Part shown: piece by piece, positions 1 to 64,000 of the stretch
Layout of the letters: every line of letters begins with the position of its first letter
Numbering within the stretch: position 1 is the first letter of the stretch
Assembly (NCBI GenBank): GCA_049516875.1
Contig: JBEKSS010000008.1
Location: 34,433-98,432 of the forward strand
Reading direction: 5' to 3'
Source of the DNA: Candidatus Bathyarchaeia archaeon
Lineage (GTDB): Archaea; Thermoproteota; Bathyarchaeia; Bathyarchaeales; Bathycorpusculaceae
Length of the DNA stretch: 64,000 nt
Notes under the pieces: model-generated
What the model saw: the letters and a program-made list of their open reading frames with translations, nothing else
What the model was told of the DNA's origin: nothing
The model's database searches: none
Position numbers and translations under genes: made by a program

Positions 1-323
1 AAACACTTCACGTGCTAAAGCCTGACTTATTTGTTCCATGGGATAATGCTATTGAGAGAGCCTATGGCTGTGGTGACGACTCGGATCCCCAGAAAGTGAA
101 AACATGGGGAGAAACATATTCTGTTTTTCTGAACCGTGTCCAGAAAGTGCTACTGAGAGTCATAAGGTCGTATGCCGAGGAGCATGGACATCAAAATATC
201 CTAAATGCGGCTTCCGAGCTTAGAGGAAGACTCTATATCGATGGCAAAAAACCTTTCGCCAAGATAATAGACGAATATAACTTCATGAAATTTACTAAAG
301 GCAAGGATCTGTTGTGGGTATGA
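1..323 (+). CDS. 5'-truncated protein, possibly HhH/glycosylase-like
   Basis: Frame is open to the window edge. TLHVLKPDLFVPWD...AKIIDEYN resembles HhH-associated families. Confidence 0.45.
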   Translation, partial: TLHVLKPDLFVPWDNAIERAYGCGDDSDPQKVKTWGETYSVFLNRVQKVLLRVIRSYAEEHGHQNILNAASELRGRLYIDGKKPFAKIIDEYNFMKFTKGKDLLWV

Positions 324-537
324 GAGTCTTCCCAGCATCCACGCGCACGTCAAGATTTCTTCGCAAGAGTAAATAATGTGTTGCACCTATGATAAGGGCG
401 AATCCAATTACGTGGATATTTATGGTTGGCGTCATAAAAGATGTTCCACATCGGTTGCAGAAGGCCTTTCTCCCGGATCTAGAGGTTAGAATCCAATCCT
501 TTCGTCGAAAAAGAGATGGACAGGGTGAGTATGTAAA

Positions 538-1929
538 ATGACTGGAGTTTCTGAAGCTATTCCTAGCTTCGTCAATAAGATCAGAGAGTATGGGAAGACT
601 TGGGATTTCCTTGAATCTTCCGTCATTGCAGCGAGAAATGATGAAAGATGGCTTGCTTTATGTATTATTATGAGGTTATCTGCGCACGAGAAGCCTGCAG
701 AAGAAAGGGAATTGTTCAAGATTACGGACAAGATAGTTGTCTTGCATAGAGTTCAGAGAATCGACCTTGGTTTGCTTGAAACAATTCTTGAAAAGTTGGG
801 CAAGGGTTCTATTCGCCTGCTTGATATGGACATAGTTCTTGAGGGCTTCACCTCATGCGACTACCTAAAAGAAGAAAAAGAGGGATGGACTCGTGAGCAA
901 CTGAGTGACATGGAAGGTTGGCCAGCGCTAATTTTAAGGAGTCACGCAAAGAGTGCCTCTGAACTCTTAAAGAATTATAACGAATTAATTGAATTGCTGA
1001 ACACACACAGTGAACCATACGATAGCTTAGAACAGTTGAGTAGAAAATACGTTGGGTTGGAGGTTGGGTCAGGAAATGCCTGTTGCTTGTACGTTGTAGC
1101 CCCGCTCTATTACAAACTAGATGATATCAATCTTTCGGAAAACGGTGAACTTAAGGCTTCTCTAAAGTGCCACAAGTGTTTTGACCCATTGAACTTTGAA
1201 CTGAGTGCAGTGTACTCTTCAGGTCCGAAAGTCATCGACAACTTCAGAATGAGTTTTTCAGAAGTCAAGAGCACCAGTGAGAACTTTATAGAATGTTCCA
1301 TTGACGAGAAGAGAAACAAAAAGGACATGCGAGAAGTGAGGCTCTACCTCACTTACATGGGTAGAAAAATACGCAGCGACTGGAATAGATGCGAGGCTGC
1401 AATCATTAAGGGAAATCTCCGGCTGGTTGCACATGAAGTTCTAGATGAGGACCTCGAAGGACTTACGGATGCATTGATGAGTAGAAAAAAGAAACTCTTT
1501 GAACCTGCTATTTCTATGCTGTTACACTTAGCCGGTTTCAATGTAGAACCAGTTGGCGGTGTCGAAGAAGGATTGGGCAGAAGACTCATTGACATTCTTG
1601 CCTTTACTTCTGACAATCGCTACCTGTTGGTTGCTGGATGCACCATAGAAGGCATAAGTCCAGATGAAATAACAAAGATTGCTGAGAGAGCAAAGTCAAT
1701 AGTCAGGGCATATTCAGACTTGAATGAATACGTAGAAGTTAAGCCCGTGCTCTTCACTTCCCTAGATGATAAAGACATTGGCGAAAGCGTTAAGAAAAGA
1801 GCAAAAGAAGACGATGTTGAAATTCTGAGTCAAAAATCCATTTCCAATATACTGAACAAAATACAGAGCGGCTATTCCTCGCATAATATCCTTAGTAGCT
1901 TCGGAATCCCACGCGCTACTTTCTTCTAA
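538..1929 (+). CDS. Hypothetical protein with C-terminal Mrr-like PD-(D/E)xK nuclease domain
   Basis: 463 aa. FEPAISMLLHLAGFNV...IDILAF...LLVAGCT pattern. Confidence 0.6.
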   Translation: MTGVSEAIPSFVNKIREYGKTWDFLESSVIAARNDERWLALCIIMRLSAHEKPAEERELFKITDKIVVLHRVQRIDLGLLETILEKLGKGSIRLLDMDIVLEGFTSCDYLKEEKEGWTREQLSDMEGWPALILRSHAKSASELLKNYNELIELLNTHSEPYDSLEQLSRKYVGLEVGSGNACCLYVVAPLYYKLDDINLSENGELKASLKCHKCFDPLNFELSAVYSSGPKVIDNFRMSFSEVKSTSENFIECSIDEKRNKKDMREVRLYLTYMGRKIRSDWNRCEAAIIKGNLRLVAHEVLDEDLEGLTDALMSRKKKLFEPAISMLLHLAGFNVEPVGGVEEGLGRRLIDILAFTSDNRYLLVAGCTIEGISPDEITKIAERAKSIVRAYSDLNEYVEVKPVLFTSLDDKDIGESVKKRAKEDDVEILSQKSISNILNKIQSGYSSHNILSSFGIPRATFF

Positions 1930-2036
1930 CTTCTGGGAATTGAATCTGCGACCATTTTAGGAACACACATGCGCGATACTGTTAAGTTATTTGTCATGAG
2001 AATGTTGTCATGTTGGACTTCGTCTTTTTGAAAAGG

Positions 2037-2336
2037 TCAACATTTCGAAAGGGTAAACTGAATCCCGCACCAAGGGCACTGGATCGTTGCTTCTTCCATT
2101 TTAGGTTCATAACGAAGTAGATGACCACAAGAAGGATTTGGACATCTAATAACTTGTTCTCTGTGACTAGACGGGACGGTTCTACTAGACGGCACCGTTC
2201 TGCTAGAAGGAACCGTTCTACTGGAAGGAACTTTTCTGCTTGCAGGAACCTTTCGGTTCATTATTGACCAAACTCGTTGTTTTTTGAAAGGGAGAGAGAC
2301 CGCAAAGGAAAGCGTCCCTTTCAGCCTCCTCGCCAA
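2037..2336 (-). CDS. Small Zn-ribbon protein with (SSRTVP)n linker
   Basis: CPNPSC...CPWC motif. Start codon uncertain. Confidence 0.55.
   Translation of the reverse strand: MARRLKGTLSFAVSLPFKKQRVWSIMNRKVPASRKVPSSRTVPSSRTVPSSRTVPSSHREQVIRCPNPSCGHLLRYEPKMEEATIQCPWCGIQFTLSKC
2167..2256. repeat. Five degenerate 18-bp tandem repeats (coding)
   Basis: ctagacgggacggttcta-like units. Variation is largely at synonymous positions, supporting coding function. Confidence 0.85.
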
Positions 2337-2597
2337 CAGTTTTATCCCGTCTCTCCAAGCTTTCCTTTTCTTATTTTTGGGTTGAAAGATTGTTTGTTTG
2401 ATTGGCTAGGGACTGTTAGTGAGGCTTGACTGAAAAAGCCAAACCATCACCACCACAATGCGTCAGTAGATGTTTCGTGACTAATAAATCTACATCCAAT
2501 ATGATACTGTTAACTTAAGTTACCTGTTGCCTAGTTTGGGTTTGTCTAACGAAAATTTAATACGATACTGCCATAGACAAACTATTGGGGGAACGAA

Positions 2598-3026
2598 ATG
2601 AAAGATTATTGCGGCTTATGTGGAACAACCGTCCTTCATTACTCCGTTGGAGAACCAATAGATTGGGCAAAATATGACGGCGATGGAAGATACGGTATTA
2701 CAGGGAACTCTGTTGAGCTTAATCAACTTCCTGAGAAACTCCAATTAAGAATAAAACAAAAACGGGCAGGTATAGAGGAAGATGCACCAATCTGCCCTAA
2801 ATGTTACTCAAGAACTTTAGACGAGATATGGGTTGCTGAAAAAGCATTTTGTAAAGCATGTAGCACAACACTTGAAGATATTGGCTATTCAAGCGTACTA
2901 AATTCAACGGGGCATCATGTCGTAGACACCTGCTTAATGGGTTGTCCAAAATGCAGGCTTGTTTACTTCATACCTCCACGGCAAGTTAACCAAGTAAACG
3001 TCACATTGAGAAGGAGAAGATATTAA
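2598..3026 (+). CDS. Multi-CxxC zinc-finger protein
   Basis: Four CxxC motifs (CGLC, CPKC, CKAC, CPKC). GGGGG RBS-like tract upstream. Confidence 0.7.
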   Translation: MKDYCGLCGTTVLHYSVGEPIDWAKYDGDGRYGITGNSVELNQLPEKLQLRIKQKRAGIEEDAPICPKCYSRTLDEIWVAEKAFCKACSTTLEDIGYSSVLNSTGHHVVDTCLMGCPKCRLVYFIPPRQVNQVNVTLRRRRY

Positions 3027-3039
3027 CCACTCTCAAAAA

Positions 3040-3192
3040 CTATTTGACTTTCACTTTTTCCATGATTCTCTTTTCATATTCCTCTCGCGTCAAAACCCCT
3101 TTTTCCTCTAACAACTCAACAAGACTGTCAAGCATAGTATCCAAGAGGTCTATTTCCTCAGAAGGTTCCCGCTTGACTTTGCTTTTCTTCAT
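3040..3192 (-). CDS. 50-aa hypothetical protein (below ORF-track cutoff)
   Basis: MKKSKVKREPSEEIDLLDTMLDSLVELLEEKGVLTREEYEKRIMEKVKVK, with GGGAG RBS. Confidence 0.75.
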   Translation of the reverse strand: MKKSKVKREPSEEIDLLDTMLDSLVELLEEKGVLTREEYEKRIMEKVKVK

Positions 3193-3345
3193 GTTTTCTC
3201 CCTTTTGCAAGGTAACCCTGCTCTGACATCCAATTCAAGATTATCGTGCGGAGAGTGTCAGAGCGAGTTTGTCCAACTCTGCCAATCAATTCATCGTCTA
3301 GAGTCTTAACTACTCCATTGGAAGACTGACCAGAATTTTCTTCAT
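3157..3345 (-). pseudogene. CopG/RHH regulator with 1-nt frameshift
   Basis: MKKILVSLP / NGVVKTLDDELIGRVGQTRSDTLRTIILNWMSEQGYL is restored by one base near 3320. GGTGA RBS. Confidence 0.7.
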
Positions 3346-3480
3346 TTACTTATCACCTTCAATTCTTGTTTTTCCTCTTTCTGCTTCACGGTTCTAACAA
3401 GAAGTTCTTCCTTTTGCTTGATTGCTTGATCTATCAAGCCTTTCCAGTTGCTAGGCACTTCCATTCTTGCGGCTTGCGCG
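3342..3480 (-). pseudogene. Probable C-terminal gene remnant
   Basis: AQAARMEVPSNWKGLIDQAIKQKEELL...KVISK*. Its stop overlaps the RHH start (ATGA). It begins at a CGCGC tract. Confidence 0.45.
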
Positions 3481-3633
3481 GGAGTTTTTCAGCCTAGACT
3501 TTGGTGAGGTCTCACGCAATTATAGTGAACTGCGTAACCTTCCAGGAGTAGCTTCGTTGAGTCGAACATCTCTACGATACTGTAAACTTTTCTGTCATGG
3601 AAATGGTTTTTGCTCTTTGCGATTGGAATCATA

Positions 3634-4092
3634 TTAGCCAAGATAGTAGTTTTCCATCAGTTTATTTACGGTGAAAAGTTCTTTATTTACTTCGTAGAGG
3701 TCCTGCAGGTTGATTGGGTTATTTTCCATTTTCAATGCTACGAGAGGAGGCAATAGACAGATAGCCTCTTTGCTCTTATCTGTTAAGAGGCTCTCAAGTC
3801 TTTTTGCTTCTCTATATGCTATGCGTTTGTTTGCATATTTTCTTGAAGCCATAATGAAAGAATAGCACGCGATGAAAATAGCAGCAATGGAAATCAATGT
3901 GGGAGTCCATTGTGAGATTGGAACAAAACTTAAAGTAGAGATCGCAAAAAAAGAAACAAGCAATAACAGTGCTATGACAACTAAGATTTGAGGAAAGGCA
4001 GTAAAAATATCAGCATATGTGGAACGTTTGAACTTTTCATCCACGAATTTTGCTAAGTCTCTCATTTTGTCTTTGTCATTTTGTCCTGACAA
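3634..4092 (-). CDS. 2-TM membrane protein
   Basis: Two hydrophobic helices followed by a soluble tail. GAGG RBS. Confidence 0.75.
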   Translation of the reverse strand: MSGQNDKDKMRDLAKFVDEKFKRSTYADIFTAFPQILVVIALLLLVSFFAISTLSFVPISQWTPTLISIAAIFIACYSFIMASRKYANKRIAYREAKRLESLLTDKSKEAICLLPPLVALKMENNPINLQDLYEVNKELFTVNKLMENYYLG

Positions 4093-4198
4093 TTCTAAAC
4101 AACCTCAAACTGGTTTTGTTAAGACTTACTATTTTTCGTTTTAACATTGATTTTTGTTTGCGGGCAGGGCTGAACGCGGATGCTCATAAGGTTTGTCA

Positions 4199-4274
4199 TT
4201 TTTGGAAGGGGATTTGAACCCCCGAACTATCGCTCAGTAGGCGGTTGCTTGTGTCCGTACTAAGCTATCCATGC
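4199..4274 (-). ncRNA. Degenerate tRNA-like element (anticodon ACT, short variable loop, broken acceptor stem)
   Basis: GCATGGA TA GCTT AGTACGGACAC AAGC A ACCGC CTACTGA GCGAT AGTTC GGGGG TTCAAAT CCCCT TCCAAAA A. D, anticodon and T arms fold; only 4/7 acceptor pairs form. Confidence 0.7.
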
Positions 4275-4292
4275 CCTGCTTTGTTAGTTCTT

Positions 4293-5651
4293 TTATCTAG
4301 GTACTATGTCTTTCAGGTTTTTCAATGATGACCCGTCTAATCTCTGAAAACCCATTTGTGATTCTTGTTTCTCTATTGCTGTGATGATCTCCCTCATTTC
4401 ATGCTCTCTGCAAAGTAAATAGTGTTCTCTAGCTCTCCTGTTGTATTCTATAAAATCATTTGTAGGAATTGTTGGATTTTCTGTACATGATTTGCAGTAA
4501 CAAGGAATTAGGTTATCATTATTCTCAACTGTTTTCAAGAAAGTCTCCTTACTTTGCATGGTCATATTTTTCGGGTCATACCGATTCATAAATGGGCTGA
4601 TTTCCTTTTGGTCTTTTCTTCTATCCTCACGATCTAAGTTGAACCCAGTCGATACTATAGCAAAAGAAGAAAGTGCAGCAGGAAATGTCTGGTTTCCTGC
4701 TTCAAGCAATCCAAAAGCCTTGTTCTCAAGATGCTGAGAAACGAGGCTTAGCTCCATTAAGAAACTTTTGAATGCAATCCTTTCAAGAGCCATATTTTCG
4801 TCATTCAAGTTAAGATTTTTGAATTTGAATAGAGTCAATGGGCTTTCGCTATTGGAGACGTATTCCTTTATTGTTGACATCATGTGTTCGTTTCTGAGAA
4901 TTTGGGGTTTTATGATGAAGTAATCTGCGCATTCTCTTTTTTCTTGACTGAGAGATGGGCTAAATGCCCTGCTTTTTTCATTCATGAAAATGGCAACTTC
5001 AAGCAGATGCGGCGATGTTATCAGTGGTACAGGCGGAATTAATACGTCAGTTCTTGCCTTAAGTTCGACAGTGAATGTGTCTCGTATGAGTTTCATTCTC
5101 ATTTTCGCGTCCTTGTAAACACATGTCCAGAAGTTTGTATGTTGCGTATCTCTAAATTCACTCGCACTCATGATATCCTTTGACTTGCCCTTTAATCGTT
5201 CTTCTTCAAGGTTCTTACTTTTTTCCAAAAATCTCACAAGGTGGTCTCGAATAGTGCGCGAGACGTAAGGAGTGTTTGAAAGTCGCTCCATGTTTACGCT
5301 ATAGAACATGTATTCGAGAGCAGGGTCAACAAAAAGTATCTCTTCTCCTGACTGTGGCGTGAACTGTGTATCTAGAGTCGATTGGTCCACCACAAGGGAG
5401 AGTGTTGATTTCTTCATTGAAGAATGGAGTGTTCTTCCAGTATCAAGCAACCTTACTACATACGCAGAAAGTTGTCTGGGAGAATAGACTTGTCCAACTT
5501 TATGGTAAGCTTTCAAATCACTATCGCTTTTTAGACGTGGCGCGAAGGTCGGAGTTACTAGAGTTTTGCCGTTTATTTTCAAGTCTGTTGATTCAGAGAA
5601 TTTGCATTTTCTTTCACGGTAGTGGGTAACTTGGATTTGGGGTGCGCTCAT
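4293..5651 (-). CDS. Divergent tRNA-guanine transglycosylase (TGT/DpdA)-fold protein
   Basis: N-terminal LKINGKTLVTPTFAP (TGT-like TPxFxP). FVDP at the DSGG position. C-terminal CYCKSC...H zinc site. Confidence 0.6.
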   Translation of the reverse strand: MSAPQIQVTHYRERKCKFSESTDLKINGKTLVTPTFAPRLKSDSDLKAYHKVGQVYSPRQLSAYVVRLLDTGRTLHSSMKKSTLSLVVDQSTLDTQFTPQSGEEILFVDPALEYMFYSVNMERLSNTPYVSRTIRDHLVRFLEKSKNLEEERLKGKSKDIMSASEFRDTQHTNFWTCVYKDAKMRMKLIRDTFTVELKARTDVLIPPVPLITSPHLLEVAIFMNEKSRAFSPSLSQEKRECADYFIIKPQILRNEHMMSTIKEYVSNSESPLTLFKFKNLNLNDENMALERIAFKSFLMELSLVSQHLENKAFGLLEAGNQTFPAALSSFAIVSTGFNLDREDRRKDQKEISPFMNRYDPKNMTMQSKETFLKTVENNDNLIPCYCKSCTENPTIPTNDFIEYNRRAREHYLLCREHEMREIITAIEKQESQMGFQRLDGSSLKNLKDIVPR

Positions 5652-6145
5652 GGTTTATTCTCCATCTTGGTACCTGCTATTGTGATGAACTTTTGTAATC
5701 CATCCATGAACTGAAAGATATCATGACATCTAATCATTATGCCACCTCTTACCGTTGTTGAGCGTAGTTCATCTTGCTCCTTTTCTTGTATGAACACGAA
5801 ATGTCCTTCAGCATTTTCCAGTTTAAAAAACTCGTAGATTTTGTTTCCAATGGGTATCGATAAGCGATCTGTTGGGTGGATAAGCCGACCGTTTACGTAG
5901 TATATTGAACCTGCGCCTCGGTCACTTTTGTAGGCTTCACGTATCGCCACAAGGTATTCTAGGTGTTTTGTTACGGTAATTCTATTCAAGTTAGTTGCGT
6001 CTGCCATTTCTGATGCCATGATACCGTTCTCATTCCTTGAGAGTATGCTCTTGATTAGAGATCTAACATAGCTTTCTCTTTCAGTTGGTTTTAGTGCCAG
6101 TATTTCTTCTGAGGATAGCATCACGTTAGGTTTGTTTATTTCCAT
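5648..6145 (-). CDS. wHTH regulator fused to PUR/DUF3276-like single-strand nucleic-acid-binding domain
   Basis: GIMASEMADATNLNRITVTKHLEYL (HTH). KIYEFFKLENAEGHFVFIQEKE...GIMIRCHDIFQFMDGL (PUR-like pattern). ATGA overlap with the TGT-like gene. Confidence 0.65.
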   Translation of the reverse strand: MEINKPNVMLSSEEILALKPTERESYVRSLIKSILSRNENGIMASEMADATNLNRITVTKHLEYLVAIREAYKSDRGAGSIYYVNGRLIHPTDRLSIPIGNKIYEFFKLENAEGHFVFIQEKEQDELRSTTVRGGIMIRCHDIFQFMDGLQKFITIAGTKMENKP

Positions 6146-6193
6146 TTTTTCCCTTCACCATGATGTTGATTTACTTGTATGTACGTCATGGTA

Positions 6194-6241
6194 GTTATAC
6201 TTCATGTATAACATCTCCTTCGTAAACGTTTTAGTTTATAA
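6194..6241 (-). promoter_or_regulatory. Palindromic operator GTTATAC-N5-GTATAAC downstream of TATA box
   Basis: Perfect 7-bp inverted repeat at 6194-6212. TTATAAA on the minus strand at 6235-6241. Confidence 0.55.
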
Positions 6242-6645
6242 TGTTTAGGGGGTCTGAGTATTTATGGTTTTGGTATCTTGTTGGCGCGCGCAACTTAACT
6301 CAACAATACCGCACTAAGAAGCAGTAAAACTGCACTCATCTTTTCTAGGGTGTTTCTATGGTCTTATCGTTAGCGCGCGTTTTTCAAGAAAGAGAAATAG
6401 TCGCTTGTGGAAACCGTCTTCCGAGACGCTTAGCATCGCATTTCCCAAGGATTAAGGAAAATCATCTCTGTCGATTGTATCAGGAGCCGGTTCAGTAGTT
6501 CCATTAGCCATAGTTCCATTAGCCATCAAAGCATCGACAAAAATTAAACAAATGCGCTTTAGTATCTCCAAGCGCACGCGCGCGCTTTTTCTATTCGTTA
6601 TGTTCATTTTCTTTTGTCGAAGTGAGAAATAGTTGAAAATGTCAA

Positions 6646-7446
6646 TCAGATTGTACGTGAAATGTTGATTTGTTTCGGAAGAAAGACTTTAACTTCGGAC
6701 AAGCTATTAGGAACAACTATCTTGCCTGATGAAGAAAGCTTAGATACTACCGAAGCATGGTCTCCGTCACGTTTAAAATTGAAATGAATAGATTTGAGGT
6801 CCTTAAATTCAATTAAACTTATGGGATCGCGGGTCTGGTTTAACTGTCTCAGAACATCTCCCGATATAGTATTGGAGTGGGTAACTATCAATAACCTTGT
6901 CAATCTTCGTATCTGTTTATACCTTGAGAATTTGCTGCAATCGTGGTCCCATCTAGCTATATCATAATCCGATGTAAGAGTAGACTCCAAATCCATTTTC
7001 TCGGAAGGATTAATTACTCGGTGAAAAGCGATAGTATCTGGCTCATTTTTGCCACCAATGACCTCGGTTATGTAGCCCATGTCTTGAAACATTTCAGGTA
7101 CGATCCGTTTTTCAAAATAAGTACTATTGTCAACAACTAAAAAGCCAATAAATTCTTCATAATGGATCTGCCTACCTCTTTGACATAATCTAAAATTTCC
7201 CAGAGAAGGTATCGATTTCCTCTTTAGACCTCCCTTTAAAATGCCTTCGGGGACTGTGAATCTGAATTTAGCTTTTCTGTCCAATGCTGAGAAACGAGCA
7301 CCAGGCAAAAGTTTCTTTTCTTCCAATTTTTGACTGAACTCTGGAACCAATTCAACTTTAATAGTTATATCCGACGTAGGTATGCGAGAAAATTGTAATT
7401 TAAAAAAAAGTATCACGTCTTGATTAGGCGTGAGCCAATTATTCAC
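6646..7446 (-). CDS. PD-(D/E)xK restriction-endonuclease-like protein
   Basis: FEKRIVPEMFQDMGY...GGKNEPDTIAF...DLEST. Confidence 0.6.
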   Translation of the reverse strand: MNNWLTPNQDVILFFKLQFSRIPTSDITIKVELVPEFSQKLEEKKLLPGARFSALDRKAKFRFTVPEGILKGGLKRKSIPSLGNFRLCQRGRQIHYEEFIGFLVVDNSTYFEKRIVPEMFQDMGYITEVIGGKNEPDTIAFHRVINPSEKMDLESTLTSDYDIARWDHDCSKFSRYKQIRRLTRLLIVTHSNTISGDVLRQLNQTRDPISLIEFKDLKSIHFNFKRDGDHASVVSKLSSSGKIVVPNSLSEVKVFLPKQINISRTI

Positions 7447-7449
7447 TTT

Positions 7450-8634
7450 TTAAGCCTCTGATTCTTCGACCTCTTCAACTTCCTCAGGTAAGCCTGTTTC
7501 AGGTATTTTGCCTGACTCAATTAGCCATTTCTTGGCGTTTTCTTCGTCGATATCAGCCTTATTCTCATCGGCTATTTCAAGACATTCTCTGCAAAACTCC
7601 ATTATGGTTCCCGGAATACCTCTGGAGATTGAGTTTATGTATTGTATAGCATCGTTTGTAAATGGTTTGCAAGACTTCAACGGTGATTTTCTCGCCTTGT
7701 TCAGAATTTCTGTCACAAATTTTTCTGCATCCTGATTGACGAAGCTCTCTAATGTGAATGTTTCTCCTATCCGTCTAAGGAATGTACTCAATCCAGCCGC
7801 TCCTGTCCTCTTCATTTCAGTCTCATAAACAGGGCCGATTATTAGATCTAATGTCTCTGGCGTAAATCCTAAGCATAATATAATTGGAACAGTTTCGTTA
7901 GGAGCCTTACTTAACTCAACCTTATTTTGTTCAAATATCTTTTTTAGCATGGTTAGCATTTCAACTAACTTTCCTGACCCAGCTAACGCCAGTTCTTCTG
8001 CTTCGTCTAGACACAATACAAAACCAGCGTATCCCAGTAATCTCAGCAAACGACAAAAACTACTGATTGCTCTTAAAGCGATAATCGGTGAGTCTATTTT
8101 GCTGTACACACCGATTTTCTTCAAGTCTCTCAAGTCTACTTTTTCTCCCGTAAACCACAGCCATACAAGTGACTCGTTATCTTTTAGTGCCAAAAACGCA
8201 TTCTTGAAATCCCTATCGAAATCTCTAAGCAACTCTTCAGGTTTTTTCCTGGTTTTAGATATCAATGTATCAAATTGGCTTCTTAATATCGAAAAAATGT
8301 TCTTTCCAATCTCGCGAAATGCAGAATTGCATACATACTGAATATACTTAGAGGCAGTGGTACTTATGGTCGCATCAAACTTCACAGCAACCACTGATTT
8401 TTGATTTGCAAAGTTTTTTCCTGAAATGAGTTCATTAGTTAGGTTGTCAAGGGTAAAAGATTTCCCAACACCAACGGTGCCGCTCAAGAAGACAATGAAA
8501 CAAGCATTTGCATTAACCGCTTTCTCTACTTGTCCAAGGATTTGGCCCAGTTGCTTTTTACGCGCCTCGCCTACAAGCTTATGATCGTGTTTTTCGTAGA
8601 ATGGGTTAAATGACAGCTCATGGTATGTGGGCAA
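7450..8634 (-). CDS. AAA+ ATPase, BrxD/DUF2791-like
   Basis: Walker A GTVGVGKS. WFTGE...LLRLLGYAGFVLCLDEAE (Walker B). Confidence 0.75.
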   Translation of the reverse strand: MPTYHELSFNPFYEKHDHKLVGEARKKQLGQILGQVEKAVNANACFIVFLSGTVGVGKSFTLDNLTNELISGKNFANQKSVVAVKFDATISTTASKYIQYVCNSAFREIGKNIFSILRSQFDTLISKTRKKPEELLRDFDRDFKNAFLALKDNESLVWLWFTGEKVDLRDLKKIGVYSKIDSPIIALRAISSFCRLLRLLGYAGFVLCLDEAEELALAGSGKLVEMLTMLKKIFEQNKVELSKAPNETVPIILCLGFTPETLDLIIGPVYETEMKRTGAAGLSTFLRRIGETFTLESFVNQDAEKFVTEILNKARKSPLKSCKPFTNDAIQYINSISRGIPGTIMEFCRECLEIADENKADIDEENAKKWLIESGKIPETGLPEEVEEVEESEA

Positions 8635-9780
8635 TTAGTATCCCTCTTGCACTATCGAGATGTAATAGTAGTTCGTTTTACCTATAAAGATGCCCCACTT
8701 TTTAGAAAAAATAGCACGAGACAAGGATATCCGATACCCGCCGTACATGTAACCTATTTCAATGATTTTCTTATCGAAAACGTACCATGGAATATCAAGC
8801 CTTAGACAGACCTCATCACGAATTATCGGAATCGACACAAGTTTTCCTGAAAGCTTAGCAAATTTCAGCCACGAAGATTTCAATAGTTCAAAAAATCTGC
8901 TATTTGAAATCAGGTTAGCTTCGTTCCAAAAGGCAAGATTCAATACCCGACCGACTTCATCCTGATTAATATGATATTTCGCGATTTCTTTCTGAATTAG
9001 ACCCAGAGAGACAAAAACTGAGAGTAAACTTCTAACGATTGCTTTCTGATTATCCATAATGGTTCTTTTAATCTCTTGCTTGGATTTTGATTCAATCCAT
9101 GAAGAAAGGCGTAGGTTGTCGGTCCAATTTCTTATTACACCTTTCTTCTTTAAGTCATTAAGAATTTTCTCGCGGGCTATTCTTTGGACGGCCTTAGTTG
9201 ATACCTCGATCTTCACACCTTTTCTAAGTAGCGATTGAGTCAGTTTGTCGATATCAGCTTCTTTACCAATCTCCTGTATAGTAGATAGAATTTCCCAAAG
9301 TCGGATATCTCTCTCTACGACTATTCGTTTAAACAAGTCCAGTGCATTTTTGCTTTGACTTATCCGAGATACATGCTCTTCGTTTATGATTTTTAGTAGT
9401 TTTCTTCCAAAAAATGTGAGCATCTCATATTGGTCTTGCTGTGAGACTAGATCAAATTGAATACAAGTAGGTAAGGCGAGTCCGTAAATTTGAGTTATAA
9501 GATACTTCTTGTTTGCTTTTCTCTTCTCATATGTTTGTCCTTCATAGTCGAGCGTTTTCCAATTCCTGATCTTTGCATCCACTCCATTCTGTTTGAGAAA
9601 GGTAAGGAATGCTGAAGGCAGTTCTCTATTGACTTTTTCTATTCGTCTTATTCTTTTTTGTCCAATTGTTCTCAAAACAATAGGTATGTGCCAGTCAACG
9701 CTGCCAAAGGAACTCTTTAGATTGGGTATATATTTGAATTTGTTATTATTTGGTGAAGATAAATCTGGCCTCAGAATCAA
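8635..9780 (-). CDS. Hypothetical basic protein with probable winged-helix domains
   Basis: 381 aa, abuts the ATPase gene. C-terminal VSIPIIRDEVC...NYYYISI is wHTH-like. Confidence 0.65.
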   Translation of the reverse strand: MILRPDLSSPNNNKFKYIPNLKSSFGSVDWHIPIVLRTIGQKRIRRIEKVNRELPSAFLTFLKQNGVDAKIRNWKTLDYEGQTYEKRKANKKYLITQIYGLALPTCIQFDLVSQQDQYEMLTFFGRKLLKIINEEHVSRISQSKNALDLFKRIVVERDIRLWEILSTIQEIGKEADIDKLTQSLLRKGVKIEVSTKAVQRIAREKILNDLKKKGVIRNWTDNLRLSSWIESKSKQEIKRTIMDNQKAIVRSLLSVFVSLGLIQKEIAKYHINQDEVGRVLNLAFWNEANLISNSRFFELLKSSWLKFAKLSGKLVSIPIIRDEVCLRLDIPWYVFDKKIIEIGYMYGGYRISLSRAIFSKKWGIFIGKTNYYYISIVQEGY

Positions 9781-9887
9781 ACTTTATCCACACCTATACT
9801 TAACATCAGCAATTTTAATCTATTCCCAAATCTTTGGCAAATCGGATAATCTTTCTGATCCAATCTTTTGTTGAAAGGTAAGCGCGC

Positions 9888-9965
9888 GCTGTTGGTGGTC
9901 TTGTCTACGTGGGATCCAATGATAACAGTACATACTGTCTGAACGCTGCTACTGGAACATTGGCC
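9888..9965 (+). pseudogene. Isolated PQQ-type beta-propeller repeat fragment
   Basis: AVGGLVYVGSNDNSTYCLNAATGTL, with no start of its own. Flanked by AGCGCGCGCT on both sides. Confidence 0.75.
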
Positions 9966-10088
9966 ATTCATCAACGACCGCTGCCCTTAGCGCGCGCTCA
10001 ATGTACTCGGCGTTTCAACAGGAAACCGGGTTGAACTGGCGCGCTCTTCATTTTCTGATTCTTTTCTGCCGTGCCAATATCTGATAAA

Positions 10089-10913
10089 TCATGCCAAGAG
10101 TATCTCTGCGGAGGTATACAGATTTGGCCAATATCTCTCCCATGTTCTGAATCCTGTGCCATGATTGTGATGGGTGCGAGCATTGAACTCTATTTGCAGC
10201 CATCCTTCTTTGATGCCAGCTAAGAATCTGGACAAGTCTGCACCTTGAAGTAACTGGGTCTTCCCAATTCTCATTTTCTGCTTTACACCTTCAGCTAACG
10301 TTTCCATTGAAACGTAAACCATGTTTCTTATCTTTTGACGAACCTTATTCCCCAAACCATCAAACGTCCAATATGGCACGGGTCGGAGATCACCCAATCC
10401 CACACGCCTTTGAACTTCCTCAAGCCAACCGCGATACTCTATCCTACCCGGAACTTTGGCGCTGTCAAAGTGCAGCTCCACTCTCTTCAATTCATCATTG
10501 ATAGTAGCAATGAACCCGCGTTCCGAAAAACCAGCGGCGTCAATGTCGATTCTCAAGCTTCGTTCCATCGGACCGTATTTCGGAATCGGCCAGCCATAGT
10601 CAACTAGAAGTTTAGGGATTACTTTTCCTGGATAGGGTTCAAAGCGAAACAGACTGATCAACGAGTTGCTGGTCGTCCTGTGGGTCTTCAGCTCAAATTC
10701 GCCGTAATCCGCTATCGGTATATTATTTTCTGGTATATGCAAAAGGTCCTCAAGGGTATTGCCGAGTCCGCCATCTTTATCTTGCCTATGGCTTGTAAGA
10801 GTTATCCACCCTCTCTCACGTATTTCCGAAAGACATTGAACCAATTCGTCTCTGGTATAGACCAATTCTCGCCTTTCTGGTATTTTCCTAGACCCAAAGA
10901 CCCATCTGTCCAC
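10089..10913 (-). CDS. MvaI/BcnI-family restriction endonuclease
   Basis: GGLGNTLEDLLHIPENN..ADYGEFELKT...HNHGTGFR. Confidence 0.85.
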   Translation of the reverse strand: MDRWVFGSRKIPERRELVYTRDELVQCLSEIRERGWITLTSHRQDKDGGLGNTLEDLLHIPENNIPIADYGEFELKTHRTTSNSLISLFRFEPYPGKVIPKLLVDYGWPIPKYGPMERSLRIDIDAAGFSERGFIATINDELKRVELHFDSAKVPGRIEYRGWLEEVQRRVGLGDLRPVPYWTFDGLGNKVRQKIRNMVYVSMETLAEGVKQKMRIGKTQLLQGADLSRFLAGIKEGWLQIEFNARTHHNHGTGFRTWERYWPNLYTSAEILLA

Positions 10914-11166
10914 CGTGAACCTCCCTCAACTATCCCAAGAACAAGTTCACAATGCTGACATTATCAGCATGAGTCCAGATATCATTTGCTGTTTCTGGTT
11001 TCGTTAAATCTTCGTTGGACCCGAGACCCTGTTAATCGTCGTGGAATAGCTATCAGCTTGTGTTTTTCGTTGTTCAATATGTGGTCTGATTCAGCGCGCG
11101 TGCCGCAAGAGACTTATCCAATGAAATGCATGGATGAACATCTCCAGACATTGTTGAGGTCTCCGT

Positions 11167-11427
11167 ATGTCTCCTCGAAATGCGAGATATCAAACACCTA
11201 CTTACATTGCTGATGCAATAAGGAGCAAACGCAAGAAACTGTTGTGCGGGCCACATTTCTGTCCAAAGTGCGGATTGGAGAAATTGCGAATCGAGGTAGA
11301 TAAGAAGAACAAGCAAGTCACTGCGGTGTGTAGTTGTGGCTTGGAACGTCAAATGAATTATGTTCCGGCTTTTGAAGGTGTAGACTACTACAACAGGTTT
11401 GCAGACGACTTCAAGAAACAGAAATAA
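11167..11427 (+). CDS. Elf1-like transcription elongation factor (Zn ribbon)
   Basis: Basic N-terminus, then FCPKCG...VDKK...VCSCGL...EGVDYYNRFAD. Confidence 0.7.
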   Translation: MSPRNARYQTPTYIADAIRSKRKKLLCGPHFCPKCGLEKLRIEVDKKNKQVTAVCSCGLERQMNYVPAFEGVDYYNRFADDFKKQK

Positions 11428-11551
11428 CGCGTCTAGTTGCATCGCGGTTTGCTTCTTCTTTTCTCACGATTGCGTATAGAACTAAATTTTATAAACTGAA
11501 CGTTCCTATTAGTGAAAGGGGACTGAAACGTCTATTCCTTCTGCGAGAGAT

Positions 11552-12235
11552 TTGGTTCAAGAAGCTGGTCGTTCAAATCCTTCGGCAGATGTGAATCAGT
11601 TACACGGTTTGACTTATCGGTTAATGCTAGAGTATAAGAAGAGATATTACGAGTCGAAGGTTGACGCTTTTCTTTCACGTATGAGCCTAGCGGATATTCC
11701 GAGTGAAACGAGGAGAAGGCTTAAACGAGAAATGGTCACGCCACTCGAAGCGAATGGAGTAGAATACGCTAACTTTATGGAAGAGGCTTCGAGACGTGTT
11801 AGTCAAACGTTCCAAGTTGTGAGCGGGAATATTGCGGAATTGTGTGCAGAAGGAGAACTAAACAGAGTCGGTCTAAGAGAGAACGTTCACTATAAGCGAA
11901 AAATCGAAAGAACCGATATTGTCGTGTATTTTCCGAATTTTCAGAACCAGAGAGGAAGACATAGAGTAGAGGTTAAGAATGTGAAACTTAGAGAAAGAGG
12001 AACAAGAGGATTAGCTTTCGATGGCGATTCAATGTTTGGGTTCTTTGATTCGCCTTCTGAATTTACTCAGTCTAATGTTGAAGTGATAGACGCTCAATGT
12101 TTGAGCACAAGAGGGTATTGCTATCTTCCACCTTCAACTCTTGACCAAATGCAGTATAGAGGGAATCGCTTTAGGCCCAATACACGATTCGCTCAAGATG
12201 TGCTCTATTTCACTCAAAATGGACATTTGCCTTAG
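11552..12235 (+). CDS. Type II restriction endonuclease (RER-motif, CCGG-family-like)
   Basis: SGNIAE...TDIVV...EVKNVKLRERG. Convergent with and overlapping the methyltransferase. Confidence 0.7.
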   Translation: MVQEAGRSNPSADVNQLHGLTYRLMLEYKKRYYESKVDAFLSRMSLADIPSETRRRLKREMVTPLEANGVEYANFMEEASRRVSQTFQVVSGNIAELCAEGELNRVGLRENVHYKRKIERTDIVVYFPNFQNQRGRHRVEVKNVKLRERGTRGLAFDGDSMFGFFDSPSEFTQSNVEVIDAQCLSTRGYCYLPPSTLDQMQYRGNRFRPNTRFAQDVLYFTQNGHLP

Positions 12236-13146
12236 CTTGGTCGCCAAAAGTCTAGGATATATTCGAATGTTGTTCCTAGAGTAATGTAGTTATTTGGATA
12301 ACCGAAAATTCCGACTTTATTAACTAGGTTTCTCCTATCCCAAATAATGATGTTTCTTAACTCATACCCTGCTTTTTGCATGTTTTCAATTAGGTAAAGG
12401 TGAATCGGAACACGTTTGTTTTCCCACCACAAATCTGTGACATTAATAACGCAATGTCCTTTTTTCCTCATTAAGGGTAAAATGCCGTGATAGATTTCTC
12501 CTATTGTCTGAGCGTATTTCTGTCCGTCCATAGTGCCTAAATCTCTTGGGTCTGTCGAATATTGTTGAACCTTTAGATAATGCTCATTCGTTCGCAAGTT
12601 TCCTCTTATGCTCTTGTTCTTTCTCGGTCTATTGAGTATGTTCGCATAAGGTGGCGAAGTCACACAGAGAGAAACAGTTTCTTCTTTCAAGTATTGCGGT
12701 ATGTTATGGGCTTCTTCACATATTGCAATTTGCTGGGTCTCTTGAATGAGCCGAGTTTGGGCAAGTCTTGATTTTGATGTTCTAATATATTCTTCTTTCA
12801 AGTCAAAACCAACAGCATTTCTGTGAACGTCTTGAGCGGCTAGCAAGGTCGTTCCAATTCCAACGAAAGGGTCTAAAACGAGTTCTCCTTTGTGAGTAAG
12901 TAACTCAATGCATTTTTTTGGAAGACCAATCGGAAAAACTGCGGGATGTATGTTCTTATCTCTGATGTCCCGTTTTTCATAGAAGAACTCCCAAATAGCC
13001 ACTTGGTCTTTAATCCACTCTTTTGCAGTAAGACAATTCATATGATTAGGTGGACAATTACAGATTCGAGTATGACCAATATTTAGAGGTTTGTCCACAT
13101 CAAGACTCTGAACCATCTTTTTTCCTTCTCTCAATTGAATAAGCAT
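12232..13146 (-). CDS. Amino DNA methyltransferase (likely m4C)
   Basis: HPAVFP, then DPFVGIGTT (motif I) preceding TSPPY (motif IV). Confidence 0.9.
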   Translation of the reverse strand: MLIQLREGKKMVQSLDVDKPLNIGHTRICNCPPNHMNCLTAKEWIKDQVAIWEFFYEKRDIRDKNIHPAVFPIGLPKKCIELLTHKGELVLDPFVGIGTTLLAAQDVHRNAVGFDLKEEYIRTSKSRLAQTRLIQETQQIAICEEAHNIPQYLKEETVSLCVTSPPYANILNRPRKNKSIRGNLRTNEHYLKVQQYSTDPRDLGTMDGQKYAQTIGEIYHGILPLMRKKGHCVINVTDLWWENKRVPIHLYLIENMQKAGYELRNIIIWDRRNLVNKVGIFGYPNNYITLGTTFEYILDFWRPS

Positions 13147-13235
13147 TTCTCTTCAATTTAAGGATTTGAAGCTGTTTGATGAATCGCCCTTTTTGGGCGC
13201 TAGTCCCTCCGCTCCGCCCTTATGCTGAAAACGCG

Positions 13236-14357
13236 CTACCTCCCTGTTCCTTTTTCTAACGTGTCTAGCAGTTTCACTGGGAAGTGTTTGATCTCTTTGT
13301 ACCTGTTTTTTCGGTATGTAAAATCTCTCTCATCTTTTTGCTCTAGGCTTTGTATCGTGGCTAAGAACTCGTCGAATATTGGCTCCATTATTTGTAGGAA
13401 GCTCCATCCTTTCTCTATCAAGATGTTGTTGTCAATCATTCCGGTTGAAGCGATGTCATGCCAAACCTGTAAGTGTATTGCATACTCTGTTAACCTGACA
13501 ACGTACAGCCCACGTTCAGGCACAGTTCTTTTAAGTTCTCGAAGGGTCTCAGGATCGATACCGGCGTTGGGTATGATGACATAACCAACATTAGCGTTCA
13601 ATCCCTTCATGTAATCTGCAACTTTCCTTATCTTGTCTCGTACAGATCTTAACTCCTCCGTGGTTACCTCATCAGCAACAATCTTCACTCTGTGATTGTC
13701 AACGAAAACATCAGGTTCATATTGGCCGATTTTCTCGTTGAATTTAATTTCCCCATTGTTTGACCAGAAGAGGGTTGTAATTTTCTTGACGCTTTGTTCG
13801 TGAACCATCTGGGCTGTTCGAGCCTCAGCCAGCTCTTCGAGCTGAACTCTAAGTGGGTCCCTCTCAAGATCGTCGATTTTCCGCTTGAGTGCTCTTGTTT
13901 CCTCTCGCATTTGGCTGTGTTCTCTTTGTTCAACCATTTGGAAAGCAGACTCAAGTTTCTCGGCGATGTTGCCTAGATGCTCTGCGGTTTCCCGGTAGAC
14001 CTCGGAGTTTCGATTCGTAATCTCTCTGAACGCGTTAGCGGTTGTTTCGCTCATCTTTCCATAGGTGTCCTTCAGCAAGTTCACGGCGTCATGAAGCCTT
14101 TCCGAATATTCCTGATAGAGTTTTTCTCTTAACTCTCTGGAGTCCGCGTCTTGTTTGTCCCTGATATGTTCTATCCTCTCCTCTATTCCCTGCAGACATT
14201 TCGTCCGTTCCTCTAGCATCGCTAGTTGGGTTAATACGTTCGTGTTTGGTCGCCGGATGGAAAACAACAACCTCAGTTTTCCTGTTCTTGCGTAAAAAAC
14301 GATCAACGCCGTGGACAGTACGCCTAGAGGTACAAGCAGCCACCACAACCATGACAT
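13236..14357 (-). CDS. RmuC-like protein (N-terminal TM, coiled coil, PD-(D/E)xK-like domain)
   Basis: MSWLWWLLVPLG anchor, long coiled coil, EPDVFV...IVADEV. Confidence 0.6.
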   Translation of the reverse strand: MSWLWWLLVPLGVLSTALIVFYARTGKLRLLFSIRRPNTNVLTQLAMLEERTKCLQGIEERIEHIRDKQDADSRELREKLYQEYSERLHDAVNLLKDTYGKMSETTANAFREITNRNSEVYRETAEHLGNIAEKLESAFQMVEQREHSQMREETRALKRKIDDLERDPLRVQLEELAEARTAQMVHEQSVKKITTLFWSNNGEIKFNEKIGQYEPDVFVDNHRVKIVADEVTTEELRSVRDKIRKVADYMKGLNANVGYVIIPNAGIDPETLRELKRTVPERGLYVVRLTEYAIHLQVWHDIASTGMIDNNILIEKGWSFLQIMEPIFDEFLATIQSLEQKDERDFTYRKNRYKEIKHFPVKLLDTLEKGTGR

Positions 14358-14652
14358 GTTTTTAGCCCCTTAAAATTCTTTCATGCAATTCTACATTTAA
14401 GCAATACAACGATATTCGTAGAATTATATAAATGTTGCGTTGTAGATTTGTAGGTTAGGTCGGTAAGCACCCGCGCGCGCCGTGGCTCATCTTCCAGAAA
14501 TATCGCTAAAATTGATTTCTCTCTTTTTTTCCAAGATTCTTTAGGGAAACTAGTGAAAAGCCTCAAAATCGCCTTCTTTTTTCCTCTAATGGCTGAATAT
14601 TCAATGATTCAACGAGAAGGCTTTTAATACGTTCTAACATTTTGTTATAACA

Positions 14653-14940
14653 ATGTGCTTGAATATGAAAAAAGAAATGGTTGAAGAGGGGATGGTGGTA
14701 ACTAAACCCAGGAAGGTCATTACCGTTGGACATAGCAAAGCGGTCACTCTTCCAAAAAAATGGCTAGACGTTCAGTTGTGGCTAGGAAAGGAAGTCATTG
14801 AACTTGCGAGCATCGGGAATAGTGCGGTCATATTCTGCAACCCTAAGGATGTACTCAAATGGAAAAACATCATCAAAAAAATCGAAGATCAACCTTTGTC
14901 CGCGCGCGCCGGTCTCAACCCACAAACTAAGAATTGTTAG
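14653..14940 (+). CDS. AbrB/MazE-like DNA-binding protein
   Basis: RKVITVGHSKAVTLPKKWL. Confidence 0.75.
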   Translation: MCLNMKKEMVEEGMVVTKPRKVITVGHSKAVTLPKKWLDVQLWLGKEVIELASIGNSAVIFCNPKDVLKWKNIIKKIEDQPLSARAGLNPQTKNC

Positions 14941-15074
14941 TTCGAGGAGTTGACCATGAACGGTGGGAAACTGAATCACAAAAATCTCTTTCTCTTCAAT
15001 TTTGGCATCGCCGTTCAAGACTGCTTGTTCATTCGAAGTTACTCGGTGATCTTTAAACGAAACCGAAAATCTAT

Positions 15075-15221
15075 CTATTGCTCACCCGTTTTCAGCCAGA
15101 GTTTTATGGCTTCTTGGACGGCCTGCCGTAAGGCTCCTTTCTTTCCCCTGAATCTTCTTACTACCTCCAACCTCAATTTTTGCTCAAGTTCATCGTCGAG
15201 CCTTACATTCAGCATTCCCAT
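15075..15221 (-). CDS. 48-aa ribbon-helix-helix regulator (below ORF-track cutoff)
   Basis: MGMLNVRLDDELEQKLRLEVVRRFRGKKGALRQAVQEAIKLWLKTGEQ. Confidence 0.85.
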   Translation of the reverse strand: MGMLNVRLDDELEQKLRLEVVRRFRGKKGALRQAVQEAIKLWLKTGEQ

Positions 15222-15330
15222 GTTAGACACTATACCACAATTCTATGACGCAACATTTAAGTATTTGGCTGACCAAATGTTGCATTGTGGAAATGTAGTA
15301 TTGTAGAGTTAGCGCAAAGGAAAAAGCAAA

Positions 15331-15366
15331 ACCAAGGGGGAGTCCGCCAAGACCGCACCCCTTGGT
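15331..15366 (+). promoter_or_regulatory. Hairpin in integrase leader
   Basis: ACCAAGGGG...GTC-CGCCAA-GAC...CCCCTTGGT, with a perfect 9-bp outer stem. Confidence 0.6.
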
Positions 15367-15382
15367 GTGGAACTGACCCGGT

Positions 15383-16852
15383 ATGATCGAATCAGGCCCC
15401 ACAAAAACAAATGGGAATAAAGAGGATAAAAACCTTTACTCGCATAACCTGCGACAGGTGTGTCCGAGATGTGGCTCGGAAGTGGATTCTTACAAAAACT
15501 ACGTCATAACGGGTCGGGGAGGCACAACTACACGAATATTTCTTTTCAAGTGTCCTAAGTGCAGAAAGGCCTGGAGAAAGGGGGAAGAGCTGGAGAGAGT
15601 TGAAGTCACTACAGAAAATTGCAAATCCAGACCTCTAACGAAAGCTAGAAAAGCGAAAAGTCTACGTAGGCAGGTTTCTCTGCAGCAGTTTGAAGAGATG
15701 CAAAAAAGGATGGAGCCAAAAGAAATTGCAACGCTCTTGTGTCAGCATTACGAGAAAGACGAAGATAAAGCCGTATGTCAAGCTTGCCGAAAGGCAATCG
15801 TTCGAATGAGGAATGAGGTTGAAAATCGTAAGAGGAAAAACCAAAGCTATTCAGCAATTGATGAGTTTGACGAGATCCCTGAAATTCAAAAGCTTATGAT
15901 AATGTTGAAACGGTGCAGTAAACCTATTCAGAGAAGTGTCAGAAACAGACTTTTCCGAATGTGGACGTGGATAAGAGAGTCAGGCAAAGATGAACTGGTG
16001 GAGTCTCAACGTCCTCAATTGTGGGGCAATGAACACATAGATTTCATAATAGCAAAATTAGCAGAGCTAAGGATCTCTGTGTACTCAGACATACAGGCCT
16101 TACGACGCCTGTTTGAGAGCATTGGTAAGCATGAGCTACTAAAAGATCGAAGGTTGAGAGCAAGTGCGAAAGATATGCGATCCCCGAACAACTCTGGGAA
16201 ACGAGCCTGCGATAGATTCACCCCTCAACAGGTTCCCCACATCTTGGATTTTGCCCATGATTTTGTCAATGATGAGAGCGACCCCTTTGCAATAAAGCTC
16301 CACATCACATTGAAGTGTAGGAATAAGGCTTTGTTTGGATTAGATTGGTCGAATGTCCGATGGGAAGATGATTTCTACGGGTTTTCCATTACAACGATTG
16401 ATGTTTACGAGTCCAAGGGCAAAGTGTGGTGGCGACATTGTCCGGTTGATCTTTGGTTTGGATCATTAAGCAAAGGGTTGAGAGAGCGATGGGAAAGGCT
16501 GGGATGCCCCCGCTCTGGCAAAATCATACCATTTGACAAGGGACACTATGGAAAGCTTTGGAAGCACATAAGTGAGAAAAACGGAACGAAACTGGAGCCA
16601 TATGATTGCCGCAGATCACCAAGCGGTTGGCTAAGAGACCTTTACTTAAGCGATCTTGCGATCGGTCAATACGACGCCAACACGGGAGAAGGCATAGGAT
16701 TCACTGGAAGTGGCTGGGAGAATCCAATGATTTTCTATACGAGATACGGTAAGATGAACCCTTTGGCAATTTACGATCGATCTAAAAGACTCGACATGAG
16801 CTTTTTTGACGGACTGATTCACAAGATCCTAGAGAACCATAAGCAAATCTAG
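15383..16852 (+). CDS. Tyrosine recombinase/integrase with N-terminal Zn ribbon
   Basis: CPRC/CPKC. LHITLKCR (R), ESK (K), YDCRR (HxxR variant), GW...TRY. Confidence 0.8.
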   Translation: MIESGPTKTNGNKEDKNLYSHNLRQVCPRCGSEVDSYKNYVITGRGGTTTRIFLFKCPKCRKAWRKGEELERVEVTTENCKSRPLTKARKAKSLRRQVSLQQFEEMQKRMEPKEIATLLCQHYEKDEDKAVCQACRKAIVRMRNEVENRKRKNQSYSAIDEFDEIPEIQKLMIMLKRCSKPIQRSVRNRLFRMWTWIRESGKDELVESQRPQLWGNEHIDFIIAKLAELRISVYSDIQALRRLFESIGKHELLKDRRLRASAKDMRSPNNSGKRACDRFTPQQVPHILDFAHDFVNDESDPFAIKLHITLKCRNKALFGLDWSNVRWEDDFYGFSITTIDVYESKGKVWWRHCPVDLWFGSLSKGLRERWERLGCPRSGKIIPFDKGHYGKLWKHISEKNGTKLEPYDCRRSPSGWLRDLYLSDLAIGQYDANTGEGIGFTGSGWENPMIFYTRYGKMNPLAIYDRSKRLDMSFFDGLIHKILENHKQI

Positions 16853-16976
16853 AAATACTGGAAGGATTAATCTTTTTTCTGGTTGATTTGCCTTTAGTGT
16901 AGAACATTTCAAGAATGGTTGAATGGAAAGACATTTTTGAATGGTTTTTAGACTTTATTTAAGACTAGGGCTGTTT

Positions 16977-18722
16977 ATGTCTAAGAGAAAAAGCAAAAAA
17001 GAACCAAGCCCAGCCGAGAAACCAGGTTCAGTCGAAAAACCAGCCGAAAAGCCTTGGTTCAAGTTTTGGCCCTCAGACGTTCCGAGACACATCGGATACC
17101 CCCAAATTCCGCTTTCTCAAATCTTGACAAATACCGCTGAGAAGACTCCCAAGCAAGTAGCGATGGTATATTTCAACAAAGAAATAACCTACGGTGAGCT
17201 CGATGAGGCTTCCGACAGGTTTGCGGCCGCGCTTGCCGCCCAAGGAGTAAACAAAGGCGACAGGGTGGCGATTTTCCTACCAAACATTCCTCAGTTCGTG
17301 ATAGCATACTATGGCACTCTGAAAATAGGTGCCGTCGTAACGGCCATAAGCCCATTGTACAAAGAACGGGAAGTTGAGCATCAGCTCAACGACTCTGAAG
17401 CCGAAACCATCGTCGTCTTAGACGTACTTTATCCGATTCTGGAAAAAATCCTACGAACAACCAAGGTCAAGAGGATCATCGTGACAGGCTTGAAGGACTA
17501 TATGCCCACGGCCACTGCGTTCCTAGGCTCATTATCTAGGAAAATTCCCTCCTTCAAAGTTGAACGCAAGGCGGGAACTTACTTCTTCAAAGAACTGTTG
17601 ACTATGCATGATGCGAAGCCGCCAAGAGTCGACATCGACCCCGAACAAGATCTTGCAGCTTTACAGTATACCGGTGGAACCACTGGAATCGCGAAAGGAG
17701 CGATGCTGACACACATGAACCTCTTATCAAACGCAATCATGTGCGCAGAATGGCTCAAGGGAAAACAATTGATGGAAACGTTTCTAGCCGTTGTGCCACT
17801 GTTCCACATATACGGCATGACAACAGCAATGAACACGCCGATATATCTGGCCGGAAAGATTGTTATGCTTCTCCGTTTCGACGCGGTGGCCACCTTGAAA
17901 GCCATCCAAAAATACAGGGTCACCGTCTTCTGTGGGGCACCAACCATGTACGCGATGCTTCTCGCTCATCCAAACTTGAACAGCTTCGACCTCTCATCGG
18001 TTCGCTTCTGCATTTCAGGCTCCGCCCCGTTGCCGCCTGAGATTCAGAAAAAATGGATGGACGTAACGAAAGGCGTCCTTGTGGAAGGCTACGGACTGTC
18101 AGAATCCTCCCCGGTCACACACAGCAACCCTCTTGATCGGACTTTGAAAACCGTCAAGGTGGGCTCCATCGGTCTGCCCTTTCCCGACACGGACGCCAAA
18201 ATCATGGACTTGGAAACCGGAGAAACCGAGCTTGTCGCTGGTCAAGACGGAGAGCTCGTGGTTGCGGGACCGCAGGTTATGAAGGGTTACTGGAAGATGG
18301 ATGAGGAATCCAGAGAAGTCCTCCGAAAAGGATGGCTCTACACGGGAGACATCGGAAAGGTGGATGAAGACGGCTACTTCTACATCACGGACAGGAAGAA
18401 GGACCTTATCAAGTACAAGGGCCTCAGCGTTTACCCAAGAGAGATTGAAGACGTGATTTATGAGCATCCAGCCGTCAAACTCTGCGCAGTCATCGGCAAA
18501 CTCGATCCAATCGCGGGTGAGATTCCGAAAGCTTTCGTCGTGCTGAAAGAGGGGAAAACCGCAACGGCAGAAGAGATTAAAGAATTTGTGAATAGCAAAT
18601 TGGCACCTTACAAGGCGGTAAGAGAGGTAGAATTCAGAACCGAACTACCCATGACTATGGTAGGCAAAGTCCTGAGAAGAGTGCTTCAGGAAGAGGAAAG
18701 GCAGAAGACAGCGAAAACCTGA
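16977..18722 (+). CDS. fadD: Long-chain fatty acid-CoA ligase
   Basis: YTGGTTGIAKG, EGYGLSE, WLYTGD, DRKKD. Confidence 0.93.
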   Translation: MSKRKSKKEPSPAEKPGSVEKPAEKPWFKFWPSDVPRHIGYPQIPLSQILTNTAEKTPKQVAMVYFNKEITYGELDEASDRFAAALAAQGVNKGDRVAIFLPNIPQFVIAYYGTLKIGAVVTAISPLYKEREVEHQLNDSEAETIVVLDVLYPILEKILRTTKVKRIIVTGLKDYMPTATAFLGSLSRKIPSFKVERKAGTYFFKELLTMHDAKPPRVDIDPEQDLAALQYTGGTTGIAKGAMLTHMNLLSNAIMCAEWLKGKQLMETFLAVVPLFHIYGMTTAMNTPIYLAGKIVMLLRFDAVATLKAIQKYRVTVFCGAPTMYAMLLAHPNLNSFDLSSVRFCISGSAPLPPEIQKKWMDVTKGVLVEGYGLSESSPVTHSNPLDRTLKTVKVGSIGLPFPDTDAKIMDLETGETELVAGQDGELVVAGPQVMKGYWKMDEESREVLRKGWLYTGDIGKVDEDGYFYITDRKKDLIKYKGLSVYPREIEDVIYEHPAVKLCAVIGKLDPIAGEIPKAFVVLKEGKTATAEEIKEFVNSKLAPYKAVREVEFRTELPMTMVGKVLRRVLQEEERQKTAKT

Positions 18723-18805
18723 AACATCGTTGACTGTGCTCCCACCGCGAAGAATCGTACACCCTGCTGCTTCTCAGAGACAGCGATTCTCTGCAGAGAC
18801 AACAA

Positions 18806-20332
18806 CTATGCTGGTTCGTTTATTTTTTTCCCAGTCTTCCTCGTCCATTCAGCAATCGAGGTTGAGAACTGTTTTTCAACGTTAGGCCGATGTATGCTAT
18901 TGTAAGTGCAGAAGCATCTCACTTTGCCATCTGGTGTGGCATAGTGAATCGCACATTTTTGAACGCGATCAATGTCTATGTTCCAAACGTCTTGAAAGTG
19001 CATTATTCCAATCATAACGATGCGGTGCATAAGGTCTCCAAGAGCCTCGTAGCTTCCCTTAGTCACCACGTTCATGATTAAGCCTCTGACAAAATCGGAT
19101 TTTGCCATCGGCAACAGCTTCAGCAATTTCATCTTTGCCATTGTTCTTTTACCTTTCGCTCCTGAGTAATAGACATCCCAGAAGACTTCAGCAAATTTGT
19201 CAACATCTACATATCGCATAATAGGCTTGTATGAACCGTCCTTGTCAACGACCAAAAATGTTGCTGCGCCGCACATAGGACTCATCGTGAACTCTGGATA
19301 GATTCTGTTCTTCACGACGCCCATTCCCTTAGAAATCGGGACTGGCCAGTTGACTGGTCTCCAATCAAACCGGCCGACAGCACCTTTCGTTTGCTCCTCT
19401 ATCTCTTTCATCGTGTCGGGAATCGTTATCCGCATTTTTCGCATTTCCTCTTTCCTGGCTTTTCCAGCCATTGACATTGGCTGGATGTTGATGCATCGGA
19501 TAACGTCACGATTTTTGATCGCGAAGTCAATTATGTCTCCTAAGTCCTTATCGTTCACCCCCTTTGCCAAAGTGACAACCAAAACAATCGAGTCTAAGCC
19601 TATTGTTCTGGCGTTTTCTATGACCTTCAACTTTATCGGAATCATATCAGACCTTGCTCTGGTCTTCTTGTAGATTTCTTCTCTCAAACCGTCAAACTGA
19701 AGATAAAGCGTGCTCAGCCCCGAGTCCAGCAACTTCTTGAAATACGCAATGTCTTCAGCGACGCGAATACCGTTAGTATTAACCTCCACATGGGTTATCC
19801 CCGCTTTCTGAGCCTCCTTAATCAAGTCTGGCAGGTCGTTTCTTAGCGTCGGTTCGCCTCCACTAAACTGCAACGCGTTGCAAGCCCATGGGCTATTGGC
19901 CCTAAGCACCTTCATCATTTCCACAATTTGTTCATACGAAGGCTCGTAGACATAGTTGGCAACTCCCACATAAGCAAAACAAATCGGACATGCCATGTTA
20001 CACCTATTCGTAACATCTATGATCCCTAAAATCGTGGGCGTCTTGTGCTGAGGGCAGATTCCACAGTCAAACGGACAACCCTCAACAGTAGCAGTGTGCG
20101 GATTCTCCAAGCCGCTTCCCACATAGCGAGCATTACACCACTTATCATTGAACCACTTGAAAAGTTCAGCATCACCCCAATAAACATCCTCAAACTTCCC
20201 ATGTTCAGGGCACGTCTTCTCTAGATAGATCACGCCGTTGTCCTCATAGATCCTCATCGGAATCTTCTTCATACAATCTGGACACAGGCTCATCGAGTAA
20301 GTCTCAAACTTTGATTCTTGGAGCTTTGACAT
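18806..20332 (-). CDS. tes: Tetraether lipid synthase (GDGT-MAS, MJ0619 family radical SAM)
   Basis: CPDC..CPEHG, CPFDCGICPQH, CNMACPIC, MHFQDVWNIDIDRVQKC...FCTYN. Confidence 0.88.
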   Translation of the reverse strand: MSKLQESKFETYSMSLCPDCMKKIPMRIYEDNGVIYLEKTCPEHGKFEDVYWGDAELFKWFNDKWCNARYVGSGLENPHTATVEGCPFDCGICPQHKTPTILGIIDVTNRCNMACPICFAYVGVANYVYEPSYEQIVEMMKVLRANSPWACNALQFSGGEPTLRNDLPDLIKEAQKAGITHVEVNTNGIRVAEDIAYFKKLLDSGLSTLYLQFDGLREEIYKKTRARSDMIPIKLKVIENARTIGLDSIVLVVTLAKGVNDKDLGDIIDFAIKNRDVIRCINIQPMSMAGKARKEEMRKMRITIPDTMKEIEEQTKGAVGRFDWRPVNWPVPISKGMGVVKNRIYPEFTMSPMCGAATFLVVDKDGSYKPIMRYVDVDKFAEVFWDVYYSGAKGKRTMAKMKLLKLLPMAKSDFVRGLIMNVVTKGSYEALGDLMHRIVMIGIMHFQDVWNIDIDRVQKCAIHYATPDGKVRCFCTYNSIHRPNVEKQFSTSIAEWTRKTGKKINEPA

Positions 20333-20524
20333 TCGAACACTTTCCCAAAGTTATGAATATTAACTAGAAACAAAGGCTGCTAATAAATCATGGAGTGAGC
20401 GGCTACACACTTGGTGCACAAACGAAAACTCAAAAAAGAATGAAAAAACAGCTCTGCCTCCTGCAGGAATGATTGATGGCCAACAAGAATATCTTCCATA
20501 GTCAATGGTTACAGCAAGATTTCG

Positions 20525-21766
20525 TTATGCTTTTTCACTCTGGTGGGCTTCCTTCTTTGTCTCCCTGAGCATCAGATAAAAGGGTAATTGCACTGCAAAT
20601 ATTAAGGCGGCGATGCCGCATGGCGTTGTGGCGTCGGGTTTGGTTAAGTTCCAGACGTAACTTCCGGTGGTAGGCCCGATTGATAGGCCTACTCCGTTCA
20701 GCGTCTGGGTTATTCCACTAACGCTGGCGCGTCGGTGTTGTGGAACAAGGTCCATGAGCCAAGCTGATATTGCTGGTGAACTTATGTTGCCGACAGCGCT
20801 GATTCCACTCATTATTAGGCCGAACTCCAAAAATGTTCGACTGAAAGCCAGTGCAAAGACCAGCGGAACGCCCAGGAACCCAAGTAGGACGAGAGGTTTC
20901 CTTCCGAACTTGTCTGTGAGGATTCCGCCCGGAATCTGGACAAGTCCAGTAACAAGGCTGGAGGAAATTGACAGGATCAATCCATACATCGTTGGATCAG
21001 CGTTCAGTTTGAAAATGAGAAAGCCGCTCAACAGTGGACCGACAAAACCGTTCAGCAGGCCGTTGGCGAGGTTTGCTATGGAGAATAGGAGAATTACGCG
21101 CAGAAGCGGCATGAGTGGCTTTGGATCTGGCTCTTCAAATGACGTCTGATGCTCCTCGGATGCTTGTTTGTTCTTGTCAGATTTCCCTTTTAACAAGATT
21201 GAAAACATCATGCCTACCACGCTTACGAAGACCGCTATGATGAATGGACTTCGCAGGTTAACAGTCTCCGCTAGAAACCCGCCTAACAGGGGTGCAGGAA
21301 CTTGAGCCGAAACCCATGAAAGGTTGAATATTCCGAAGGCTTTGCCTCTTGAACACTGTGCGCTGTAGTCAGCCACCAAAGCTGAAATGGCGGGCCCTGA
21401 GAAGCCTACGGAGAACATTTCGACGAAGCTTGCGAGAAAGAGGAACGACAAGTTTGGAGCAATTGTAAACAGTCCGCACCCGAAGGCCAGAATGAAGAAG
21501 GACAAAGCAATAACTCTCTTCCTCCCAACCCAGTCGGCTGCAAACCCTCCGAGCAAATAGCCCAAGGTCACTGCCACGAACCCCAAGGAAAGCATAATTC
21601 CGTATGCTTCCATCGTCGCCGCTTCTACATCTCCCCCGCTGACAAATTCTTTCGCCAAATAGGGCCTCGGAGTAGAGATTATCGAAACCGCAAAAGTGAA
21701 TACAAAATTGACTATCCACAAGACCCAGAACACTCTTGACCTATAGTCAAACCCGTTGGTTCCCAA
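20525..21766 (-). CDS. MFS transporter
   Basis: Motif A twice (GFAADWVGRK, GILTDKFGRK). About 12 TM helices. Confidence 0.92.
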   Translation of the reverse strand: MGTNGFDYRSRVFWVLWIVNFVFTFAVSIISTPRPYLAKEFVSGGDVEAATMEAYGIMLSLGFVAVTLGYLLGGFAADWVGRKRVIALSFFILAFGCGLFTIAPNLSFLFLASFVEMFSVGFSGPAISALVADYSAQCSRGKAFGIFNLSWVSAQVPAPLLGGFLAETVNLRSPFIIAVFVSVVGMMFSILLKGKSDKNKQASEEHQTSFEEPDPKPLMPLLRVILLFSIANLANGLLNGFVGPLLSGFLIFKLNADPTMYGLILSISSSLVTGLVQIPGGILTDKFGRKPLVLLGFLGVPLVFALAFSRTFLEFGLIMSGISAVGNISSPAISAWLMDLVPQHRRASVSGITQTLNGVGLSIGPTTGSYVWNLTKPDATTPCGIAALIFAVQLPFYLMLRETKKEAHQSEKA

Positions 21767-21984
21767 AGTTCGCCAATCTCCTTCAGCCGTTGTGATGCCA
21801 TTCTAGTTGACACATTGCTTGCAGTGCTCATCCCTCAGACTTTGATGCTGAATCCTACTACACTGGCCTTATAAAGGGAGACGCACGCTCCGTAATCACA
21901 ACTTGTTACTTGAACTTCTCAACACCGCTCAGCAAAAACGTATATGAAGTGTCGGGCTGTCACTAAAATTTAGAGATGGCATAA

Positions 21985-24264
21985 TTGCGTGTGAGAATCC
22001 AAGTCACGGGCATAGTTCAGGGAGTGGGCTTCCGTCCGTTTGTCTATCGGATAGCGATAGAACACGGGCTTTCTGGCTACGTTAAGAACCGGGGCGACGC
22101 AGGAGTAGAAATTCTACTAGAAGGCGAAGAGCAGGCTATCCAACACTTTTTGCAAGATCTGAAAAAGAAGAAACCGCCCTTAGCCCAAATCCACGATGTT
22201 ATCACGTCCAAGCTTCCGGGAAAGACTGAGAACACAGAATTTGTCATCAAGAAGAGTTCCAATGAGACAGAACTGTCAGGTTCAGTCATCCCGCCTGACA
22301 TCGCTATTTGTGACGACTGTTTAAGAGAGCTTCGAAATCCCAAAGACCCTCGGTTCGAGTACTTTTTTATCACTTGTACAAACTGTGGTCCAAGGTTCAC
22401 CATAATCGAAAAATTGCCCTACGACCGCGAGAACACGACGATGCGAGCCTTCCCGATGTGCAGCTTCTGCCTGAGCGAATACGAGGATCCACAGAACAGA
22501 CGTTTTCACGCACAGACGGTTGCATGCCCAAAATGCGGTCCACGAGTTTACCTAGCAAATGCAGAAGGCGAAGTGCTGAAAGAGAAAGATCCTGTTCGAG
22601 TAGCGGGTAAGCTTCTGTCAGAGGGCAATGTTCTTGCTGTTAAAGGCTACGGTGGTTTCCACGTTGCTGCATCAACGACGAAATCTGAGCCTTTAGCGAA
22701 GCTGAGAAAAGTCAAACATCGAAGCCAGAAGCCCTTTGCTGTCATGGCTCGAAGCTTAGAAGCTGCAAAAACCTTTGCAGAGGTAAACAAAAGCCAGGAG
22801 GAGCTTCTGACTTCGTACGCGCGCCCTATAGTGCTGTTGAACAAGAGCAGACAGTATTATCTTTCCGATTTAGTGGCTCCCAGACTACATAACGTCGGCG
22901 TAATTCTCCCCTACACGGGTCTGCACTACATGCTGTTTGACGAAGTGGAAGATTCTGCGTTTGTCATGACCAGCGCCAACCCGCCTAACCAACCGATAAT
23001 AAAAGACAACGATGAAGCCTTGAGAACGCTCAGCGACACCGTTGACTTCTATCTCTTCCATAACCGACAGATAGCCCAGCGTTGCGACGATTCCGTGGCC
23101 CGCACACACGACGGCAACACAGTTTTCATGAGGCGATCGAGAGGCTACGCACCGGCCCCGATAATGCTCAAGAAAAAAGCAAAAAGCTGCGTGCTAGGCT
23201 TAGGAGGAGAGCTGAACAACACCTCGTGCATTCTAAACGGCAACAAAGCCTTCATTTCCCAACACGTAGGCGATGTGGACAACGTCGAAACGAGAACTTT
23301 TCTGGAAAATGCCACAAAACACCTTGCCCGTTTGACGAACAGCGAAGTAGAAACCGTTGCGTGTGACTTGCATCCAAAATTCATCACGACAAAACTGGCC
23401 CAATCCTGGGCAGAAGAAAACGGCCGACAAGCAATTCGCGTACAGCACCACTACGCGCACATCGCTGGACTCATGGTTGAACACAATGTAGGGGAGATGG
23501 TGGGCGTTTGCTGCGACGGCTACGGATACGGCTTGGACGGTGAAGCCTGGGGAGGAGAGATCCTGTTGTGCACCGATGAGGCTTTCGGTTTCAAGCGTGT
23601 GGCTCACCTCGAAAAACAGCCTCTGATAGGAGGCGACCTAGTAGCCTATTACCCGTTGAGAATGGCCGCAGGGATGCTCCACGGCGACGTTGACTTGGAA
23701 AGTTGGCTTCTGAAGCACAAGCAACACTTTCCACACGGCGAGCAGGAGGTTCAGATAATTCTTCAACAGTTGAGTAGAAAAGCAGACGGAATAGGGACGA
23801 CCAGTTGCGGAAGGGTGTTGGACGCCGTTTCAGCCGTCCTGGGCGTATGCTACGAACGCACGTACGAGGGCGAACCATCCATGAAACTCGAGTCGACCGC
23901 AATGAAAGGCAAAGACGTGCTGAAGCTCAAACCCGTCATAGAAGACGGCACCCTAAACACTACGCGTATGCTTCAGGACATTTTTGAAAACAGAGACAAA
24001 CATTCCAAGGCAGACTTGGCATACTCTGCACACGCGTACTTGGCTAAAGGTTTGGCAACATTGGCGATCGAAAAAGCATGCGAAAACAACGTGACAACGG
24101 TCGGTTTTTCAGGCGGAGTCGCGTGCAACGAAATCTTGACGCTGAACATGGGAAGAATCGTTACAGCATCAAGGCTTCAGTTCCTTGTCCATAGAACTGT
24201 TCCACCCGGCGATGGTGGTTTATCGTTCGGTCAAGCTGTTGCATCTGGGTTTTTCCATATCTAG
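21985..24264 (+). CDS. hypF: Hydrogenase maturation carbamoyltransferase
   Basis: GIVQGVGFRPF, zinc fingers, QHHYAH, PPGDGGLSFGQ. Confidence 0.97.
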   Translation: MRVRIQVTGIVQGVGFRPFVYRIAIEHGLSGYVKNRGDAGVEILLEGEEQAIQHFLQDLKKKKPPLAQIHDVITSKLPGKTENTEFVIKKSSNETELSGSVIPPDIAICDDCLRELRNPKDPRFEYFFITCTNCGPRFTIIEKLPYDRENTTMRAFPMCSFCLSEYEDPQNRRFHAQTVACPKCGPRVYLANAEGEVLKEKDPVRVAGKLLSEGNVLAVKGYGGFHVAASTTKSEPLAKLRKVKHRSQKPFAVMARSLEAAKTFAEVNKSQEELLTSYARPIVLLNKSRQYYLSDLVAPRLHNVGVILPYTGLHYMLFDEVEDSAFVMTSANPPNQPIIKDNDEALRTLSDTVDFYLFHNRQIAQRCDDSVARTHDGNTVFMRRSRGYAPAPIMLKKKAKSCVLGLGGELNNTSCILNGNKAFISQHVGDVDNVETRTFLENATKHLARLTNSEVETVACDLHPKFITTKLAQSWAEENGRQAIRVQHHYAHIAGLMVEHNVGEMVGVCCDGYGYGLDGEAWGGEILLCTDEAFGFKRVAHLEKQPLIGGDLVAYYPLRMAAGMLHGDVDLESWLLKHKQHFPHGEQEVQIILQQLSRKADGIGTTSCGRVLDAVSAVLGVCYERTYEGEPSMKLESTAMKGKDVLKLKPVIEDGTLNTTRMLQDIFENRDKHSKADLAYSAHAYLAKGLATLAIEKACENNVTTVGFSGGVACNEILTLNMGRIVTASRLQFLVHRTVPPGDGGLSFGQAVASGFFHI

Positions 24265-24312
24265 ACCATAACGAATTTATCGCCCCGAGCACGTTCGAGT
24301 ATTCTGATGGAA

Positions 24313-24543
24313 ATGTGCCTCGCGATTCCAGCAAAAGTTGTAACCATCGAAAAAGACGAAGCTCAAGTGGACTTCGGCGGAGGAGTAACGAGAGGAGTTA
24401 ACGTGACGCTCGTGAACGTTAAGATTGGTGACTACGTTTTGGTCCACGCAGGCTATGCCATTCAGGTTTTAGACAAAGAAGAGGCTGAGGAAACCCTACG
24501 CTTGTGGAACGAAATCCTTGAACTCGAACCCGAGCAGCAGTAA
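24313..24543 (+). CDS. hypC: Hydrogenase chaperone
   Basis: MCLAIPAKV...LVHAGYAI. Confidence 0.96.
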   Translation: MCLAIPAKVVTIEKDEAQVDFGGGVTRGVNVTLVNVKIGDYVLVHAGYAIQVLDKEEAEETLRLWNEILELEPEQQ

Positions 24544-24561
24544 AAGATCAGATGAATCGTA

Positions 24562-25641
24562 ATGGTTGCGAATCTAAGGTTCAGAGATCAGGAATTCTCG
24601 GAACGCGTAGCCCAAAAAATCCAAAGGATCGCGGCAAGCGAAGGCTCAATCAGGATATGTCACGTTTGCGGCACACACGAGTGGACCATCACGCATTATG
24701 GCATACGAAGCCTCCTACCCTCAAACATAGAAGTAATAGCCGGCCCAGGCTGCCCAGTTTGCATCGTTCCAGCCTCGGAAATCGATGAAGCCGTCCAACT
24801 GGCCATGAACGACGTGACCGTCACCTGTTTCGGCGACGTCTTGCGTGTTCCAGGCTCAAAAATGTCGCTTCTGGATGCGAAAGCCGAGGGAGCTGACGTA
24901 CGCATTGTTTACAGTGTTGACGACGCAGTCAAGATGGCCAAGAGCGAAGTAGACAAGGATTTTGTCTTTTTTGCCGTCGGGTTCGAAACAACCGCGCCTT
25001 CAACAGCTGTGGAAATAATGGGCAGACCGCCCGAAAACCTGAGCTTTTTGATTTCCCACAGGCTTATCCCTCCCGCTATGGAACTGCTTGTGAAAATGAA
25101 AGACTTGAACCTTGACGGCTTCATTGCGCCAGGTCACGTCAGCACAATCATTGGACTTAGACCCTACGAGATTTTTCCAAAAACCTACAAAATGCCAACT
25201 GTAATAGCAGGCTTCGAGCCTCTAGACGTCTTGTTCAGCATTTACATGATCGTCAAGCAGATAAAAGAAGGCAAGCCTCGCCTAGAGAACGAGTACGCAC
25301 GCGCCGTGCGCTCGGAAGGAAACGTTAAGGCTCAGGAAGTGATGCGCAGAGTCTTTGACATCGCTGACGGAAAATGGCGCGGACTCGGCAACATACCCTC
25401 CTCAAGGCTTAAGGTCAATAGCGAGTACGAGGCCTCCGATGCCGTTCTGAAATATGACATAAAGGTAGAAGATGGCGTTGACATACACCCAGGCTGTCAA
25501 TGTCATCTAGTCGTGGTCGGCAAAACAAAACCCACGGAGTGTCCACTATTCATGACAGCTTGCACACCACAAAAACCCGTAGGCGCCTGCATGGTTGGCA
25601 GCGAAGGGACCTGCCGCATATGGGCAAGACAGCAAAAATAA
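24562..25641 (+). CDS. hypD: Hydrogenase maturation protein
   Basis: VCGTHE, GPGCPVC, GFETT, PGHVS, CMVGSEGTC. Confidence 0.97.
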   Translation: MVANLRFRDQEFSERVAQKIQRIAASEGSIRICHVCGTHEWTITHYGIRSLLPSNIEVIAGPGCPVCIVPASEIDEAVQLAMNDVTVTCFGDVLRVPGSKMSLLDAKAEGADVRIVYSVDDAVKMAKSEVDKDFVFFAVGFETTAPSTAVEIMGRPPENLSFLISHRLIPPAMELLVKMKDLNLDGFIAPGHVSTIIGLRPYEIFPKTYKMPTVIAGFEPLDVLFSIYMIVKQIKEGKPRLENEYARAVRSEGNVKAQEVMRRVFDIADGKWRGLGNIPSSRLKVNSEYEASDAVLKYDIKVEDGVDIHPGCQCHLVVVGKTKPTECPLFMTACTPQKPVGACMVGSEGTCRIWARQQK

Positions 25642-25717
25642 CTTGGTGACGCGCTCCCAACAGTCATGGTTTCTTCCACAACTTTTCCAAACGGATCGGA
25701 TAGTACCGCGCCAAAAC

Positions 25718-26794
25718 CTAACATATCCTTGGTACCGGGTCGCCGATGGGTCTGGCAACTATTCTTTTTCCGCCTATAATAGTCTGCATTGCAACGCCCG
25801 TGAAATCTTTCGTCGTTTCACCGATGATTTCTGCTTCTTTTCCAGCTTGTGTCGTCTTCAGAAGCTCCAAGATTCCTTCGGCCTTTTCTTTCACGGCGCC
25901 CACTATCACTTTGCCTTCATTTCCGATTTCGAGCGGGTCCAAACCCAACATTTCGCACGCTGCCCGGACGTCGGTTCTGACAGGTATCCTGTCTTCAGAT
26001 GTCAGTATGCCCACTTGCGATTTTTCGCTCAACTCGTTCAGTGCGTCGGCCAAACCGCCTCTCGTCGGGTCTTTCATGGCTACGACGCCGCCGACTTCAC
26101 CTAACACACGTTGGACCAGACGGTTCAACGGTTTAACATCAGATTTTATGACGCTTCCAAAACTCAACCCTTCCTGCGCGGACAGGACGGCTAGACCGTG
26201 GTCACCGACGGTTCCGGACAGGATTATCTTGTCTCCGACGCCGAGATTGGAGTCCAAAGTCCAGCGAGGTTTAAAATCACTCCTGAATCGCCTCACAACC
26301 TTAAGGTTTCTCTCCAACGCCGCGGTTCGCCTTCCAATCCCCGACGTGTTTATTACACATCCGCCCAGACTTCCCTTCTCCACAACCTTGGTGTCTCCAG
26401 TAACGATGCTCACGTTTGCTTCAACACATGTTTCTTGCATGCTTACTATGATCCTTTCAAAATCATCCAATGCTAACCCTTCCTCCAAGATGAAGCCGCA
26501 AGCCAAAGCATACGGTTCTCCCCCGAGCATCGAGATATCGTTGACTGTGCCAGAAACCGCCAAGCGTCCAATGTCACCTCCTGGGAAGAATATGGGCTTC
26601 ACAACGTGCGAATCGCTCTTGAAAACCACATCGCAAACGACGGCAGCATCATCCATGGCTTCAAGCGGCACTTCGACGTTACTGGCTCCTCCAAAATGCT
26701 TGACGACGTAATTCTTGACCAGATCATGCATGACTGTTCCTCCTGCACCATGCAACATTGTAATGTGTCCCCTCTCTTCATTCAAATCTACCAC
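25718..26794 (-). CDS. hypE: Hydrogenase maturation dehydratase
   Basis: HGAGG, DPTRGG, C-terminal PRIC. Confidence 0.97.
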   Translation of the reverse strand: MVDLNEERGHITMLHGAGGTVMHDLVKNYVVKHFGGASNVEVPLEAMDDAAVVCDVVFKSDSHVVKPIFFPGGDIGRLAVSGTVNDISMLGGEPYALACGFILEEGLALDDFERIIVSMQETCVEANVSIVTGDTKVVEKGSLGGCVINTSGIGRRTAALERNLKVVRRFRSDFKPRWTLDSNLGVGDKIILSGTVGDHGLAVLSAQEGLSFGSVIKSDVKPLNRLVQRVLGEVGGVVAMKDPTRGGLADALNELSEKSQVGILTSEDRIPVRTDVRAACEMLGLDPLEIGNEGKVIVGAVKEKAEGILELLKTTQAGKEAEIIGETTKDFTGVAMQTIIGGKRIVARPIGDPVPRIC

Positions 26795-26991
26795 ATCCGC
26801 CTTTCAACTTGATACCTAACTTCAAGAGTCAAAAATAAACACATCGTAAACAAAATTCGGCATGCTCAAGTCTTTGTATTAAAATTAGTGGGTTCGGAGA
26901 GCGTAGATCGTCCCCGGAACCGTTTGCTTTAGAGGAAAACCATATAAATCACCATACCGCTGTTCATTTGCGCAACTGGAGCGAATATGAA

Positions 26992-27480
26992 GTGCCAAAA
27001 TGGGGGTACTCAATAGCAGAAGAAGAGCTGGATCCGGAGAAAACCGTGAAAGCCAGCGCACGAGAGGTTAGTGTATCCCATAAATCGGCACGAGAAATAT
27101 GTAAAACTATTAAGGGCATGATGCTTACCCAAGCAAAGCAGTATCTTAAAGATGTCACGCTCAAGAAGAAACCTGTCCCATTCAAGAGATTCAGAAAGAA
27201 ATCGGGGCACCGCCATGGTTTGGAAAAGGCTTTCGCGGGTAGATATCCAATCAAGGCTGCAGGAAAGATTCTGAAGCTGCTTGAGGGCGCTGAGGCAAAC
27301 GCTGAGAATAAGGGTCTTGACACAGACAGATTGCAAATCATTCATGCAGCCACGAGTCAGGGTATGAAGGTTAAGCGTTCTATGCCAAGGGCTCAAGGGA
27401 GAAGCTCACCAAGTGTCAACATCTTATGCCACATTGAGATAGCCTTGGAAGAGCAGCCAGAGAAAGGAGAAGCAGCCTAG
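26992..27480 (+). CDS. rpl22: 50S ribosomal protein L22
   Basis: PKWGYS...GRYPIKAA...PRAQGR. Probable GTG start. Confidence 0.95.
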   Translation: MPKWGYSIAEEELDPEKTVKASAREVSVSHKSAREICKTIKGMMLTQAKQYLKDVTLKKKPVPFKRFRKKSGHRHGLEKAFAGRYPIKAAGKILKLLEGAEANAENKGLDTDRLQIIHAATSQGMKVKRSMPRAQGRSSPSVNILCHIEIALEEQPEKGEAA

Positions 27481-28208
27481 TGTCAGTCGTCAAGCATTTC
27501 ATAACAGAATCCATAAAGAAGACGGAAATTGACGAGTTTTTGCAGAAAAAACTTGAAAGGGCAGGATACGGCGGCGTAACCATATCAAAGACGCCGCTGG
27601 GTACTCACATAGTCGTCTATGCCATGCGTCCGGGCTTGGTTATAGGCCGCGGTGGCGAAACAATAAGGGAACTTGCAAGCATTCTTGAGGAAAAATTCAA
27701 AGTTTCGAACCCGCAGATTTCTGTTTCTGAAATCGAAATTCCAGAATTGAACGCCTACGTTGTTGCATCACGTGTCGCCAGTGCACTGCAGAGAGGCGTG
27801 CATTTCAGACGAGCTGGTTTCTGGTCTCTCAACCAAGTTATGGAGGCCGGAGCCCTGGGTGCAGAAATAGTCATAAGCGGAAAGCTGAGGACTGAAAGGG
27901 CAAGATATGAAAAGTTCAAAGCCGGATACTTGGTGAAATGCGGAGAACCATCGATAAAATACATGCAAAGAGCTGAAGTTCACGTCCAACTGAAGCCGGG
28001 CATATTTGGTGTAAGAGTCAAGATAATGCCTCCGGACGCAATATTCCCAGACAAAATCAAAATAGTTGAAAATCTCCCACCCGAATCAGAAGCGAAAGAG
28101 GCAGAAGCGACAGAGGCAAAAACCGAGCAAGAGCCATTGGCTGAAGAGGAGAAAGCTGAGGAAGCAGGCACTGGCGGGAAAGAAGAGGAAAGGGAGGGAA
28201 CCGCTTAG
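27480..28208 (+). CDS. rps3: 30S ribosomal protein S3
   Basis: KH domain RPGLVIGRGG. Acidic tail. Confidence 0.97.
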   Translation: MSVVKHFITESIKKTEIDEFLQKKLERAGYGGVTISKTPLGTHIVVYAMRPGLVIGRGGETIRELASILEEKFKVSNPQISVSEIEIPELNAYVVASRVASALQRGVHFRRAGFWSLNQVMEAGALGAEIVISGKLRTERARYEKFKAGYLVKCGEPSIKYMQRAEVHVQLKPGIFGVRVKIMPPDAIFPDKIKIVENLPPESEAKEAEATEAKTEQEPLAEEEKAEEAGTGGKEEEREGTA

Positions 28209-28490
28209 ATGCCCATACTGCGAATCAAAGAGATACGTGACATGTCTTCTGAAAACAGAACAGACAAACTCGACGAATTCAGGACAGAGCTGCTCAGACT
28301 GAAGACCATGATCAGCGCAGGCGGAACCGTAGAGAATCCGGCAAGGATGAAGGCCCTGCGCAAAGCAATAGCAAAGATATTGACCATAGAGCATGAAGAG
28401 AAACACGGAATAAGAAAGGCAGAACCAAAGAAGGAGCCGAAGAAGACGGAACCCAAGAAGACGGAACCCAGAAAGAGGAAGAAGACATGA
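28209..28490 (+). CDS. rpl29: 50S ribosomal protein L29
   Basis: ENPARMKALRKAIAKILT, with EPKK repeat tail. Confidence 0.95.
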   Translation: MPILRIKEIRDMSSENRTDKLDEFRTELLRLKTMISAGGTVENPARMKALRKAIAKILTIEHEEKHGIRKAEPKKEPKKTEPKKTEPRKRKKT

Positions 28491-28768
28491 ACATAACGCC
28501 GGACATAATCCGCTGCGAATTCATAGGAACTGATGTCAGAGTTGCTCGGAGCAGTCATAACGGCAACGTTGGAATCTGTGGCAAAGTAATAGGCGAAACG
28601 CGAAATACCTTCGCAATTTTGCATGAAGGAAAAAAGAAAACCGTTGCAAAAGACTCATCTGTCTTCCATTTCAAGTTTCCAGATAGAACGATTGTCGAAG
28701 TCAACGGTAGGCTTCTTACCGGAAGACCTGAAGATCGACTCAAGAAGAATGTTAGGAGACTATGGTAA
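28487..28768 (+). CDS. rnp1: RNase P protein Rpp29
   Basis: EFIG...GKVIGETRNT...RPEDRLKK. Confidence 0.93.
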   Translation: MNITPDIIRCEFIGTDVRVARSSHNGNVGICGKVIGETRNTFAILHEGKKKTVAKDSSVFHFKFPDRTIVEVNGRLLTGRPEDRLKKNVRRLW

Positions 28769-29085
28769 TGTCGCTTACTTTTAAGAAGCCTAAGAAAACT
28801 TGTGAAGACACAAACTGTCCCTTTCACGGGGAACTTCCAATAAGGGGCCGAGTGCTGGAAGGAGTTGTTGTAAGCGCCAAAATGGACAAAACGGTTGTCG
28901 TAGAACGCGACTACCTTTCATACATTTCAAAGTTCATGAGATACGAAAGAAGGCACAGCCGCATACCTTCCCACAACCCATCCTGCATAGACGCAAGAGA
29001 AGGAGACCGTGTGATAATAGCTGAAACCCGTCCAATAAGCAAGACGGTGTCATTTGTCGTTGTTGAGAAGTTGGAGGGAAAGTAA
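28768..29085 (+). CDS. rps17: 30S ribosomal protein S17
   Basis: CPFHG...RPISKT. Confidence 0.96.
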
Positions 29086-29086
29086 A

Positions 29087-29527
29087 ATGGCGGCTAAAGC
29101 AAAACAGCGAGCATTAGTGGCAAGGGGAATGCTTGGGCACGGACAGAAAATATCAAGGGGACTGCAGCCGCCCGCAATCTTGAAGTGCGCGGACAACACC
29201 GGCGCGAGAGACTTGCGCTTAATTCAGGTCATGGGTTACAAAGGAAGGCTGCGGAGATATCCACGTGCCTCAGTTGGAGACAAGATTACAGTTTCTGTCA
29301 GACATGGAACTCCCGACATGCGAAAGAAAATCTTCCAGGCAGTAATAGTCAGGCAGAGAAAGCCCTTCAGAAGGGTCGATGGCATCTGGGTTCAATTTCA
29401 GGACAACGCAGCAGTCGTGATAACTCCTGAAGGAGAAATGAAAGGCTCAGAAATCCGCGGACCGGTGGCAAAAGAGGCGGCGGAACGATGGCCGAGGATC
29501 GCGAGCGCCGCAAGTATAATCATATAG
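29087..29527 (+). CDS. rpl14: 50S ribosomal protein L14
   Basis: CADNTGA...FQDNAAV...GPVAKE. Confidence 0.96.
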
Positions 29528-29539
29528 GTTGAGGAAAGC

Positions 29540-30190
29540 ATGCAAGCCGCAAGACCAGTAACAAAACCATCCAAACAGAGAAAAATGCTTTACCAAGCAC
29601 CTGACCACATACGTCACAGGCTTGTTGCGGCACATCTCTCTCCAGAGCTCAGAGCCACACATATAGTGAAAAGCTTTCCAGTCAGAAGCGGAGATACAAT
29701 CCGAGTGATGAGAGGGGATCATAAGGGCTTTGAGGGGAAGATTACACGGATGGACCTGAAGAAATATAGAATTTACGTTGAAGGGTTAACGCGAGAGAAG
29801 GTTGACGGAACCACAGTATTTGTTCCAGTGCACCCATCCAAGGTAATGGTCACACGGTTGAACCTTGACGACAAATGGCGAAAGAAGATTTTGGAAAGAA
29901 GACAAAAGGCACAAAAGAAGCCGAAAGAACCCGCAAAGAAGCCGAAGTTAGAAACCATACAGAAGCTGCCTGAAACTGCCGAACTGAAAGAACCGTCGGA
30001 AGAGGAGGTGGCTGCGATCAAGAAACCACCTAAAAAGAAGGTCGCAAAGGGGAGAAAGAAAACAAAGGGGGCGGCCACAAGGAAGAAGGAGACTAAAGTT
30101 GAAGAGGCCCCGGGAGAAAAGAAACCTCAGGCGGAGAAAAAAAGAACCAAGCCTAAGGGAACAAAGAAAACTGAAGAAGGAGAAGGATAG
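29540..30190 (+). CDS. rpl24: 50S ribosomal protein L24 with long Lys/Glu-rich tail
   Basis: KOW motif GDTIRVMRG, HPSKV. Confidence 0.95.
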   Translation: MQAARPVTKPSKQRKMLYQAPDHIRHRLVAAHLSPELRATHIVKSFPVRSGDTIRVMRGDHKGFEGKITRMDLKKYRIYVEGLTREKVDGTTVFVPVHPSKVMVTRLNLDDKWRKKILERRQKAQKKPKEPAKKPKLETIQKLPETAELKEPSEEEVAAIKKPPKKKVAKGRKKTKGAATRKKETKVEEAPGEKKPQAEKKRTKPKGTKKTEEGEG

Positions 30191-30192
30191 AT

Positions 30193-30951
30193 TTGGGCAA
30201 GAAAGGACAATCTTCTGGGCTGAAGCGGAAACCAGCGCCAAGATTCTGGCCGATTCACAGGAAGGAATTTGCTTGGGTCGTGAAACCCACTTCTGGACCA
30301 CATTCGCTTGAGAAGTGCATGCCTTTATCCCTGGTTCTGCGCGACACTCTAGGGCTGGCTAAGACAAGGAAAGAAGCCAGGACGATAGTCTCACAGGGAA
30401 GAGTCTCCATAGATGGAAACATTAGAACGAAGGACGATTTCCCAATTGGCTTGATGGACATAATCTCGATACCGGACATTGGCAAGAGCTTTTCGGTGCT
30501 GCCTTCACACAAAGGCTTGATTCTTAGAGAGATAAGCAGTGAAGATGCGAAATTCAAGCTCTGCAGAATAGAAGACAAGACAGTTGTCAGCGACGGGCAA
30601 GTGCAGCTTCATCTTCACGATGGATCAAACATCCTCGTCAAAATTGCTGACCTTAAGAATCCACAGGAAGACGTTTATGACACGTTGGACACTGTGAAGA
30701 TAAGTCTTCCAGAAAAACAGATTCTCGAACACATCAAAATGAAAGAAAAAGACTTTGCAATAATAACGGGCGGGAAAAACGTCGGCAAAAATGGAAAGAC
30801 AGTTGAAATTGAGAAGGCAGAGGGAAAGAAACGCAGAAGCGCACTCGTGACAATTGAAGATAAAAAAGGAAACCGCTATCAAACAACTTTGAACTTTGTT
30901 TTTGCAGTAGGCGAAACGCATTCACTCATATCATTAGCGGAGGCAGTCTAG
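30193..30951 (+). CDS. rps4e: 30S ribosomal protein S4e
   Basis: LKRKPAPRFWPI...GPH...PIGLMD. Confidence 0.96.
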   Translation: MGKKGQSSGLKRKPAPRFWPIHRKEFAWVVKPTSGPHSLEKCMPLSLVLRDTLGLAKTRKEARTIVSQGRVSIDGNIRTKDDFPIGLMDIISIPDIGKSFSVLPSHKGLILREISSEDAKFKLCRIEDKTVVSDGQVQLHLHDGSNILVKIADLKNPQEDVYDTLDTVKISLPEKQILEHIKMKEKDFAIITGGKNVGKNGKTVEIEKAEGKKRRSALVTIEDKKGNRYQTTLNFVFAVGETHSLISLAEAV

Positions 30952-30952
30952 G

Positions 30953-31492
30953 TTGCCGGAGGAAGGAATCTCCAAGAGGTGGGAGCAGCAGCCTATGCTT
31001 AGGCCAAGAATTGAAAAAGTCGTTGTCAACATCAGTGTTGGAAAGTCTGGTGAACCGCTGGAAAAAGCCACGAAAGTCTTGAAAGAAATCACAGGCCAAA
31101 CTCCGTGCAAGAGGAAAGCCAAGAACAGCATAAGAGATTTCGGAATCAGAAAAGGCGAATCTATAGCTTGCATTGTCACACTTAGAGAGGAAAAAGCGAT
31201 TGAGTTTTTGAAAAAAGCTCTGCCAGTTATTGACAACAAGATTTCCGCCAGAAGCTTTGACGCTCAAGGCAACTTCTCGTTCGGCTTAAAAGAGCACATT
31301 GAACTGCCAGGTGTAAGATACGACCCTGAGGTAGGCATATTCGGAATGGATGTTTGTGTCTCTGTCACTCGTCCAGGTTACCGCGTTAAGAACCGAAGAT
31401 ATGGAAGGTCGAAGATTGGTTCAAACCACATTTTGACACCCGAGGAAGCCATAGTTTTTGTCAAAGCCACTCTGGGAGTAGAAGTCGTGTGA
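30953..31492 (+). CDS. rpl5: 50S ribosomal protein L5
   Basis: KVVVNISVG...FGIRKGE...GIFGMD. Confidence 0.96.
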   Translation: MPEEGISKRWEQQPMLRPRIEKVVVNISVGKSGEPLEKATKVLKEITGQTPCKRKAKNSIRDFGIRKGESIACIVTLREEKAIEFLKKALPVIDNKISARSFDAQGNFSFGLKEHIELPGVRYDPEVGIFGMDVCVSVTRPGYRVKNRRYGRSKIGSNHILTPEEAIVFVKATLGVEVV

Positions 31493-31506
31493 GATAGGTG
31501 GAATGA

Positions 31507-31671
31507 ATGGGAACGCAGAAATCAAAAAAGGATAGAAAATACGGGAAAGGTGCAAGGCCTTGCAGTAGGTGCGGGTCCTACGGACCAGTTATCCGACGTT
31601 ACAATTTATATCTCTGTCGGCATTGTTTTAGGGAGGTAGCGAAAAAACTCGGATTCAAGAAATACGAGTGA
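31507..31671 (+). CDS. rps14: 30S ribosomal protein S14 (Zn-binding; not in ORF track)
   Basis: [23 protein letters not shown]...[19 protein letters not shown]. Confidence 0.96.
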
Positions 31672-31688
31672 AAAAGGGGAAAAAGACG

Positions 31689-32072
31689 ATGGACACCTTG
31701 GCGAACGGTTTAACCACCATAGTAAACAACGAAATGCGAAACAAGCACGAATGCATAATCAGTCCAGCCTCTAGACTTCTGGGCAGGGTTTTGAGAATTA
31801 TGCAACTGAATGGTTACCTCGGTGAGTTCGAGTTTATAGATGATGGTCGTTCTGGCAAGTTCAAGATCCAACTCATGGGAAGAATCAACAAGTGTGGTGC
31901 CATCAGGCCACGCTTCTCAGTTAAGATGGATAGGTTTGAAGAATGGGAGACGAAGTATCTTCCATCGAGAGAAGTAGGATTGCTGGTCATTTCAACTCCA
32001 AACGGCGTACTATCCCATAGAGAGGCAAGAGAAAGACGCATCGGAGGCAGACTGTTAGCATTCATTTATTGA
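31689..32072 (+). CDS. rps8: 30S ribosomal protein S8
   Basis: DTLANGL...STPNGV...GGRLL. Confidence 0.96.
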   Translation: MDTLANGLTTIVNNEMRNKHECIISPASRLLGRVLRIMQLNGYLGEFEFIDDGRSGKFKIQLMGRINKCGAIRPRFSVKMDRFEEWETKYLPSREVGLLVISTPNGVLSHREARERRIGGRLLAFIY

Positions 32073-32085
32073 AGGTGCCCCTCAA

Positions 32086-32631
32086 GTGCGAGCTATAGAG
32101 ATCTCTGAGAGCATTCAAGTCCCAGACGACGTAGAGGTAAGTCTGGAAGGCAAAAGATTTACAGTGAAAGGGCCTAAGGGAACATTAGTTCGTGACTTTT
32201 CTTTTGCTCCCATTTCAATTGAACTCAATGGCAAGAACATTTGCATCCGGGCTGAATGGCCGCGCAAGAGAGAGGCTTCTCTCGTAGGCACGCTTCGTTC
32301 TCATGTTCAAAACATGATTACAGGCGTAAGAAAAGGTTTTACGTACAAAGTCAAGATAGTTTTCTCGCATTTCCCAATTTCAGTCAAACTTAAGGGCAAT
32401 ACCGTTCTCATCGAAAACTTTACCGGTGAGAGAAACCCGAGAAAGGCGAAGATAATAGGCGACGTTCAAGTTAAGATTCAAAGCGAAGACATTTTCGTTC
32501 AAGGTATGGATTTGGAAGAAGTCAGTCAGACAGCAGCGAACATTGAACAAGCAACCAAGGTGAAAAGGAAGGACCCGCGCATTTTCCTAGACGGCTTGTA
32601 CGTCTATGAGCGAAGTGAGGGGGTAGAATGA
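32086..32631 (+). CDS. rpl6: 50S ribosomal protein L6
   Basis: KGPKG...SHFPI...DPRIFLDG. Confidence 0.96.
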   Translation: MRAIEISESIQVPDDVEVSLEGKRFTVKGPKGTLVRDFSFAPISIELNGKNICIRAEWPRKREASLVGTLRSHVQNMITGVRKGFTYKVKIVFSHFPISVKLKGNTVLIENFTGERNPRKAKIIGDVQVKIQSEDIFVQGMDLEEVSQTAANIEQATKVKRKDPRIFLDGLYVYERSEGVE

Positions 32632-33149
32632 TGACCGTGCCAAGAACAGCTGTCTCTGAAAAGATGTTGAAGCTAAGAAAGCGTGTTAAAGAGAAGAAGC
32701 CCAAGTTCGTCAGGCCAGAAAGTTGGAAGTACATACGCTTGAAAGAGAATTGGCGCAGACCCCGAGGTCTGGACAACAAAGTGAGAAAAAGGTTCAAGGG
32801 GTGGCCACCACGTGTAAGTGCGGGGTACAGAGGACCGAAAGCTGCTAGGGCACTTCACCCATCGGGTTTTGAAGATATCTTGGTGTACAACGTGGATGGT
32901 CTCAAGGAAATTGATCCGAAGATTCAAGCAGCACGAATTGCCCATACAGTGGGCAAGAAGAAGAGAGCCAAAATCCTGACTGAAGCGAGGAAGAAAAAAA
33001 TAGTGGTTCTGAATCTGAGACAAGCAAAAGAGGCTACAAAGAAAGAGGAAGAACCGACTGAAGAGGCAGAGACAGAAGAAGTTGAGACAGAAGAGCCAAA
33101 GAAGACAGAGAAAGCCAACAAAGTTAAGAAAAGGACCGAGAAGAAATGA
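32628..33149 (+). CDS. rpl32e: 50S ribosomal protein L32e
   Basis: WRRPRGLDNK...HPSG, with charged tail. Confidence 0.95.
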   Translation: MMTVPRTAVSEKMLKLRKRVKEKKPKFVRPESWKYIRLKENWRRPRGLDNKVRKRFKGWPPRVSAGYRGPKAARALHPSGFEDILVYNVDGLKEIDPKIQAARIAHTVGKKKRAKILTEARKKKIVVLNLRQAKEATKKEEEPTEEAETEEVETEEPKKTEKANKVKKRTEKK

Positions 33150-33601
33150 CAGATCTCAAGAGTCAACGACGTCTTGCTGCACAAGTACTTAAGATTGGAC
33201 AGAACCGTGTTTGGATAAATCCTGAGAAGGCAGATGACGTTGAGACCGCAATGACTCGGGACGAGGTTAGAAGGCTGATACACGAAGGCACTATCAAAGC
33301 GTCGCCCGAAAAGGGAATAAGCCGCGGAAGGGCACGAATTCTGCACGAAAAGAAAAAGAAGGGGCGACGAAGCGGACCTGGCAGCAGAACGGGGTCAACT
33401 CATGCAAGAGTCTCAAAGAAACAGGCTTGGATGAGTAAAATTCGACCTTTAAGGAGAAAACTTCGCACGTTGAAAACAAAGAAGATAATTGCCGAAAACG
33501 CGTACCAGAAGCTCTACAGAATGGCAGGCAGCGGCAAATTTGAATCAGTCGCTGACCTGGAACGATACTTGAAGGCGCATGAACTCTGGAGGAAACGCTA
33601 A
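33146..33601 (+). CDS. rpl19e: 50S ribosomal protein L19e
   Basis: QRRLAA...RVWI...GPGSR. Confidence 0.96.
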   Translation: MTDLKSQRRLAAQVLKIGQNRVWINPEKADDVETAMTRDEVRRLIHEGTIKASPEKGISRGRARILHEKKKKGRRSGPGSRTGSTHARVSKKQAWMSKIRPLRRKLRTLKTKKIIAENAYQKLYRMAGSGKFESVADLERYLKAHELWRKR

Positions 33602-34248
33602 TGGCGAAGAATGCACGTTATTGCATGCCATTCCGTCGAAGAAGAGAAGGAAAAACAGATTACAAGGCTAGGAAAGCATTCTTGCTTTCTGGAAAGCCTC
33701 GACTGGTAGCACGTTGCAGCAATAACAATGTTAGTGCTCAAATAATCGTGGCTAAACCAAACGGGGACGAAGTTGCAGCTTCAGCTCAAAGCAAAGAGGT
33801 GGCCAGAAAGTACGATTGGAAAGCTCCGAGAGGAAATGTTCCAGCAGCCTATCTGACAGGTTTCCTATGCGGGCTAAAGGCTAAGGCTCATGGAATAGAG
33901 GAAGCAATTCTCGACATAGGATTGTATCCACCTTCGAAGGGAGCAAGGATTTTCGCTGTGTTGAAGGGAGTCTTGGACGCTGAAGTGAATGTGCCGCACA
34001 GCGAGGAAAAACTGCCTGATGAAAAAAGAATAGAAGGCGAACATATTGCAAAATATGCACGGGGTTTAGCATCTAACGCTGAAGAATATCAATCAAGATT
34101 CTCAAACTATTTGAAGGAAAAAATTCCCCCAGAAACCCTTCCCAAACATGTTGCACAAGTCAAAACCGATATGATGAAAGCATTTAAGAGCGGAGGTAGC
34201 AAGATTGGCGCGCAGAAGCCAAAGAAGAGACAACCGAAGAAGAAGTGA
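33601..34248 (+). CDS. rpl18: 50S ribosomal protein L18
   Basis: RRRREGKTDY...AAYLTG. Confidence 0.96.
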   Translation: MAKNARYCMPFRRRREGKTDYKARKAFLLSGKPRLVARCSNNNVSAQIIVAKPNGDEVAASAQSKEVARKYDWKAPRGNVPAAYLTGFLCGLKAKAHGIEEAILDIGLYPPSKGARIFAVLKGVLDAEVNVPHSEEKLPDEKRIEGEHIAKYARGLASNAEEYQSRFSNYLKEKIPPETLPKHVAQVKTDMMKAFKSGGSKIGAQKPKKRQPKKK

Positions 34249-34873
34249 GTCGTCAGAAAACTTGGAGCAGTGGGTTCCAAGAACGCGTCTTGGAAAGATG
34301 ATTCAGGAAGGGAGAATTGCCTCTATCGAAGAAGTTTTCGTGGCAGGCTTGAAGATTCGGGAACCCCAAATCGTTAACACGTTGATTCCTGATCTTCAGG
34401 AAGAAGTCATAAACATAAACTTGGTTCAAAAGCAAACAGACGCCGGCGAGAAGTCTAGGTTTAAAGCAATAGTCGCCGTTGGAAACAAAGATGGTTATAT
34501 AGGTTTGGGGTCTGGAAAGGCAAGCCAAGTGCGGAATGCCATAGAAAAAGCTGCTGCAGATGCTCGCCTCAAGATAATTCCAGTGAGACGAGGGTGCGGA
34601 AGCTGGGAATGCGATTGCGGAAAACTTCACTCAATACCTTTCCAAGTGGAAGGCAAGACTGGTGGTGTTCGAGTGGTCTTCGTTCCTGGCCCCCGAGGTT
34701 TAGGTTTGGTAGCAAGCGAAGTGTCAAAGGTGATTCTCGGTCTTGCTGGCATAAAAGACTGCTGGACCAGAAGCTACGGTTCAACAAGAACGATTCCATC
34801 CTTCGCGTACGCGGTTTTCGAAGCGTTAAAAGAGACTTACAGCCTCATAATTCCAACAGACTGGGTGAGATAA
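34205..34873 (+). CDS. rps5: 30S ribosomal protein S5
   Basis: WVPRTRLG...RRGCGSWE. Confidence 0.96.
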   Translation: MARRSQRRDNRRRSESSENLEQWVPRTRLGKMIQEGRIASIEEVFVAGLKIREPQIVNTLIPDLQEEVININLVQKQTDAGEKSRFKAIVAVGNKDGYIGLGSGKASQVRNAIEKAAADARLKIIPVRRGCGSWECDCGKLHSIPFQVEGKTGGVRVVFVPGPRGLGLVASEVSKVILGLAGIKDCWTRSYGSTRTIPSFAYAVFEALKETYSLIIPTDWVR

Positions 34874-35362
34874 TTGGCTGAACAGATGAACGAACGCAAA
34901 TGCATACTGGCCATAAGGATTCGAGGAACAATCAGTGCTTCGAGGGAAGCTCGGGAAACTCTCCGAATGCTTCATCTGACGAGGAACAATCAGGCGGTGC
35001 TGATTGATGATCGTCCATCATTCCTTGGAATGATAAGAACAGTGCGAGATTACATCACGTACGGAGAAATTTCAGAAGAAAGTGTTGCTTCCTTGATAAA
35101 GGAGAAAGGAAGACTTGCAGGAAACAAGAAATTGACCGATGAGTATGCTCAAAAAGTTGGGCACAAGTCACTGGAAGAGCTTGCAGCCGCAGTCTCTGGC
35201 TGTAGAGTTGAGTATTGGAAACTACGTGACATACAACCGGTTTTCAGACTGCACCCGCCGACCAAGGGTTTCAAGGGAAAAATCAAAAAAGGTTATGGTT
35301 CGGGCGGGGAATTGGGATACCGCGGGGAGAGCATAAATCAGCTTCTGAATCGGATGCTCTAG
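34874..35362 (+). CDS. rpl30: 50S ribosomal protein L30
   Basis: IRIRG...FRLHPP...GELGYRG. Confidence 0.95.
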   Translation: MAEQMNERKCILAIRIRGTISASREARETLRMLHLTRNNQAVLIDDRPSFLGMIRTVRDYITYGEISEESVASLIKEKGRLAGNKKLTDEYAQKVGHKSLEELAAAVSGCRVEYWKLRDIQPVFRLHPPTKGFKGKIKKGYGSGGELGYRGESINQLLNRML

Positions 35363-35459
35363 ATTTTCTCTTGGTGTCCTTCTTCGATTTCCACATTTTT
35401 GTTTGCGATACGTTTTATAGTCACTTATTAAATGCCATGTATCCTGAGGGGAAGCAATA

Positions 35460-35915
35460 TTGAGCGCGAAGTGGCGGAGAAACAGGGCGAACTCCAAGAA
35501 GTTTGACATTCTTAAGGTTTTCAACAGGGTTAAGAACAAGAATGTCGGTCAAAGGTTTCGAATGACAAATTCAAGTGCCACGCAACAGGCGAATTCATAC
35601 AGGTATAGAGTTCGAAGCATTTCTCCAGAAAGAAAGTTGCGGGGACCGAAGCATTTGGTCGATGTTCTTGAAGGAACTGATGAAATAATAGTTGTTGCAG
35701 AGTTTGCAGGGTTCAACAGAGAAGACTTAAGAGTGCACGTGAAAGGTGACAAGTTGACCCTTTCAGCTGACGCGTTGGATCATAAATACCGCAAAAGCTT
35801 AAATCTCCCAAAAAGAGTGATTCCCAGAACCATACGCACAACATATAAGAATGGCGTGCTTGAAATAAGGTTGAAAAAAGCTGAAGAAAAGTCAATAGAT
35901 AGGGTAGCAGGTTAG
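35460..35915 (+). CDS. Hsp20/alpha-crystallin small heat-shock protein
   Basis: LVDV...VVAEFAG...YKNGVLEIRLKK. Confidence 0.88.
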   Translation: MSAKWRRNRANSKKFDILKVFNRVKNKNVGQRFRMTNSSATQQANSYRYRVRSISPERKLRGPKHLVDVLEGTDEIIVVAEFAGFNREDLRVHVKGDKLTLSADALDHKYRKSLNLPKRVIPRTIRTTYKNGVLEIRLKKAEEKSIDRVAG

Positions 35916-35919
35916 GAAG

Positions 35920-36360
35920 ATGCCGCATAGACTCAGAAAGATTAGAAAGAAACGTGGTACAAGAACTCAAGGCTGGGGCAGAGTGGGTCAGCACAGGAGG
36001 ACGGGATCAAAAGGCAGGCGGAACCCTGGACGGCACAAAGCATTATGGTCGTACGTCATAAAATATGAACCGGACTATTTTAGCAAAGTCGGATTCACCT
36101 CTCCTAAGAGCCTCAGGTACGAAGCAAAGACAATAAACGTGGGAACGTTGGATGGCATAGCCGTCAAACTATCGACAGAAAAGCAAGAAGATAAACCCGT
36201 CGTGGATCTAAAAGCGTTAGGTTACACAAAGCTTCTTGGTACTGGAAAAATCACAAAGCCGTTAATCATAAAAGTTGCATCTTGCTCGAAGTCTGCAACT
36301 GAAAAGGTAAAGAATGCTGGCGGGCAGGTCTTAATGGAAATCCGGGAAACTGGAGAGTAG
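35920..36360 (+). CDS. rpl15: 50S ribosomal protein L15
   Basis: RGTRTQGWG...KLLGTG...AGG. Confidence 0.95.
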   Translation: MPHRLRKIRKKRGTRTQGWGRVGQHRRTGSKGRRNPGRHKALWSYVIKYEPDYFSKVGFTSPKSLRYEAKTINVGTLDGIAVKLSTEKQEDKPVVDLKALGYTKLLGTGKITKPLIIKVASCSKSATEKVKNAGGQVLMEIRETGE

Positions 36361-36370
36361 CGGTTGACTC

Positions 36371-37807
36371 ATGGCAGGAAGATTCCTAAGCCTATTTAAG
36401 CCCGTTGCTAGGGCTGTTCCGGAGATAAAGGCACCGGAACGTAGGGTTCGATTCAACGAGAAAATCTTTTGGACGGCGCTGGTCTTAGTAATCTTCTTGG
36501 TGATGTCTGAAGTTCCGCTGTACGGTATCGGAAGCAGTCCGTTGGGACAGCTTGCGGCTCTTAGAATAATTTTTGCTTCAAGCCGCGGCACCCTCATGGA
36601 ACTTGGAATCGGTCCAATAGTCACGGGTGGATTGATACTTCAGCTTCTGATAGGATCCAACATGATAGAAGCCGACATGAACAATCCTGAGGATAGAGGC
36701 TTGTTCACAACAGCGAACAAAGTGTTCTCCATAATCCTCACTGGTGTTCAGGCATCAGCTTACATAATTGGTGGAATGTATGGGACACTAGCTGGCACTG
36801 CGGCTATACTCATCTTCCTGCAACTAATCGCTGCCGGAATCATCGTGTTACTTATGGATGAACTTGTTCAGAAGGGATGGGGATTCGGTAGTGGAGTAAG
36901 CCTGTTCATAATGGCCGGTGTTGCCCAAAGGATTTTCCTAAACTGTTTCTACGCCAGCCCGTCAGTAGACAGTTTTGGGAGTTCCGGAATTTTCGTTGCA
37001 CTTACTCAAACATTACTGAGTGGCAAGCAGGTGATAGGACTTTTGGTTAGGGGGCAGTATCCTTCGATAGTTGGATTCTTTGCTACCGTTGCAGCTTTTC
37101 TCATCGTAATCTACCTGGAAGGAGTAAGAGTGGAATTGCCGTTATCTTATGCTGGTTACAAGGGATATAGGAGCAGGTATCCAATAAAACTGCTTTACGT
37201 GTCAAACCTTCCAGTGATTTTTGCATCAGCTCTCTTTGCTAACGTGTATTTCTTTTCACAGCTTATTTGGAGTACAAATGGCCAGAACGCGCCTGGCATA
37301 AACCCATGGATTGACCTCTTGGGACAATTCAAAGTCATCAACCCAGGCACAGCGAACGCACAGGTTCAGCCTATAGGAGGCCTAGTGTATTTTGTTACCG
37401 CACCTACTAATCTTGTATCAGCTGCTAGCGCTCCTCTTAAGTCCCTGGTTTATCTTGGAATTCTTGTCGCTTTCTGTGTTGTATTCTCACTCACATGGCT
37501 TGAGGTCGGAGGCTTAGGGCCTTCAACAGTTGCCCAGCAGCTTGTAGATGCAGGCATGGAGATTCCAGGATACAGAAGGTCTGGAAAAGCGATCGAATCA
37601 ATTCTTAAACGTTATATTCCAGCGGTTACTGTCATCGGCGGAATAATCGTGGGCCTTGTTGCAGGTGTTACAGACTTTTTCGGTGTTTTCGGTTCAGGGA
37701 TGGGTATTCTGCTCTCCGTAGGCATAGTCTATCAGTATTATGAGACGCTGATGCAGGAAAGAGCGGCTGAAATGTATCCAGCGTTTAGGCGGATATTTGG
37801 AGAATAA
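36371..37807 (+). CDS. secY: Preprotein translocase SecY
   Basis: GTLMELGIGPIVT, YPIKLLYVSNLP. Confidence 0.97.
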   Translation: MAGRFLSLFKPVARAVPEIKAPERRVRFNEKIFWTALVLVIFLVMSEVPLYGIGSSPLGQLAALRIIFASSRGTLMELGIGPIVTGGLILQLLIGSNMIEADMNNPEDRGLFTTANKVFSIILTGVQASAYIIGGMYGTLAGTAAILIFLQLIAAGIIVLLMDELVQKGWGFGSGVSLFIMAGVAQRIFLNCFYASPSVDSFGSSGIFVALTQTLLSGKQVIGLLVRGQYPSIVGFFATVAAFLIVIYLEGVRVELPLSYAGYKGYRSRYPIKLLYVSNLPVIFASALFANVYFFSQLIWSTNGQNAPGINPWIDLLGQFKVINPGTANAQVQPIGGLVYFVTAPTNLVSAASAPLKSLVYLGILVAFCVVFSLTWLEVGGLGPSTVAQQLVDAGMEIPGYRRSGKAIESILKRYIPAVTVIGGIIVGLVAGVTDFFGVFGSGMGILLSVGIVYQYYETLMQERAAEMYPAFRRIFGE

Positions 37808-37810
37808 TCC

Positions 37811-37906
37811 ATGAATAGAATGGTGATAGTGACAGGAATTCTAGGAAGTGGAAATACCAGAGTGCGCGCCGCAAAAGAGATCTTAAAGGCTTTGGAGGTT
37901 GTCTAG
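37811..37906 (+). pseudogene. adkA: Adenylate kinase remnant (internal deletion)
   Basis: MNRMVIVTGILGSGNT (decayed P-loop) joined to AAKEILKALEVV*, in the conserved secY-adk-DUF106 position. Confidence 0.8.
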
Positions 37907-37908
37907 GT

Positions 37909-38415
37909 ATGTTTCAAATAATGCTTGATATTCTATCAGTTCTGAAGAGCATTCCCTATTCGACGTTTTTCATAGTCGGTCTCGCTGTATTAATTTCCTT
38001 GCTTACCACATTGGTTAACAGGCGTTTTACAGATCCTGAGAAGTCAAGAGCTTGGAGAAAGGAGATTTCGGATTGGAACAGAGATCTTCGAGGTGCACAG
38101 AAGAGCAAAGACAAGAAAACCTTAGACAAAGTCATGAAGAAACAACAGTACATCATGCGGCTTCAGTCCAAGATGATGTGGCAGTCGATGAAAGTGTCAC
38201 TTTTGTTTCTGGTACCACTTCTTCTGATGTGGCAGATTTTGGGCGGTTTCTACGGGCCAATGGCAATAGCGTATTTCCCAGGAATAGGACCTAAGCTGGT
38301 GTTGCCAATACTCAACATCACTTTTACTTCCCTCTTTTGGTGGTATTTGTTGTGCAGCCTTCTTTTCGGAACGGTTTTTCAGCATGTCTTCAGACTGATA
38401 GAGGTAAGTGAATAA
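37909..38415 (+). CDS. DUF106 / EMC3-TMCO1 family membrane protein
   Basis: TM, coiled coil, TM, WWYLLCS. Syntenic position. Confidence 0.9.
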   Translation: MFQIMLDILSVLKSIPYSTFFIVGLAVLISLLTTLVNRRFTDPEKSRAWRKEISDWNRDLRGAQKSKDKKTLDKVMKKQQYIMRLQSKMMWQSMKVSLLFLVPLLLMWQILGGFYGPMAIAYFPGIGPKLVLPILNITFTSLFWWYLLCSLLFGTVFQHVFRLIEVSE

Positions 38416-38416
38416 A

Positions 38417-38683
38417 ATGCCAAGACCCAGTGAACGCACTAGGAGCAAAAGGCGCATCAATAAAGCTCTGCCGGGTGGAAATAGAAGAACAGATTTCAGA
38501 GGAAAGACTGCCACCTTATCACGTTGCAGTCTCTGTGGCCAACAGTTGACGGGCGTCTCGAACGCATCACCATTGAAAACAGGCAAACTCAATCGAGGCA
38601 AAAGAAGAATCTGGCGGCTGCACGGTGGCCAGCTGTGCCACAACTGTCTCAAAACAGCCCTTAAACAAGCTGCTAGAGCGTAA
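38417..38683 (+). CDS. rpl34e: 50S ribosomal protein L34e
   Basis: PGG...CSLCG...GGQLCHNC. Confidence 0.92.
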   Translation: MPRPSERTRSKRRINKALPGGNRRTDFRGKTATLSRCSLCGQQLTGVSNASPLKTGKLNRGKRRIWRLHGGQLCHNCLKTALKQAARA

Positions 38684-38710
38684 AATTAGAATCCTTCCGA
38701 AGGCAACCTG

Positions 38711-39316
38711 ATGTTTTCGCCTGAAAGGACGAAAGGAAAAGTTGGAAAACCAGTGGTCATCTGTATTGGGGGGATGGCCGGCAGTGGAAAAAGCACTTTG
38801 GCAAGAAAACTTGCTGAGAAATACAAGCTTGGGTATCTTTCAGGCGGAGACGCGTTAAGGGCTTTGGCTGTAGAGGAAGGTTACAGATCTCTCGGACGCG
38901 GCTGGTGGGAAAGCAGGGAAGGAATGCGTTTTTTGGAAGAAAGAGAAAAGGATAACAGGTTCGATGAAGCAGTCGACCGAAAGCTTCTGCAGATGGCGCA
39001 CAAAGGAAACGTGATCTTAGACAGCTGGACAATGCCTTGGCTTCTTGAAAGGGCCTTCAAGATATGGCTAGAGGCCTCTCCTGAAAAAAGGGCAAAGAGA
39101 ATAGCTGGAAGAGACAGAATAAGCTTCAAAGACGCTTTGAATGCGTTGAAGCGCAAAGAAGAGCAGACGAAAGCGATATACAAAAAACTTTATGGTTTTA
39201 ACTTGGGAGAAGACTTCGCGCCCTTCAATTTTATCTTGGACACAGACAATCTTAAGAGCGAAGAAGTTTTTCAGATCGTATGCATGGTAATTGACAATGT
39301 TGCCTTCAGTTCGTAA
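38711..39316 (+). CDS. cmk: Cytidylate kinase (archaeal type)
   Basis: GMAGSGKST. Syntenic after L34e. Confidence 0.9.
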   Translation: MFSPERTKGKVGKPVVICIGGMAGSGKSTLARKLAEKYKLGYLSGGDALRALAVEEGYRSLGRGWWESREGMRFLEEREKDNRFDEAVDRKLLQMAHKGNVILDSWTMPWLLERAFKIWLEASPEKRAKRIAGRDRISFKDALNALKRKEEQTKAIYKKLYGFNLGEDFAPFNFILDTDNLKSEEVFQIVCMVIDNVAFSS

Positions 39317-39481
39317 GATTACTGAAAGCTTCGGAAAGAAGAGATACTTTCTGGACGAAAAGATACTTGCATTGACAAGTTCAAGCATTATATTCAGCTC
39401 CTGGGACAAGATACTCTTAGAACCGAAAGTGAAATAAACAGTTGGGAGCGACACTCTTCTCTTGTCTAAGGTTGGATATTT

Positions 39482-39934
39482 GTGTCCGAAAAAAGAAGAG
39501 AGAGACCTGATTGTGTAGGGGATTTGGCTTATGAAGCAATTGCGATGGGCGATCAAAAACTTGAATTGCGGTCCAGTCACATCGTTTTGGGTTTTTCAGT
39601 GGCAGCATTTTTCTCTTGTGCTATTTTGTTTTTGCATGATGTGAGTAATGAATCAGTTTTCATGCTAACAGCCTTCAATTTTCTTTTTGTCTCACTAACC
39701 TTTCCCTTAAACGGGTCGTTAGCGACGAAGGTATTGTTGCTGTCGATTGGTAACATTATCGGAGTGCTATGGGTTCTCCTGTTTTCGATGTTTATTCGTA
39801 CTGTTGCTAACTATCTTGGGGCAGCTTTCAATGCTTTGTACTTGATCCTTGGTCCTTTCGTGAACTTGGTGTGGATTGTCACGTTCTTTTCGTTAAGCTT
39901 GACGGTTTTGGCAAACGCAAAAACAGGAAAATAG
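39482..39934 (+). CDS. 4-TM hypothetical membrane protein
   Basis: Hydrophobic ORF coupled to the GT2 gene. Start uncertain. Confidence 0.7.
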   Translation: MSEKRRERPDCVGDLAYEAIAMGDQKLELRSSHIVLGFSVAAFFSCAILFLHDVSNESVFMLTAFNFLFVSLTFPLNGSLATKVLLLSIGNIIGVLWVLLFSMFIRTVANYLGAAFNALYLILGPFVNLVWIVTFFSLSLTVLANAKTGK

Positions 39935-39944
39935 GGACTGAAAC

Positions 39945-41252
39945 TTGATAATTGAAATTCTCGAAGCCTTGTTTTTGGTTTTGACTGGTTTGATGATATC
40001 TTATCTTGTTCGGCATTACATTTTCACTTTAGCTGTTCTCAAGGATGCTGGAAAAAAGAAAGAGGCCGTCTCATTGGGAAAGAGAGCGGGCCTGCCCCAT
40101 TTATCCATTCTTATCCCCGCATTCAATGAGGAACTGGTGATTGGAAGACTTCTTCAAAGAATGTGCGAGCTGACCTATCCCGTCGACAGACTGCAAATAC
40201 TTGTCATTGATGATGCTTCGACAGACAGCACGGGCAAAATAGCTGAAGAATTCTCGAAGCTGCACAGTCAAATTGAAGTTCTGCATCGAAGCGAAGATGA
40301 AGGAAGACGAGGTAAAGCTTCAGCACTTAATGCCGGACTGAATTTTGTGAAAGGCGAGATCGTCCTTTGCTTCGACGCAGATTACTATCCGCAAAGAGAC
40401 ATCGTCGAGCAGCTTGCGAAAGAATTCGAAGACCCAAGGATTGGCGCTGTACAAGGCAGAGTCACAGTGTTGAACGAGCCTGAGAATATTGTGACAAGAC
40501 TTGTCGCGTTGGAGAGAATAGGCGGATATCGCATCGACCAGCAAGCTCGGGACAGGTTGGGATTGATTCCGCAGTTTGGAGGAACAGTTGGCGGCTTCAG
40601 GCGTGACTTGTTGAAATCTTTGGGCGGATGGGATGAGTCTATTCTGGCTGAGGACACGGACATCACCTTTCGAGTTTATCTTTCAGGCTACAAGATCCGT
40701 TATGTAAACGAGGCGGAATGCTATGAGGAAGCCGTTGAAAGCTGGCGAGCTTACTGGAAGCAAAGATACAGGTGGGCGCGCGGTCACATGCAGTGCGCTT
40801 TCAAACACGTGTTCCAAGTTCTGAAGAGCAAAAATCTGCGATTCAGGGAGAGACTTGATGCTCTCTTCTTGTTGAATGTTTATTTTATGCCCGTCTTCGT
40901 TTTGTTCTCATGGCTTATATCTATCCCGTTGCTCTTTCTCGGGCCTCCTCCCTGGCTGAGTCTAGGTTGGGCCGCAGGGGTGTTCTCGATTTACAGTTTT
41001 GTCGGAAATTTCGCGCCGTTCTTTGAGGTCGGGATTGGAGCCTACTTGGACGGCAGGACTAGGGCGCATTGGTTGGTCTCGTTGCTTGTCTTTACTTTCT
41101 TGTACAACATTCCCATATGTACCAAAGCTCTTGTGGACCTGCTCATTTCGAAAGCCTCTGGAAGAAACAGTGTGCCCTGGGACAAAACAATTCATTCTGG
41201 TAATGGAAACAGTTATATTACAAATCAAAACAAAATACCAAAAAGATATTGA
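39945..41252 (+). CDS. Processive GT2 glycosyltransferase (cellulose-synthase-like)
   Basis: DD, DAD, EDTD and QRYRW motifs. C-terminal TMs. Confidence 0.92.
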   Translation: MIIEILEALFLVLTGLMISYLVRHYIFTLAVLKDAGKKKEAVSLGKRAGLPHLSILIPAFNEELVIGRLLQRMCELTYPVDRLQILVIDDASTDSTGKIAEEFSKLHSQIEVLHRSEDEGRRGKASALNAGLNFVKGEIVLCFDADYYPQRDIVEQLAKEFEDPRIGAVQGRVTVLNEPENIVTRLVALERIGGYRIDQQARDRLGLIPQFGGTVGGFRRDLLKSLGGWDESILAEDTDITFRVYLSGYKIRYVNEAECYEEAVESWRAYWKQRYRWARGHMQCAFKHVFQVLKSKNLRFRERLDALFLLNVYFMPVFVLFSWLISIPLLFLGPPPWLSLGWAAGVFSIYSFVGNFAPFFEVGIGAYLDGRTRAHWLVSLLVFTFLYNIPICTKALVDLLISKASGRNSVPWDKTIHSGNGNSYITNQNKIPKRY

Positions 41253-41515
41253 TGCTTGGTGATCAAACTCAACTGTCGTTCATCACGCTTTTCTTTGGAG
41301 TTGTGATGTTCATTTTGGTCATGTTTTTGCCAGCATTTCTTGAATTGAGAAAGCCTAAGGATGCGGGGCCTAGAAGAATTGAGGGGAACGTTGTGTCAAG
41401 CAAATATCAAATGCAATTGGCTTCTATAGAAAGAACTGAGGAGACTGAGGCAGATCTGGCTCTCATAAAGAGGATTGTGAATATCCTTTCCGTTCTGCCG
41501 AATCTGGAAACCTAG
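41249..41515 (+). CDS. Small single-TM protein
   Basis: TM then LPAFLELRKPKDAGP. Overlaps the GT2 stop. Confidence 0.7.
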   Translation: MMLGDQTQLSFITLFFGVVMFILVMFLPAFLELRKPKDAGPRRIEGNVVSSKYQMQLASIERTEETEADLALIKRIVNILSVLPNLET

Positions 41516-42558
41516 ACTTGTCTTTTCTTCAAGAACAGTGCAGCGCTTCTCCACCTGTCGCGGGCTACTTGCAGGTTGCCGACGACTGTTCCGTGGAGAG
41601 AATAGAAAATGTAGCAGAGATACGTGCATCGTGTACAGTTGCTGTAGCTTTGTCTTAGGCGGTTGAATTTTCCGCTGTTCCAGAGATCTGGCAGGTCATC
41701 AATGGATGCCACTGGATCGTGAAGATGACAGCCTGCGACCCTACCTAAATTATCTATCATGAGGAAGTTTTGAAGTGCGTGACATCTCCATGTCCTTTTG
41801 TTCTCCGAGTAAAGGGTTTTGACGGCTTCCAGTATTTTGTTTGTGATGAGAATCTGACCGCTTTTCCTCTTAAGCGCGGCGAGAGAATCACAAAGGTCAA
41901 CCATGGCTTTTCTGTCGGTTATCACAAATTCGTCGTTTTGTTTTCCGATCTTGAAGAGTTGACATCGTTCTCCCGAAGGATCGAAGGAGTAGAGGCTGTA
42001 CCATACCGGGATTTTCTTTGCCAGGAAGTGGTTGGTGATGTCGGTTATTTCGTACAGATTGAGCTGTGAAATTGTTGGTGCTACACCTACGCGAATTCCC
42101 TCTTCGCTCAGTTTCTCTACCGCATGCATCGCTTCATTCAATGCGCCTGGAACGCCTCTAATGTAATCGTTTTTTCTTGGGTCCAAGCTATCTATAGAAA
42201 TCGCGACTAGGTCCGCGTGGCGCAAGGCATCAATTTTCTGGGCAGCCATGCTTCCGTTGTCGTACACTGTTGTGATGAACAGCCGTGAAGAATACTCTAT
42301 TATCTTGTCGATGTCTTCTCTTAAGAGCGGGTTTCCGCCAGAAAGCACAACTTCTATGACGCCGAGCTCTTTGAGAGCATCTAATCCTTTCTTGATTTCT
42401 CTGGTTGACAGCTCTTTTGTTTCCTGTTCTTGCCAGACGCTGCATCCTCTGCAGCGGTAGTTGCATCTTCTTGTAAGCATCCATTGGGCGTGATAAGGTC
42501 TATTGGGAGTTAGTGAACGGACAATAATGCCTCTGGCTTTCTCCACCGTCGTCATCAA
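41512..42558 (-). CDS. Radical SAM protein with SPASM/twitch-like Cys tail
   Basis: CNYRCRGC, SGGNPLLR, CTRCTYLC. Confidence 0.9.
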   Translation of the reverse strand: MMTTVEKARGIIVRSLTPNRPYHAQWMLTRRCNYRCRGCSVWQEQETKELSTREIKKGLDALKELGVIEVVLSGGNPLLREDIDKIIEYSSRLFITTVYDNGSMAAQKIDALRHADLVAISIDSLDPRKNDYIRGVPGALNEAMHAVEKLSEEGIRVGVAPTISQLNLYEITDITNHFLAKKIPVWYSLYSFDPSGERCQLFKIGKQNDEFVITDRKAMVDLCDSLAALKRKSGQILITNKILEAVKTLYSENKRTWRCHALQNFLMIDNLGRVAGCHLHDPVASIDDLPDLWNSGKFNRLRQSYSNCTRCTYLCYIFYSLHGTVVGNLQVARDRWRSAALFLKKRQV

Positions 42559-42759
42559 CGAACGCCCGTGTTCATTAAATCATGGTTTCAACTTGTTTTA
42601 TATAAGTTTCTGATGAATCGTGAAACCTCGCGCTAGACAAGCTCTGTTGCTTAAGGAACCGATCGGATATGAGCCTGAGATAAACATTTATTCTATAAGC
42701 GATTCAGAGTGGCTTGTTTCAACTGAAGGCCTCAGAATGCCGTCGATGAACGAGAGAGA

Positions 42760-43503
42760 TTGACTATGATGAAGCCTGTGGACGTTGTCATACTCACGAA
42801 GAATAGCGAGAGGCTGTTGAGGAAGTGTATTGATTCAGTTTATAGAAACATCCCCGTCAACAGCCTGATTGTTGTTGACGGTTGCTCCACTGATAAAACT
42901 TTGCAGATAGTGAAAGAGTTTCAGGAGAGGCATGGGAATGTCATTTTTGTTGAGGACAAGGGAACCAGGGGCAGTGCCAGACAGAAGGCAATGAACAAGG
43001 TGACAAGTGATTGGTTCATGTTTGTGGATAGTGATGTCCTCCTATCTGAGAACTGGTTTGCCAAAGCGGAAAAGCTGATAGAAGATGACATAGGCGCGAT
43101 TTGGGGAATCGAAATATGGTCTGTGCTGAGAAAAATGAAGATCCTGAGGCTGTTTGAAAGGGTCACGTTGAAGATATTTGAAAAAAGAGGCGGAACACAC
43201 GACTTGCTGGTACGACGCAAGGCTATTGAAGACATCCATGTGCCTAGTTACTTGCATACTTACGAGGACGCCTACATCAAATCATGGATCTGTAAAAAAG
43301 GCTATAGGGTAATCGGGGTCTATGAGCCTTATTGCCTTCATTTTCGGCCGAACAAAGTTTGGACTATGAAGCAGAACATCAGTTTCATAATTAGCGATAT
43401 TAAGTTTGCCGCTCGTCACCCTTCACTCATGCTTTCTTATGGATTCTACGCGGGTATTGTCATATATCAAATCGTGTCACACAAATGCAAGCTGGTCGAT
43501 TAA
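42760..43503 (+). CDS. GT2 glycosyltransferase
   Basis: VDGCSTD, FVDSD, YED. Confidence 0.9.
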   Translation: MTMMKPVDVVILTKNSERLLRKCIDSVYRNIPVNSLIVVDGCSTDKTLQIVKEFQERHGNVIFVEDKGTRGSARQKAMNKVTSDWFMFVDSDVLLSENWFAKAEKLIEDDIGAIWGIEIWSVLRKMKILRLFERVTLKIFEKRGGTHDLLVRRKAIEDIHVPSYLHTYEDAYIKSWICKKGYRVIGVYEPYCLHFRPNKVWTMKQNISFIISDIKFAARHPSLMLSYGFYAGIVIYQIVSHKCKLVD

Positions 43504-43517
43504 GACGGCATATCATG

Positions 43518-44546
43518 CTAGGGAGTCGGCGAGTGTTCTAAAGCCTGCCAAAGCTGGTCAGTCACGGGTCTAGCTAGAACCCCAGTCTTGCCATTTTCAT
43601 GTATAATCAGTCGCTTTTCTCGTGAAGGAAGGAACTCTCCTATGATCTCTGCGTGAACCCTTTTTTTCCTTAGAGTCTTTACAATCTCTTCAGCGGATGC
43701 TGGTTCGGAAGCGACCAGTAGGCTGCCTGAGGCTATGAGTTGAAGAGGGTCTATTCGATAGAACTCGCATATCTTCACAGTTTCAGGTTCTACTCTGATT
43801 TTTTCACGTTGGATTTTCACGCCTAATTTTGACGCGTCTGCCATCTCGTGTATAGCTCCTGCGATGCCTCCTTCGGTAGGGTCATGCATGGCGTGTACGC
43901 CCCCTGTTTTGAAGGCTGTTAGAGCATCTTTTACGATGCTGATTCGTTTGTAGAATTGTTTTGCACTTTTCAACGTTGCAGCGTTCAGTACTTCTTTCAG
44001 CTGATTCTCCCTGTCTGACGCGAGAATTGCAGTGCCTTCGATTCCCGCACTCTTTGTCAGTATCAGCCTGTCGCGAGACTTGGCGCCACTTGCCGTTACA
44101 TATTTCTTCCTTTCAGTTATACCCATCATGCAGCCAACGACTATCGGGCTTGCCAAATCAGGTGTCACTTCGCAGTGTCCCCCAGCAATAGATATTCCCA
44201 GTTCTCTTGCAGCATCATTCATCTGAACGCATATCTTTTCAACGGTTCGCTTCTCTGCGTCTTTAGGCAAAAGAATGCATGAGAAGAAGAAGGCAGGCTC
44301 AACGCCGAAGGTCGCTACATCGTTTGCGTTGACGTTGACCGCAAGCCACCCGATTCGCTCCATCGCTCCCGTGATTGGATCCATAGAAACGATTGCAGAG
44401 TGACTTCCGACCTCTATCACGGCACCATCAATGCCTAACGAAGGGCCTAGCACGACTTCCGCTCGTTCGGCTCCGAGATTCTTGAACACGACTTCTCTCA
44501 AGAGATTCGGTGGTATTTTCCCGGGAGACAGCTTCATAGCAGTCAC
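43518..44546 (-). CDS. AIR synthase/HypE-like (PurM superfamily) protein
   Basis: DPITG, NANDVA, GGHCE, HDPTEGG. Confidence 0.9.
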   Translation of the reverse strand: MTAMKLSPGKIPPNLLREVVFKNLGAERAEVVLGPSLGIDGAVIEVGSHSAIVSMDPITGAMERIGWLAVNVNANDVATFGVEPAFFFSCILLPKDAEKRTVEKICVQMNDAARELGISIAGGHCEVTPDLASPIVVGCMMGITERKKYVTASGAKSRDRLILTKSAGIEGTAILASDRENQLKEVLNAATLKSAKQFYKRISIVKDALTAFKTGGVHAMHDPTEGGIAGAIHEMADASKLGVKIQREKIRVEPETVKICEFYRIDPLQLIASGSLLVASEPASAEEIVKTLRKKRVHAEIIGEFLPSREKRLIIHENGKTGVLARPVTDQLWQALEHSPTP

Positions 44547-44563
44547 ATCGAAGGATCGTTTTT

Positions 44564-45319
44564 TCAGGATTTGAATTGCGGAACGCGTCGAGTGATCGTC
44601 CTTGCAATAGGTATTGCAACGGCCAATCCGACGAGCATCTGGAGAATGTTTGCCGCGATCTCTACTACGGCAGCAGTCTTGCCGAGCACTATTTGCTCAT
44701 ATAGAAAGTATCCGAGAACCATTTCCATTCCCCCCACGAGTATTGACAGAACCGCCCGTCCCGAGTCTGGTTCCAGCTTGAACCCCATCAGAGCGATGGC
44801 TAGAGCCAGAACTCCACCGAAAAAGTACCATTCGAAGACAGATATTTGGAGGCTGAATGTCGGATTTGCAGGTGAAGGGTATCCCAAGTAGATGTCTACG
44901 CTCTGCAAATAGATGGATCCAATTGTGGCCAGCAGTATTCCAACCAGCACCCCAAGCAACACAGTGTAAATCCTCCATCTGTTCGGTGCGTTCTTCCCGG
45001 GAATCTTCCTGTTCAAGAATCCCACGATGGCTCCTTCACAGCTCTTCACTAGAAGCGTCCCTGGGGCGTAAATGGGCGCGACCAGCATGTCAGAGATTGC
45101 GGCTCCAACGCCTCCTGCAAAGGCGCCAACAAGTGGACCGAACACTAACGCGGCGACGTAAATCATGGTCTCGCCTACGTTGAAGTAGCCGTTGGTCGCG
45201 GGAATATTCACGTAGAGAATCAGTGTGACTACACAAACTATAGCGGCGAAAACAGCTGCGATCGCAAGTTGGACTGTTCTTTTTGCAGTTTCTCGCCTCG
45301 CGTCCATCTCAAACACCAT
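44564..45319 (-). CDS. ECF transporter S component
   Basis: PATNGYFNVGE...GVGAAISD. Confidence 0.88.
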   Translation of the reverse strand: MVFEMDARRETAKRTVQLAIAAVFAAIVCVVTLILYVNIPATNGYFNVGETMIYVAALVFGPLVGAFAGGVGAAISDMLVAPIYAPGTLLVKSCEGAIVGFLNRKIPGKNAPNRWRIYTVLLGVLVGILLATIGSIYLQSVDIYLGYPSPANPTFSLQISVFEWYFFGGVLALAIALMGFKLEPDSGRAVLSILVGGMEMVLGYFLYEQIVLGKTAAVVEIAANILQMLVGLAVAIPIARTITRRVPQFKS

Positions 45320-45334
45320 TGCATCTATGAGAGT

Positions 45335-46074
45335 TCAATGTGTTATTCTGTCTTTCGGGAACAAGGTTTCAAAGTTTTCGTAGAACACTTTTTGCTTTGC
45401 TTCTTGCGTGATTTCTGAGGCATTAATGATTGCCATCTGTATCGCATAACGATAATAGGGGGCGTCTGACCCAAACAGTATTCTGTCCTCGTCTATTTCA
45501 ACCGCACGCTCGATGAAATCAGGAAGCGTACCAGAGGTTTCCACGTAGACATTGTTGAATTGTTCCATCATTTTCAGGGCTCCCTCTCTCAGATGGCCCA
45601 GAATTATCGGGAGCCTTCGATATTTCCTGGCGATTCCTGAAATGAGTCCAGGCGAGGAGAATCCGTCGCCTGTGTGAAACAGGATTGGCAGGTTCAGCTC
45701 GTTTGCTCTTCGAAAGAGTGGGCTGAAGAATGGGTGGTCTGGTCTAAAGCACTCCACCATCGGATGCAATTTTAGACCTGTTAATCGCAGCTTAGTCTTT
45801 ATCCGGATCAATTCATCACTGCGTCGTCTCTTCTAGGGTCGACGCGTCCGAACCCGACGAGGCGTTTTGGGTGTTTCTGGACAGATTTGGCGATGTAGTC
45901 GTTCATCTGTGGGTACTTGTCACCTACGTTTGGGTTTGGAAAGACTATAGCTCTTTCAATTTCGTGCTTATCAAACAGGCGGATGAGGTCATCGACGTAT
46001 ATCGTGGGATCGGCGTAGGTTTGCCACGGCCCAGATTTTCCGAGGTGAACGTGTGCATCACAGATTCTCATCAA
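45335..46074 (-). pseudogene. Amidohydrolase-2 family gene split by 1-nt frameshift
   Basis: DAHVH and RVDPR in one frame; KLHP, FHTG, GH and FGSDAP in the next. One base near 45817 restores DAVDELIRIK. Confidence 0.85.
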
Positions 46075-46183
46075 CGCGATCCTCTGAACGTTTACACGTG
46101 CGTATTCGTTGAGAATGCCATTTTAACTTTTGCTATGGGAAAGCCTAAATCTTGGTGCTACGCTGATAGGTAAAAGCTGAAGG

Positions 46184-46570
46184 TTGATGACTATGAGTGA
46201 AGCTAAAGAAGATCCGGTTAAGCTGCACAAAGAAGCGGGGACACTCTACGACGCTGGCAAGTACAAAGAGGCTGAAGAAATCTTTTTGCGGACTGCAGAA
46301 TTGTATCACAGAGGACAGAACTATTTTGACTCCACTTCCATGCTTTACAAAGCAGGAGAGTGCGCGTACGCACTCAAGAAGTATGACAAAGCTGCAGAAC
46401 ACTTCATGAAATCCGCCGACTTGTCCTTTCAGAAAGGATTCGACAGGTTCGGAGTCAGCGCGCTGGAATACGCAAGAGACAGCTACAAAGCCGTGAACAA
46501 CAAAACCAAAGTCAAGGAATTAGAGAAGAAAATAAAAGAAGTCAAGGAGAAACTAGAAACTTCGTTCTGA
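46184..46570 (+). CDS. TPR/SNAP-like helical protein
   Basis: TPR-like A/G/Y periodicity. Confidence 0.75.
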   Translation: MMTMSEAKEDPVKLHKEAGTLYDAGKYKEAEEIFLRTAELYHRGQNYFDSTSMLYKAGECAYALKKYDKAAEHFMKSADLSFQKGFDRFGVSALEYARDSYKAVNNKTKVKELEKKIKEVKEKLETSF

Positions 46571-46664
46571 GTTGGCTCCTCATCATTCTTTTGCTCGTGC
46601 TTGGCTAAGGCTTATCTTTTCAATCTGATAACTTGGAAGCTGACCCGGCGTCAAGGCTGAGTTT

Positions 46665-48359
46665 ATGTCCACTAGTTTTGAGTCTCTGGCGGAGCTTGGG
46701 CAAAGGCTCGAAGGCACCAAGAAACGTCTTTTCATGATAGATGCCGTGGCAGAATTCCTACAGCGTCTCCAGTTAGGAGATGTGGAACCAGCGGTTTCGA
46801 TGCTTTTGGGCAGGGCTTTTCCCAAGTGGAGTCCACAGACATTAGACGTGAGCTGGGCCACGCTCAGCGAGATCATAATGCGCATCACAGGCGTTGAATG
46901 GACTGTTTTCGAAGACGCTTTCCGCGGATCTGGGGATGTCGGTTCGGCGACGAAAGAGGTCTTTGAGAAGAGCAGGATGAAACGGCAGACCGTGCTCTTG
47001 GAGAAGGATTTAACGTTGTTGGAGGTTAGGCGCAGTCTTGAAGCTGTGGCTGGAACGGTTGGTTACGGTTCCAGAGAGAGGAAGGAGAGGTTGATAACGG
47101 CTTTGCTGGGCCGATGTTCGCCTGTTGAAGCCAAGTACTTGGTGAAGATTCTCATAGGTGAGATGCGGACGGGTTTTCATGAGGGGCTGATGGAACAGGC
47201 AGTTTCCAAGGCTTTTCAGGTTCCGTTGAAGACGGTTCAGGAAGCAACGATGATAGTTGGTGACGTTGGCGAAGTTGCAGCGATTGCCAAGACCGAAGGC
47301 GCGGAGAGTTTGGCTAGAAAAGGTTTCGAGGTTTTTAGGCCAGTTAACCTTATGCTTGCGCAAATGACGGATGATGTTGGGGGAGCTTTGGCCGAGCATG
47401 GTGGTAGGACAGCCTTTGAGTACAAGTATGACGGAGCGAGGGTTCAGATTCACAAGTCGGGAGAAAAGGTGAAGATTTTCAGTCGAAGGTTGACGGATGT
47501 TACTGACAGTCTGCCTGAAGTTGTGGAGATGGTTGAGGTGAACGTGAAAACGTCTGAGGCGATTCTTGAAGGTGAGGTGATAGCCGTTGACCATGCTGGT
47601 TCTCCGATTCCTTTTCAACATTTGATGCGCAGGTTCAGAAGAGTTCATTCCATAGAGGACATGGCGGAAAGGATACCTGTCAGGCTCTATTTGTTCGATA
47701 TTCTCTATGTTGATGGGAAAAGTCTGATTTCAACGCCGTACCTGCAACGGAGGCAGATACTCTCCGCAAACGTTGGACAAATACCTCTAACCATGCAAAT
47801 TGTCACGGATAGTGTTCAGGAAGCTCGACTGTTTCTCGAAAGGGCAATGAGCGAAGGTCATGAGGGGCTTATGGCTAAGAAAGTTGACAGCGGATACACG
47901 CCTGGAATACGTGGGAAGCGTTGGCTCAAGATTAAGCCCATCCTGGAAACTCTGGACTTGGCCATCGTTGCGGCTGAATACGGTTACGGTCGCAGGCACG
48001 GATGGTTGTCGGATTATTATCTTGCAGCACGCGATGCGGAGAGCGGAGAGTTTCTGCCGTTGGGCAAAACCTTCAAGGGGTTGACCGATGAGGAAATCAT
48101 CGAAATGACACGGCGCCTCAAAGAACTGACAGTGAAGCGAGAACGCGGGAGGGTGGTTGTCCTTCCAAGGGTCGTTGTTGAAGTTGCTTACAATGAGATA
48201 CAAAGGAGCCCGAAGTACGAGTGTGGTATGGCTTTGCGGTTTGCGAGAATAACTCGTGTAAGGGAAGATAAGGCTCCGGAGCAGGTCGACACGATACAGA
48301 AGGTCAGGGAGATTTATGAGAGTCAGTTTCTGAAAAAAGGTAGATATAAGACTGGTTAA
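46665..48359 (+). CDS. lig: ATP-dependent DNA ligase
   Basis: EYKYDGAR, EGLMAK, WLKIK, LRFAR. Confidence 0.96.
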   Translation: MSTSFESLAELGQRLEGTKKRLFMIDAVAEFLQRLQLGDVEPAVSMLLGRAFPKWSPQTLDVSWATLSEIIMRITGVEWTVFEDAFRGSGDVGSATKEVFEKSRMKRQTVLLEKDLTLLEVRRSLEAVAGTVGYGSRERKERLITALLGRCSPVEAKYLVKILIGEMRTGFHEGLMEQAVSKAFQVPLKTVQEATMIVGDVGEVAAIAKTEGAESLARKGFEVFRPVNLMLAQMTDDVGGALAEHGGRTAFEYKYDGARVQIHKSGEKVKIFSRRLTDVTDSLPEVVEMVEVNVKTSEAILEGEVIAVDHAGSPIPFQHLMRRFRRVHSIEDMAERIPVRLYLFDILYVDGKSLISTPYLQRRQILSANVGQIPLTMQIVTDSVQEARLFLERAMSEGHEGLMAKKVDSGYTPGIRGKRWLKIKPILETLDLAIVAAEYGYGRRHGWLSDYYLAARDAESGEFLPLGKTFKGLTDEEIIEMTRRLKELTVKRERGRVVVLPRVVVEVAYNEIQRSPKYECGMALRFARITRVREDKAPEQVDTIQKVREIYESQFLKKGRYKTG

Positions 48360-48386
48360 CAGCAAAATAGACGGGAGAGCGGTCAT

Positions 48387-49427
48387 ATGATTGAAGAGCA
48401 GAACCATATTAAATATGGGGAGTACTATGCCCGCCAGACCATTTTGAAGGAACTTGGCGAGAAGGGACAGAAAAAGCTTGCACTGTCTAAGGTTGCAGTT
48501 GTTGGACTTGGGGGTCTAGGCACCGTCTCGGCACTCTATTTGGCTTTGGCTGGAGTTGGGCATCTGCGTTTGATTGATCAAGACACGGTGGAAGTGAGCA
48601 ACCTTCACAGGCAAGTCTTGTACACGCCAGATGATTTGCACTACCCAAAGGTCGAAGTATCGGCTAATAGGTTGAAGAAAACTAATCCCTTTGTCAAAGT
48701 TGAGCCTATGTCTGAGAACTTGAATGCAGTCAATGTTGAAAAGTTGCTGTCTGGAGTGGACTGTGTTGTCGACGGCTTGGACAACATGCACACTAGATAT
48801 TTGGTCAACAGTGCATGCGTGAGTCGTGGGATTCCTTATGTTTTCGGCGCGGCCATAGGATTTGAGGGAAACCTGTCGGTTTTCTCTTCTCCAGAAACCC
48901 CGTGCCTTGCATGCGTTCTGCCGGGTGTTGAGGATGACTTTTTGTCAACGTGCGACGTTAGAGGAGTTCTCGGGGCTACAGCCGGGATCATCGGAACCAT
49001 GCAGGCCATGGAAACCGTGAAGGTTCTCACGGGAATGGGTTCTCCTTTGAAGGGAAAACTGATGGTGTGCGACTTCAGTGACATGTCCTTCACAACAATA
49101 GACATTTTCAAGAGCGACCATTGTCCTGTGTGTCGAGGCGGGAGAGCATTTCCCGCGGCTAGAGAGAAGCTCGTGTGGCTGTGTGGACGGGACACGGCCA
49201 ACATAAACCCAGAAGAACCAATGAAAAAAAGTTTCAACGAACTCCATGAAGCAGTCAGAAACAACTTCAGGGTGCGAATAAAATCCCACCTCGCAATAGT
49301 GTTTGACTACAAAAGCTTTCAAATCAGTCTCTTCAAGGGAGGACGGATGCTGATAAAAAACGTGAAAGATGAAAAGTCAGCCCTAAGGGTTTACAGGGAG
49401 ATCAGAGAGAAACTTGAAAGTGGTTGA
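48387..49427 (+). CDS. ThiF/MoeB/E1-like adenylyltransferase
   Basis: GLGGLG, SNLHRQ, two CxxC motifs. Confidence 0.92.
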   Translation: MIEEQNHIKYGEYYARQTILKELGEKGQKKLALSKVAVVGLGGLGTVSALYLALAGVGHLRLIDQDTVEVSNLHRQVLYTPDDLHYPKVEVSANRLKKTNPFVKVEPMSENLNAVNVEKLLSGVDCVVDGLDNMHTRYLVNSACVSRGIPYVFGAAIGFEGNLSVFSSPETPCLACVLPGVEDDFLSTCDVRGVLGATAGIIGTMQAMETVKVLTGMGSPLKGKLMVCDFSDMSFTTIDIFKSDHCPVCRGGRAFPAAREKLVWLCGRDTANINPEEPMKKSFNELHEAVRNNFRVRIKSHLAIVFDYKSFQISLFKGGRMLIKNVKDEKSALRVYREIREKLESG

Positions 49428-49464
49428 CAATCTATTTATCGAGGTCCCAAAAGATATGTAAGTT

Positions 49465-49540
49465 GCCGGGGTGGCCGAACCGTTCAGGCGGCGGCCTGCA
49501 GAGCCGCTATATATGGGTTCAACTCCCATCCCCGGCTCCA
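49465..49540 (+). tRNA. tRNA-Cys (GCA), intronless, CCA encoded
   Basis: GCCGGGG...GCGGC CTGCAGA GCCGC...GGTTCAACTCC...CCCCGGC T CCA. Confidence 0.95.
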
Positions 49541-49648
49541 ACATTGAACCTTCTACACTTTTGTGACACTAGCGTTTGTGGGATATGAGAAGGAACGAGG
49601 GAAATCCTCTTATTTATTGACCCTATTAATCTGGTATGGCGGTAGAAA

Positions 49649-50092
49649 GTGTCGAAGATCCTTGTTCTTTACTATAGCCGAACCGGAAATACCGAAAAAA
49701 TGGCCAGAGCGGTGGCTGAGGGGGCGAGATCGGCTCAAGGGGTCGAGGTCGAACTGAACTATTATGTTTCGCCTGAAGAATTGGGCGGTTTTGATGCTAT
49801 ACTTGTGGGCGTCGCAACTTATCATCATGATATGCCCGTCAGTTTCAAGAGTTTCTTCGAAGAGGTGGCCGTGAAAAACGTCAGTTTGAAAGGCAAGGTT
49901 GGAGCAGCGTTTGGCTCTTACGGTTGGAGCGGTGAAGCCTCCAAGTTGGTTATAGAAATCATGAAGAACAAGTTCGAAATGGGCGTCACGGAGCCGCCGC
50001 TTCCAATCAGATATGAGCCGGATCAAGCCGGGCTTGAGAAGTGCAAAGAACTTGGAAGAAGAGTTGCCGAAAGACTTATTCACGTGGCCTAA
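49649..50092 (+). CDS. Flavodoxin
   Basis: YYSRTGNTE, FGSYGWSG. Confidence 0.92.
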   Translation: MSKILVLYYSRTGNTEKMARAVAEGARSAQGVEVELNYYVSPEELGGFDAILVGVATYHHDMPVSFKSFFEEVAVKNVSLKGKVGAAFGSYGWSGEASKLVIEIMKNKFEMGVTEPPLPIRYEPDQAGLEKCKELGRRVAERLIHVA

Positions 50093-50121
50093 CATGTGCA
50101 TTAGAAAAGGAGGAGAAGATT

Positions 50122-50601
50122 TTGAGCTCAAAGGATGAACTGGTACAGTTTCTTAAGGACCAGATCAAAGTTGAAAACAAGATCGTGGAATCGTTGAACA
50201 AGTCCCTGCCGGAGATTGGAAATCCGACTGTCAAGGGCGTGTTGAAGGGGATATCCTTGGACTCGGTGAAACACGCTGAAATGTACTCTTCAGCCGTGAT
50301 GCTGTTGACAACTGTATCGAAGGCTCTGACGCAGGAGAATTTGGACAAACAGGAGGATTTGGTGAAAAAACACATACAGATGGAAGCTGAACTCATCCAG
50401 AAAATAAGCAAGACTCTTCCAAACGTTAAAGACAAAAAGGTTAAGCTTCTTCTGGAAGCGATATTGTCAGATGAGAGAAGGCACCACGAACTCTTGAAGA
50501 AAGTGCTGGAGATCCTTGTCAAAGGAGAAACTATAACTGAGGCAGACTGGTGGGACATGCTCTGGAAGGACGTTCCATTCCACGGCGCACCAGGAGGCTA
50601 G
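50122..50601 (+). CDS. Ferritin-like/rubrerythrin-like protein
   Basis: DSVKH and DERRH motifs. TTG start after AGGAG. Confidence 0.85.
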   Translation: MSSKDELVQFLKDQIKVENKIVESLNKSLPEIGNPTVKGVLKGISLDSVKHAEMYSSAVMLLTTVSKALTQENLDKQEDLVKKHIQMEAELIQKISKTLPNVKDKKVKLLLEAILSDERRHHELLKKVLEILVKGETITEADWWDMLWKDVPFHGAPGG

Positions 50602-50809
50602 AAGGCCGCCCGAAGAAAAGAAACTATCACATCACTCACTTTTCCCAATTATGGGTGAATGGAAAAGCGCATACTCACCTGCGTGCCAAAGCCTTTTTTA
50701 TCACAGGGTGCGCGTCGAAACGATTATAAGACATAGGTCTCCACTCAGCTTTCAAGCAAAAAAAGAAGCCAGCCTTCGGAGAGCTATGGGTTTTGGACGG
50801 TGAGGACAG

Positions 50810-53800
50810 ATGGCGGTTGTTAGTTCAGACAAAAAGAAAGATTTGCAGGAGCCAGTTGGCTGGGCACAAACGGCGAGCCCTGAGGATATTCTGTGCGTAC
50901 CCATTGACGACGTTCTTGCACGGCTGAAGACCTCTCGTTCAGGCCTCGCGTCAGATCAAGCACTGGAGTCCCTGAAAACCTATGGCTACAATGAGGTGGC
51001 CAAGAAAAAAAGAACCACCGCCGTGGTGAAGTTTCTCTCAGGTTTCAAAAACCCGCTTGTGCTCATTTTGCTTTTTGCAGCGGTCATATCCGCCATCACA
51101 GAATTGGAAAGCGCGGTGATAATTGTTGCAATAATAATGATCAGTGTGGTCCTCATGTTCTTTCAGGAGTCTAAGGCTGAGAAAGCTGCGGAAAGCCTGA
51201 AAGAGAAAGTCGCGACGACTGCGACAGTCCTCAGAGACAATGCTGTCGAGGAAATCAAGCTCTCAGACGTGGTTCCTGGAGACATAGTGAACCTTTCTGC
51301 CGGCGACATAATTCCGGCAGACGCAAGGTTGTTGAGTGCAAAAGATTTTTTCGTGGACCAGTCAGCGCTGACTGGTGAATCGTTTCCCATCGAGAAAATT
51401 CCGTCACAGCTGAGTGCGCATCAAGCTTGCAGCGTCAATGAATGGAACAATTACCTTTTCATGGGGACTTCTGTGGTGAGCGGTTCGGCTACAGCAGTCG
51501 TGGTCAAAACTGGAGGTTTCACAGATTATGGGAAGATTGTCAAGAAACTGGTTGAAAGAAGGCCTGAAACGGAGTTCGAAAGGGGACTAAGGCGATTCGG
51601 ATATTTGATCATGCAGGTGACTTTTCTTCTTGTTGTTTTTGTCTTCCTCGTAAATGCTTTGTACGTTCGTGGGGTTGTAGAATCGTTGCTTTTCGCCGTG
51701 GCGCTAGCTGTGGGTTTGACGCCTGAGCTTCTGCCCATCATCCTTTCAGTTAATTTATCGAAGGGCGCGTTGGCCATGTCGAAGAGGGGGGTGATAGTGA
51801 AAGAGTTGGCGTCAATCCAGAACTTTGGCAACATGGATGTCTTGTGCACTGATAAGACGGGAACGCTAACCGAGAACAGGGTCAGACTCTTGTTGCATGT
51901 TGATATGGAAGGAAACGACAACACGAAGGTTTTGAAGTACGTTTTTCTAAACAGTCATTATGAGACTGGGCTTAAGAATCCGCTGGATGGAGCAATTCTC
52001 GAACATGAAGAGGTCAACGTGGAAGGTTATGAAAAGATAGATGAAGTCCCCTTTGACTTCGTGAGAAGGCGAGTCTCAGTTGTCGCTGAGTGGCAGAGGG
52101 AACGTTTCTTCATAACCAAAGGAGCGCCAGAAGAGATTTTCAAAGTATGCGCGTATTATGAACTTTCCGAAAAGATATTTGATTTAACACCGGAAACCGA
52201 AAGAAGGATCGAACAGAAATACTATGACTTGAGTGCTGAGGGATACAGGGTCTTAGGCGTTGCATACAAGAAGGTCAGGGAAGAGAAGACCGTGTATTCC
52301 ATCAATGATGAGGGCGAAATGGTTTTCTTGGGTTTTGTCGCGTTCTTGGACCCTCCGAAAGAAACTGCAAAACAATCCTTGGAATTATTCAAGAAAAGCA
52401 ACATAGAGCTCAAGATTCTTACAGGCGACAATGAACTAGTGACAAGAAGAGTTTGCGAACAGCTAGAGTTTGAAATCAAGGGAGTCGTCTTGGGAGTCGA
52501 CATCGCCAAAATGAATGACGACGCGTTGGCAAGGGTGGTTGAGGGAGCCAACATTTTCGCGAGAGTTACACCCTCCCAAAAGGACAGGATTATAAACGCA
52601 TTGAAAAGCAATGGACATGTCGTTGGGTTTCTTGGAGACGGCATCAATGATGCTCCTTCAATGAGGGTTTCAGACGTTAGCATATCAGTAGAAAACGCAG
52701 TGGATGTGGCTAAAGAATCAGCAGATATTATCTTGCTACACAAGGACTTAACAGTGCTTGAAGAAGGCGTCCTAGAGGGAAGGAAAACCTTTGGAAACAC
52801 GATGAAATACATTGAGATGGGCGTCAGCTCAAATTTCGGAAACATGTTCAGTGCAGCAGGTGCGTCTCTTTTTCTGCATGCATTTCTGCCTATGCAATCC
52901 ACACAGATACTTTTAAACAACCTCATGTACGATATGTCCGAGCTGTCTATTCCCACGGATAATGTTGATCCTGACTATGTTGAGAAGCCCAGGAGGTTGC
53001 AGGTTAGTTATATTAGAAATTTCATGCTATATTTTGGGCCGATAAGTTCACTCTTTGACTTCTTAACATTCTTCATAATGCTCTACGTTTTCACCGCAGG
53101 GCCGGCCGGCCATCTGTTTCAAACGGCTTGGTTCATCGAGTCCTTGTGCACACAAACACTGGTCATATTCGTCATTAGAACGAGGAAATCGCCCTTCTTC
53201 AAAAGCAGGCCCAGCAAACTTCTGGTCATAAGCAGCCTTGCAGTAGTGGGCTTCGCAATTCTAATTCCGTTCACACCATTAGGCGGTGTTTTTCAGTTTG
53301 TACCTCCGCCACCGGGTTTCTTTCTATTCTTAGCCGCATTCGTCGCTGTCTACTTGACAATGGCTGAATCTATGAAAAGAGTGTTCTATAAGAGGTATGG
53401 GCAAAGCTTGGAGCAAATACTCGTTCCTGCAAAGGGTCCGCCGCTTTTAACTCCAACGGTGAGGCTAACCCAAAACATGGTAGCAGTCATATGCCTGCGT
53501 CGTGAGGATGAAACCTCGATTGATTCGCTGGTTGACGACCTTAAATCAATCATGGCGTACCCGGTTGAACCCGATCAGGTCACTCGCAACCTTCATCACA
53601 TGCGGCGTATGGGGCTAGTGGACGTGGACTGGCGTAAAGGAATAATTAAACGCAAAACTTCAATGAAGGACTACGTGGACAAGCTCATAAGAGGTGACCT
53701 TTGGCCGAGAGTAGCAGACGACTGGCAGAGAATAGGCTCTTTGGTTCAGTCAAAGTACAAGCAAGTCAATCCTGAATATCAGAGGCTGCTTCAGTCTTGG

Positions 53801-53830
53801 AGCGTGAAACAGGATCGTCAGGTTAGCTGA
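50810..53830 (+). CDS. mgtA: Mg2+-transporting P-type ATPase with extra C-terminal wHTH-like domain
   Basis: LTGES, LTPELLP, DKTGT, GDGIND, SSNFGNMFS, FQTAWF. Confidence 0.92.
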   Translation: MAVVSSDKKKDLQEPVGWAQTASPEDILCVPIDDVLARLKTSRSGLASDQALESLKTYGYNEVAKKKRTTAVVKFLSGFKNPLVLILLFAAVISAITELESAVIIVAIIMISVVLMFFQESKAEKAAESLKEKVATTATVLRDNAVEEIKLSDVVPGDIVNLSAGDIIPADARLLSAKDFFVDQSALTGESFPIEKIPSQLSAHQACSVNEWNNYLFMGTSVVSGSATAVVVKTGGFTDYGKIVKKLVERRPETEFERGLRRFGYLIMQVTFLLVVFVFLVNALYVRGVVESLLFAVALAVGLTPELLPIILSVNLSKGALAMSKRGVIVKELASIQNFGNMDVLCTDKTGTLTENRVRLLLHVDMEGNDNTKVLKYVFLNSHYETGLKNPLDGAILEHEEVNVEGYEKIDEVPFDFVRRRVSVVAEWQRERFFITKGAPEEIFKVCAYYELSEKIFDLTPETERRIEQKYYDLSAEGYRVLGVAYKKVREEKTVYSINDEGEMVFLGFVAFLDPPKETAKQSLELFKKSNIELKILTGDNELVTRRVCEQLEFEIKGVVLGVDIAKMNDDALARVVEGANIFARVTPSQKDRIINALKSNGHVVGFLGDGINDAPSMRVSDVSISVENAVDVAKESADIILLHKDLTVLEEGVLEGRKTFGNTMKYIEMGVSSNFGNMFSAAGASLFLHAFLPMQSTQILLNNLMYDMSELSIPTDNVDPDYVEKPRRLQVSYIRNFMLYFGPISSLFDFLTFFIMLYVFTAGPAGHLFQTAWFIESLCTQTLVIFVIRTRKSPFFKSRPSKLLVISSLAVVGFAILIPFTPLGGVFQFVPPPPGFFLFLAAFVAVYLTMAESMKRVFYKRYGQSLEQILVPAKGPPLLTPTVRLTQNMVAVICLRREDETSIDSLVDDLKSIMAYPVEPDQVTRNLHHMRRMGLVDVDWRKGIIKRKTSMKDYVDKLIRGDLWPRVADDWQRIGSLVQSKYKQVNPEYQRLLQSWSVKQDRQVS

Positions 53831-53834
53831 TTCG

Positions 53835-55223
53835 TCAAGATGTGCATGGAACAAGTTGGAGAGATCTTTCAGCCTTAAACTTTATGACGCTCATGCTAGT
53901 ACTGAGAAGTGTTTTTGACACGGTGTCAGGAGCTGAATCGCTGCTGTTAGGCGCATGCTCTGTTCTTCTTTTTCTCAGGAGAGCTGAGAACGTCAAGATG
54001 AGCAAAGCCAGAATTGCCACTAGGAATATTTTCACATAGAGGGGGATGTACTCCGGTGGGCTTCCAACAGTTATCGTCAGCGTTTCGGAATTGCTTATGC
54101 CCTCATCGTTGGTCACGTTGAGCTTCGCTTGGTATGTTCCTTCTTTGTCGTATGAGTGTGACACTATCGCCCCAGTCGCGTTTGCGCCGTCGCCCAAGCT
54201 CCATTCGTATGAGACTATTCTTCCATAGTCGAGAGATTTGCTCGCGTCCAAAGCCACGTTTTGTCCAACATAGGCCGTGGCATTGTAATCTACGATGATT
54301 TCAGGAATGTGGCCAAAGAATTCTGTCCCCGAGATACTTGTAGTGTGAAAGCCTTCGTCAAGAGCTATGTATAGATATGAGCTTGTGTTGGTGTCAGCTT
54401 CAATCGCACTAATTGTCTTTTCGTCCAGGGTGACGTTGTATGGTCCTCTGAGAAAGTCTTGTTGCAGTATGAAGTCGGCGAAGCCCGATGATCCCTGCGG
54501 AACGGTCATGTTCAAATTTAACGCTTTCGGGGAAGGGTCAAAAGCAAGGGTTGTGATAGAAGCGTTCGTGAACGCTCCAACTTCGAACGTTCTGTTTCCG
54601 TAGGGCAAATTGAACGTTTGTAGTGAAGGAGGAGGCGTTGGCAATGGACCGTAATCAGGCACGGTGGCTTCGTCGGTCCACGATGATACTCCGCTGCCCT
54701 CGTACGTTCCTAAGTAGTCGGTCGTGACGACTTCTATTTCTATGATGTCACTAACCCATTTGTAACCCCACTTGCCGGGGACGACCAATCTATAGAGGCC
54801 TGTGGGGCCGTTAGGCAGATCCGGGAGGTCTGTTCCGTTCGCTCTTAAAGCCAGAATTGTTGAAGGTCTTAAAGCGTCTTCGACGAGAAGGTCCGAGGAA
54901 AAACCGTCTGAGCCTCGCGTGACAACCTTGTAGGCTTCAGGTTTGATCCGAGCCAAGGTCAAAAGATAGAAGAGTGGTATTCCAGTCCAGTTGTAAATGA
55001 CATCCGGGGGGCCCGCGACACATTTTATTCTTGCTACCTCTGAAACCAACGGAAAAGAAAGCAGTTCAGCATAGGTCAGGCTCAAAGGTGTGTTCACCGA
55101 ACCATCTATCTTCAGTACACCAGAAGCTTGGAGCGCACTGGCTGTCTTCAGTGCAGGCAGAAAGGGAACCAGAGCGAAGATTAATACTAAGATCAGAGAG
55201 GCTATTCTCAGGCGTTTTCGCAT
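53835..55223 (-). CDS. Membrane-anchored sulfite-oxidase-family molybdopterin protein with PKD domain
   Basis: Signal peptide, KCV...WTGIPL...RLVVPGKWGYKWV, PKD motif YEWSLGDG, C-terminal TM. Confidence 0.85.
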   Translation of the reverse strand: MRKRLRIASLILVLIFALVPFLPALKTASALQASGVLKIDGSVNTPLSLTYAELLSFPLVSEVARIKCVAGPPDVIYNWTGIPLFYLLTLARIKPEAYKVVTRGSDGFSSDLLVEDALRPSTILALRANGTDLPDLPNGPTGLYRLVVPGKWGYKWVSDIIEIEVVTTDYLGTYEGSGVSSWTDEATVPDYGPLPTPPPSLQTFNLPYGNRTFEVGAFTNASITTLAFDPSPKALNLNMTVPQGSSGFADFILQQDFLRGPYNVTLDEKTISAIEADTNTSSYLYIALDEGFHTTSISGTEFFGHIPEIIVDYNATAYVGQNVALDASKSLDYGRIVSYEWSLGDGANATGAIVSHSYDKEGTYQAKLNVTNDEGISNSETLTITVGSPPEYIPLYVKIFLVAILALLILTFSALLRKRRTEHAPNSSDSAPDTVSKTLLSTSMSVIKFKAERSLQLVPCTS

Positions 55224-55236
55224 GTCTTTCAGCTCC

Positions 55237-55584
55237 TCAGGCCACTAGGTACTGCATCAGCACCATCAACGCTACAGTGAAGGCTCCTAGAAGAATCAGA
55301 AAAGTATTCAGAAGTTTGCCCTCTCTTACGCCCCAATGAGTCAGGGTCGACCTGATTGCAATCAGGACGTGAATCATGAGCAACGTCAAAGTAGGCAGGA
55401 CCAGAACCGTGTGCAGGTGCAATGAAAGGTCGTGCGTAAAAAGACCTCCGGTCAGTTCACTAATTGTCCCCGAGTTTGCGATGCCATATCCTGAAATTGC
55501 CAAGAGTATGAACAAAACTAACGTCGGCCACACAAGCAGACGGTTGAATCTTTTCAAGATATCCGTTTTTGTTTCTTCCATCAC
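55237..55584 (-). CDS. 3-TM His-containing membrane protein (cytochrome b-like partner)
   Basis: SGY...LHLH...LMIHV. Confidence 0.65.
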   Translation of the reverse strand: MMEETKTDILKRFNRLLVWPTLVLFILLAISGYGIANSGTISELTGGLFTHDLSLHLHTVLVLPTLTLLMIHVLIAIRSTLTHWGVREGKLLNTFLILLGAFTVALMVLMQYLVA

Positions 55585-55893
55585 TTCCTACCTTGAATCA
55601 TTGTCTTATTGGCCGTGGATTAAAGTCTTTTTGAATGCGTCCAATAAATATGCTGGTGACCCAAAGTCTGTGCATCAAGCCAAAAAAGCCCAGATGAGGA
55701 CAGGCTGATGACGTTCTTCGTTCGTCTGTCAAGGACTACGTTGTCTCGATTCAAGCTGAGAGAGATCGAACAGTACGCCTCTAACTTCCTCAAGTTTTTC
55801 TGTCTTAGCCTTATTGTTGAGCAGGTCGCCGTTGCCTGGGAGGCGCCACTAGTCGTCTAATCGATTCTCATCTTACGTGGGGATCGCTGAATT

Positions 55894-56952
55894 TCAAGAG
55901 AGGGAACTGTCCTGCCTGATAGGTTGTATGGTTGTTAAAGGGACGATTTGCTCGTCCTTCCCTTTCTTTCCCGTTAGCTCAACGTCTGGCGTTACCTGTT
56001 CGCTTGCTTCTTCGTCTTCTACGAGGTGCGTTGTTGCTGTCAAGGCTTCAGCAGCTAGGTTGTGCATGGCTTCTAGCATTGCGCCTATTTTGACGCCCCT
56101 AGCAGTAATTGAGTAAGAAGCTGGTCTCTTTCTGGTGAAGACCAGTTTCTTTCCTTTCAGTCTGCGCAGGTACTTATACGTCCTTCTGAGTGAGATTCCG
56201 GCTCCTTTTGCTAGTTTTCGGGCAGAAATTCCCTCTTTTGGGATTGTTTCGTAAACCCTTTTTTCTGTTGGAGAGAAGTCTGATTCATTTGGATCCCTTT
56301 TTGTTGTGAAGAAGAAGATGTAGTCCTTCTCTGTGCTGGTTTCAGCTAGGGCTGCTTTCTGCAGGCGGCTGAGGACACGTGCGACACTTTTCTCTGGAAT
56401 TATTCCCTTTAGCTTTTCATAGGTTCTTGGTCCTTTCATGAGTACACCGAGAGTTATTTCTTCATAACATTCGGAGTGTGGTGACAAAACGTCTTCGAGA
56501 TCATCGAAATCCTCCGTCAAATCGCTGATCTTGCGGCCGAATAGGGTTGCATGGTACAAGTTTTGATGTTCGTCTGCAAGTCCGACTGTTATCAGAGGAT
56601 TAACGTATTCTTCAACTATTGTTTGCTGGCTGTGGTTGAAGCCCAGTTTTCGTAGTTCCTGCTGAAGCTGCGTTATTGAATGATTCTCCTTTGAGATTAT
56701 TTCCAGAACTTGCAGTCGTCTGCTGTTTTTTAGTGTGTTCAGTAAGTTCGTCATGAAGCCGGGGTTCTTTGTTTTTTCGTGCAATTTTCTGAGCTGGTTC
56801 TTGTGCTTCCAAGTCTTGCATCCTGATATGCATATTATCGGAGTTAATGGTTTACAGTTTTTGCAGGTCTTCTCCATTGTTCTCACAAAATCTGCTAGAC
56901 TTGTTTGTTTACCTGTTCCATTCAATAAGGTTGCATTATCTTCGTCTTCCAT
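55894..56952 (-). CDS. Multi-wHTH protein with N-terminal 4-Cys cluster
   Basis: CKNCKPLTPIICISGC followed by three HTH-like segments. Confidence 0.75.
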   Translation of the reverse strand: MEDEDNATLLNGTGKQTSLADFVRTMEKTCKNCKPLTPIICISGCKTWKHKNQLRKLHEKTKNPGFMTNLLNTLKNSRRLQVLEIISKENHSITQLQQELRKLGFNHSQQTIVEEYVNPLITVGLADEHQNLYHATLFGRKISDLTEDFDDLEDVLSPHSECYEEITLGVLMKGPRTYEKLKGIIPEKSVARVLSRLQKAALAETSTEKDYIFFFTTKRDPNESDFSPTEKRVYETIPKEGISARKLAKGAGISLRRTYKYLRRLKGKKLVFTRKRPASYSITARGVKIGAMLEAMHNLAAEALTATTHLVEDEEASEQVTPDVELTGKKGKDEQIVPLTTIQPIRQDSSLS

Positions 56953-57044
56953 ATTCTGGGAACCTTCAACCGTACGTCATGACAGGTTCGGAGGAAGGAG
57001 TCAAAAATACTCCTAAAAGCCAGTTTGGGGAGTTTGAGCCTGTC

Positions 57045-57088
57045 ATGACATACGTCATAGTCAGTATGACATACGTCATGTTTATATA
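57045..57088. promoter_or_regulatory. Tandem palindromic operator (ATGACATACGTCAT x2) abutting TATA box
   Basis: Identical copies at 57045-57058 and 57066-57079. TTTATATA at 57081. Confidence 0.75.
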
Positions 57089-57124
57089 CTTTTCCGCCTG
57101 ATTAAGTCAAACAGTGAACCCCAT

Positions 57125-57526
57125 TTGATACTTCCATGCGAGGTTGCCGTAAGATCCGTCATACCAGCAGTAAGAGCCTTAATCGCAAAGCAACTCATGG
57201 AGGAGCAAGGCTTGAAGCAAGACCAAGTGGCAGAACTTCTCGGCATATCACAGTCCGCGGTGAGCAAATACTCCCGAAAGGTCAGAGGACACGCAATAAG
57301 AGTTGACGACATAGAAGAGATACGTCCGTTCATAAATGGCATGGTGATTCTACTGCTGGATCGAACACATCAAAGTGCGCAGCTGCTCAATCTTTTCTGT
57401 CAAGCATGCGTAACCATACGAAAAACGAGTCTGATGTGCACGTTCTGTCAAAAGTCAGACCCAAAGATCAAAATAGAAGAATGCAGATTCTGCATACGCC
57501 TAGTATCTGAAGAAGATGAGAGGTAG
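57125..57526 (+). CDS. HTH transcriptional regulator with Cys-rich C-terminus
   Basis: PCE...QDQVAELLGISQSAVSKY...CQAC..CTFC..CRFC. Confidence 0.88.
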   Translation: MILPCEVAVRSVIPAVRALIAKQLMEEQGLKQDQVAELLGISQSAVSKYSRKVRGHAIRVDDIEEIRPFINGMVILLLDRTHQSAQLLNLFCQACVTIRKTSLMCTFCQKSDPKIKIEECRFCIRLVSEEDER

Positions 57527-57532
57527 ATTGAA

Positions 57533-58558
57533 GTGTCTTCATTCGACGAAAAGGCCGTGCTTGATATTCTTGAAAAGGCAAACAAGAGTGTCGTCAACAT
57601 AAGCACCATAAAATTTGTCCGGCACATGTTCTATCAGGCAGTTCCCGTTGAGGGCATGGGTTCCGGAACCATAATTGACTCCAAAGGCCACATTTTGACT
57701 AATAACCACGTAGTCGGCGGAGCAGAGAAAATAGCCGTGACATTGTGGAACGGTGAGATACTAGAAGGAGCAACTGTAGGCGCGTGCGCCGTGCACGACA
57801 CGGCGATTGTGAAAGTCAGGAAACAAGGTCTCACAGCCGCGGAGCTAGGAGATTCGGACAAGTTGAGGGTTGGCCAGAGAGTCTATGCAATCGGGAATCC
57901 TTTCGGGTTGGCTGGCGGTCCGTCAGTAACTTCTGGAGTGATAAGCGCGACGAACAGGACGATAGAGTCTCAAAGGGGACTGGTGGAGAACCTCGTCCAG
58001 ACTGATGCGGCGATAAATCCTGGAAACAGTGGAGGCCCGTTGGTTGATCTTGAAGGGAAAGTCGTTGCCATAAACACGGCGATAATCCCGTATGCCCAAG
58101 GAATAGGTTTTGCAATTCCAATAAACTCTGCAAAGAAATGCACGAGCGAAATGATACCAGAGAGAATCTCTGTCAGACCTTGGCTTGGAATAATTGGTCT
58201 AGGGCTAACTGAAGAGGTTTCTCGCTACTACGATTTGCCACTGGAACGGGGAGTTCTCATAACAAAAGTCACAGATGGAAGCCCAGCACAACGCGCGGGA
58301 ATAATCATGGGAGACATAATCCTGCGAATCGACAACACCGACATCGAAAGCATTGAAGACCTGCTGAGGCAGATCCATCAAAGAAAGGTTGGAGAAAAAG
58401 TAAATGTCACCGTCTTTCGCAGGGGCTTTGAACAGTTTTTTGAAGTGACTCTGAGCAGCATGCCTCAGGACATGCGTTTTGAACTGTCCAGGGATGCGTC
58501 AGAACGTGCAAAACAAAGATATATGCGATTGACCAAACCTGAAGTTGATGTCCGATGA
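57533..58558 (+). CDS. HtrA/DegP-like serine protease with PDZ domain
   Basis: TNNHVV, D, GNSGGP triad. No signal peptide. Confidence 0.93.
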   Translation: MSSFDEKAVLDILEKANKSVVNISTIKFVRHMFYQAVPVEGMGSGTIIDSKGHILTNNHVVGGAEKIAVTLWNGEILEGATVGACAVHDTAIVKVRKQGLTAAELGDSDKLRVGQRVYAIGNPFGLAGGPSVTSGVISATNRTIESQRGLVENLVQTDAAINPGNSGGPLVDLEGKVVAINTAIIPYAQGIGFAIPINSAKKCTSEMIPERISVRPWLGIIGLGLTEEVSRYYDLPLERGVLITKVTDGSPAQRAGIIMGDIILRIDNTDIESIEDLLRQIHQRKVGEKVNVTVFRRGFEQFFEVTLSSMPQDMRFELSRDASERAKQRYMRLTKPEVDVR

Positions 58559-58577
58559 AGTCAAGGTGTGATGGTGA

Positions 58578-59123
58578 ATGGTTAAGGAGATGACTGAAAC
58601 AAATCTTCGAAGCGCGTTTGCTGGTGAAAGCCAAGCGCACATCAGGTACAAGATCTTTGCGGAAAGAGCTGAAAAGTCAGGCTGGCCTAACGTGGCCAGG
58701 CTGTTCAATGCAATATCCCTTGCTGAGAGAATCCATGCAGGGAACCATTTCAGAAACATACTAAGCAAAGGGGGGTTTCAAACGGTGTCAGCCGCGGTTT
58801 TTGGCCCCAGAAACACGTCAGAAGATCTTCAAGCATGCATCGACGGAGAAACCTTCGAGATAAACGAGATGTACCCAGCCTACAAGGCTGTGGCCCAATT
58901 TCAAGGAGAAAGAGCTGCTGAAACAACCTTTACGTGGGCACTAGAGGCTGAGAGAATCCACCTCAGTCTGTACAAGAAAGCCAAACAAGCCGTGGACCAA
59001 GGCAAAGACGTTGCTTTGGGGCCGGTTCAAATATGCAGTACTTGCGGGTACACAGTTGAAGGAGACGCACCAGACAAGTGCCCGATATGTGGTGCTGCGA
59101 GAGACAAGTTCAAAACCTTCTAG
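58578..59123 (+). CDS. rbr: Rubrerythrin
   Basis: AFAGESQA, ExxH twice, CSTCG/CPICG. Confidence 0.94.
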   Translation: MVKEMTETNLRSAFAGESQAHIRYKIFAERAEKSGWPNVARLFNAISLAERIHAGNHFRNILSKGGFQTVSAAVFGPRNTSEDLQACIDGETFEINEMYPAYKAVAQFQGERAAETTFTWALEAERIHLSLYKKAKQAVDQGKDVALGPVQICSTCGYTVEGDAPDKCPICGAARDKFKTF

Positions 59124-59222
59124 CCTGGATTCGCCTAGACGTTCATATGATGTAATCGATAATCCGTCCCTGTTTCAGCAATCCCGGAGCTGCTTCAAAG
59201 AGCCAATGGAGTGTGCGTTGAA

Positions 59223-59799
59223 AATGACCTGTGAAGAAAAGCCGGCGAGGCGAGTAAATCTTTCTTTGCTGGCCTTGATTTCCTTCATTGCTTCCTTCCT
59301 GATCGCAAGGACATTTACGACTATCAGTCCGGACGCAGTTCTGGTAGGAAATGGTTTTCACATTCACCACTTCTGGTATGGTATAATAATGCTGGCAATT
59401 GGTGGTTGGCTGGGGATCAACTACAATGAAGAGCGAATCGACAGGCTGGCAGCGGTTATTTACGGCGCTGGCGGCGGGCTCATCGGGGACGAAGTTGGTC
59501 TTCTGCTCACCTTTGGAAACTATTGGACAGGACTAACCTACACGACAGTCGTTGTTTTTCTTGCTTTTGTTTCCACTTTCATCCTGTTTAAGAGATACTC
59601 AAAAGCAGTTTTGGCTGAGATTAAAGGGTTTACAAGAAGCAAAGCGAGCTTTTACTTCGGCGTCATCCTCGCTGGCGTTTCAATTGCGTTCATAACAACC
59701 AGCAACTTCTTCATATCCAGCGTTTCAAGCGTGACGGCTGTAATTGCTTTCATCATCATTGTTGCATACATCGGTCGGCGAGTTGGTACAAGACACTAA
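59223..59799 (+). CDS. Hypothetical membrane protein
   Basis: HIHHFWYG...GLIGDE. Start uncertain. Confidence 0.75.
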
Positions 59800-59945
59800 G
59801 AAGACTCAGGTTGCAGTTGGCAAGCAAAATTCTGCCAAACCAATTAGTAAGATAAAGAGTGAAAGTGTCGCTTGAATCGTTAAGGGAGTCTAAACTCTGC
59901 CAAAAGTTTAATACTTTTCGTTTAACAATCGTTTGAGAGGCGTGT

Positions 59946-60341
59946 TTGACCGTGGAGAACGTGTCCGATGTAAATGCGAGTGATTGGGCAGAAGAGGTTT
60001 CCAAGCCTACGGTCCTGACGGTCATCTATTTTTGGCATACCCAATGCCCTTGGTGTCTCAGACTTAATCCCATCTTCGGCGAAATCACAAAGGAGTTTAG
60101 AGGAAAAATCAGATTTCTCAGGCTAAACGTGCTTGAAAACCCGGCTAACCAGGAGTTAGCAAGCAACTTTGGACTTATGAGCACTCCCACCCTGCTTTTC
60201 CTATGCAAAGGGAGACCTGTAGGCCAGATCGTCGGCTTTGCGTCCAAGGAAGACTTGGAGAGGGGACTGAATGATATACTTGGAAGATATCGGCAATGCC
60301 TCAGTCAAAGCACCGAACTGAGACCAGCATACATTGTATGA
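59946..60341 (+). CDS. Thioredoxin family protein
   Basis: CPWC active site, STPT cis-Pro. Confidence 0.88.
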   Translation: MTVENVSDVNASDWAEEVSKPTVLTVIYFWHTQCPWCLRLNPIFGEITKEFRGKIRFLRLNVLENPANQELASNFGLMSTPTLLFLCKGRPVGQIVGFASKEDLERGLNDILGRYRQCLSQSTELRPAYIV

Positions 60342-60469
60342 AAGACTGTATGAACAAACCTTTGGGCGATCTGTCGTACCCCGACTCGCGATTTCAATTA
60401 ATGATGCCCTCAATTCCAAACCTGAAGCGCGTGCAGATTCAGGACAGTCTGTAGTTTGCTTTTCCGCTC

Positions 60470-60588
60470 TCATTTTACTTTGGGCATCTTAATCGTGAAC
60501 ACGGCTCCTTTTCTGGGTTCGCCAACTTCCTGTATGGTCCAGCCGTAGACTTCCATCATCTTCTTTATTAGGTAAAGCCCGTAGCCTA
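60470..60588 (-). pseudogene. Histidine-kinase (HATPase) C-terminal remnant
   Basis: GYGLYLIKKMMEVYGWTIQEVGEPRKGAVFTIKMP. Similarity starts at the (GC)5 run. Confidence 0.8.
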
Positions 60589-60796
60589 GCGCGCGCGCAA
60601 GATCCGCGTGGCCAAGAAGACTAGTGAGTCCACTTTGGCTGAAAGAACCATTAGCAGCAAACAAAAAGGCCTTTGATAATTTCAATAGGTGACTCCGAGC
60701 TGCAGAGTAAGTGGGATGGGGGGGACTGCAGGATATTGGCTTGTATGCAAGATTTATTAGCATCAAGAATGAAATTTAAGAACGGAGTTACCGGGT

Positions 60797-61294
60797 TTGA
60801 GTAAGAGAGAAGAAGCACAGAGCAAGCTTCTTTTCGAGTTAATTAAAGGCGCAAGAAGAAGCGATAGAGATCTTGCAAGAGTCATGAAAATCTCACAGCC
60901 AACCGTAACTCGAAAGAGGACGATTCTGGAAAGAGAAGGTTTGATACGAGAGTATACTGTTATACCGGACCTCGAAAAAATGGGTTATCAAATATTAGCA
61001 TTTACTTTTCTGAGCTTTAACCAGCCGCCAAGACCAGAGCTAATGGAAAGAGCAAAAGAATGGGCAAAGAAACAGCCATCTTTGATATTTGCGGCGGATG
61101 GCGCAGGTATGGGCATGAACAGTGTTATGGTGTCAGCACACAAAGACTATGCTAGCTTCTCAAGGCTGGTTACCCAGCTGAGGCAAGATTGGCAGCCAAA
61201 CCTCAAGGACATGCAGAGCTTCATGATATGCGTGAATAGGCCAGAACTTTTCATAAAACAATTCTCTTTTCGCCATTTGGAGGCAAATGAATGA
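60797..61294 (+). CDS. Lrp/AsnC family regulator
   Basis: RRSDRDLARVMKISQPTVTR...IPDLEKMGY. Confidence 0.9.
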   Translation: MSKREEAQSKLLFELIKGARRSDRDLARVMKISQPTVTRKRTILEREGLIREYTVIPDLEKMGYQILAFTFLSFNQPPRPELMERAKEWAKKQPSLIFAADGAGMGMNSVMVSAHKDYASFSRLVTQLRQDWQPNLKDMQSFMICVNRPELFIKQFSFRHLEANE

Positions 61295-61402
61295 CTTTTG
61301 CGGGCGCTAAAATAGCTGACCAAATAAGGGAAGTTATGGCAAGACTAATTGTCAGAATAGAAGGGCAAGAACCGATCGGAGAGCGCCACAAAGACATTGA
61401 CT

Positions 61403-61849
61403 CTAAGAGGAAGGCAGTAGAACAGTTGAGTTCTCGCGAACCAGCATCGTTACGGATGATTCTCTTAATTCTTTGATGCGGTTGTCGACAGTTGTGCAAA
61501 TGCTCATTCGGATATTATTATTGTTTGAGGAAGAGATTCTTCCTAGTTTTGCGGCAAGTTTGGAATCACCAAGGACTTTCTCCACCCAGTTTTGAAAGTC
61601 ATTTCTCTGAAGATGGAACACTAGGCTTTCCGAGTTGACAGATTTCACCTTGCCGAGAAAGTCAGGAAGGTTTCTCGCAATTTCACCCGTTGGTTTTCCA
61701 ATAGATTCATAAAAATAGAAGGCTTCTCTGTCTCCTACCGTTCTCAGAATCTTTACAGTTTCTATATCGACCTCTAGATTGTTGTTGTCTTTTGTTTTCT
61801 TGTTTTTGGAGGACGTGTTTTTTTTCATCAAATTCACCATCAAGAGCAA
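61403..61849 (-). CDS. DUF5752-like protein
   Basis: AFYFY...SLVFHLQRNDFQNWV..VLGD. Confidence 0.75.
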   Translation of the reverse strand: MLLMVNLMKKNTSSKNKKTKDNNNLEVDIETVKILRTVGDREAFYFYESIGKPTGEIARNLPDFLGKVKSVNSESLVFHLQRNDFQNWVEKVLGDSKLAAKLGRISSSNNNNIRMSICTTVDNRIKELRESSVTMLVRENSTVLLPSS

Positions 61850-62056
61850 GCGTTAACTTGCATCCTGAGACTTAATAAACGTTCCTGGCAAAGTGTACAA
61901 CTCTCAGACAACACTAGCTATGATGTCTAGACTATCTTTTTCTACTGAAAATTGCTGCTAGCGGAATATGGAGAAATGTTGCGGCCGTCAGAGCGGTCGC
62001 TAATGATAGAAAGAGATGGACGTGCAGGGAGTGTACGTTATTCATTTGTTTAGAAC

Positions 62057-62560
62057 TTAGTCTTCTCCAAACTTGTTGAAGCCTACTATTTCTTCAACAC
62101 GCTTCCTTTTTCTGGGCTGCGGTTTTTCAGCGGGATATCCAAATGATATAAGAGCTACAACGTTCCAGCTTTCGGGGATGCTGAGGAGTTTCTTGACTTT
62201 TTCTTCACTGAAGTCTCCTATCCAACACGAACCTATTCCCAAAGCCCAAGCAGCAATAACCATGTTCTCCAATGCGATAGTAGTGCTGACAATTGACCAT
62301 TTTCCAGCAATAAGATCCTTATGAGCACATCCCACAATGCAAACTGGAGCATCCTTGATGAATCTGCTAAACGCCCCATTAGACAATTTCTTCTTGATTT
62401 CAGAATCAGTCAACACGATGAAGTGCCAAGGTTGCTTATTGGCCGCTGATGGAGCCTGTCTGCCAGCCTCAAGAATCTTGTCTAAAACATCTCTAGGAAT
62501 CTCTTTTTGCTCATAACGTCTTATGCTTCTTCTGCTGAGAACAACGTCAACAAGAGACAT
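62057..62560 (-). CDS. Nitroreductase
   Basis: RRSIRRY, APSAANKQPW, GIGSCWIG. Confidence 0.93.
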   Translation of the reverse strand: MSLVDVVLSRRSIRRYEQKEIPRDVLDKILEAGRQAPSAANKQPWHFIVLTDSEIKKKLSNGAFSRFIKDAPVCIVGCAHKDLIAGKWSIVSTTIALENMVIAAWALGIGSCWIGDFSEEKVKKLLSIPESWNVVALISFGYPAEKPQPRKRKRVEEIVGFNKFGED

Positions 62561-62682
62561 AAACACCCTTCAAACAGTTGTTGCTTCCAATTTCAAATAA
62601 CTGTTACTCACATTTTGGGAGAGACCTGAGGGAACTAAGAGGCTGAAGAGAGATTGGCTTAATGCGCGCGCAACGATTGAGA

Positions 62683-62769
62683 CTACTTCTTTAAGCGTTT
62701 CTCCTTATGCTTTCTTCTTTTCTCTTCTCTTTCCTTCTTAGTCATTGGTTTCTTCTTAGCACTTCCCAT
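62683..62769 (-). CDS. 28-aa highly basic peptide
   Basis: MGSAKKKPMTKKEREEKRRKHKEKRLKK, with GGTGA RBS upstream. Confidence 0.5.
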   Translation of the reverse strand: MGSAKKKPMTKKEREEKRRKHKEKRLKK

Positions 62770-62886
62770 GCTCAACACAATCACCGCGGTAAAATACTCA
62801 GAATAGGGAATTGAATTTTCGCACGCGCTAGGCAGGTGAGAACTGGGAAGTTTGAAAGAAGTGGGCTCGTGTGCACGTGGTGGACG

Positions 62887-63031
62887 TCAGTGCGAGATTG
62901 AAAAGGCTTTTTGGAGTATGCCATTCTTATAGCCTGTGGTTTTCTTCCTGAAATATTCGATCAACATGCTTCTATCTGAAGTTCTCAGCTTGCTGTCAAG
63001 GATGAATTGATAGATGTCCTCCCATCTAACT
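62887..63031 (-). pseudogene. Probable C-terminal gene remnant
   Basis: VRWEDIYQFIL...YFRKKTTGYKNGILQKAF. Protein-like only downstream of CGCGCGC. Confidence 0.45.
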
Positions 63032-63477
63032 CGCGCGCTAGACATGATGAATGGCACAAGTTCTATGTGTTTCTGCCTCTGATTTTTCAAATCTGGCAAC
63101 ATTCTTCTTTTCTCCTCACTTTCTCAAGATTCCTCTTTCCATGTTTCCATTTTGCGTGACTTTTCATTCTTTTCAAAAATCGTTTTCTTTTCCTCTCTTC
63201 TTCCTAGATCGTTTCAAGCTAAATCTTCCTTCCTAGAATTACATAGTGACAATAAACAAGGATTGCAACCTATCACCTAAATGCGAAGTGAATGCTGTGT
63301 CTAAAATCGGAATCTTGAATAAGGGAGTCGCGTGAAAATATCCTCAGGCTGCTCTGTTGTTTGGTCGCTTTATAAGGAAGTATGCGTAGTATAGGGCAGT
63401 AGCGTTCTGTCGCTGAAGGACGAGAAGAACACAGTAACGTTACATGTAACAATCAATGACGAAAGGAGTGATGGAAA

Positions 63478-63765
63478 ATGTCGGAAAAATCGGGAATTGT
63501 TTTCATTGGAAGTAAACCTGCAATGAGCTATGTTCTAGCGATTATTACAAGCCTATCCGCGAGCAATGCTAAAGAAATAACCTTGAAGGCCAGAGGACGA
63601 GCAATTACGACAGCTGTTGACGCAGCTGAAATAACCAGAAGCCGCTTCCTAAAAGACCTAAAAGTCAGCAAGATCGCCATCGGAACAGAGGAGATGCCCG
63701 CAAGAGAAGGCGAAAGCAGAGCACGGATGGTTTCAACATTGGAAATAATCCTTGCAAAAGAGTAG
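63478..63765 (+). CDS. albA: DNA/RNA-binding protein Alba
   Basis: VFIGSKPAMSYVLA...KARGRAITTAVD...VSTLEI. Confidence 0.95.
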   Translation: MSEKSGIVFIGSKPAMSYVLAIITSLSASNAKEITLKARGRAITTAVDAAEITRSRFLKDLKVSKIAIGTEEMPAREGESRARMVSTLEIILAKE

Positions 63766-64000
63766 GAAAACCTTGCGAAACACGCGTGAAAAGTAAACAT
63801 TAAGACACCGCGTTTTTTTTGCGTCTCCAAATGTTTTGGAAAACAAGTTTTTTGACAGTTTTGTTTTCTCGTGCGCGCCGATGAGGAATGTTCAACCGAA
63901 GGCGATAGGCGGTTAACGTGTGAAGCTTTTATTCGTAGAATATGAGGTTTTGTTCCTCCAAGCTTCTGTGAAGCTTATGCACTGCGTCATAAACGTCCTG

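Follow-up and report, generated by a model that had tools for sequence, protein, structure and literature searches.

Examples of the MITEs that accompany IS5-family insertion sequences (IS) are the Neisseria Correia elements and the Stowaway-like MITEs, which duplicate TA. Bacterial-type non-homologous end joining (NHEJ) pairs Ku with LigD, the system of Methanocella paludicola being the archaeal case, and the junctions made by Ku and LigD carry short additions of no fixed sequence. REPs are positioned downstream of genes, and some IS insert into them; the cyanobacterial palindrome HIP1 (GCGATCGC) is not confined to non-coding DNA. Yeast mitochondrial GC clusters, 30-40 bp long and of defined structure, are short GC palindromes in AT-richer spacers that are optional between strains and serve as end points of recombination and deletion.

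Here we analysed a 64-kb stretch of DNA (the window) from the metagenome-assembled genome (20 contigs) of a soil archaeon of the Bathyarchaeia, in which runs of alternating C and G had been proposed to mark the junctions of truncated or captured gene fragments and to be the signature of an undescribed end-joining pathway. These tracts are non-random and are indeed found where gene wrecks and variable segments join; their interpretation as end-joining products is partly supported. We tentatively favour, with a probability of about 0.4, the view that they are TA-flanked (GC)3-5 palindromes, tips and residual scars of IS5-family elements, left at DNA that was cut and rejoined. The TA flanks and the transposable elements ending in GCGCGC, both missed earlier, offer a conventional source for the tracts.

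Alternating GC tracts in the window

All 12 positions of the original prediction hold alternating C/G runs, and CGCGCG occurs 18 times in the window compared to 7.10±2.60 in 100 dinucleotide-preserving shuffles, none of which reaches 18. The 8-nt form GCGCGCGC is found at 6284..6291, at 9882..9889 (the 5' edge of a PQQ-repeat fragment), at 9990..9997 (TA on its left) and at 62664..62671, whereas GCGCGCG (7 nt) lies at 6373..6379, with TA on the left, then T5, and at 11094..11100, between restriction-enzyme and methylase segments. The 9-nt form CGCGCGCGC occupies 6577..6585, followed by T5, as well as 14472..14480 and 14901..14909; homology of 14631-14889 to G002:C3 stops 12 nt before the last of these. 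It should be noted that the earlier start of 6572 for the tract at 6577-6585 came from counting the preceding GCGCA. A 10-nt (GC)5 tract with TA on its left (60589..60598) is located within 60187-61445, a segment missing from the syntenic place in both G002 and G004, and CGCGCGC with TA on its right (63032..63038, 7 nt) adjoins the multi-copy DNA 63261-63870. Only 6 nt, GCGCGC, remain at 37864..37869. Additional runs are present within intact genes at 22818 (HypF-like), 40776 (GT2 glycosyltransferase) and 58292 (trypsin/PDZ protease), and additional GCGCGC hexamers at 34208, 46458 and 63873.

Eight of the 14 window runs with a (CG)3 core fall in a strain-specific, lower-GC accessory and defence island (1..16955), where single tracts separate the segments. 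Its gene content includes a BrxC/D-like ATPase, a MvaI/BcnI restriction enzyme and an N6/N4 methylase. The corresponding syntenic regions of G004 and G002 contain no DNA match to the island, and a relative that is abundant in runs X7 and X5 has DNA in common with the window only from 16956 onward. Library or assembly chimeras, here meeting at low-complexity GC runs, had been raised as an alternative, and the metagenomic origin of the genome is compatible with them. Logan contigs from three runs (X5, X6 and X7), one of which was not flagged as a possible source of the window DNA, nevertheless cross island tracts with 0 differences, those from X5 jointly covering all nine, and the same tracts are found in place in G002 and G004. 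Chimerism is thereby refuted for the island, and also for the adenylate kinase (adk) junction described below, which is common to several species and to metagenome contigs; we give this explanation next to no credence.

Genome-wide distribution of the tracts

GCGCGC is the top over-represented hexamer of the genome. In a genome-wide count of coding versus non-coding copies, of the kind proposed earlier, 83% of the 447 occurrences of GCGCGCGC lie outside predicted genes, compared to 10-36% for control GC octamers. The tract is phase-specific, with 212 maximal runs of GCGCGCGC against 28 of CGCGCGCG, and restricted in length: (GC)3 was counted 345 times, (GC)4 212 times, (GC)5 48 times and (GC)6 once, runs of more than 10 nt being rare. 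It is densest between convergent genes, at 1.0 per kb, and 0-40 nt past stop codons; the 62664 tract lies 11 nt past the stop of a small basic minus-strand ORF. The dinucleotide TA, rare overall (0.605 of expectation), is about six times commoner beside tracts than beside controls: (GC)4 tracts have TA on the left in 70/212 cases, on the right in 65/212, on both sides in 23/212 and on neither in 100/212, whereas (GC)2 controls have it in about 5% per side. Beyond TA, no conservation was found in the tract surroundings.

All five genomes of the genus are rich in the tract, whereas most sister genera have few copies. Another family nevertheless contains tract-rich genomes (G107 with 601 copies, G115 with 373 and G142 with 300), and in G115 the same TA flanks are seen at 10 and 11 of 36 tracts. 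Between G004 and G002, two of five long tracts are conserved in place. Tracts are also gained or lost through point substitution inside colinear DNA, with polarised single-substitution gains in G004 (GCACGCG to GCGCGCG) and G002 (GCGCGG to GCGCGC). About 60 tract comparisons yielded no case of a tract simply inserted into DNA that is otherwise contiguous.

The non-coding bias, the preferred positions, the tracts kept in place, the polarised gains and the TA flanks in lineages without the IS described below all speak for a host-maintained or selfish dispersed palindrome resembling REP or HIP1, in which TA(GC)nTA would be a protein-binding or Z-DNA-prone intergenic motif. Being fragile and recombinogenic, it would be a landing pad for IS5-family elements, GCGC being duplicated on insertion, and junctions would coincide with tracts because breaks and insertions occur there; the insertion of some IS elements into REP palindromes provides a precedent. 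Against this stand the lack of conservation beyond TA and the genes recovered: no tract-binding protein or cognate methyltransferase was identified, and Vsr, present in 7/201 genomes, is in none of the tract-rich ones. The 62664 tract, one of the 12 listed, is the edge of a repeat with three copies in the genome, but it sits inside a block colinear with two relatives, which read GCGCCGCC and GCGCGGCC there; each of the three genomes thus has a different sequence at this place, and purifying selection at the level of single sites is accordingly weak. This reading also leaves unexplained the new tracts at the deletion junctions considered next, whose parents are tract-free, and we regard it as improbable.

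Tracts at homology breaks and deletion junctions

Genome-wide, 19 of 286 gene-fragment ends lie at most 3 nt from a tract, compared to 7.1±2.4 by chance (about 2.5-fold), and edges of indels between relatives also coincide with tracts. The three homology breaks named in the original prediction were all recovered. The adk wreck (37811..37906, + strand, 31 codons) keeps about 17-19 codons from the N-terminal end of a 195-aa gene and 12 from its C-terminal end, with the tract at the join. An intact 195-aa gene is retained in L109 (88.6% DNA identity), whose bases 7493-7992 are missing from the window and replaced by the tract in an 8-nt gap, and intact adk is also present in L004, L006, L008, L013, L014, L017, L020, L024, L114 and L115. 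Because the 98.4%-identical strain L146 has the full GCGCGCGC at this junction, the shorter GCGCGC of the window reflects C-to-T decay. The PQQ (beta-propeller) fragment (9890..9989, + strand, 100 nt) is bracketed by two tracts and is 76-85% identical in DNA to tandem 120-nt PQQ repeats of G002, G003 and G004, the homology beginning at 9887-9890, directly after the 9882 tract. We read the tract at 9990 as a putative internal deletion junction, PQQ-like reading seeming to resume about 50 nt too early after it. The histidine-kinase C-terminal tail (60470..60588, - strand) covers HATPase_c positions 72-109 of 111, a weak match (E 0.0088), and a paralogue on C17 matches 60452-60586, its homology stopping 3 nt before the 60589 tract.

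Flank alignments further indicate, as had been proposed, that the tract was absent from the parents: intact alleles have no tract at either breakpoint of the adk deletion or of a 256-nt deletion in G002, which is sealed by GCGCGCGC and for which G004 supplies the tract-free breakpoints. At adk, the 6-8-nt junction patch (GAGCGCGC in L146) resembles neither parental side although local divergence is only about 11%, and in a second allele (G004 and L113) 3 nt are gone from the left side of the tract and 14 nt from its right side, while the tract itself is still perfect. For the PQQ fragment, the left edge can be compared with an intact PQQ-like contig, which has ...CCTGCCGT ahead of the common TGTTGG and agrees with the 9882 tract at just 3/8 bases.

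These junctions, with the single tracts that bracket segments, are what would be expected of an end-joining pathway that writes (GC)n on broken ends, the self-complementary tails annealing any two of them and each junction keeping a 6-10-nt tract; fragile tracts would re-break and be resealed with a new one. In agreement with this proposal, the genome encodes a complete operon for Ku, LigD primase-polymerase and ligase-phosphoesterase, in a neighbourhood with nine tracts in 5 kb. The predicted co-occurrence holds for this operon but not for tract abundance: Ku is found in 45/201 Bathyarchaeia genomes, most of them tract-poor, in only 3/10 tract-rich genomes, and not in G003 (93% complete, 253 tracts), and is thus neither necessary nor sufficient. 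The PolX palm domain, also predicted, was not detected above the cut-off in the genus, no polymerase adding (GC)n was identified, and we know of no enzyme that writes alternating GC. Nor does the model predict TA flanks. It is further opposed by the point-substitution origins of tracts, the lack of pure insertions, the absence of tract length polymorphism across four runs, breakpoints without a tract (window 41231 versus L146, and 4/9 gaps between G004 and G002) and the fact that two junctions can alternatively be read as 5/8 matches to parental sequence. Untemplated end joining keeps its tract-free parents and its operon, and is on balance somewhat unlikely.

Tract-free parents bear equally on another alternative raised earlier, cutting and religation at GCGCGC: a BssHII-like restriction enzyme would cut the hexamer, and the cohesive CGCG ends would religate in new combinations, regenerating the site. 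The abundance of the hexamer, the bracketed segments and the restriction-modification genes of the island are compatible with such a process. It is, however, contradicted wherever the parents are known, at three junctions, GCGCGC being absent from the breakpoints of parental adk, PQQ and G004; the commonest form is an 8-mer, not the 6-mer site, and the specificity of the MvaI/BcnI family is presumably CCWGG/CCSGG. We consider it very unlikely.

An IS5-family element and its MITEs carry GCGCGC at their ends

An IS5-family insertion sequence of about 1.1 kb (G000 C7:36804-37906) encodes a 307-aa transposase with DDE_Tnp_1 and DUF772, and its inverted repeats abut GCGCGC. A family of MITEs of about 190 bp has the same layout, TA|GCGCGC-ATGCnTGTTCCnAAAT ... 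ATTTnGGAACAnGCAT-GCGCGC|TA, TA being usual on the outside. We recovered 36 inverted-repeat ends with GCGCGC directly outside, mostly with TA beyond, the pairs seen spanning elements of about 150-310 nt. This IS and these MITEs with GCGCGC at both ends are new here, and the transposable element is an agent that demonstrably carries tracts in the genus. The transposase is also present in G001 and G003 (same genus, 88-89% identity), and MITE matches number 76 in G000, 35 in G002 and 11 in G001. A (GC)2-3.5 run directly adjoins 12/17 ends of this IS family in other genomes, tract-poor ones included; these runs vary in length (4-7 nt), which suits the end-joining model. At MITE ends, by contrast, the tract is exactly GCGCGC in 30/36 cases, far more uniform than the solo tracts, and therefore is not an independent filler.

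Within the window, the right end of a truncated MITE (1949..1978, + strand) consists of the inverted repeat GACCATTTTAGGAACACACAT followed by GCGCGA, a decayed tip, and by TA; it matches the inverted-repeat family, with 100% identical 27-nt matches in G002. Of the listed MITE copies without a second inverted repeat, two end in a tract at the break. At 62820..62830 the window has one decayed tract (CGCACGCGC) plus TA, at a site that in both G004 and G002 is occupied by tract-MITE-tract-truncated MITE-tract (about 370 nt), and a 297-nt stretch of G004 that includes a MITE has only GCGTGC as its counterpart in G002. No clean empty site of a MITE insertion was found. GCGCGC could instead be a duplicated target, the element inserting into a (GC)4 already in place and duplicating 4 bp of it: the 9-nt window tract against 6+6+6 nt after two insertions fits this, as do inverted-repeat ends carrying (GC)4, including on one side only, and both count for the palindrome.

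A mobile element capped by tracts may thus account for the tracts without a new repair pathway. Every insertion would bring two identical, self-complementary GC tips to a site. By analogy with what other insertion sequences typically do, the transposase would provoke deletions and inversions of adjacent DNA that begin exactly at a tip, so that a neighbouring gene is cut right at the tract. Slipped pairing or microhomology joining of the two tips could then delete the element body; as a dinucleotide repeat, the tip would allow several registers, and a single solo tract of 3 to 5 and at most 6 units would be left. Point mutation would then erode the solo tracts. Were this chain true, tracts would be found at the edges of gene wrecks and between island segments, and almost only in non-coding DNA. 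The elements themselves, the TA flanks, the tract phase, the length cut-off at twice the tip length, the occupied versus reduced sites, the excess at gene-fragment ends and the IS ends elsewhere argue for element tips. On the other side, of more than 1,100 tracts only about 50 coincide with recognisable element ends, only 22/1,781 neighbouring tract pairs bound an inverted-repeat element, and a simple excision scar predicts far more TA on both sides than 23/212. G003 has a single weak MITE match for its 253 tracts, neither this inverted repeat nor this transposase was found in the tract-rich G107, G115 and G142, and G222 and G171 carry the closest IS homologues yet have nine tracts each. The adk and G002 256-nt deletion junctions, moreover, show no element traces.

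Comparison with known systems

As in Ku-LigD NHEJ, a full gene set lies in one operon here and the junctions combine a deletion with a few added bases; the added sequence is, however, a fixed (GC)n, and Ku presence does not track tract abundance. Like REP/BIME and HIP1, the tract is a short, lineage-specific and highly iterated palindrome, but it is much shorter than REP, almost confined to non-coding DNA unlike HIP1, tied to deletion junctions, and accompanied by no cognate methyltransferase or Vsr that we could find. In the text of a study of HIP1 in cyanobacteria (PMC4390886), the terms GCGCGC, archaea and intergenic do not occur. With the yeast mitochondrial GC clusters the tracts have in common that they are short GC palindromes in AT-richer spacers, strain-optional and located at end points of recombination and deletion, although they are only 6-10 bp of pure alternating GC. 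The island recalls integron attC arrays and CALINs in that single genes or fragments are parted by one short palindromic site; here there is no integrase, the site is only 6-12 bp, and tracts also seal internal deletions of housekeeping genes. IS5-family IS and MITEs share with the elements described here a DDE_Tnp_1 and DUF772 transposase, terminal inverted repeats, non-autonomous derivatives of about 190 bp, TA on both sides and an intergenic location. What sets the present elements apart is that a self-complementary (GC)3 microsatellite terminates their inverted repeats, a tip that may either belong to the element or be a duplicated target, and that solo tips outnumber elements by about 20 to 1 and mark deletion junctions.

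Alternating GC tracts are over-represented and lie mostly between genes

All twelve tracts (short alternating GC palindromes, often flanked by TA) of the original prediction were found in the window, where CGCGCG occurs 18 times compared to 7.1±2.6 times in shuffled sequences. Of 14 runs built around a (CG)3 core, eight fall within the 17-kb island at positions 1-16955, and three runs that had not been listed lie within intact genes. Throughout the genome of the window (G000), GCGCGC is the top over-represented hexamer, with 2,824 copies compared to the 1,848 expected from a maximal-order Markov model when both strands are counted (z = 22.7); GATCGATC and CGATCGAT are likewise among the most over-represented octamers. 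The tracts have a preferred phase, as 212 maximal runs read GCGCGCGC and 28 read CGCGCGCG. In the G-to-C phase their lengths come to an abrupt stop, with 345 (GC)3, 212 (GC)4, 48 (GC)5 and a single (GC)6.

The expected bias toward non-coding DNA was confirmed with a crude gene model of our own (2,167 genes, 79.6% coding): 369 of the 447 copies of GCGCGCGC lie outside genes, compared to 10-36% for control octamers made of G and C only. At least one tract is present in 252 of 1,799 spacers, every spacer type being represented, and tract density is highest in convergent spacers and 0-40 nt past stop codons. By the same crude model the non-coding share of the genome is about 20%, which is high for an archaeon, and the tract motif explains part of this unusually large fraction. 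A protein of ~1,100 aa has six paralogues in G000 (C10:91772-95212, C10:96555-99863, C1:514687-517995, C9:113010-116438, C2:233831-237172 and C10:107926-111213; ~70% identical DNA), and in four of them the copies remain similar for 10-45 nt beyond the stop codon, up to a tract.

The flanking dinucleotide is TA in about one third of the cases on each side, compared to ~5% for (GC)2 controls, TA being a depleted dinucleotide in G000. Across 778 runs there was no conservation past position -2 that would make the tracts a piece of a longer conserved element. TA flanks were also seen in samples of two unrelated tract-rich genomes, G115 (10 and 11 of 36) and G113 (4 and 2 of 9).

It should be noted that contigs assembled independently from three public sequencing runs span the island tracts with zero differences, those of run X5 covering all nine; some of these runs may be the source sample, X7 not being flagged as such. 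Since independent contigs cross them unchanged, the tracts are not assembly joints. Neither a length change nor an alternative joint was observed at any island tract among the contigs of four runs, runs covering just a small share of the window being excluded.

Genomic setting of the window

The G000 assembly comprises 2.43 Mb in 20 contigs with 47% GC, and the window corresponds to C8:34433-98432. The island is accessory DNA of lower GC content, without counterpart in the syntenic DNA of two genomes of the same genus, and an abundant related strain, recovered from two sequencing runs, has DNA in common with the window only from position 16956 on. Defence-type genes are found at 7450-13146, namely a BrxC/D-like AAA ATPase, a restriction enzyme of the MvaI/BcnI family and an N6/N4 DNA methylase, each in its own tract-bounded segment, and many further island ORFs have no Pfam match. 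No integron-like site-specific recombinase was seen among the scanned island ORFs, most of which are without Pfam match. An Rfam scan of the window returned tRNA matches only, including a weak one inside the island (4203-4271, minus strand, 33.7 bits) that ARAGORN does not call and that could be a tRNA fragment left behind by an integrating element.

The remainder of the window is conserved core, with a ribosomal-protein cluster, SecY, an EMC3-like membrane protein, cytidylate-kinase-like and HypF-like proteins and others; apart from gaps, relatives are colinear with it and share 75-86% of its DNA identity. Toward its end, 62683-62763 (minus strand) carries a small, very basic ORF of ~26 codons, MGSAKKKPMTKKEREEKRRKHKEKRLKK, conserved in two other genomes of the genus (G002 and G004); G000 has three copies of it, including C1:369276-369429 and C1:384576-384726. 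The segments 63261-63870 and 63879-64000 consist of DNA that recurs in multiple copies, at several locations across all five genus genomes, and an Alba-domain ORF (63478-63765) lies within it.

Some tracts mark junctions of truncated genes

The clearest junction is that of adk. An intact adk, encoding a 195-aa adenylate kinase, follows secY in eleven relatives. Set against L109, the closest relative among them, 500 nt are missing from the window, which bears out the proposed internal deletion: homology is clear up to ...GGAAATACCA and again from GCCGCAAAAGAG, and the 8-nt patch in between matches both sides poorly. A 98.4%-identical strain (L146) reads ACCAGA-GCGCGCGC-CGCAAAAG at this junction, so the GTGCGCGC of the window is a decayed tract. 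G004 and one metagenome contig carry a shorter adk wreck, which lacks 3 nt on the left and 14 nt on the right of a perfect tract, and G002 and others have the tract in decayed versions. No tract is present in G003, where the deletion is larger, or in G001, where an independent deletion occurred at an ATGAG microhomology. Loss or disruption of the adk gene behind secY has taken several forms, in the window (37811-37906) and in relatives L002, L003, L015, L110, L111 and L120, and close relatives retain the gene.

Two further examples held. Homology of bases 9890-9956 to tandem PQQ repeats in other genomes begins directly after the tract, and an intact PQQ-like contig has unrelated sequence at the tract position. 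The final 38 residues of a HATPase_c domain (a weak match) start at the tract at 60589, and DNA similarity to a paralogue ends 3 nt before it. Between G004 and G002, which are ~95% identical, five of nine colinearity gaps over 74 kb have a tract directly at an edge or at most 13 nt away from it, these close-genome comparisons spanning only ~75 kb. In one of the five, G002 has lost 256 nt and the deletion is sealed by GCGCGCGC; G004 is without a tract there.

The general claim that tracts mark junctions thus stood for adk, the PQQ and histidine-kinase fragments and the edges of indels, but most fragment ends have no tract and some tracts lie in colinear DNA. Genome-wide, 19 of 286 ends of protein-similarity fragments in spacers fall within 3 nt of a tract, compared to 7.1±2.4 at positions drawn at random from these spacers (leaving aside ends 5 nt or less from the edge of a spacer, and with some imprecision in the HSP ends). 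DNA repeats of the genome have their ends enriched at tracts just ~2-fold (41 of 3,156 compared to 0.49% in a shifted control). The tract at 62664 lies in colinear DNA and differs from relatives by substitutions only, several 6-7-mer tracts were gained or lost through single substitutions, and no tract accompanies the break from L146 at window position 41231. Two of five long tracts are conserved in position between G004 and G002, the remaining ones being variable.

That the tract would be missing from both parental alleles was verified at two junctions only, adk compared to L109 and the G002 deletion compared to G004, and each can also be read as 4-5 parental matches out of 8. Cutting and religation at a restriction site is contradicted, the site not being present in both parents at the breakpoints. 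De novo end joining, as originally proposed, accounts in fewer steps for both of the junctions with known parents, for the adk allele trimmed a second time and for the fragments bracketed by tracts. By a route not described so far, breaks in several Bathyarchaeia lineages would be sealed by a newly written self-complementary (GC)3-5 joint, which would permit deletion of gene pieces, capture of stray fragments or excised transposons, and accessory arrays punctuated by tracts. We rank this explanation second and regard it as rather improbable.

An IS5-family element and its MITEs are capped by the tract

When the flanks of all G000 tracts were clustered, only 195 of 2,242 found a similar partner. 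The largest group begins right at the tract with ATGCnTGTTCCnAAAT and corresponds to a non-autonomous element of ~190 bp (MITE), which reads GCGCGC-ATGC...GCAT-GCGCGC with TA outside both ends. The genome contains 36 inverted-repeat ends capped by GCGCGC, most with TA outside, and pairs of them bound elements of ~150-310 nt. An element of 1.09 kb on C7, which carries a 307-aa ORF, lies between inverted repeats of a related kind, TGGCTTGTCCCTAAAT. DDE_Tnp_1 (E 6e-14) and DUF772 (E 9e-9) matches were found at L199:329-1249 (minus strand), between inverted repeats TGCCTTGTCTC... and ...GGGACAAGCCA; this ORF is thus a DDE_Tnp_1-DUF772 transposase, which assigns the element to the IS5 family. G001 and G003 encode the transposase at 88-89% identity. 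We counted 76 MITE matches in G000, 35 in G002, 11 in G001 and one in G003, and a truncated copy lies at window 1949-1978. In five other genomes with the same IS family, 12 of 17 ends abut a short GC run, of variable length and without constant TA. Uniform GCGCGC at the MITE ends is unlike the outcome that independent tailing of broken ends would produce.

Two orthologous sites may connect tracts to these elements. At 62820-62830 the window has one decayed tract (CGCACGCGC, then TA) where G004 and G002 have a tract, a MITE, a tract, a truncated MITE and a tract. In G004 a stretch of 297 nt containing a MITE lies where G002 has a bare GCGTGC. Both cases fit an element in one genome and a solo tract in another, and both can be read in either direction; most tracts have no element nearby. 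TA flanks most MITE copies on both sides, but no clean empty site was found that would establish a target-site duplication; at the first of the two sites the reduced form carries a tract, and the unique flanks of the G004 MITEs in L101 have no orthologue in G002 to provide one.

Two further structures were noted. G000 C1:76833-78803 (L198) spans 1.96 kb between one MITE-type and one IS-type inverted repeat, encodes a winged-helix (HTH_45) protein and no transposase, and may be a composite or cargo-carrying element. Contig C58 of G004 (L194) is 1.9 kb long, GC-rich, has its start repeated at its end and encodes an IS630-type (DDE_3) transposase; it looks foreign to the genome, or circular. An IS630/Tc1-type transposase as TA-specific partner was rejected, the sole match being on this contig, without a matching inverted repeat. 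A literature search for Bathyarchaeota with miniature inverted-repeat gave no match, and among the papers listed for GCGCGCGC in archaea none had a relevant title or abstract.

Tract abundance, insertion sequences and repair genes across Bathyarchaeia

The survey covered an even sample of 201 Bathyarchaeia genomes, with one representative per species and many incomplete MAGs. All five genomes of the genus carry 168-646 tract copies, and most sister genera have 0-30. Tract-rich, phase-biased genomes occur in at least two further families (G107, 601; G115, 373; G113, 325; G142, 300). Presence of the element tracks tract abundance within the genus but not beyond it: tracts are present in G107, G115, G142, G172, G104 and G207 without the inverted repeat or transposase of the genus, and G222 and G171 have the IS with few tracts. 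The IS did not turn up in any tract-rich genome of family f31.

Lineage specificity, together with the excess over the Markov background, would also suit a fragile palindrome of host or selfish nature, comparable to REP or HIP sequences and targeted by IS. We hold this third explanation to be unlikely. Vsr was found in seven of the 201 genomes, none of which is tract-rich; Vsr-driven biased repair was rejected for want of any link.

The search for Ku and LigD genes was successful: G000 C9:90883-93943 encodes LigD_Prim-Pol (E 3e-82), Ku (E 2e-40) and a ligase with LigD_N. This end-joining operon (L193:6883-9940, outside the window) is complete and of bacterial type, the ligase is fused to a 3'-phosphoesterase domain and a DUF72 gene comes after it. 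A primase-polymerase, Ku and a ligase-phosphoesterase in one operon speak for end joining as the source of the tracts, but the predicted co-occurrence failed. Ku was found in 45 of 201 genomes and in three of ten tract-rich ones, and most Ku-positive genomes have fewer than 30 tract copies; Ku is thus frequent in Bathyarchaeia with few tracts, and most tract-rich genomes yielded none. PolX was rejected as tailing enzyme, its palm domain not being found above the cut-off in the genus, and to our knowledge no enzyme writes alternating GC.

Tracts as possible tips and scars of transposable elements

Taken together, these results tentatively favour, with a probability of about 0.4, the tracts being IS/MITE tips and scars, the first-ranked of the three explanations. 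An element would insert, deletions would start at its end, and its body would be lost by slippage between the identical tips. Such a course predicts the phase, the TA flanks, a maximum length of twice the tip, the bias toward non-coding DNA and the restriction to certain lineages. Where it falls short is in the numbers. Few tracts adjoin elements, only 11% of the (GC)4 tracts carry TA at both ends, searches of the f31 tract-rich genomes did not find the IS, and no trace of an element is visible at either of the two junctions whose parents are known. Alternatively, the elements may just insert into pre-existing tracts and duplicate GCGC, in which case they would not account for the origin of the tracts.

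Whether the tracts stem from transposition or from end joining, the 8-12-bp motif is a readable marker of cut-and-rejoin sites in uncultured archaeal genomes. If they are scars of transposable elements, they show how microsatellite-like tips allow an IS and its MITEs to produce scars by the hundred and to promote gene decay, and they offer a simple means of dating and mapping such events in genomes from metagenomes. If they are products of end joining, they would reveal a repair pathway bearing a fixed sequence signature, of which we know no example in any domain of life. The preferred explanation by transposable elements needs known event types only, adjacent deletion and tip-to-tip slippage being mechanisms described for other insertion sequences.

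Follow-up and report, generated by a model that had tools for sequence, protein, structure and literature searches.

Within the 64,000-nt stretch of DNA that we analysed (the window), a protein resembling TGT is encoded between a small putative regulator and a tRNA-like sequence, which raises the question of whether protein and RNA belong to one system and, if they do, on which nucleic acid such a system would act. An initial annotation of the region had proposed a four-part system made up of the regulator (F1), the divergent TGT-like protein (F0), a dedicated tRNA-like RNA and a 2-TM protein serving as membrane effector. All four elements are indeed present on the minus strand where they had been placed (Table 1). 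The first two genes overlap by ATGA (plus-strand tcat, 5648-5651), the palindrome lies ahead of F1, and the tRNA-like stretch begins 18 nt after the TAA stop codon of F0 (4293-4295), at 4274, where a distance of about 19 nt had been read; the 3′ truncation of the tRNA copy had been overlooked. The four-part system, on the other hand, is not supported, since the RNA is not dedicated to F0 and none of 77 other loci has a counterpart of the 2-TM gene. No homologue of this ORF was found elsewhere in the genome either, and its only Pfam and NCBIfam matches were sub-threshold. As it is absent from the other loci, we do not regard it as part of any system, and we discarded it as a membrane effector.

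Table 1. Position of the features of the element in the 64,000-nt window.
Feature	Position	Strand	Remarks
Terminal inverted repeat, module-upstream end	6292..6310	-	Plus-strand AACTTAACTCAACAATACC, tip ...TACC at 6310
Palindrome GTTATAC-TTCAT-GTATAAC, likely operator	6194..6212	.	Upstream of F1
F1, wHTH + PUR-like protein, 165 aa, predicted F0 partner	5648..6145	-	ORF
F0, TGT-fold protein, 452 aa, Zn motif and remodelled active site	4293..5651	-	ORF
tRNA-like gene, 3′-truncated, tRNA positions 1-69, anticodon ACU	4203..4274	-	Rfam, own model R1 and blastn
2-TM ORF, 152 aa, inside the element, not conserved	3634..4092	-	ORF
IS6-family transposase module remnant	3040..3566	-	C-terminal part of transposase, RHH-like small ORF and 56-aa ORF
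Terminal inverted repeat, far end	2503..2524	+	GATACTGTTAACTTAAGTTACC
Second terminal repeat copy, type-B	1975-1997		Far-end side of the element

F0 has the TGT fold that had been proposed for it. The top 50 Foldseek matches of its AF2 model (pLDDT 86.8) were all TGT, the best with an E-value of 3.5e-8, and comparison with ArcTGT (1iq8_A) gave a VIA Z of 26.1 and an rmsd of 3.3 A over 321 aligned residues. Across bacterial and archaeosine TGT structures Z was 25-26 over some 320-330 residues, with an identity of only 8-11%. Neither F0 nor nine distant homologues matched any Pfam family at an E-value of 0.01, PF01702 included, and F0 had no NCBIfam or PADLOC match. Default hhalign against ArcTGT aligned the Zn motif alone (89% probability) and gave no sequence-profile link outside it. 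The family, which comprises 97 clusters at 50% identity, is new. Only archaeal clusters without names were among its matches in the ESM Atlas, and a literature search, whose reach ended short of the supplementary lists of PMC12839542 and PMC10164549, returned no earlier description. The failure to find fused or longer forms of F0 is weak evidence, and one candidate homologue, P0155, was rejected as a spurious repeat protein.

The motifs that had been pointed out in the protein (TPxFxP, FVDP, FAIVSTG, and CxCxxC..H) are present and conserved, as TPTFAPR, FVDPALEY, FAIVSTG and PCxCxxC...H. Among 39 F0 sequences, the Zn ligands C386, C389, and H410 are invariant and C384 occurs in at least 90%; the motif aligns with C279/C281/C284/H307 of ArcTGT. 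Residues R67, D70, D109, E113, K276, K278, and D359 are also invariant, E317 is found in at least 90% of the sequences, and in the AF2 model the conserved residues are located at the C-terminal ends of the barrel strands. A permissive, low-confidence hhalign alignment pairs D109, in FVDPALEY, with the Asp of TDSG in ArcTGT, that is, with the position of the strand-3 general acid/base Asp (D95 in DpdA). Likewise at low confidence, the strand-8 nucleophile Asp (D256 in DpdA) is not found in F0, and V333, present in at least 90% of the sequences, stands in its place (FDSA in ArcTGT vs. IVST in F0). As for the guanine-reading Asp (D130 in DpdA), the permissive alignment sets ILDVP of ArcTGT opposite a helical, gapped part of F0, and strand order gives P207. 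F0 thus keeps the Zn site and appears, with low confidence, to keep the general acid/base Asp without having the canonical nucleophile Asp. With a Val at the nucleophile position and the guanine-reading Asp unrecognizable, its chemistry may differ from that of TGT or be absent.

With TGT (bacterial TGT and ArcTGT; PF01702), F0 shares a TIM barrel with a C-terminal zinc subdomain in which CxCxxC...H is aligned, the TPxFxP-like motif of strand 1, the strand-3 Asp, and an adjoining tRNA gene. It differs in its low identity and missing PF01702 match, in the apparent exchange of the nucleophile and loss of a recognizable guanine-reading Asp (both at low confidence), in having no PUA or other C-terminal tRNA-binding domain, in its constant association with a wHTH-PUR protein encoded separately, and in being mobile and patchy instead of housekeeping. 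DpdA, of the Dpd DNA 7-deazaguanine system, is likewise a TGT-fold protein that occurs in defence or mobile settings and depends on a partner, DpdB there and F1 here; it was not among the matches listed in the F0 fold searches. According to the accessible text of the two sources, however, the three catalytic Asp are invariant in both TGT and DpdA (PMC10164549), and DpdB is a ParB-like ATPase (PMC12839542), whereas F0 is accompanied by a wHTH-PUR protein. The Dpd system also differs in its preQ0 pathway, of which the search of this host genome (97% complete) yielded no QueD (PF01242) and, for QueC, only partial matches (25 and 21.5 bits), so that a supply of 7-deazaguanine is doubtful. QTRT2 (QTRTD1), the eukaryotic non-catalytic TGT paralogue, has the TGT fold and the Zn site without the canonical set of catalytic Asp and forms a heteromer with the catalytic TGT subunit. 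F0 resembles this description in all these respects, if the predicted heteromer with F1 is included, but its partner is a small nucleic-acid-binding protein and its active-site face keeps many invariant acidic and basic residues.

The DNA upstream of F0 is readable in 66 of the 79 loci, and F1 directly precedes F0 in all 66 of these. The regulator had been described as a winged helix joined to a PUR-like repeat, and the AF2 model (pLDDT 89.6) bears this out, though the PUR match is weak: Foldseek returned Borrelia Pur-alpha (3nm7_B) with an E-value of 1.1e-3, a TM of 0.70, and an rmsd of 2.9 A over 74 residues, together with wHTH repressors at E ~1e-2. The PUR-like part is the C-terminal domain, made of four strands and a helix, and had no Foldseek match at E <=0.001; no Pfam, NCBIfam or PADLOC match was found for F1. 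The likeness to Pur-alpha and other PUR repeat proteins is that of a single repeat, which would need to dimerise, as in Borrelia. Unlike them, F1 has a winged helix at its N-terminus and a helix predicted to dock on the enzyme. Structural modelling predicts that F1 binds F0. The complex model scored 0.80 and the best of three controls 0.00; in calibration, 58 of 80 solved complexes and 2 of 110 mismatched pairs attained this mark. At least 70% of the contacts were common to the runs, with a partner pLDDT of 81-83. The predicted contact falls on the lateral helices of F0 (182-190, 225-237, 267-269), away from the active-site face, so that F1 resembles an adaptor more than an inhibitor. The palindrome upstream of F1 is conserved as GTTATACATGATGTATAAC in the clade of the window, while clades with a divergent F1 have other sequence there, and it is likely an operator.

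The tRNA-like stretch of the window was recognized by Rfam RF00005 with 33.7 bits (gathering threshold 29; E 1.9e-4), only model positions 4-67 being matched, and by our own model, R1, with 67 bits; ARAGORN made no tRNA call on this copy. Homology to full-length relatives in blastn stops at tRNA position 69. As the 3′ acceptor strand, the discriminator, and the CCA are missing, the cloverleaf is incomplete in the window, and this copy is probably non-functional. A 7-bp helix (GCAGGGC/GCCCTGC) with a z of -2.6 surrounds the truncated tRNA. The full-length relatives are 78 nt long, score 53-58 bits as Rfam tRNA, and have a class I body with the anticodon ACU (GCU in two copies). Most copies retain the cloverleaf, the T-loop, the GG of the D-loop, and an encoded CCA; position 33 is C instead of U in 5 of the 29 copies aligned, some have anticodon loops of 8 and 9 nt, and the GG and TPsiC features are absent from some. 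Eleven of the 19 stem pairs covary and the loop is constant as YACUAA. The closest canonical tRNAs were tRNA-Arg(CCU/UCU) in 22 of 30 best matches, and the loop differs from that of the closest canonical tRNA-Arg essentially at position 34. At the level of sequence, then, the gene is a derivative of tRNA-Arg(YCU) carrying a purine at position 34.

About half of the F0 homologues have such an RNA in their 3′ flanks. Of the 69 evaluable loci, 36, from three separate F0 clades, have the gene 6-60 nt past the F0 stop, and 33 gave no model match, L026 among them with a truncated remnant recognized by eye. Two whole F0 clades are without the gene. In a fourth F0 lineage (G118) a different aberrant tRNA, Thr-like and with an 8-nt loop, follows 6 nt on. 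Where elements carry several cargo operons, the tRNA-like gene stands behind F0 in 19 of 19 cases with an adjacent transposase. Searching for the tRNA first, we found the full-length gene in 5 of 401 genomes, only 2 of which have F0. It follows a dCTP-deaminase defence gene (PADLOC dCTPase, E 4.8e-55) and an unrelated 215-aa ORF in G379, an arrangement of which G108 has a decayed copy, a 152-aa ORF in an integrase-borne integrated element in G302, and a 608-aa protein on a viral contig. No relation of the viral protein to F0 or F1 was found, nor was F0 found on viral contigs. An RNA that accompanies unrelated genes in four such places is not dedicated to the TGT-like protein. Between loci L001 and L072, identity is 26% for F0 and 38% for F1 but 93% for the transposase and 89% for tRNA plus trailer; judged by these identities, tRNA and trailer follow the transposon backbone and not F0. 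We rejected the tRNA as an integration (att) site, as the whole gene, with both acceptor strands, is borne by the element. In G302 the att repeat comes from another tRNA, the host tRNA-Arg(GCG), of which it covers 44 nt. Another pairing of protein and RNA is AvcID, which the available text of PMC10511110 describes as a type III toxin-antitoxin with a deaminase toxin and an RNA antitoxin, AvcI, that is not a tRNA. Our loci are similar to it, as far as that text goes, in that a protein effector and, next to it, a small structured RNA are encoded at mobile or defence loci, with a dCTP-deaminase gene among the carriers. They differ in the downstream position of the RNA, in its full tRNA shape, and in the unrelated proteins beside which it occurs.

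The region is the cargo of a decayed IS6-family transposon that extends from ~2503 to 6310. IS6 members have short terminal repeats with a GG tip and a CTGTT motif and produce an 8-bp target duplication, and the accessible part of the same source names a single member with a passenger gene (PMC7986276). The same 22-bp inverted repeat, containing CTGTT and in most cases the GG tip, flanks 10 related elements, and a search for it gave 39 matches at <=1 mismatch vs. 0 in five shuffles; the module-upstream repeat of the window has two mismatches to the family repeat. Of 11 elements, 9 lie between target duplications of 8-9 bp. There is none at the window copy, which indicates that this element has been rearranged. 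Its transposase fragment (rve_3, E 2e-4) is only a C-terminal remnant, in a region that is ~83% identical at the nucleotide level to intact modules, among them those of L001, L018, and L075; an intact homologue matches DDE_Tnp_IS240 (E 2.7e-21). The transposase has an N-terminal zinc ribbon, with RHH-like and 56-aa ORFs alongside. The transposase family, the CTGTT repeats, and the duplications are those of insertion sequences such as IS26 and IS240, from which the present elements differ in their size (1.9-8 kb), their cargo, the zinc ribbon, and the two accompanying ORFs; non-autonomous cassettes exist as well. No inverted repeats were found immediately around the transposase alone, as the ends lie further out. 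The trailer motif TCTTAAGGTTTGTGAC, conserved behind the tRNA, was rejected as an element end, the 22-bp repeats further out being the true ends. F0 is patchily distributed (11 of 401 genomes, one with a pseudogene), and its neighbours include restriction-modification genes and DNA methylases. The initial annotation had made no mention of the transposon.

We tentatively read F1-F0 as a mobile conflict module, for defence or addiction, in which a TGT-fold enzyme would act on a tRNA-type RNA, with the tRNA-like gene as its substrate or decoy (probability about 0.4). F1, with its winged helix and PUR-type single-strand-binding repeat, would probably repress the operon at the upstream palindrome and dock on F0 through its N-terminal helix. 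F0, as the catalytic subunit, would flip out a base in the anticodon loop of a tRNA-type RNA and remove or exchange it. The tRNA-like gene would be co-transcribed with the operon, RNase P and RNase Z would cut the RNA out, and the freed tRNA-Arg derivative, with its purine 34, would be the substrate or the decoy. A base-exchange enzyme with an RNA partner is possible but unproven. We consider it rather doubtful that a new branch of the TGT fold, as a heteromer with the wHTH-PUR protein, rewrites or removes purine 34 of an element-encoded, non-decoding tRNA-Arg derivative, or uses this RNA as a decoy, in a protein-tRNA conflict module passed among archaeal transposons, integrative elements, and viruses. 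An RNA-acting conflict module is favoured by the TGT fold of F0 and its conserved barrel residues, the constant pairing with F1 and their predicted binding, the aberrant tRNAs behind F0 in four lineages and in multi-operon elements, the covarying stems around a constant loop, the descent from tRNA-Arg, and the patchy occurrence among restriction-modification genes. Counting against it are the presence of the same tRNA-like gene without F0, its tracking of the backbone, the F0 loci and whole clades in which it was not matched, its truncation in the window, and the active site of F0, with its apparent Val at the nucleophile position. The winged helix of F1 and the DpdA precedent, moreover, fit a DNA target equally well.

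F1-F0 may instead act on DNA, with the tRNA-like gene as an independent passenger, which we hold to be unlikely though well worth considering. F1 would bind duplex DNA through the winged helix and melted strands through the PUR repeat, and so target F0 to DNA for base exchange or excision, in the manner of DpdA and its partner DpdB or of a restriction or modification enzyme of the glycosylase type; tRNA and trailer would be a separate mobile module, whether an anti-defence decoy, a 3′-end processing or terminator unit, or a selfish tRNA-derived element behind any upstream operon. Such independence agrees with the presence of the gene behind unrelated genes in three kinds of mobile element, with its tracking of the backbone, and with the 33 F0 loci that gave no match to it, and a DNA target agrees with the methylase and restriction neighbours and with the predicted adaptor-like contact of F1. 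DNA-modifying TGT homologues are documented in defence systems in the available text of PMC10164549 and PMC12839542, but of the three Asp that PMC10164549 gives as invariant in both families, F0 has a recognizable counterpart for the first alone, and the host genome shows neither QueD nor a convincing QueC. Moreover, chance poorly explains an aberrant tRNA right behind the stop codon in four F0 lineages, and a mere processing signal would not need a loop that is conserved while its stems covary.

The gene order, with a small DNA-binding protein encoded first, a 4-nt ATGA overlap, and a palindrome upstream, is also that of a type II toxin-antitoxin-like pair, in which F0 would be a toxin damaging a cellular tRNA (e.g., tRNA-Arg YCU), F1 the antitoxin and autorepressor, and the tRNA-like RNA a harmless decoy buffering the toxin. 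The predicted binding, the patchy mobile distribution with pseudogenised and truncated copies, the deep allelic divergence of F1-F0 within a conserved backbone, and the loop that departs from tRNA-Arg essentially at position 34 are in line with this. We nevertheless judge it improbable, as the predicted interface leaves the active-site face uncovered, the tRNA-like gene also occurs beside non-TGT genes, and no toxin or antitoxin family of PADLOC, Pfam or NCBIfam was matched. Least credible, and by far, is a working decoding tRNA, charged with Arg and unrelated to F0, that would read AGU codons or, once edited, serve the AGA-rich genes of the element. Most copies do keep the cloverleaf, T-loop, D-loop GG, and encoded CCA; C35, U36, and A/G73, which we take to be Arg identity elements, resemble tRNA-Arg; and AGA is the commonest Arg codon in the element genes. 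However, the host already has tRNA-Arg(UCU) and tRNA-Ser(GCU), and the C33 substitutions, enlarged loops, and missing GG and TPsiC features of some copies speak against decoding. Codon use in the transposase shows no sign of AGY-to-Arg recoding by an ACU tRNA, which we rejected: conserved Ser columns use AGT (41) and AGC (22), and there is no systematic use of AGY in columns where Arg/Lys is the majority.

To our knowledge, base exchange in nucleic acids is carried out by TGT-fold enzymes alone. A family that keeps the fold and the Zn site, remodels the catalytic residues, and always has a nucleic-acid-binding subunit of its own may act on tRNA or DNA by a new chemistry. Among uncultured Bathyarchaeia, transposons of the IS6 type that carry defence cargo are one route by which conflict genes are exchanged. 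Finally, three kinds of archaeal mobile element share the tRNA-Arg derivative with purine 34. It is a concrete candidate for a non-translational role of a tRNA, for instance that of decoy, sensor or processing module.

The reading frames of F1, a winged-helix/PUR-like protein, and F0, the TGT-like protein encoded directly after it, share an ATGA overlap, and Pfam, NCBIfam and PADLOC returned zero family matches for either. The initial annotation had proposed a system consisting of these two proteins, a tRNA-like RNA and a 2-TM protein. All four elements are present and lie on the minus strand, as listed here together with the neighboring features.

Features of the F1-F0 locus in the window
Feature	Position (nt)	Strand	Remark
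F1	6145..5648	minus	165 aa
F0	5651..4293	minus	452 aa
tRNA-like sequence	from 4274	minus	18 nt past the F0 stop
2-TM ORF	4092..3634	minus	152 aa, two helices
Palindrome GTTATAC-N5-GTATAAC	6194-6212		
Transposase module remnant	3040-3566		last third only

The assignment of F0 to the TGT fold was borne out by its AlphaFold2 model (pLDDT 86.8, from an alignment of 39 sequences): the best 50 Foldseek matches were all tRNA-guanine transglycosylases (top E 3.5e-8), and VIA-align superposed the model on the archaeosine TGT 1iq8 with a Z-score of 26.1 (rmsd 3.3 Å over 321 residues) and on the Zymomonas TGT with one of 26.0. When the F0 profile was compared with 14 Bathyarchaeia ArcTGTs, the zinc motif CxCxxC...H was all that aligned (89% probability). 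An hhalign run with permissive settings, low in confidence and following the strand order, allowed the two families to be paired strand by strand, with TPTFAPR of F0 opposite TPLLLPV of ArcTGT, FVDPALEY opposite TDSGAYQ, LLEAG opposite LFGAG, and IVST opposite FDSA. If this low-confidence alignment is followed, the second pairing would put the invariant D109 at the general acid/base position, and the last would put V333 at that of the nucleophile. Since all three active-site aspartates are invariant across TGT and DpdA according to the structure paper on DpdA (PMC10164549), F0 would then have the fold and lack at least one of its defining residues. The residues R67, D70, D109, E113, K276, K278 and D359 on the catalytic face are invariant in F0, which we take to be a putative enzyme of altered chemistry rather than a dead scaffold. 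A clustered protein collection holds 79 relatives of F0, all unnamed or "hypothetical" and with Bathyarchaeota as the sole organism named, and among 1.84 billion representatives searched exhaustively there were 97 proteins that matched at E 0.001 or better, all but a few of them 400-460 aa long. No description of the F0 family or of the tRNA-like gene was found in the literature searched. Other BREX-related systems have TGT homologues, and the partners given for them in the accessible part of that source are unlike those of F0 (PMC12839542). We consider it settled that F0 represents a new TGT-fold family.

Of 401 Bathyarchaeia species genomes, 11 have F0, with internal stops in one of the copies, and none of the viral contigs searched was found to encode it. 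DNA methylases, an MvaI/BcnI endonuclease and a BrxC/D-like ATPase are found among its neighbors, and the MvaI/BcnI and BrxC/D-like surroundings constitute a defence-island setting. At 6646-9780 and 10089-10913 in the window (minus strand), a three-gene operon, in which a BrxC/D-like AAA ATPase (PF10923, E 2e-8) stands between two proteins without a family, adjoins the MvaI/BcnI-family restriction endonuclease (E 3e-37). The genome itself (97% complete) encodes a canonical ArcTGT on contig C7; QueD was not found in it, and its QueC matches are partial, at 25 bits or less.

To compare loci, all ORFs of the window and 78 related loci were clustered. In 66 of the 79, the gene directly upstream of F0 is F1; in 11 of the remaining 13 the contig begins less than 200 nt from F0 or inside it, and in the other two (L040 and L052) the F0 copies are 5′-truncated. 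The F1 model (pLDDT 89.6) runs from a winged helix through strands to a long helix. In the PDB it comes closest to Borrelia Pur-alpha (E 1.1e-3, TM 0.70, rmsd 2.9 Å over 74 residues), followed by winged-helix repressors at E about 1e-2; as nothing in the PDB matched at E 0.001 or better, both halves of the "wHTH/PUR" label first given to F1 are weakly supported. Prediction of the F1-F0 complex with both alignments gave a score of 0.80, against 0.00 for the best control; among solved complexes 58 of 80 attained this mark, and among mismatched pairs 2 of 110. The runs had at least 70% of contacts in common, with a partner pLDDT of 81-83, and docked F1 residues 6-33 on F0 helices 182-190, 225-237 and 267-269, a predicted contact surface that is lateral and away from the active-site face. 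The prediction supports binding. We regard it as settled that the wHTH-PUR-like F1 is an obligate neighbor of F0, and it is probably its binding partner.

We also regard it as settled that the F1-F0 pair is cargo of IS6-type transposons. Upstream of F1, in 19 loci with both flanks readable, a 301-aa transposase (DDE_Tnp_IS240, E 2.7e-21) is divergently encoded, and the tRNA-like gene is present in all 19. Inverted repeats of 22 bp (GGTACTGTTAAGTTAAGTTACC and a variant) bound whole units of 1.9-8 kb; they gave 39 matches with at most one mismatch in 445,533 nt and 0 in each of five shuffles. The target duplication of IS6 elements is 8 bp, and duplications of 8-9 bp were seen at 9 of 11 elements examined, including a transposase-less F1-F0-tRNA cassette (L017) and a deaminase cassette in genome G379. 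The short inverted repeats also agree with the GG tip and cTGTt motif of the IS6 family, for which the available part of a review names a single member with a passenger gene (PMC7986276). Each of three genomes examined for close copies of the transposase has a single one; at 47-84% identity it is present in 12 of 401 genomes, most of which have neither F0 nor the tRNA-like gene. Elements of this type in Bathyarchaeia measure 3-8 kb (metagenome and genome loci L001, L002, L003, L010, L017, L020, L028, L076; L159), and their cargo varies, comprising methylases, a ParA-like ATPase and F1-F0; non-autonomous, transposase-less cassettes exist. At L003:10398-10473 and L014:2578-2653 the module is followed at 0.9-3 kb by a gene for tRNA-Cys(GCA), and in the window there is one at a distance of 45 kb (49465-49540); this could be chance or reflect a preference in insertion.

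The window element, in which F1 and F0 are still intact, is rearranged and immobile: a target duplication was looked for and is absent, the transposase survives as a remnant, and the upstream intergenic homology breaks off inside the promoter palindromes. Copies of the transposon repeat lie at 1977, 2505 and 6296. Between the two left-hand copies there is a 99-aa ORF (2037-2336, minus strand) that has VPSSRT repeats and ends in a zinc-ribbon-like segment, and GCGCGC-rich motifs (6284-6291, 6374-6380, 6578-6590) stand at and near the break of the transposon-backbone homology; similar motifs are located after F0 in L031 and L068. The 2-TM ORF occupies the stretch that separates the truncated tRNA from the transposase remnant; neither the genome nor any of the 77 other loci contains a relative of it, so that it drops out of the proposed system.

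The Rfam tRNA model scored the window copy of the tRNA-like gene at 33.7 bits (threshold 29), over model positions 4-67 only, and ARAGORN made no call on it. We built a covariance model for this RNA and took a census of the 69 loci where the sequence covers the F0 3′ end and a further 100 nt or more; among these, L007 is the window's own sequence. A co-oriented tRNA-like gene was detected just past the F0 stop in 36 (partial L068 included), mostly starting 6-25 nt from it (about 60 nt in L075); L026 has a truncated remnant recognized only by eye. The anticodon is ACU in 29 loci and in L068, and GCU in 2; the 9-nt anticodon loop CCCAACCAA is found in 4. There are compensatory changes in 11 of 19 stem pairs, and the loop is constant, C-Y-A-C-U-A-A. 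Among the best 30 loci fetched in a covariance-model search for canonical kin over 150 Bathyarchaeia genomes, 22 were tRNA-Arg(CCU/UCU), 5 Thr, 2 Ile and 1 Arg(UCG), so that the RNA is derived from tRNA-Arg(YCU) and differs from it mainly by a purine at position 34. The host has a class II tRNA-Ser(GCU) of its own, as well as a tRNA-Arg(UCU) that bears an intron, and the element's genes show no sign of AGY codons read as Arg. In the window copy, homology ends at tRNA position 69, where TCCA followed by AAAATGAC replaces TCCATGC-R-CCA; this copy is a relic. A 7-bp helix, GCAGGGC/GCCCTGC (4164-4170 and 4273-4279), encloses the truncated tRNA and 32 nt (fold z -2.6), and could be chance or a substitute for the lost acceptor stem. 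The copies at L002:7367-7442 and L024:1416-1491 have a different acceptor stem (GAGAGUG) and a TGC T-loop, and have neither the D-loop GG nor an encoded CCA; their elbow contacts seem to have shifted in concert.

In an F0 tree built by a quick method, the loci with the tRNA-like gene are spread over three separate clades, and it is missing from two clades. Between L001 and L072, identity is 26% for F0 and 38% for F1, against 93% for the adjoining transposase and 89% for the tRNA and trailer. A fourth F0 lineage (G118, 36% identical) has an aberrant Thr-like tRNA 6 nt downstream (L148:1413-1488), with an 8-nt anticodon loop UUUGGUAA and a T-arm matching the host tRNA-Thr(UGU); an IS6 transposase follows in the same orientation. 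Searched with blastn over the 401 genomes, the tRNA-like gene is full-length in 5, of which the window's genome and G233 have F0, and G379, G108 and G302 do not. In G379 it lies 13 nt past a 215-aa ORF, itself after a dCTP-deaminase defence gene (PADLOC E 4.8e-55); this 1.9-kb cassette (L193:5936-7843) has the transposon inverted repeats at its ends, target duplication GGGTAAAC and anticodon ACU. G108 carries a decayed form of the arrangement. In G302 the GCU version follows a 152-aa ORF in a 5.6-kb integrated element (L195:1281-6900) bounded by a perfect 44-nt repeat, the 3′ half of the host tRNA-Arg(GCG). This repeat falls within the 5′ end of a gene for an archaeal integrase (Phage_integr_3), which the element carries together with an HNH gene. 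Finally, a 36.5-kb IMG/VR viral contig (L196:2146-4061) has the ACU gene 11 nt past a 608-aa protein whose C-terminus resembles the G379 215-aa ORF when translations are compared by eye; this protein belongs to no known family, and hhalign shows no relation to F0 or F1. The initial idea of an RNA dedicated to the TGT-like protein fails on the full-length copies without F0 and the viral one: F0 does not have the tRNA-like gene to itself.

We tentatively prefer, at roughly 40%, an RNA-directed action of F0 with the tRNA-like RNA as its ligand. Such coupling is suggested by the ancestral substrate of the TGT fold, which is tRNA, by the four F0 lineages with an aberrant purine-34 tRNA directly behind the stop, and by the elements with several cargo operons, where the tRNA always comes after F0. 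Arguing against it, the same RNA is found after unrelated proteins, and 33 of the 69 F0 loci have no model match (counting L026, with its remnant seen by eye). A DNA-directed F0, with the tRNA-like gene as an independent passenger, is somewhat harder to credit than the RNA-directed action; a toxin-antitoxin version is doubtful, about half as probable as the passenger reading, and other readings share what is left. Whichever applies, the tRNA-Arg-derived gene is established as borne by mobile elements, with its loop under selection.
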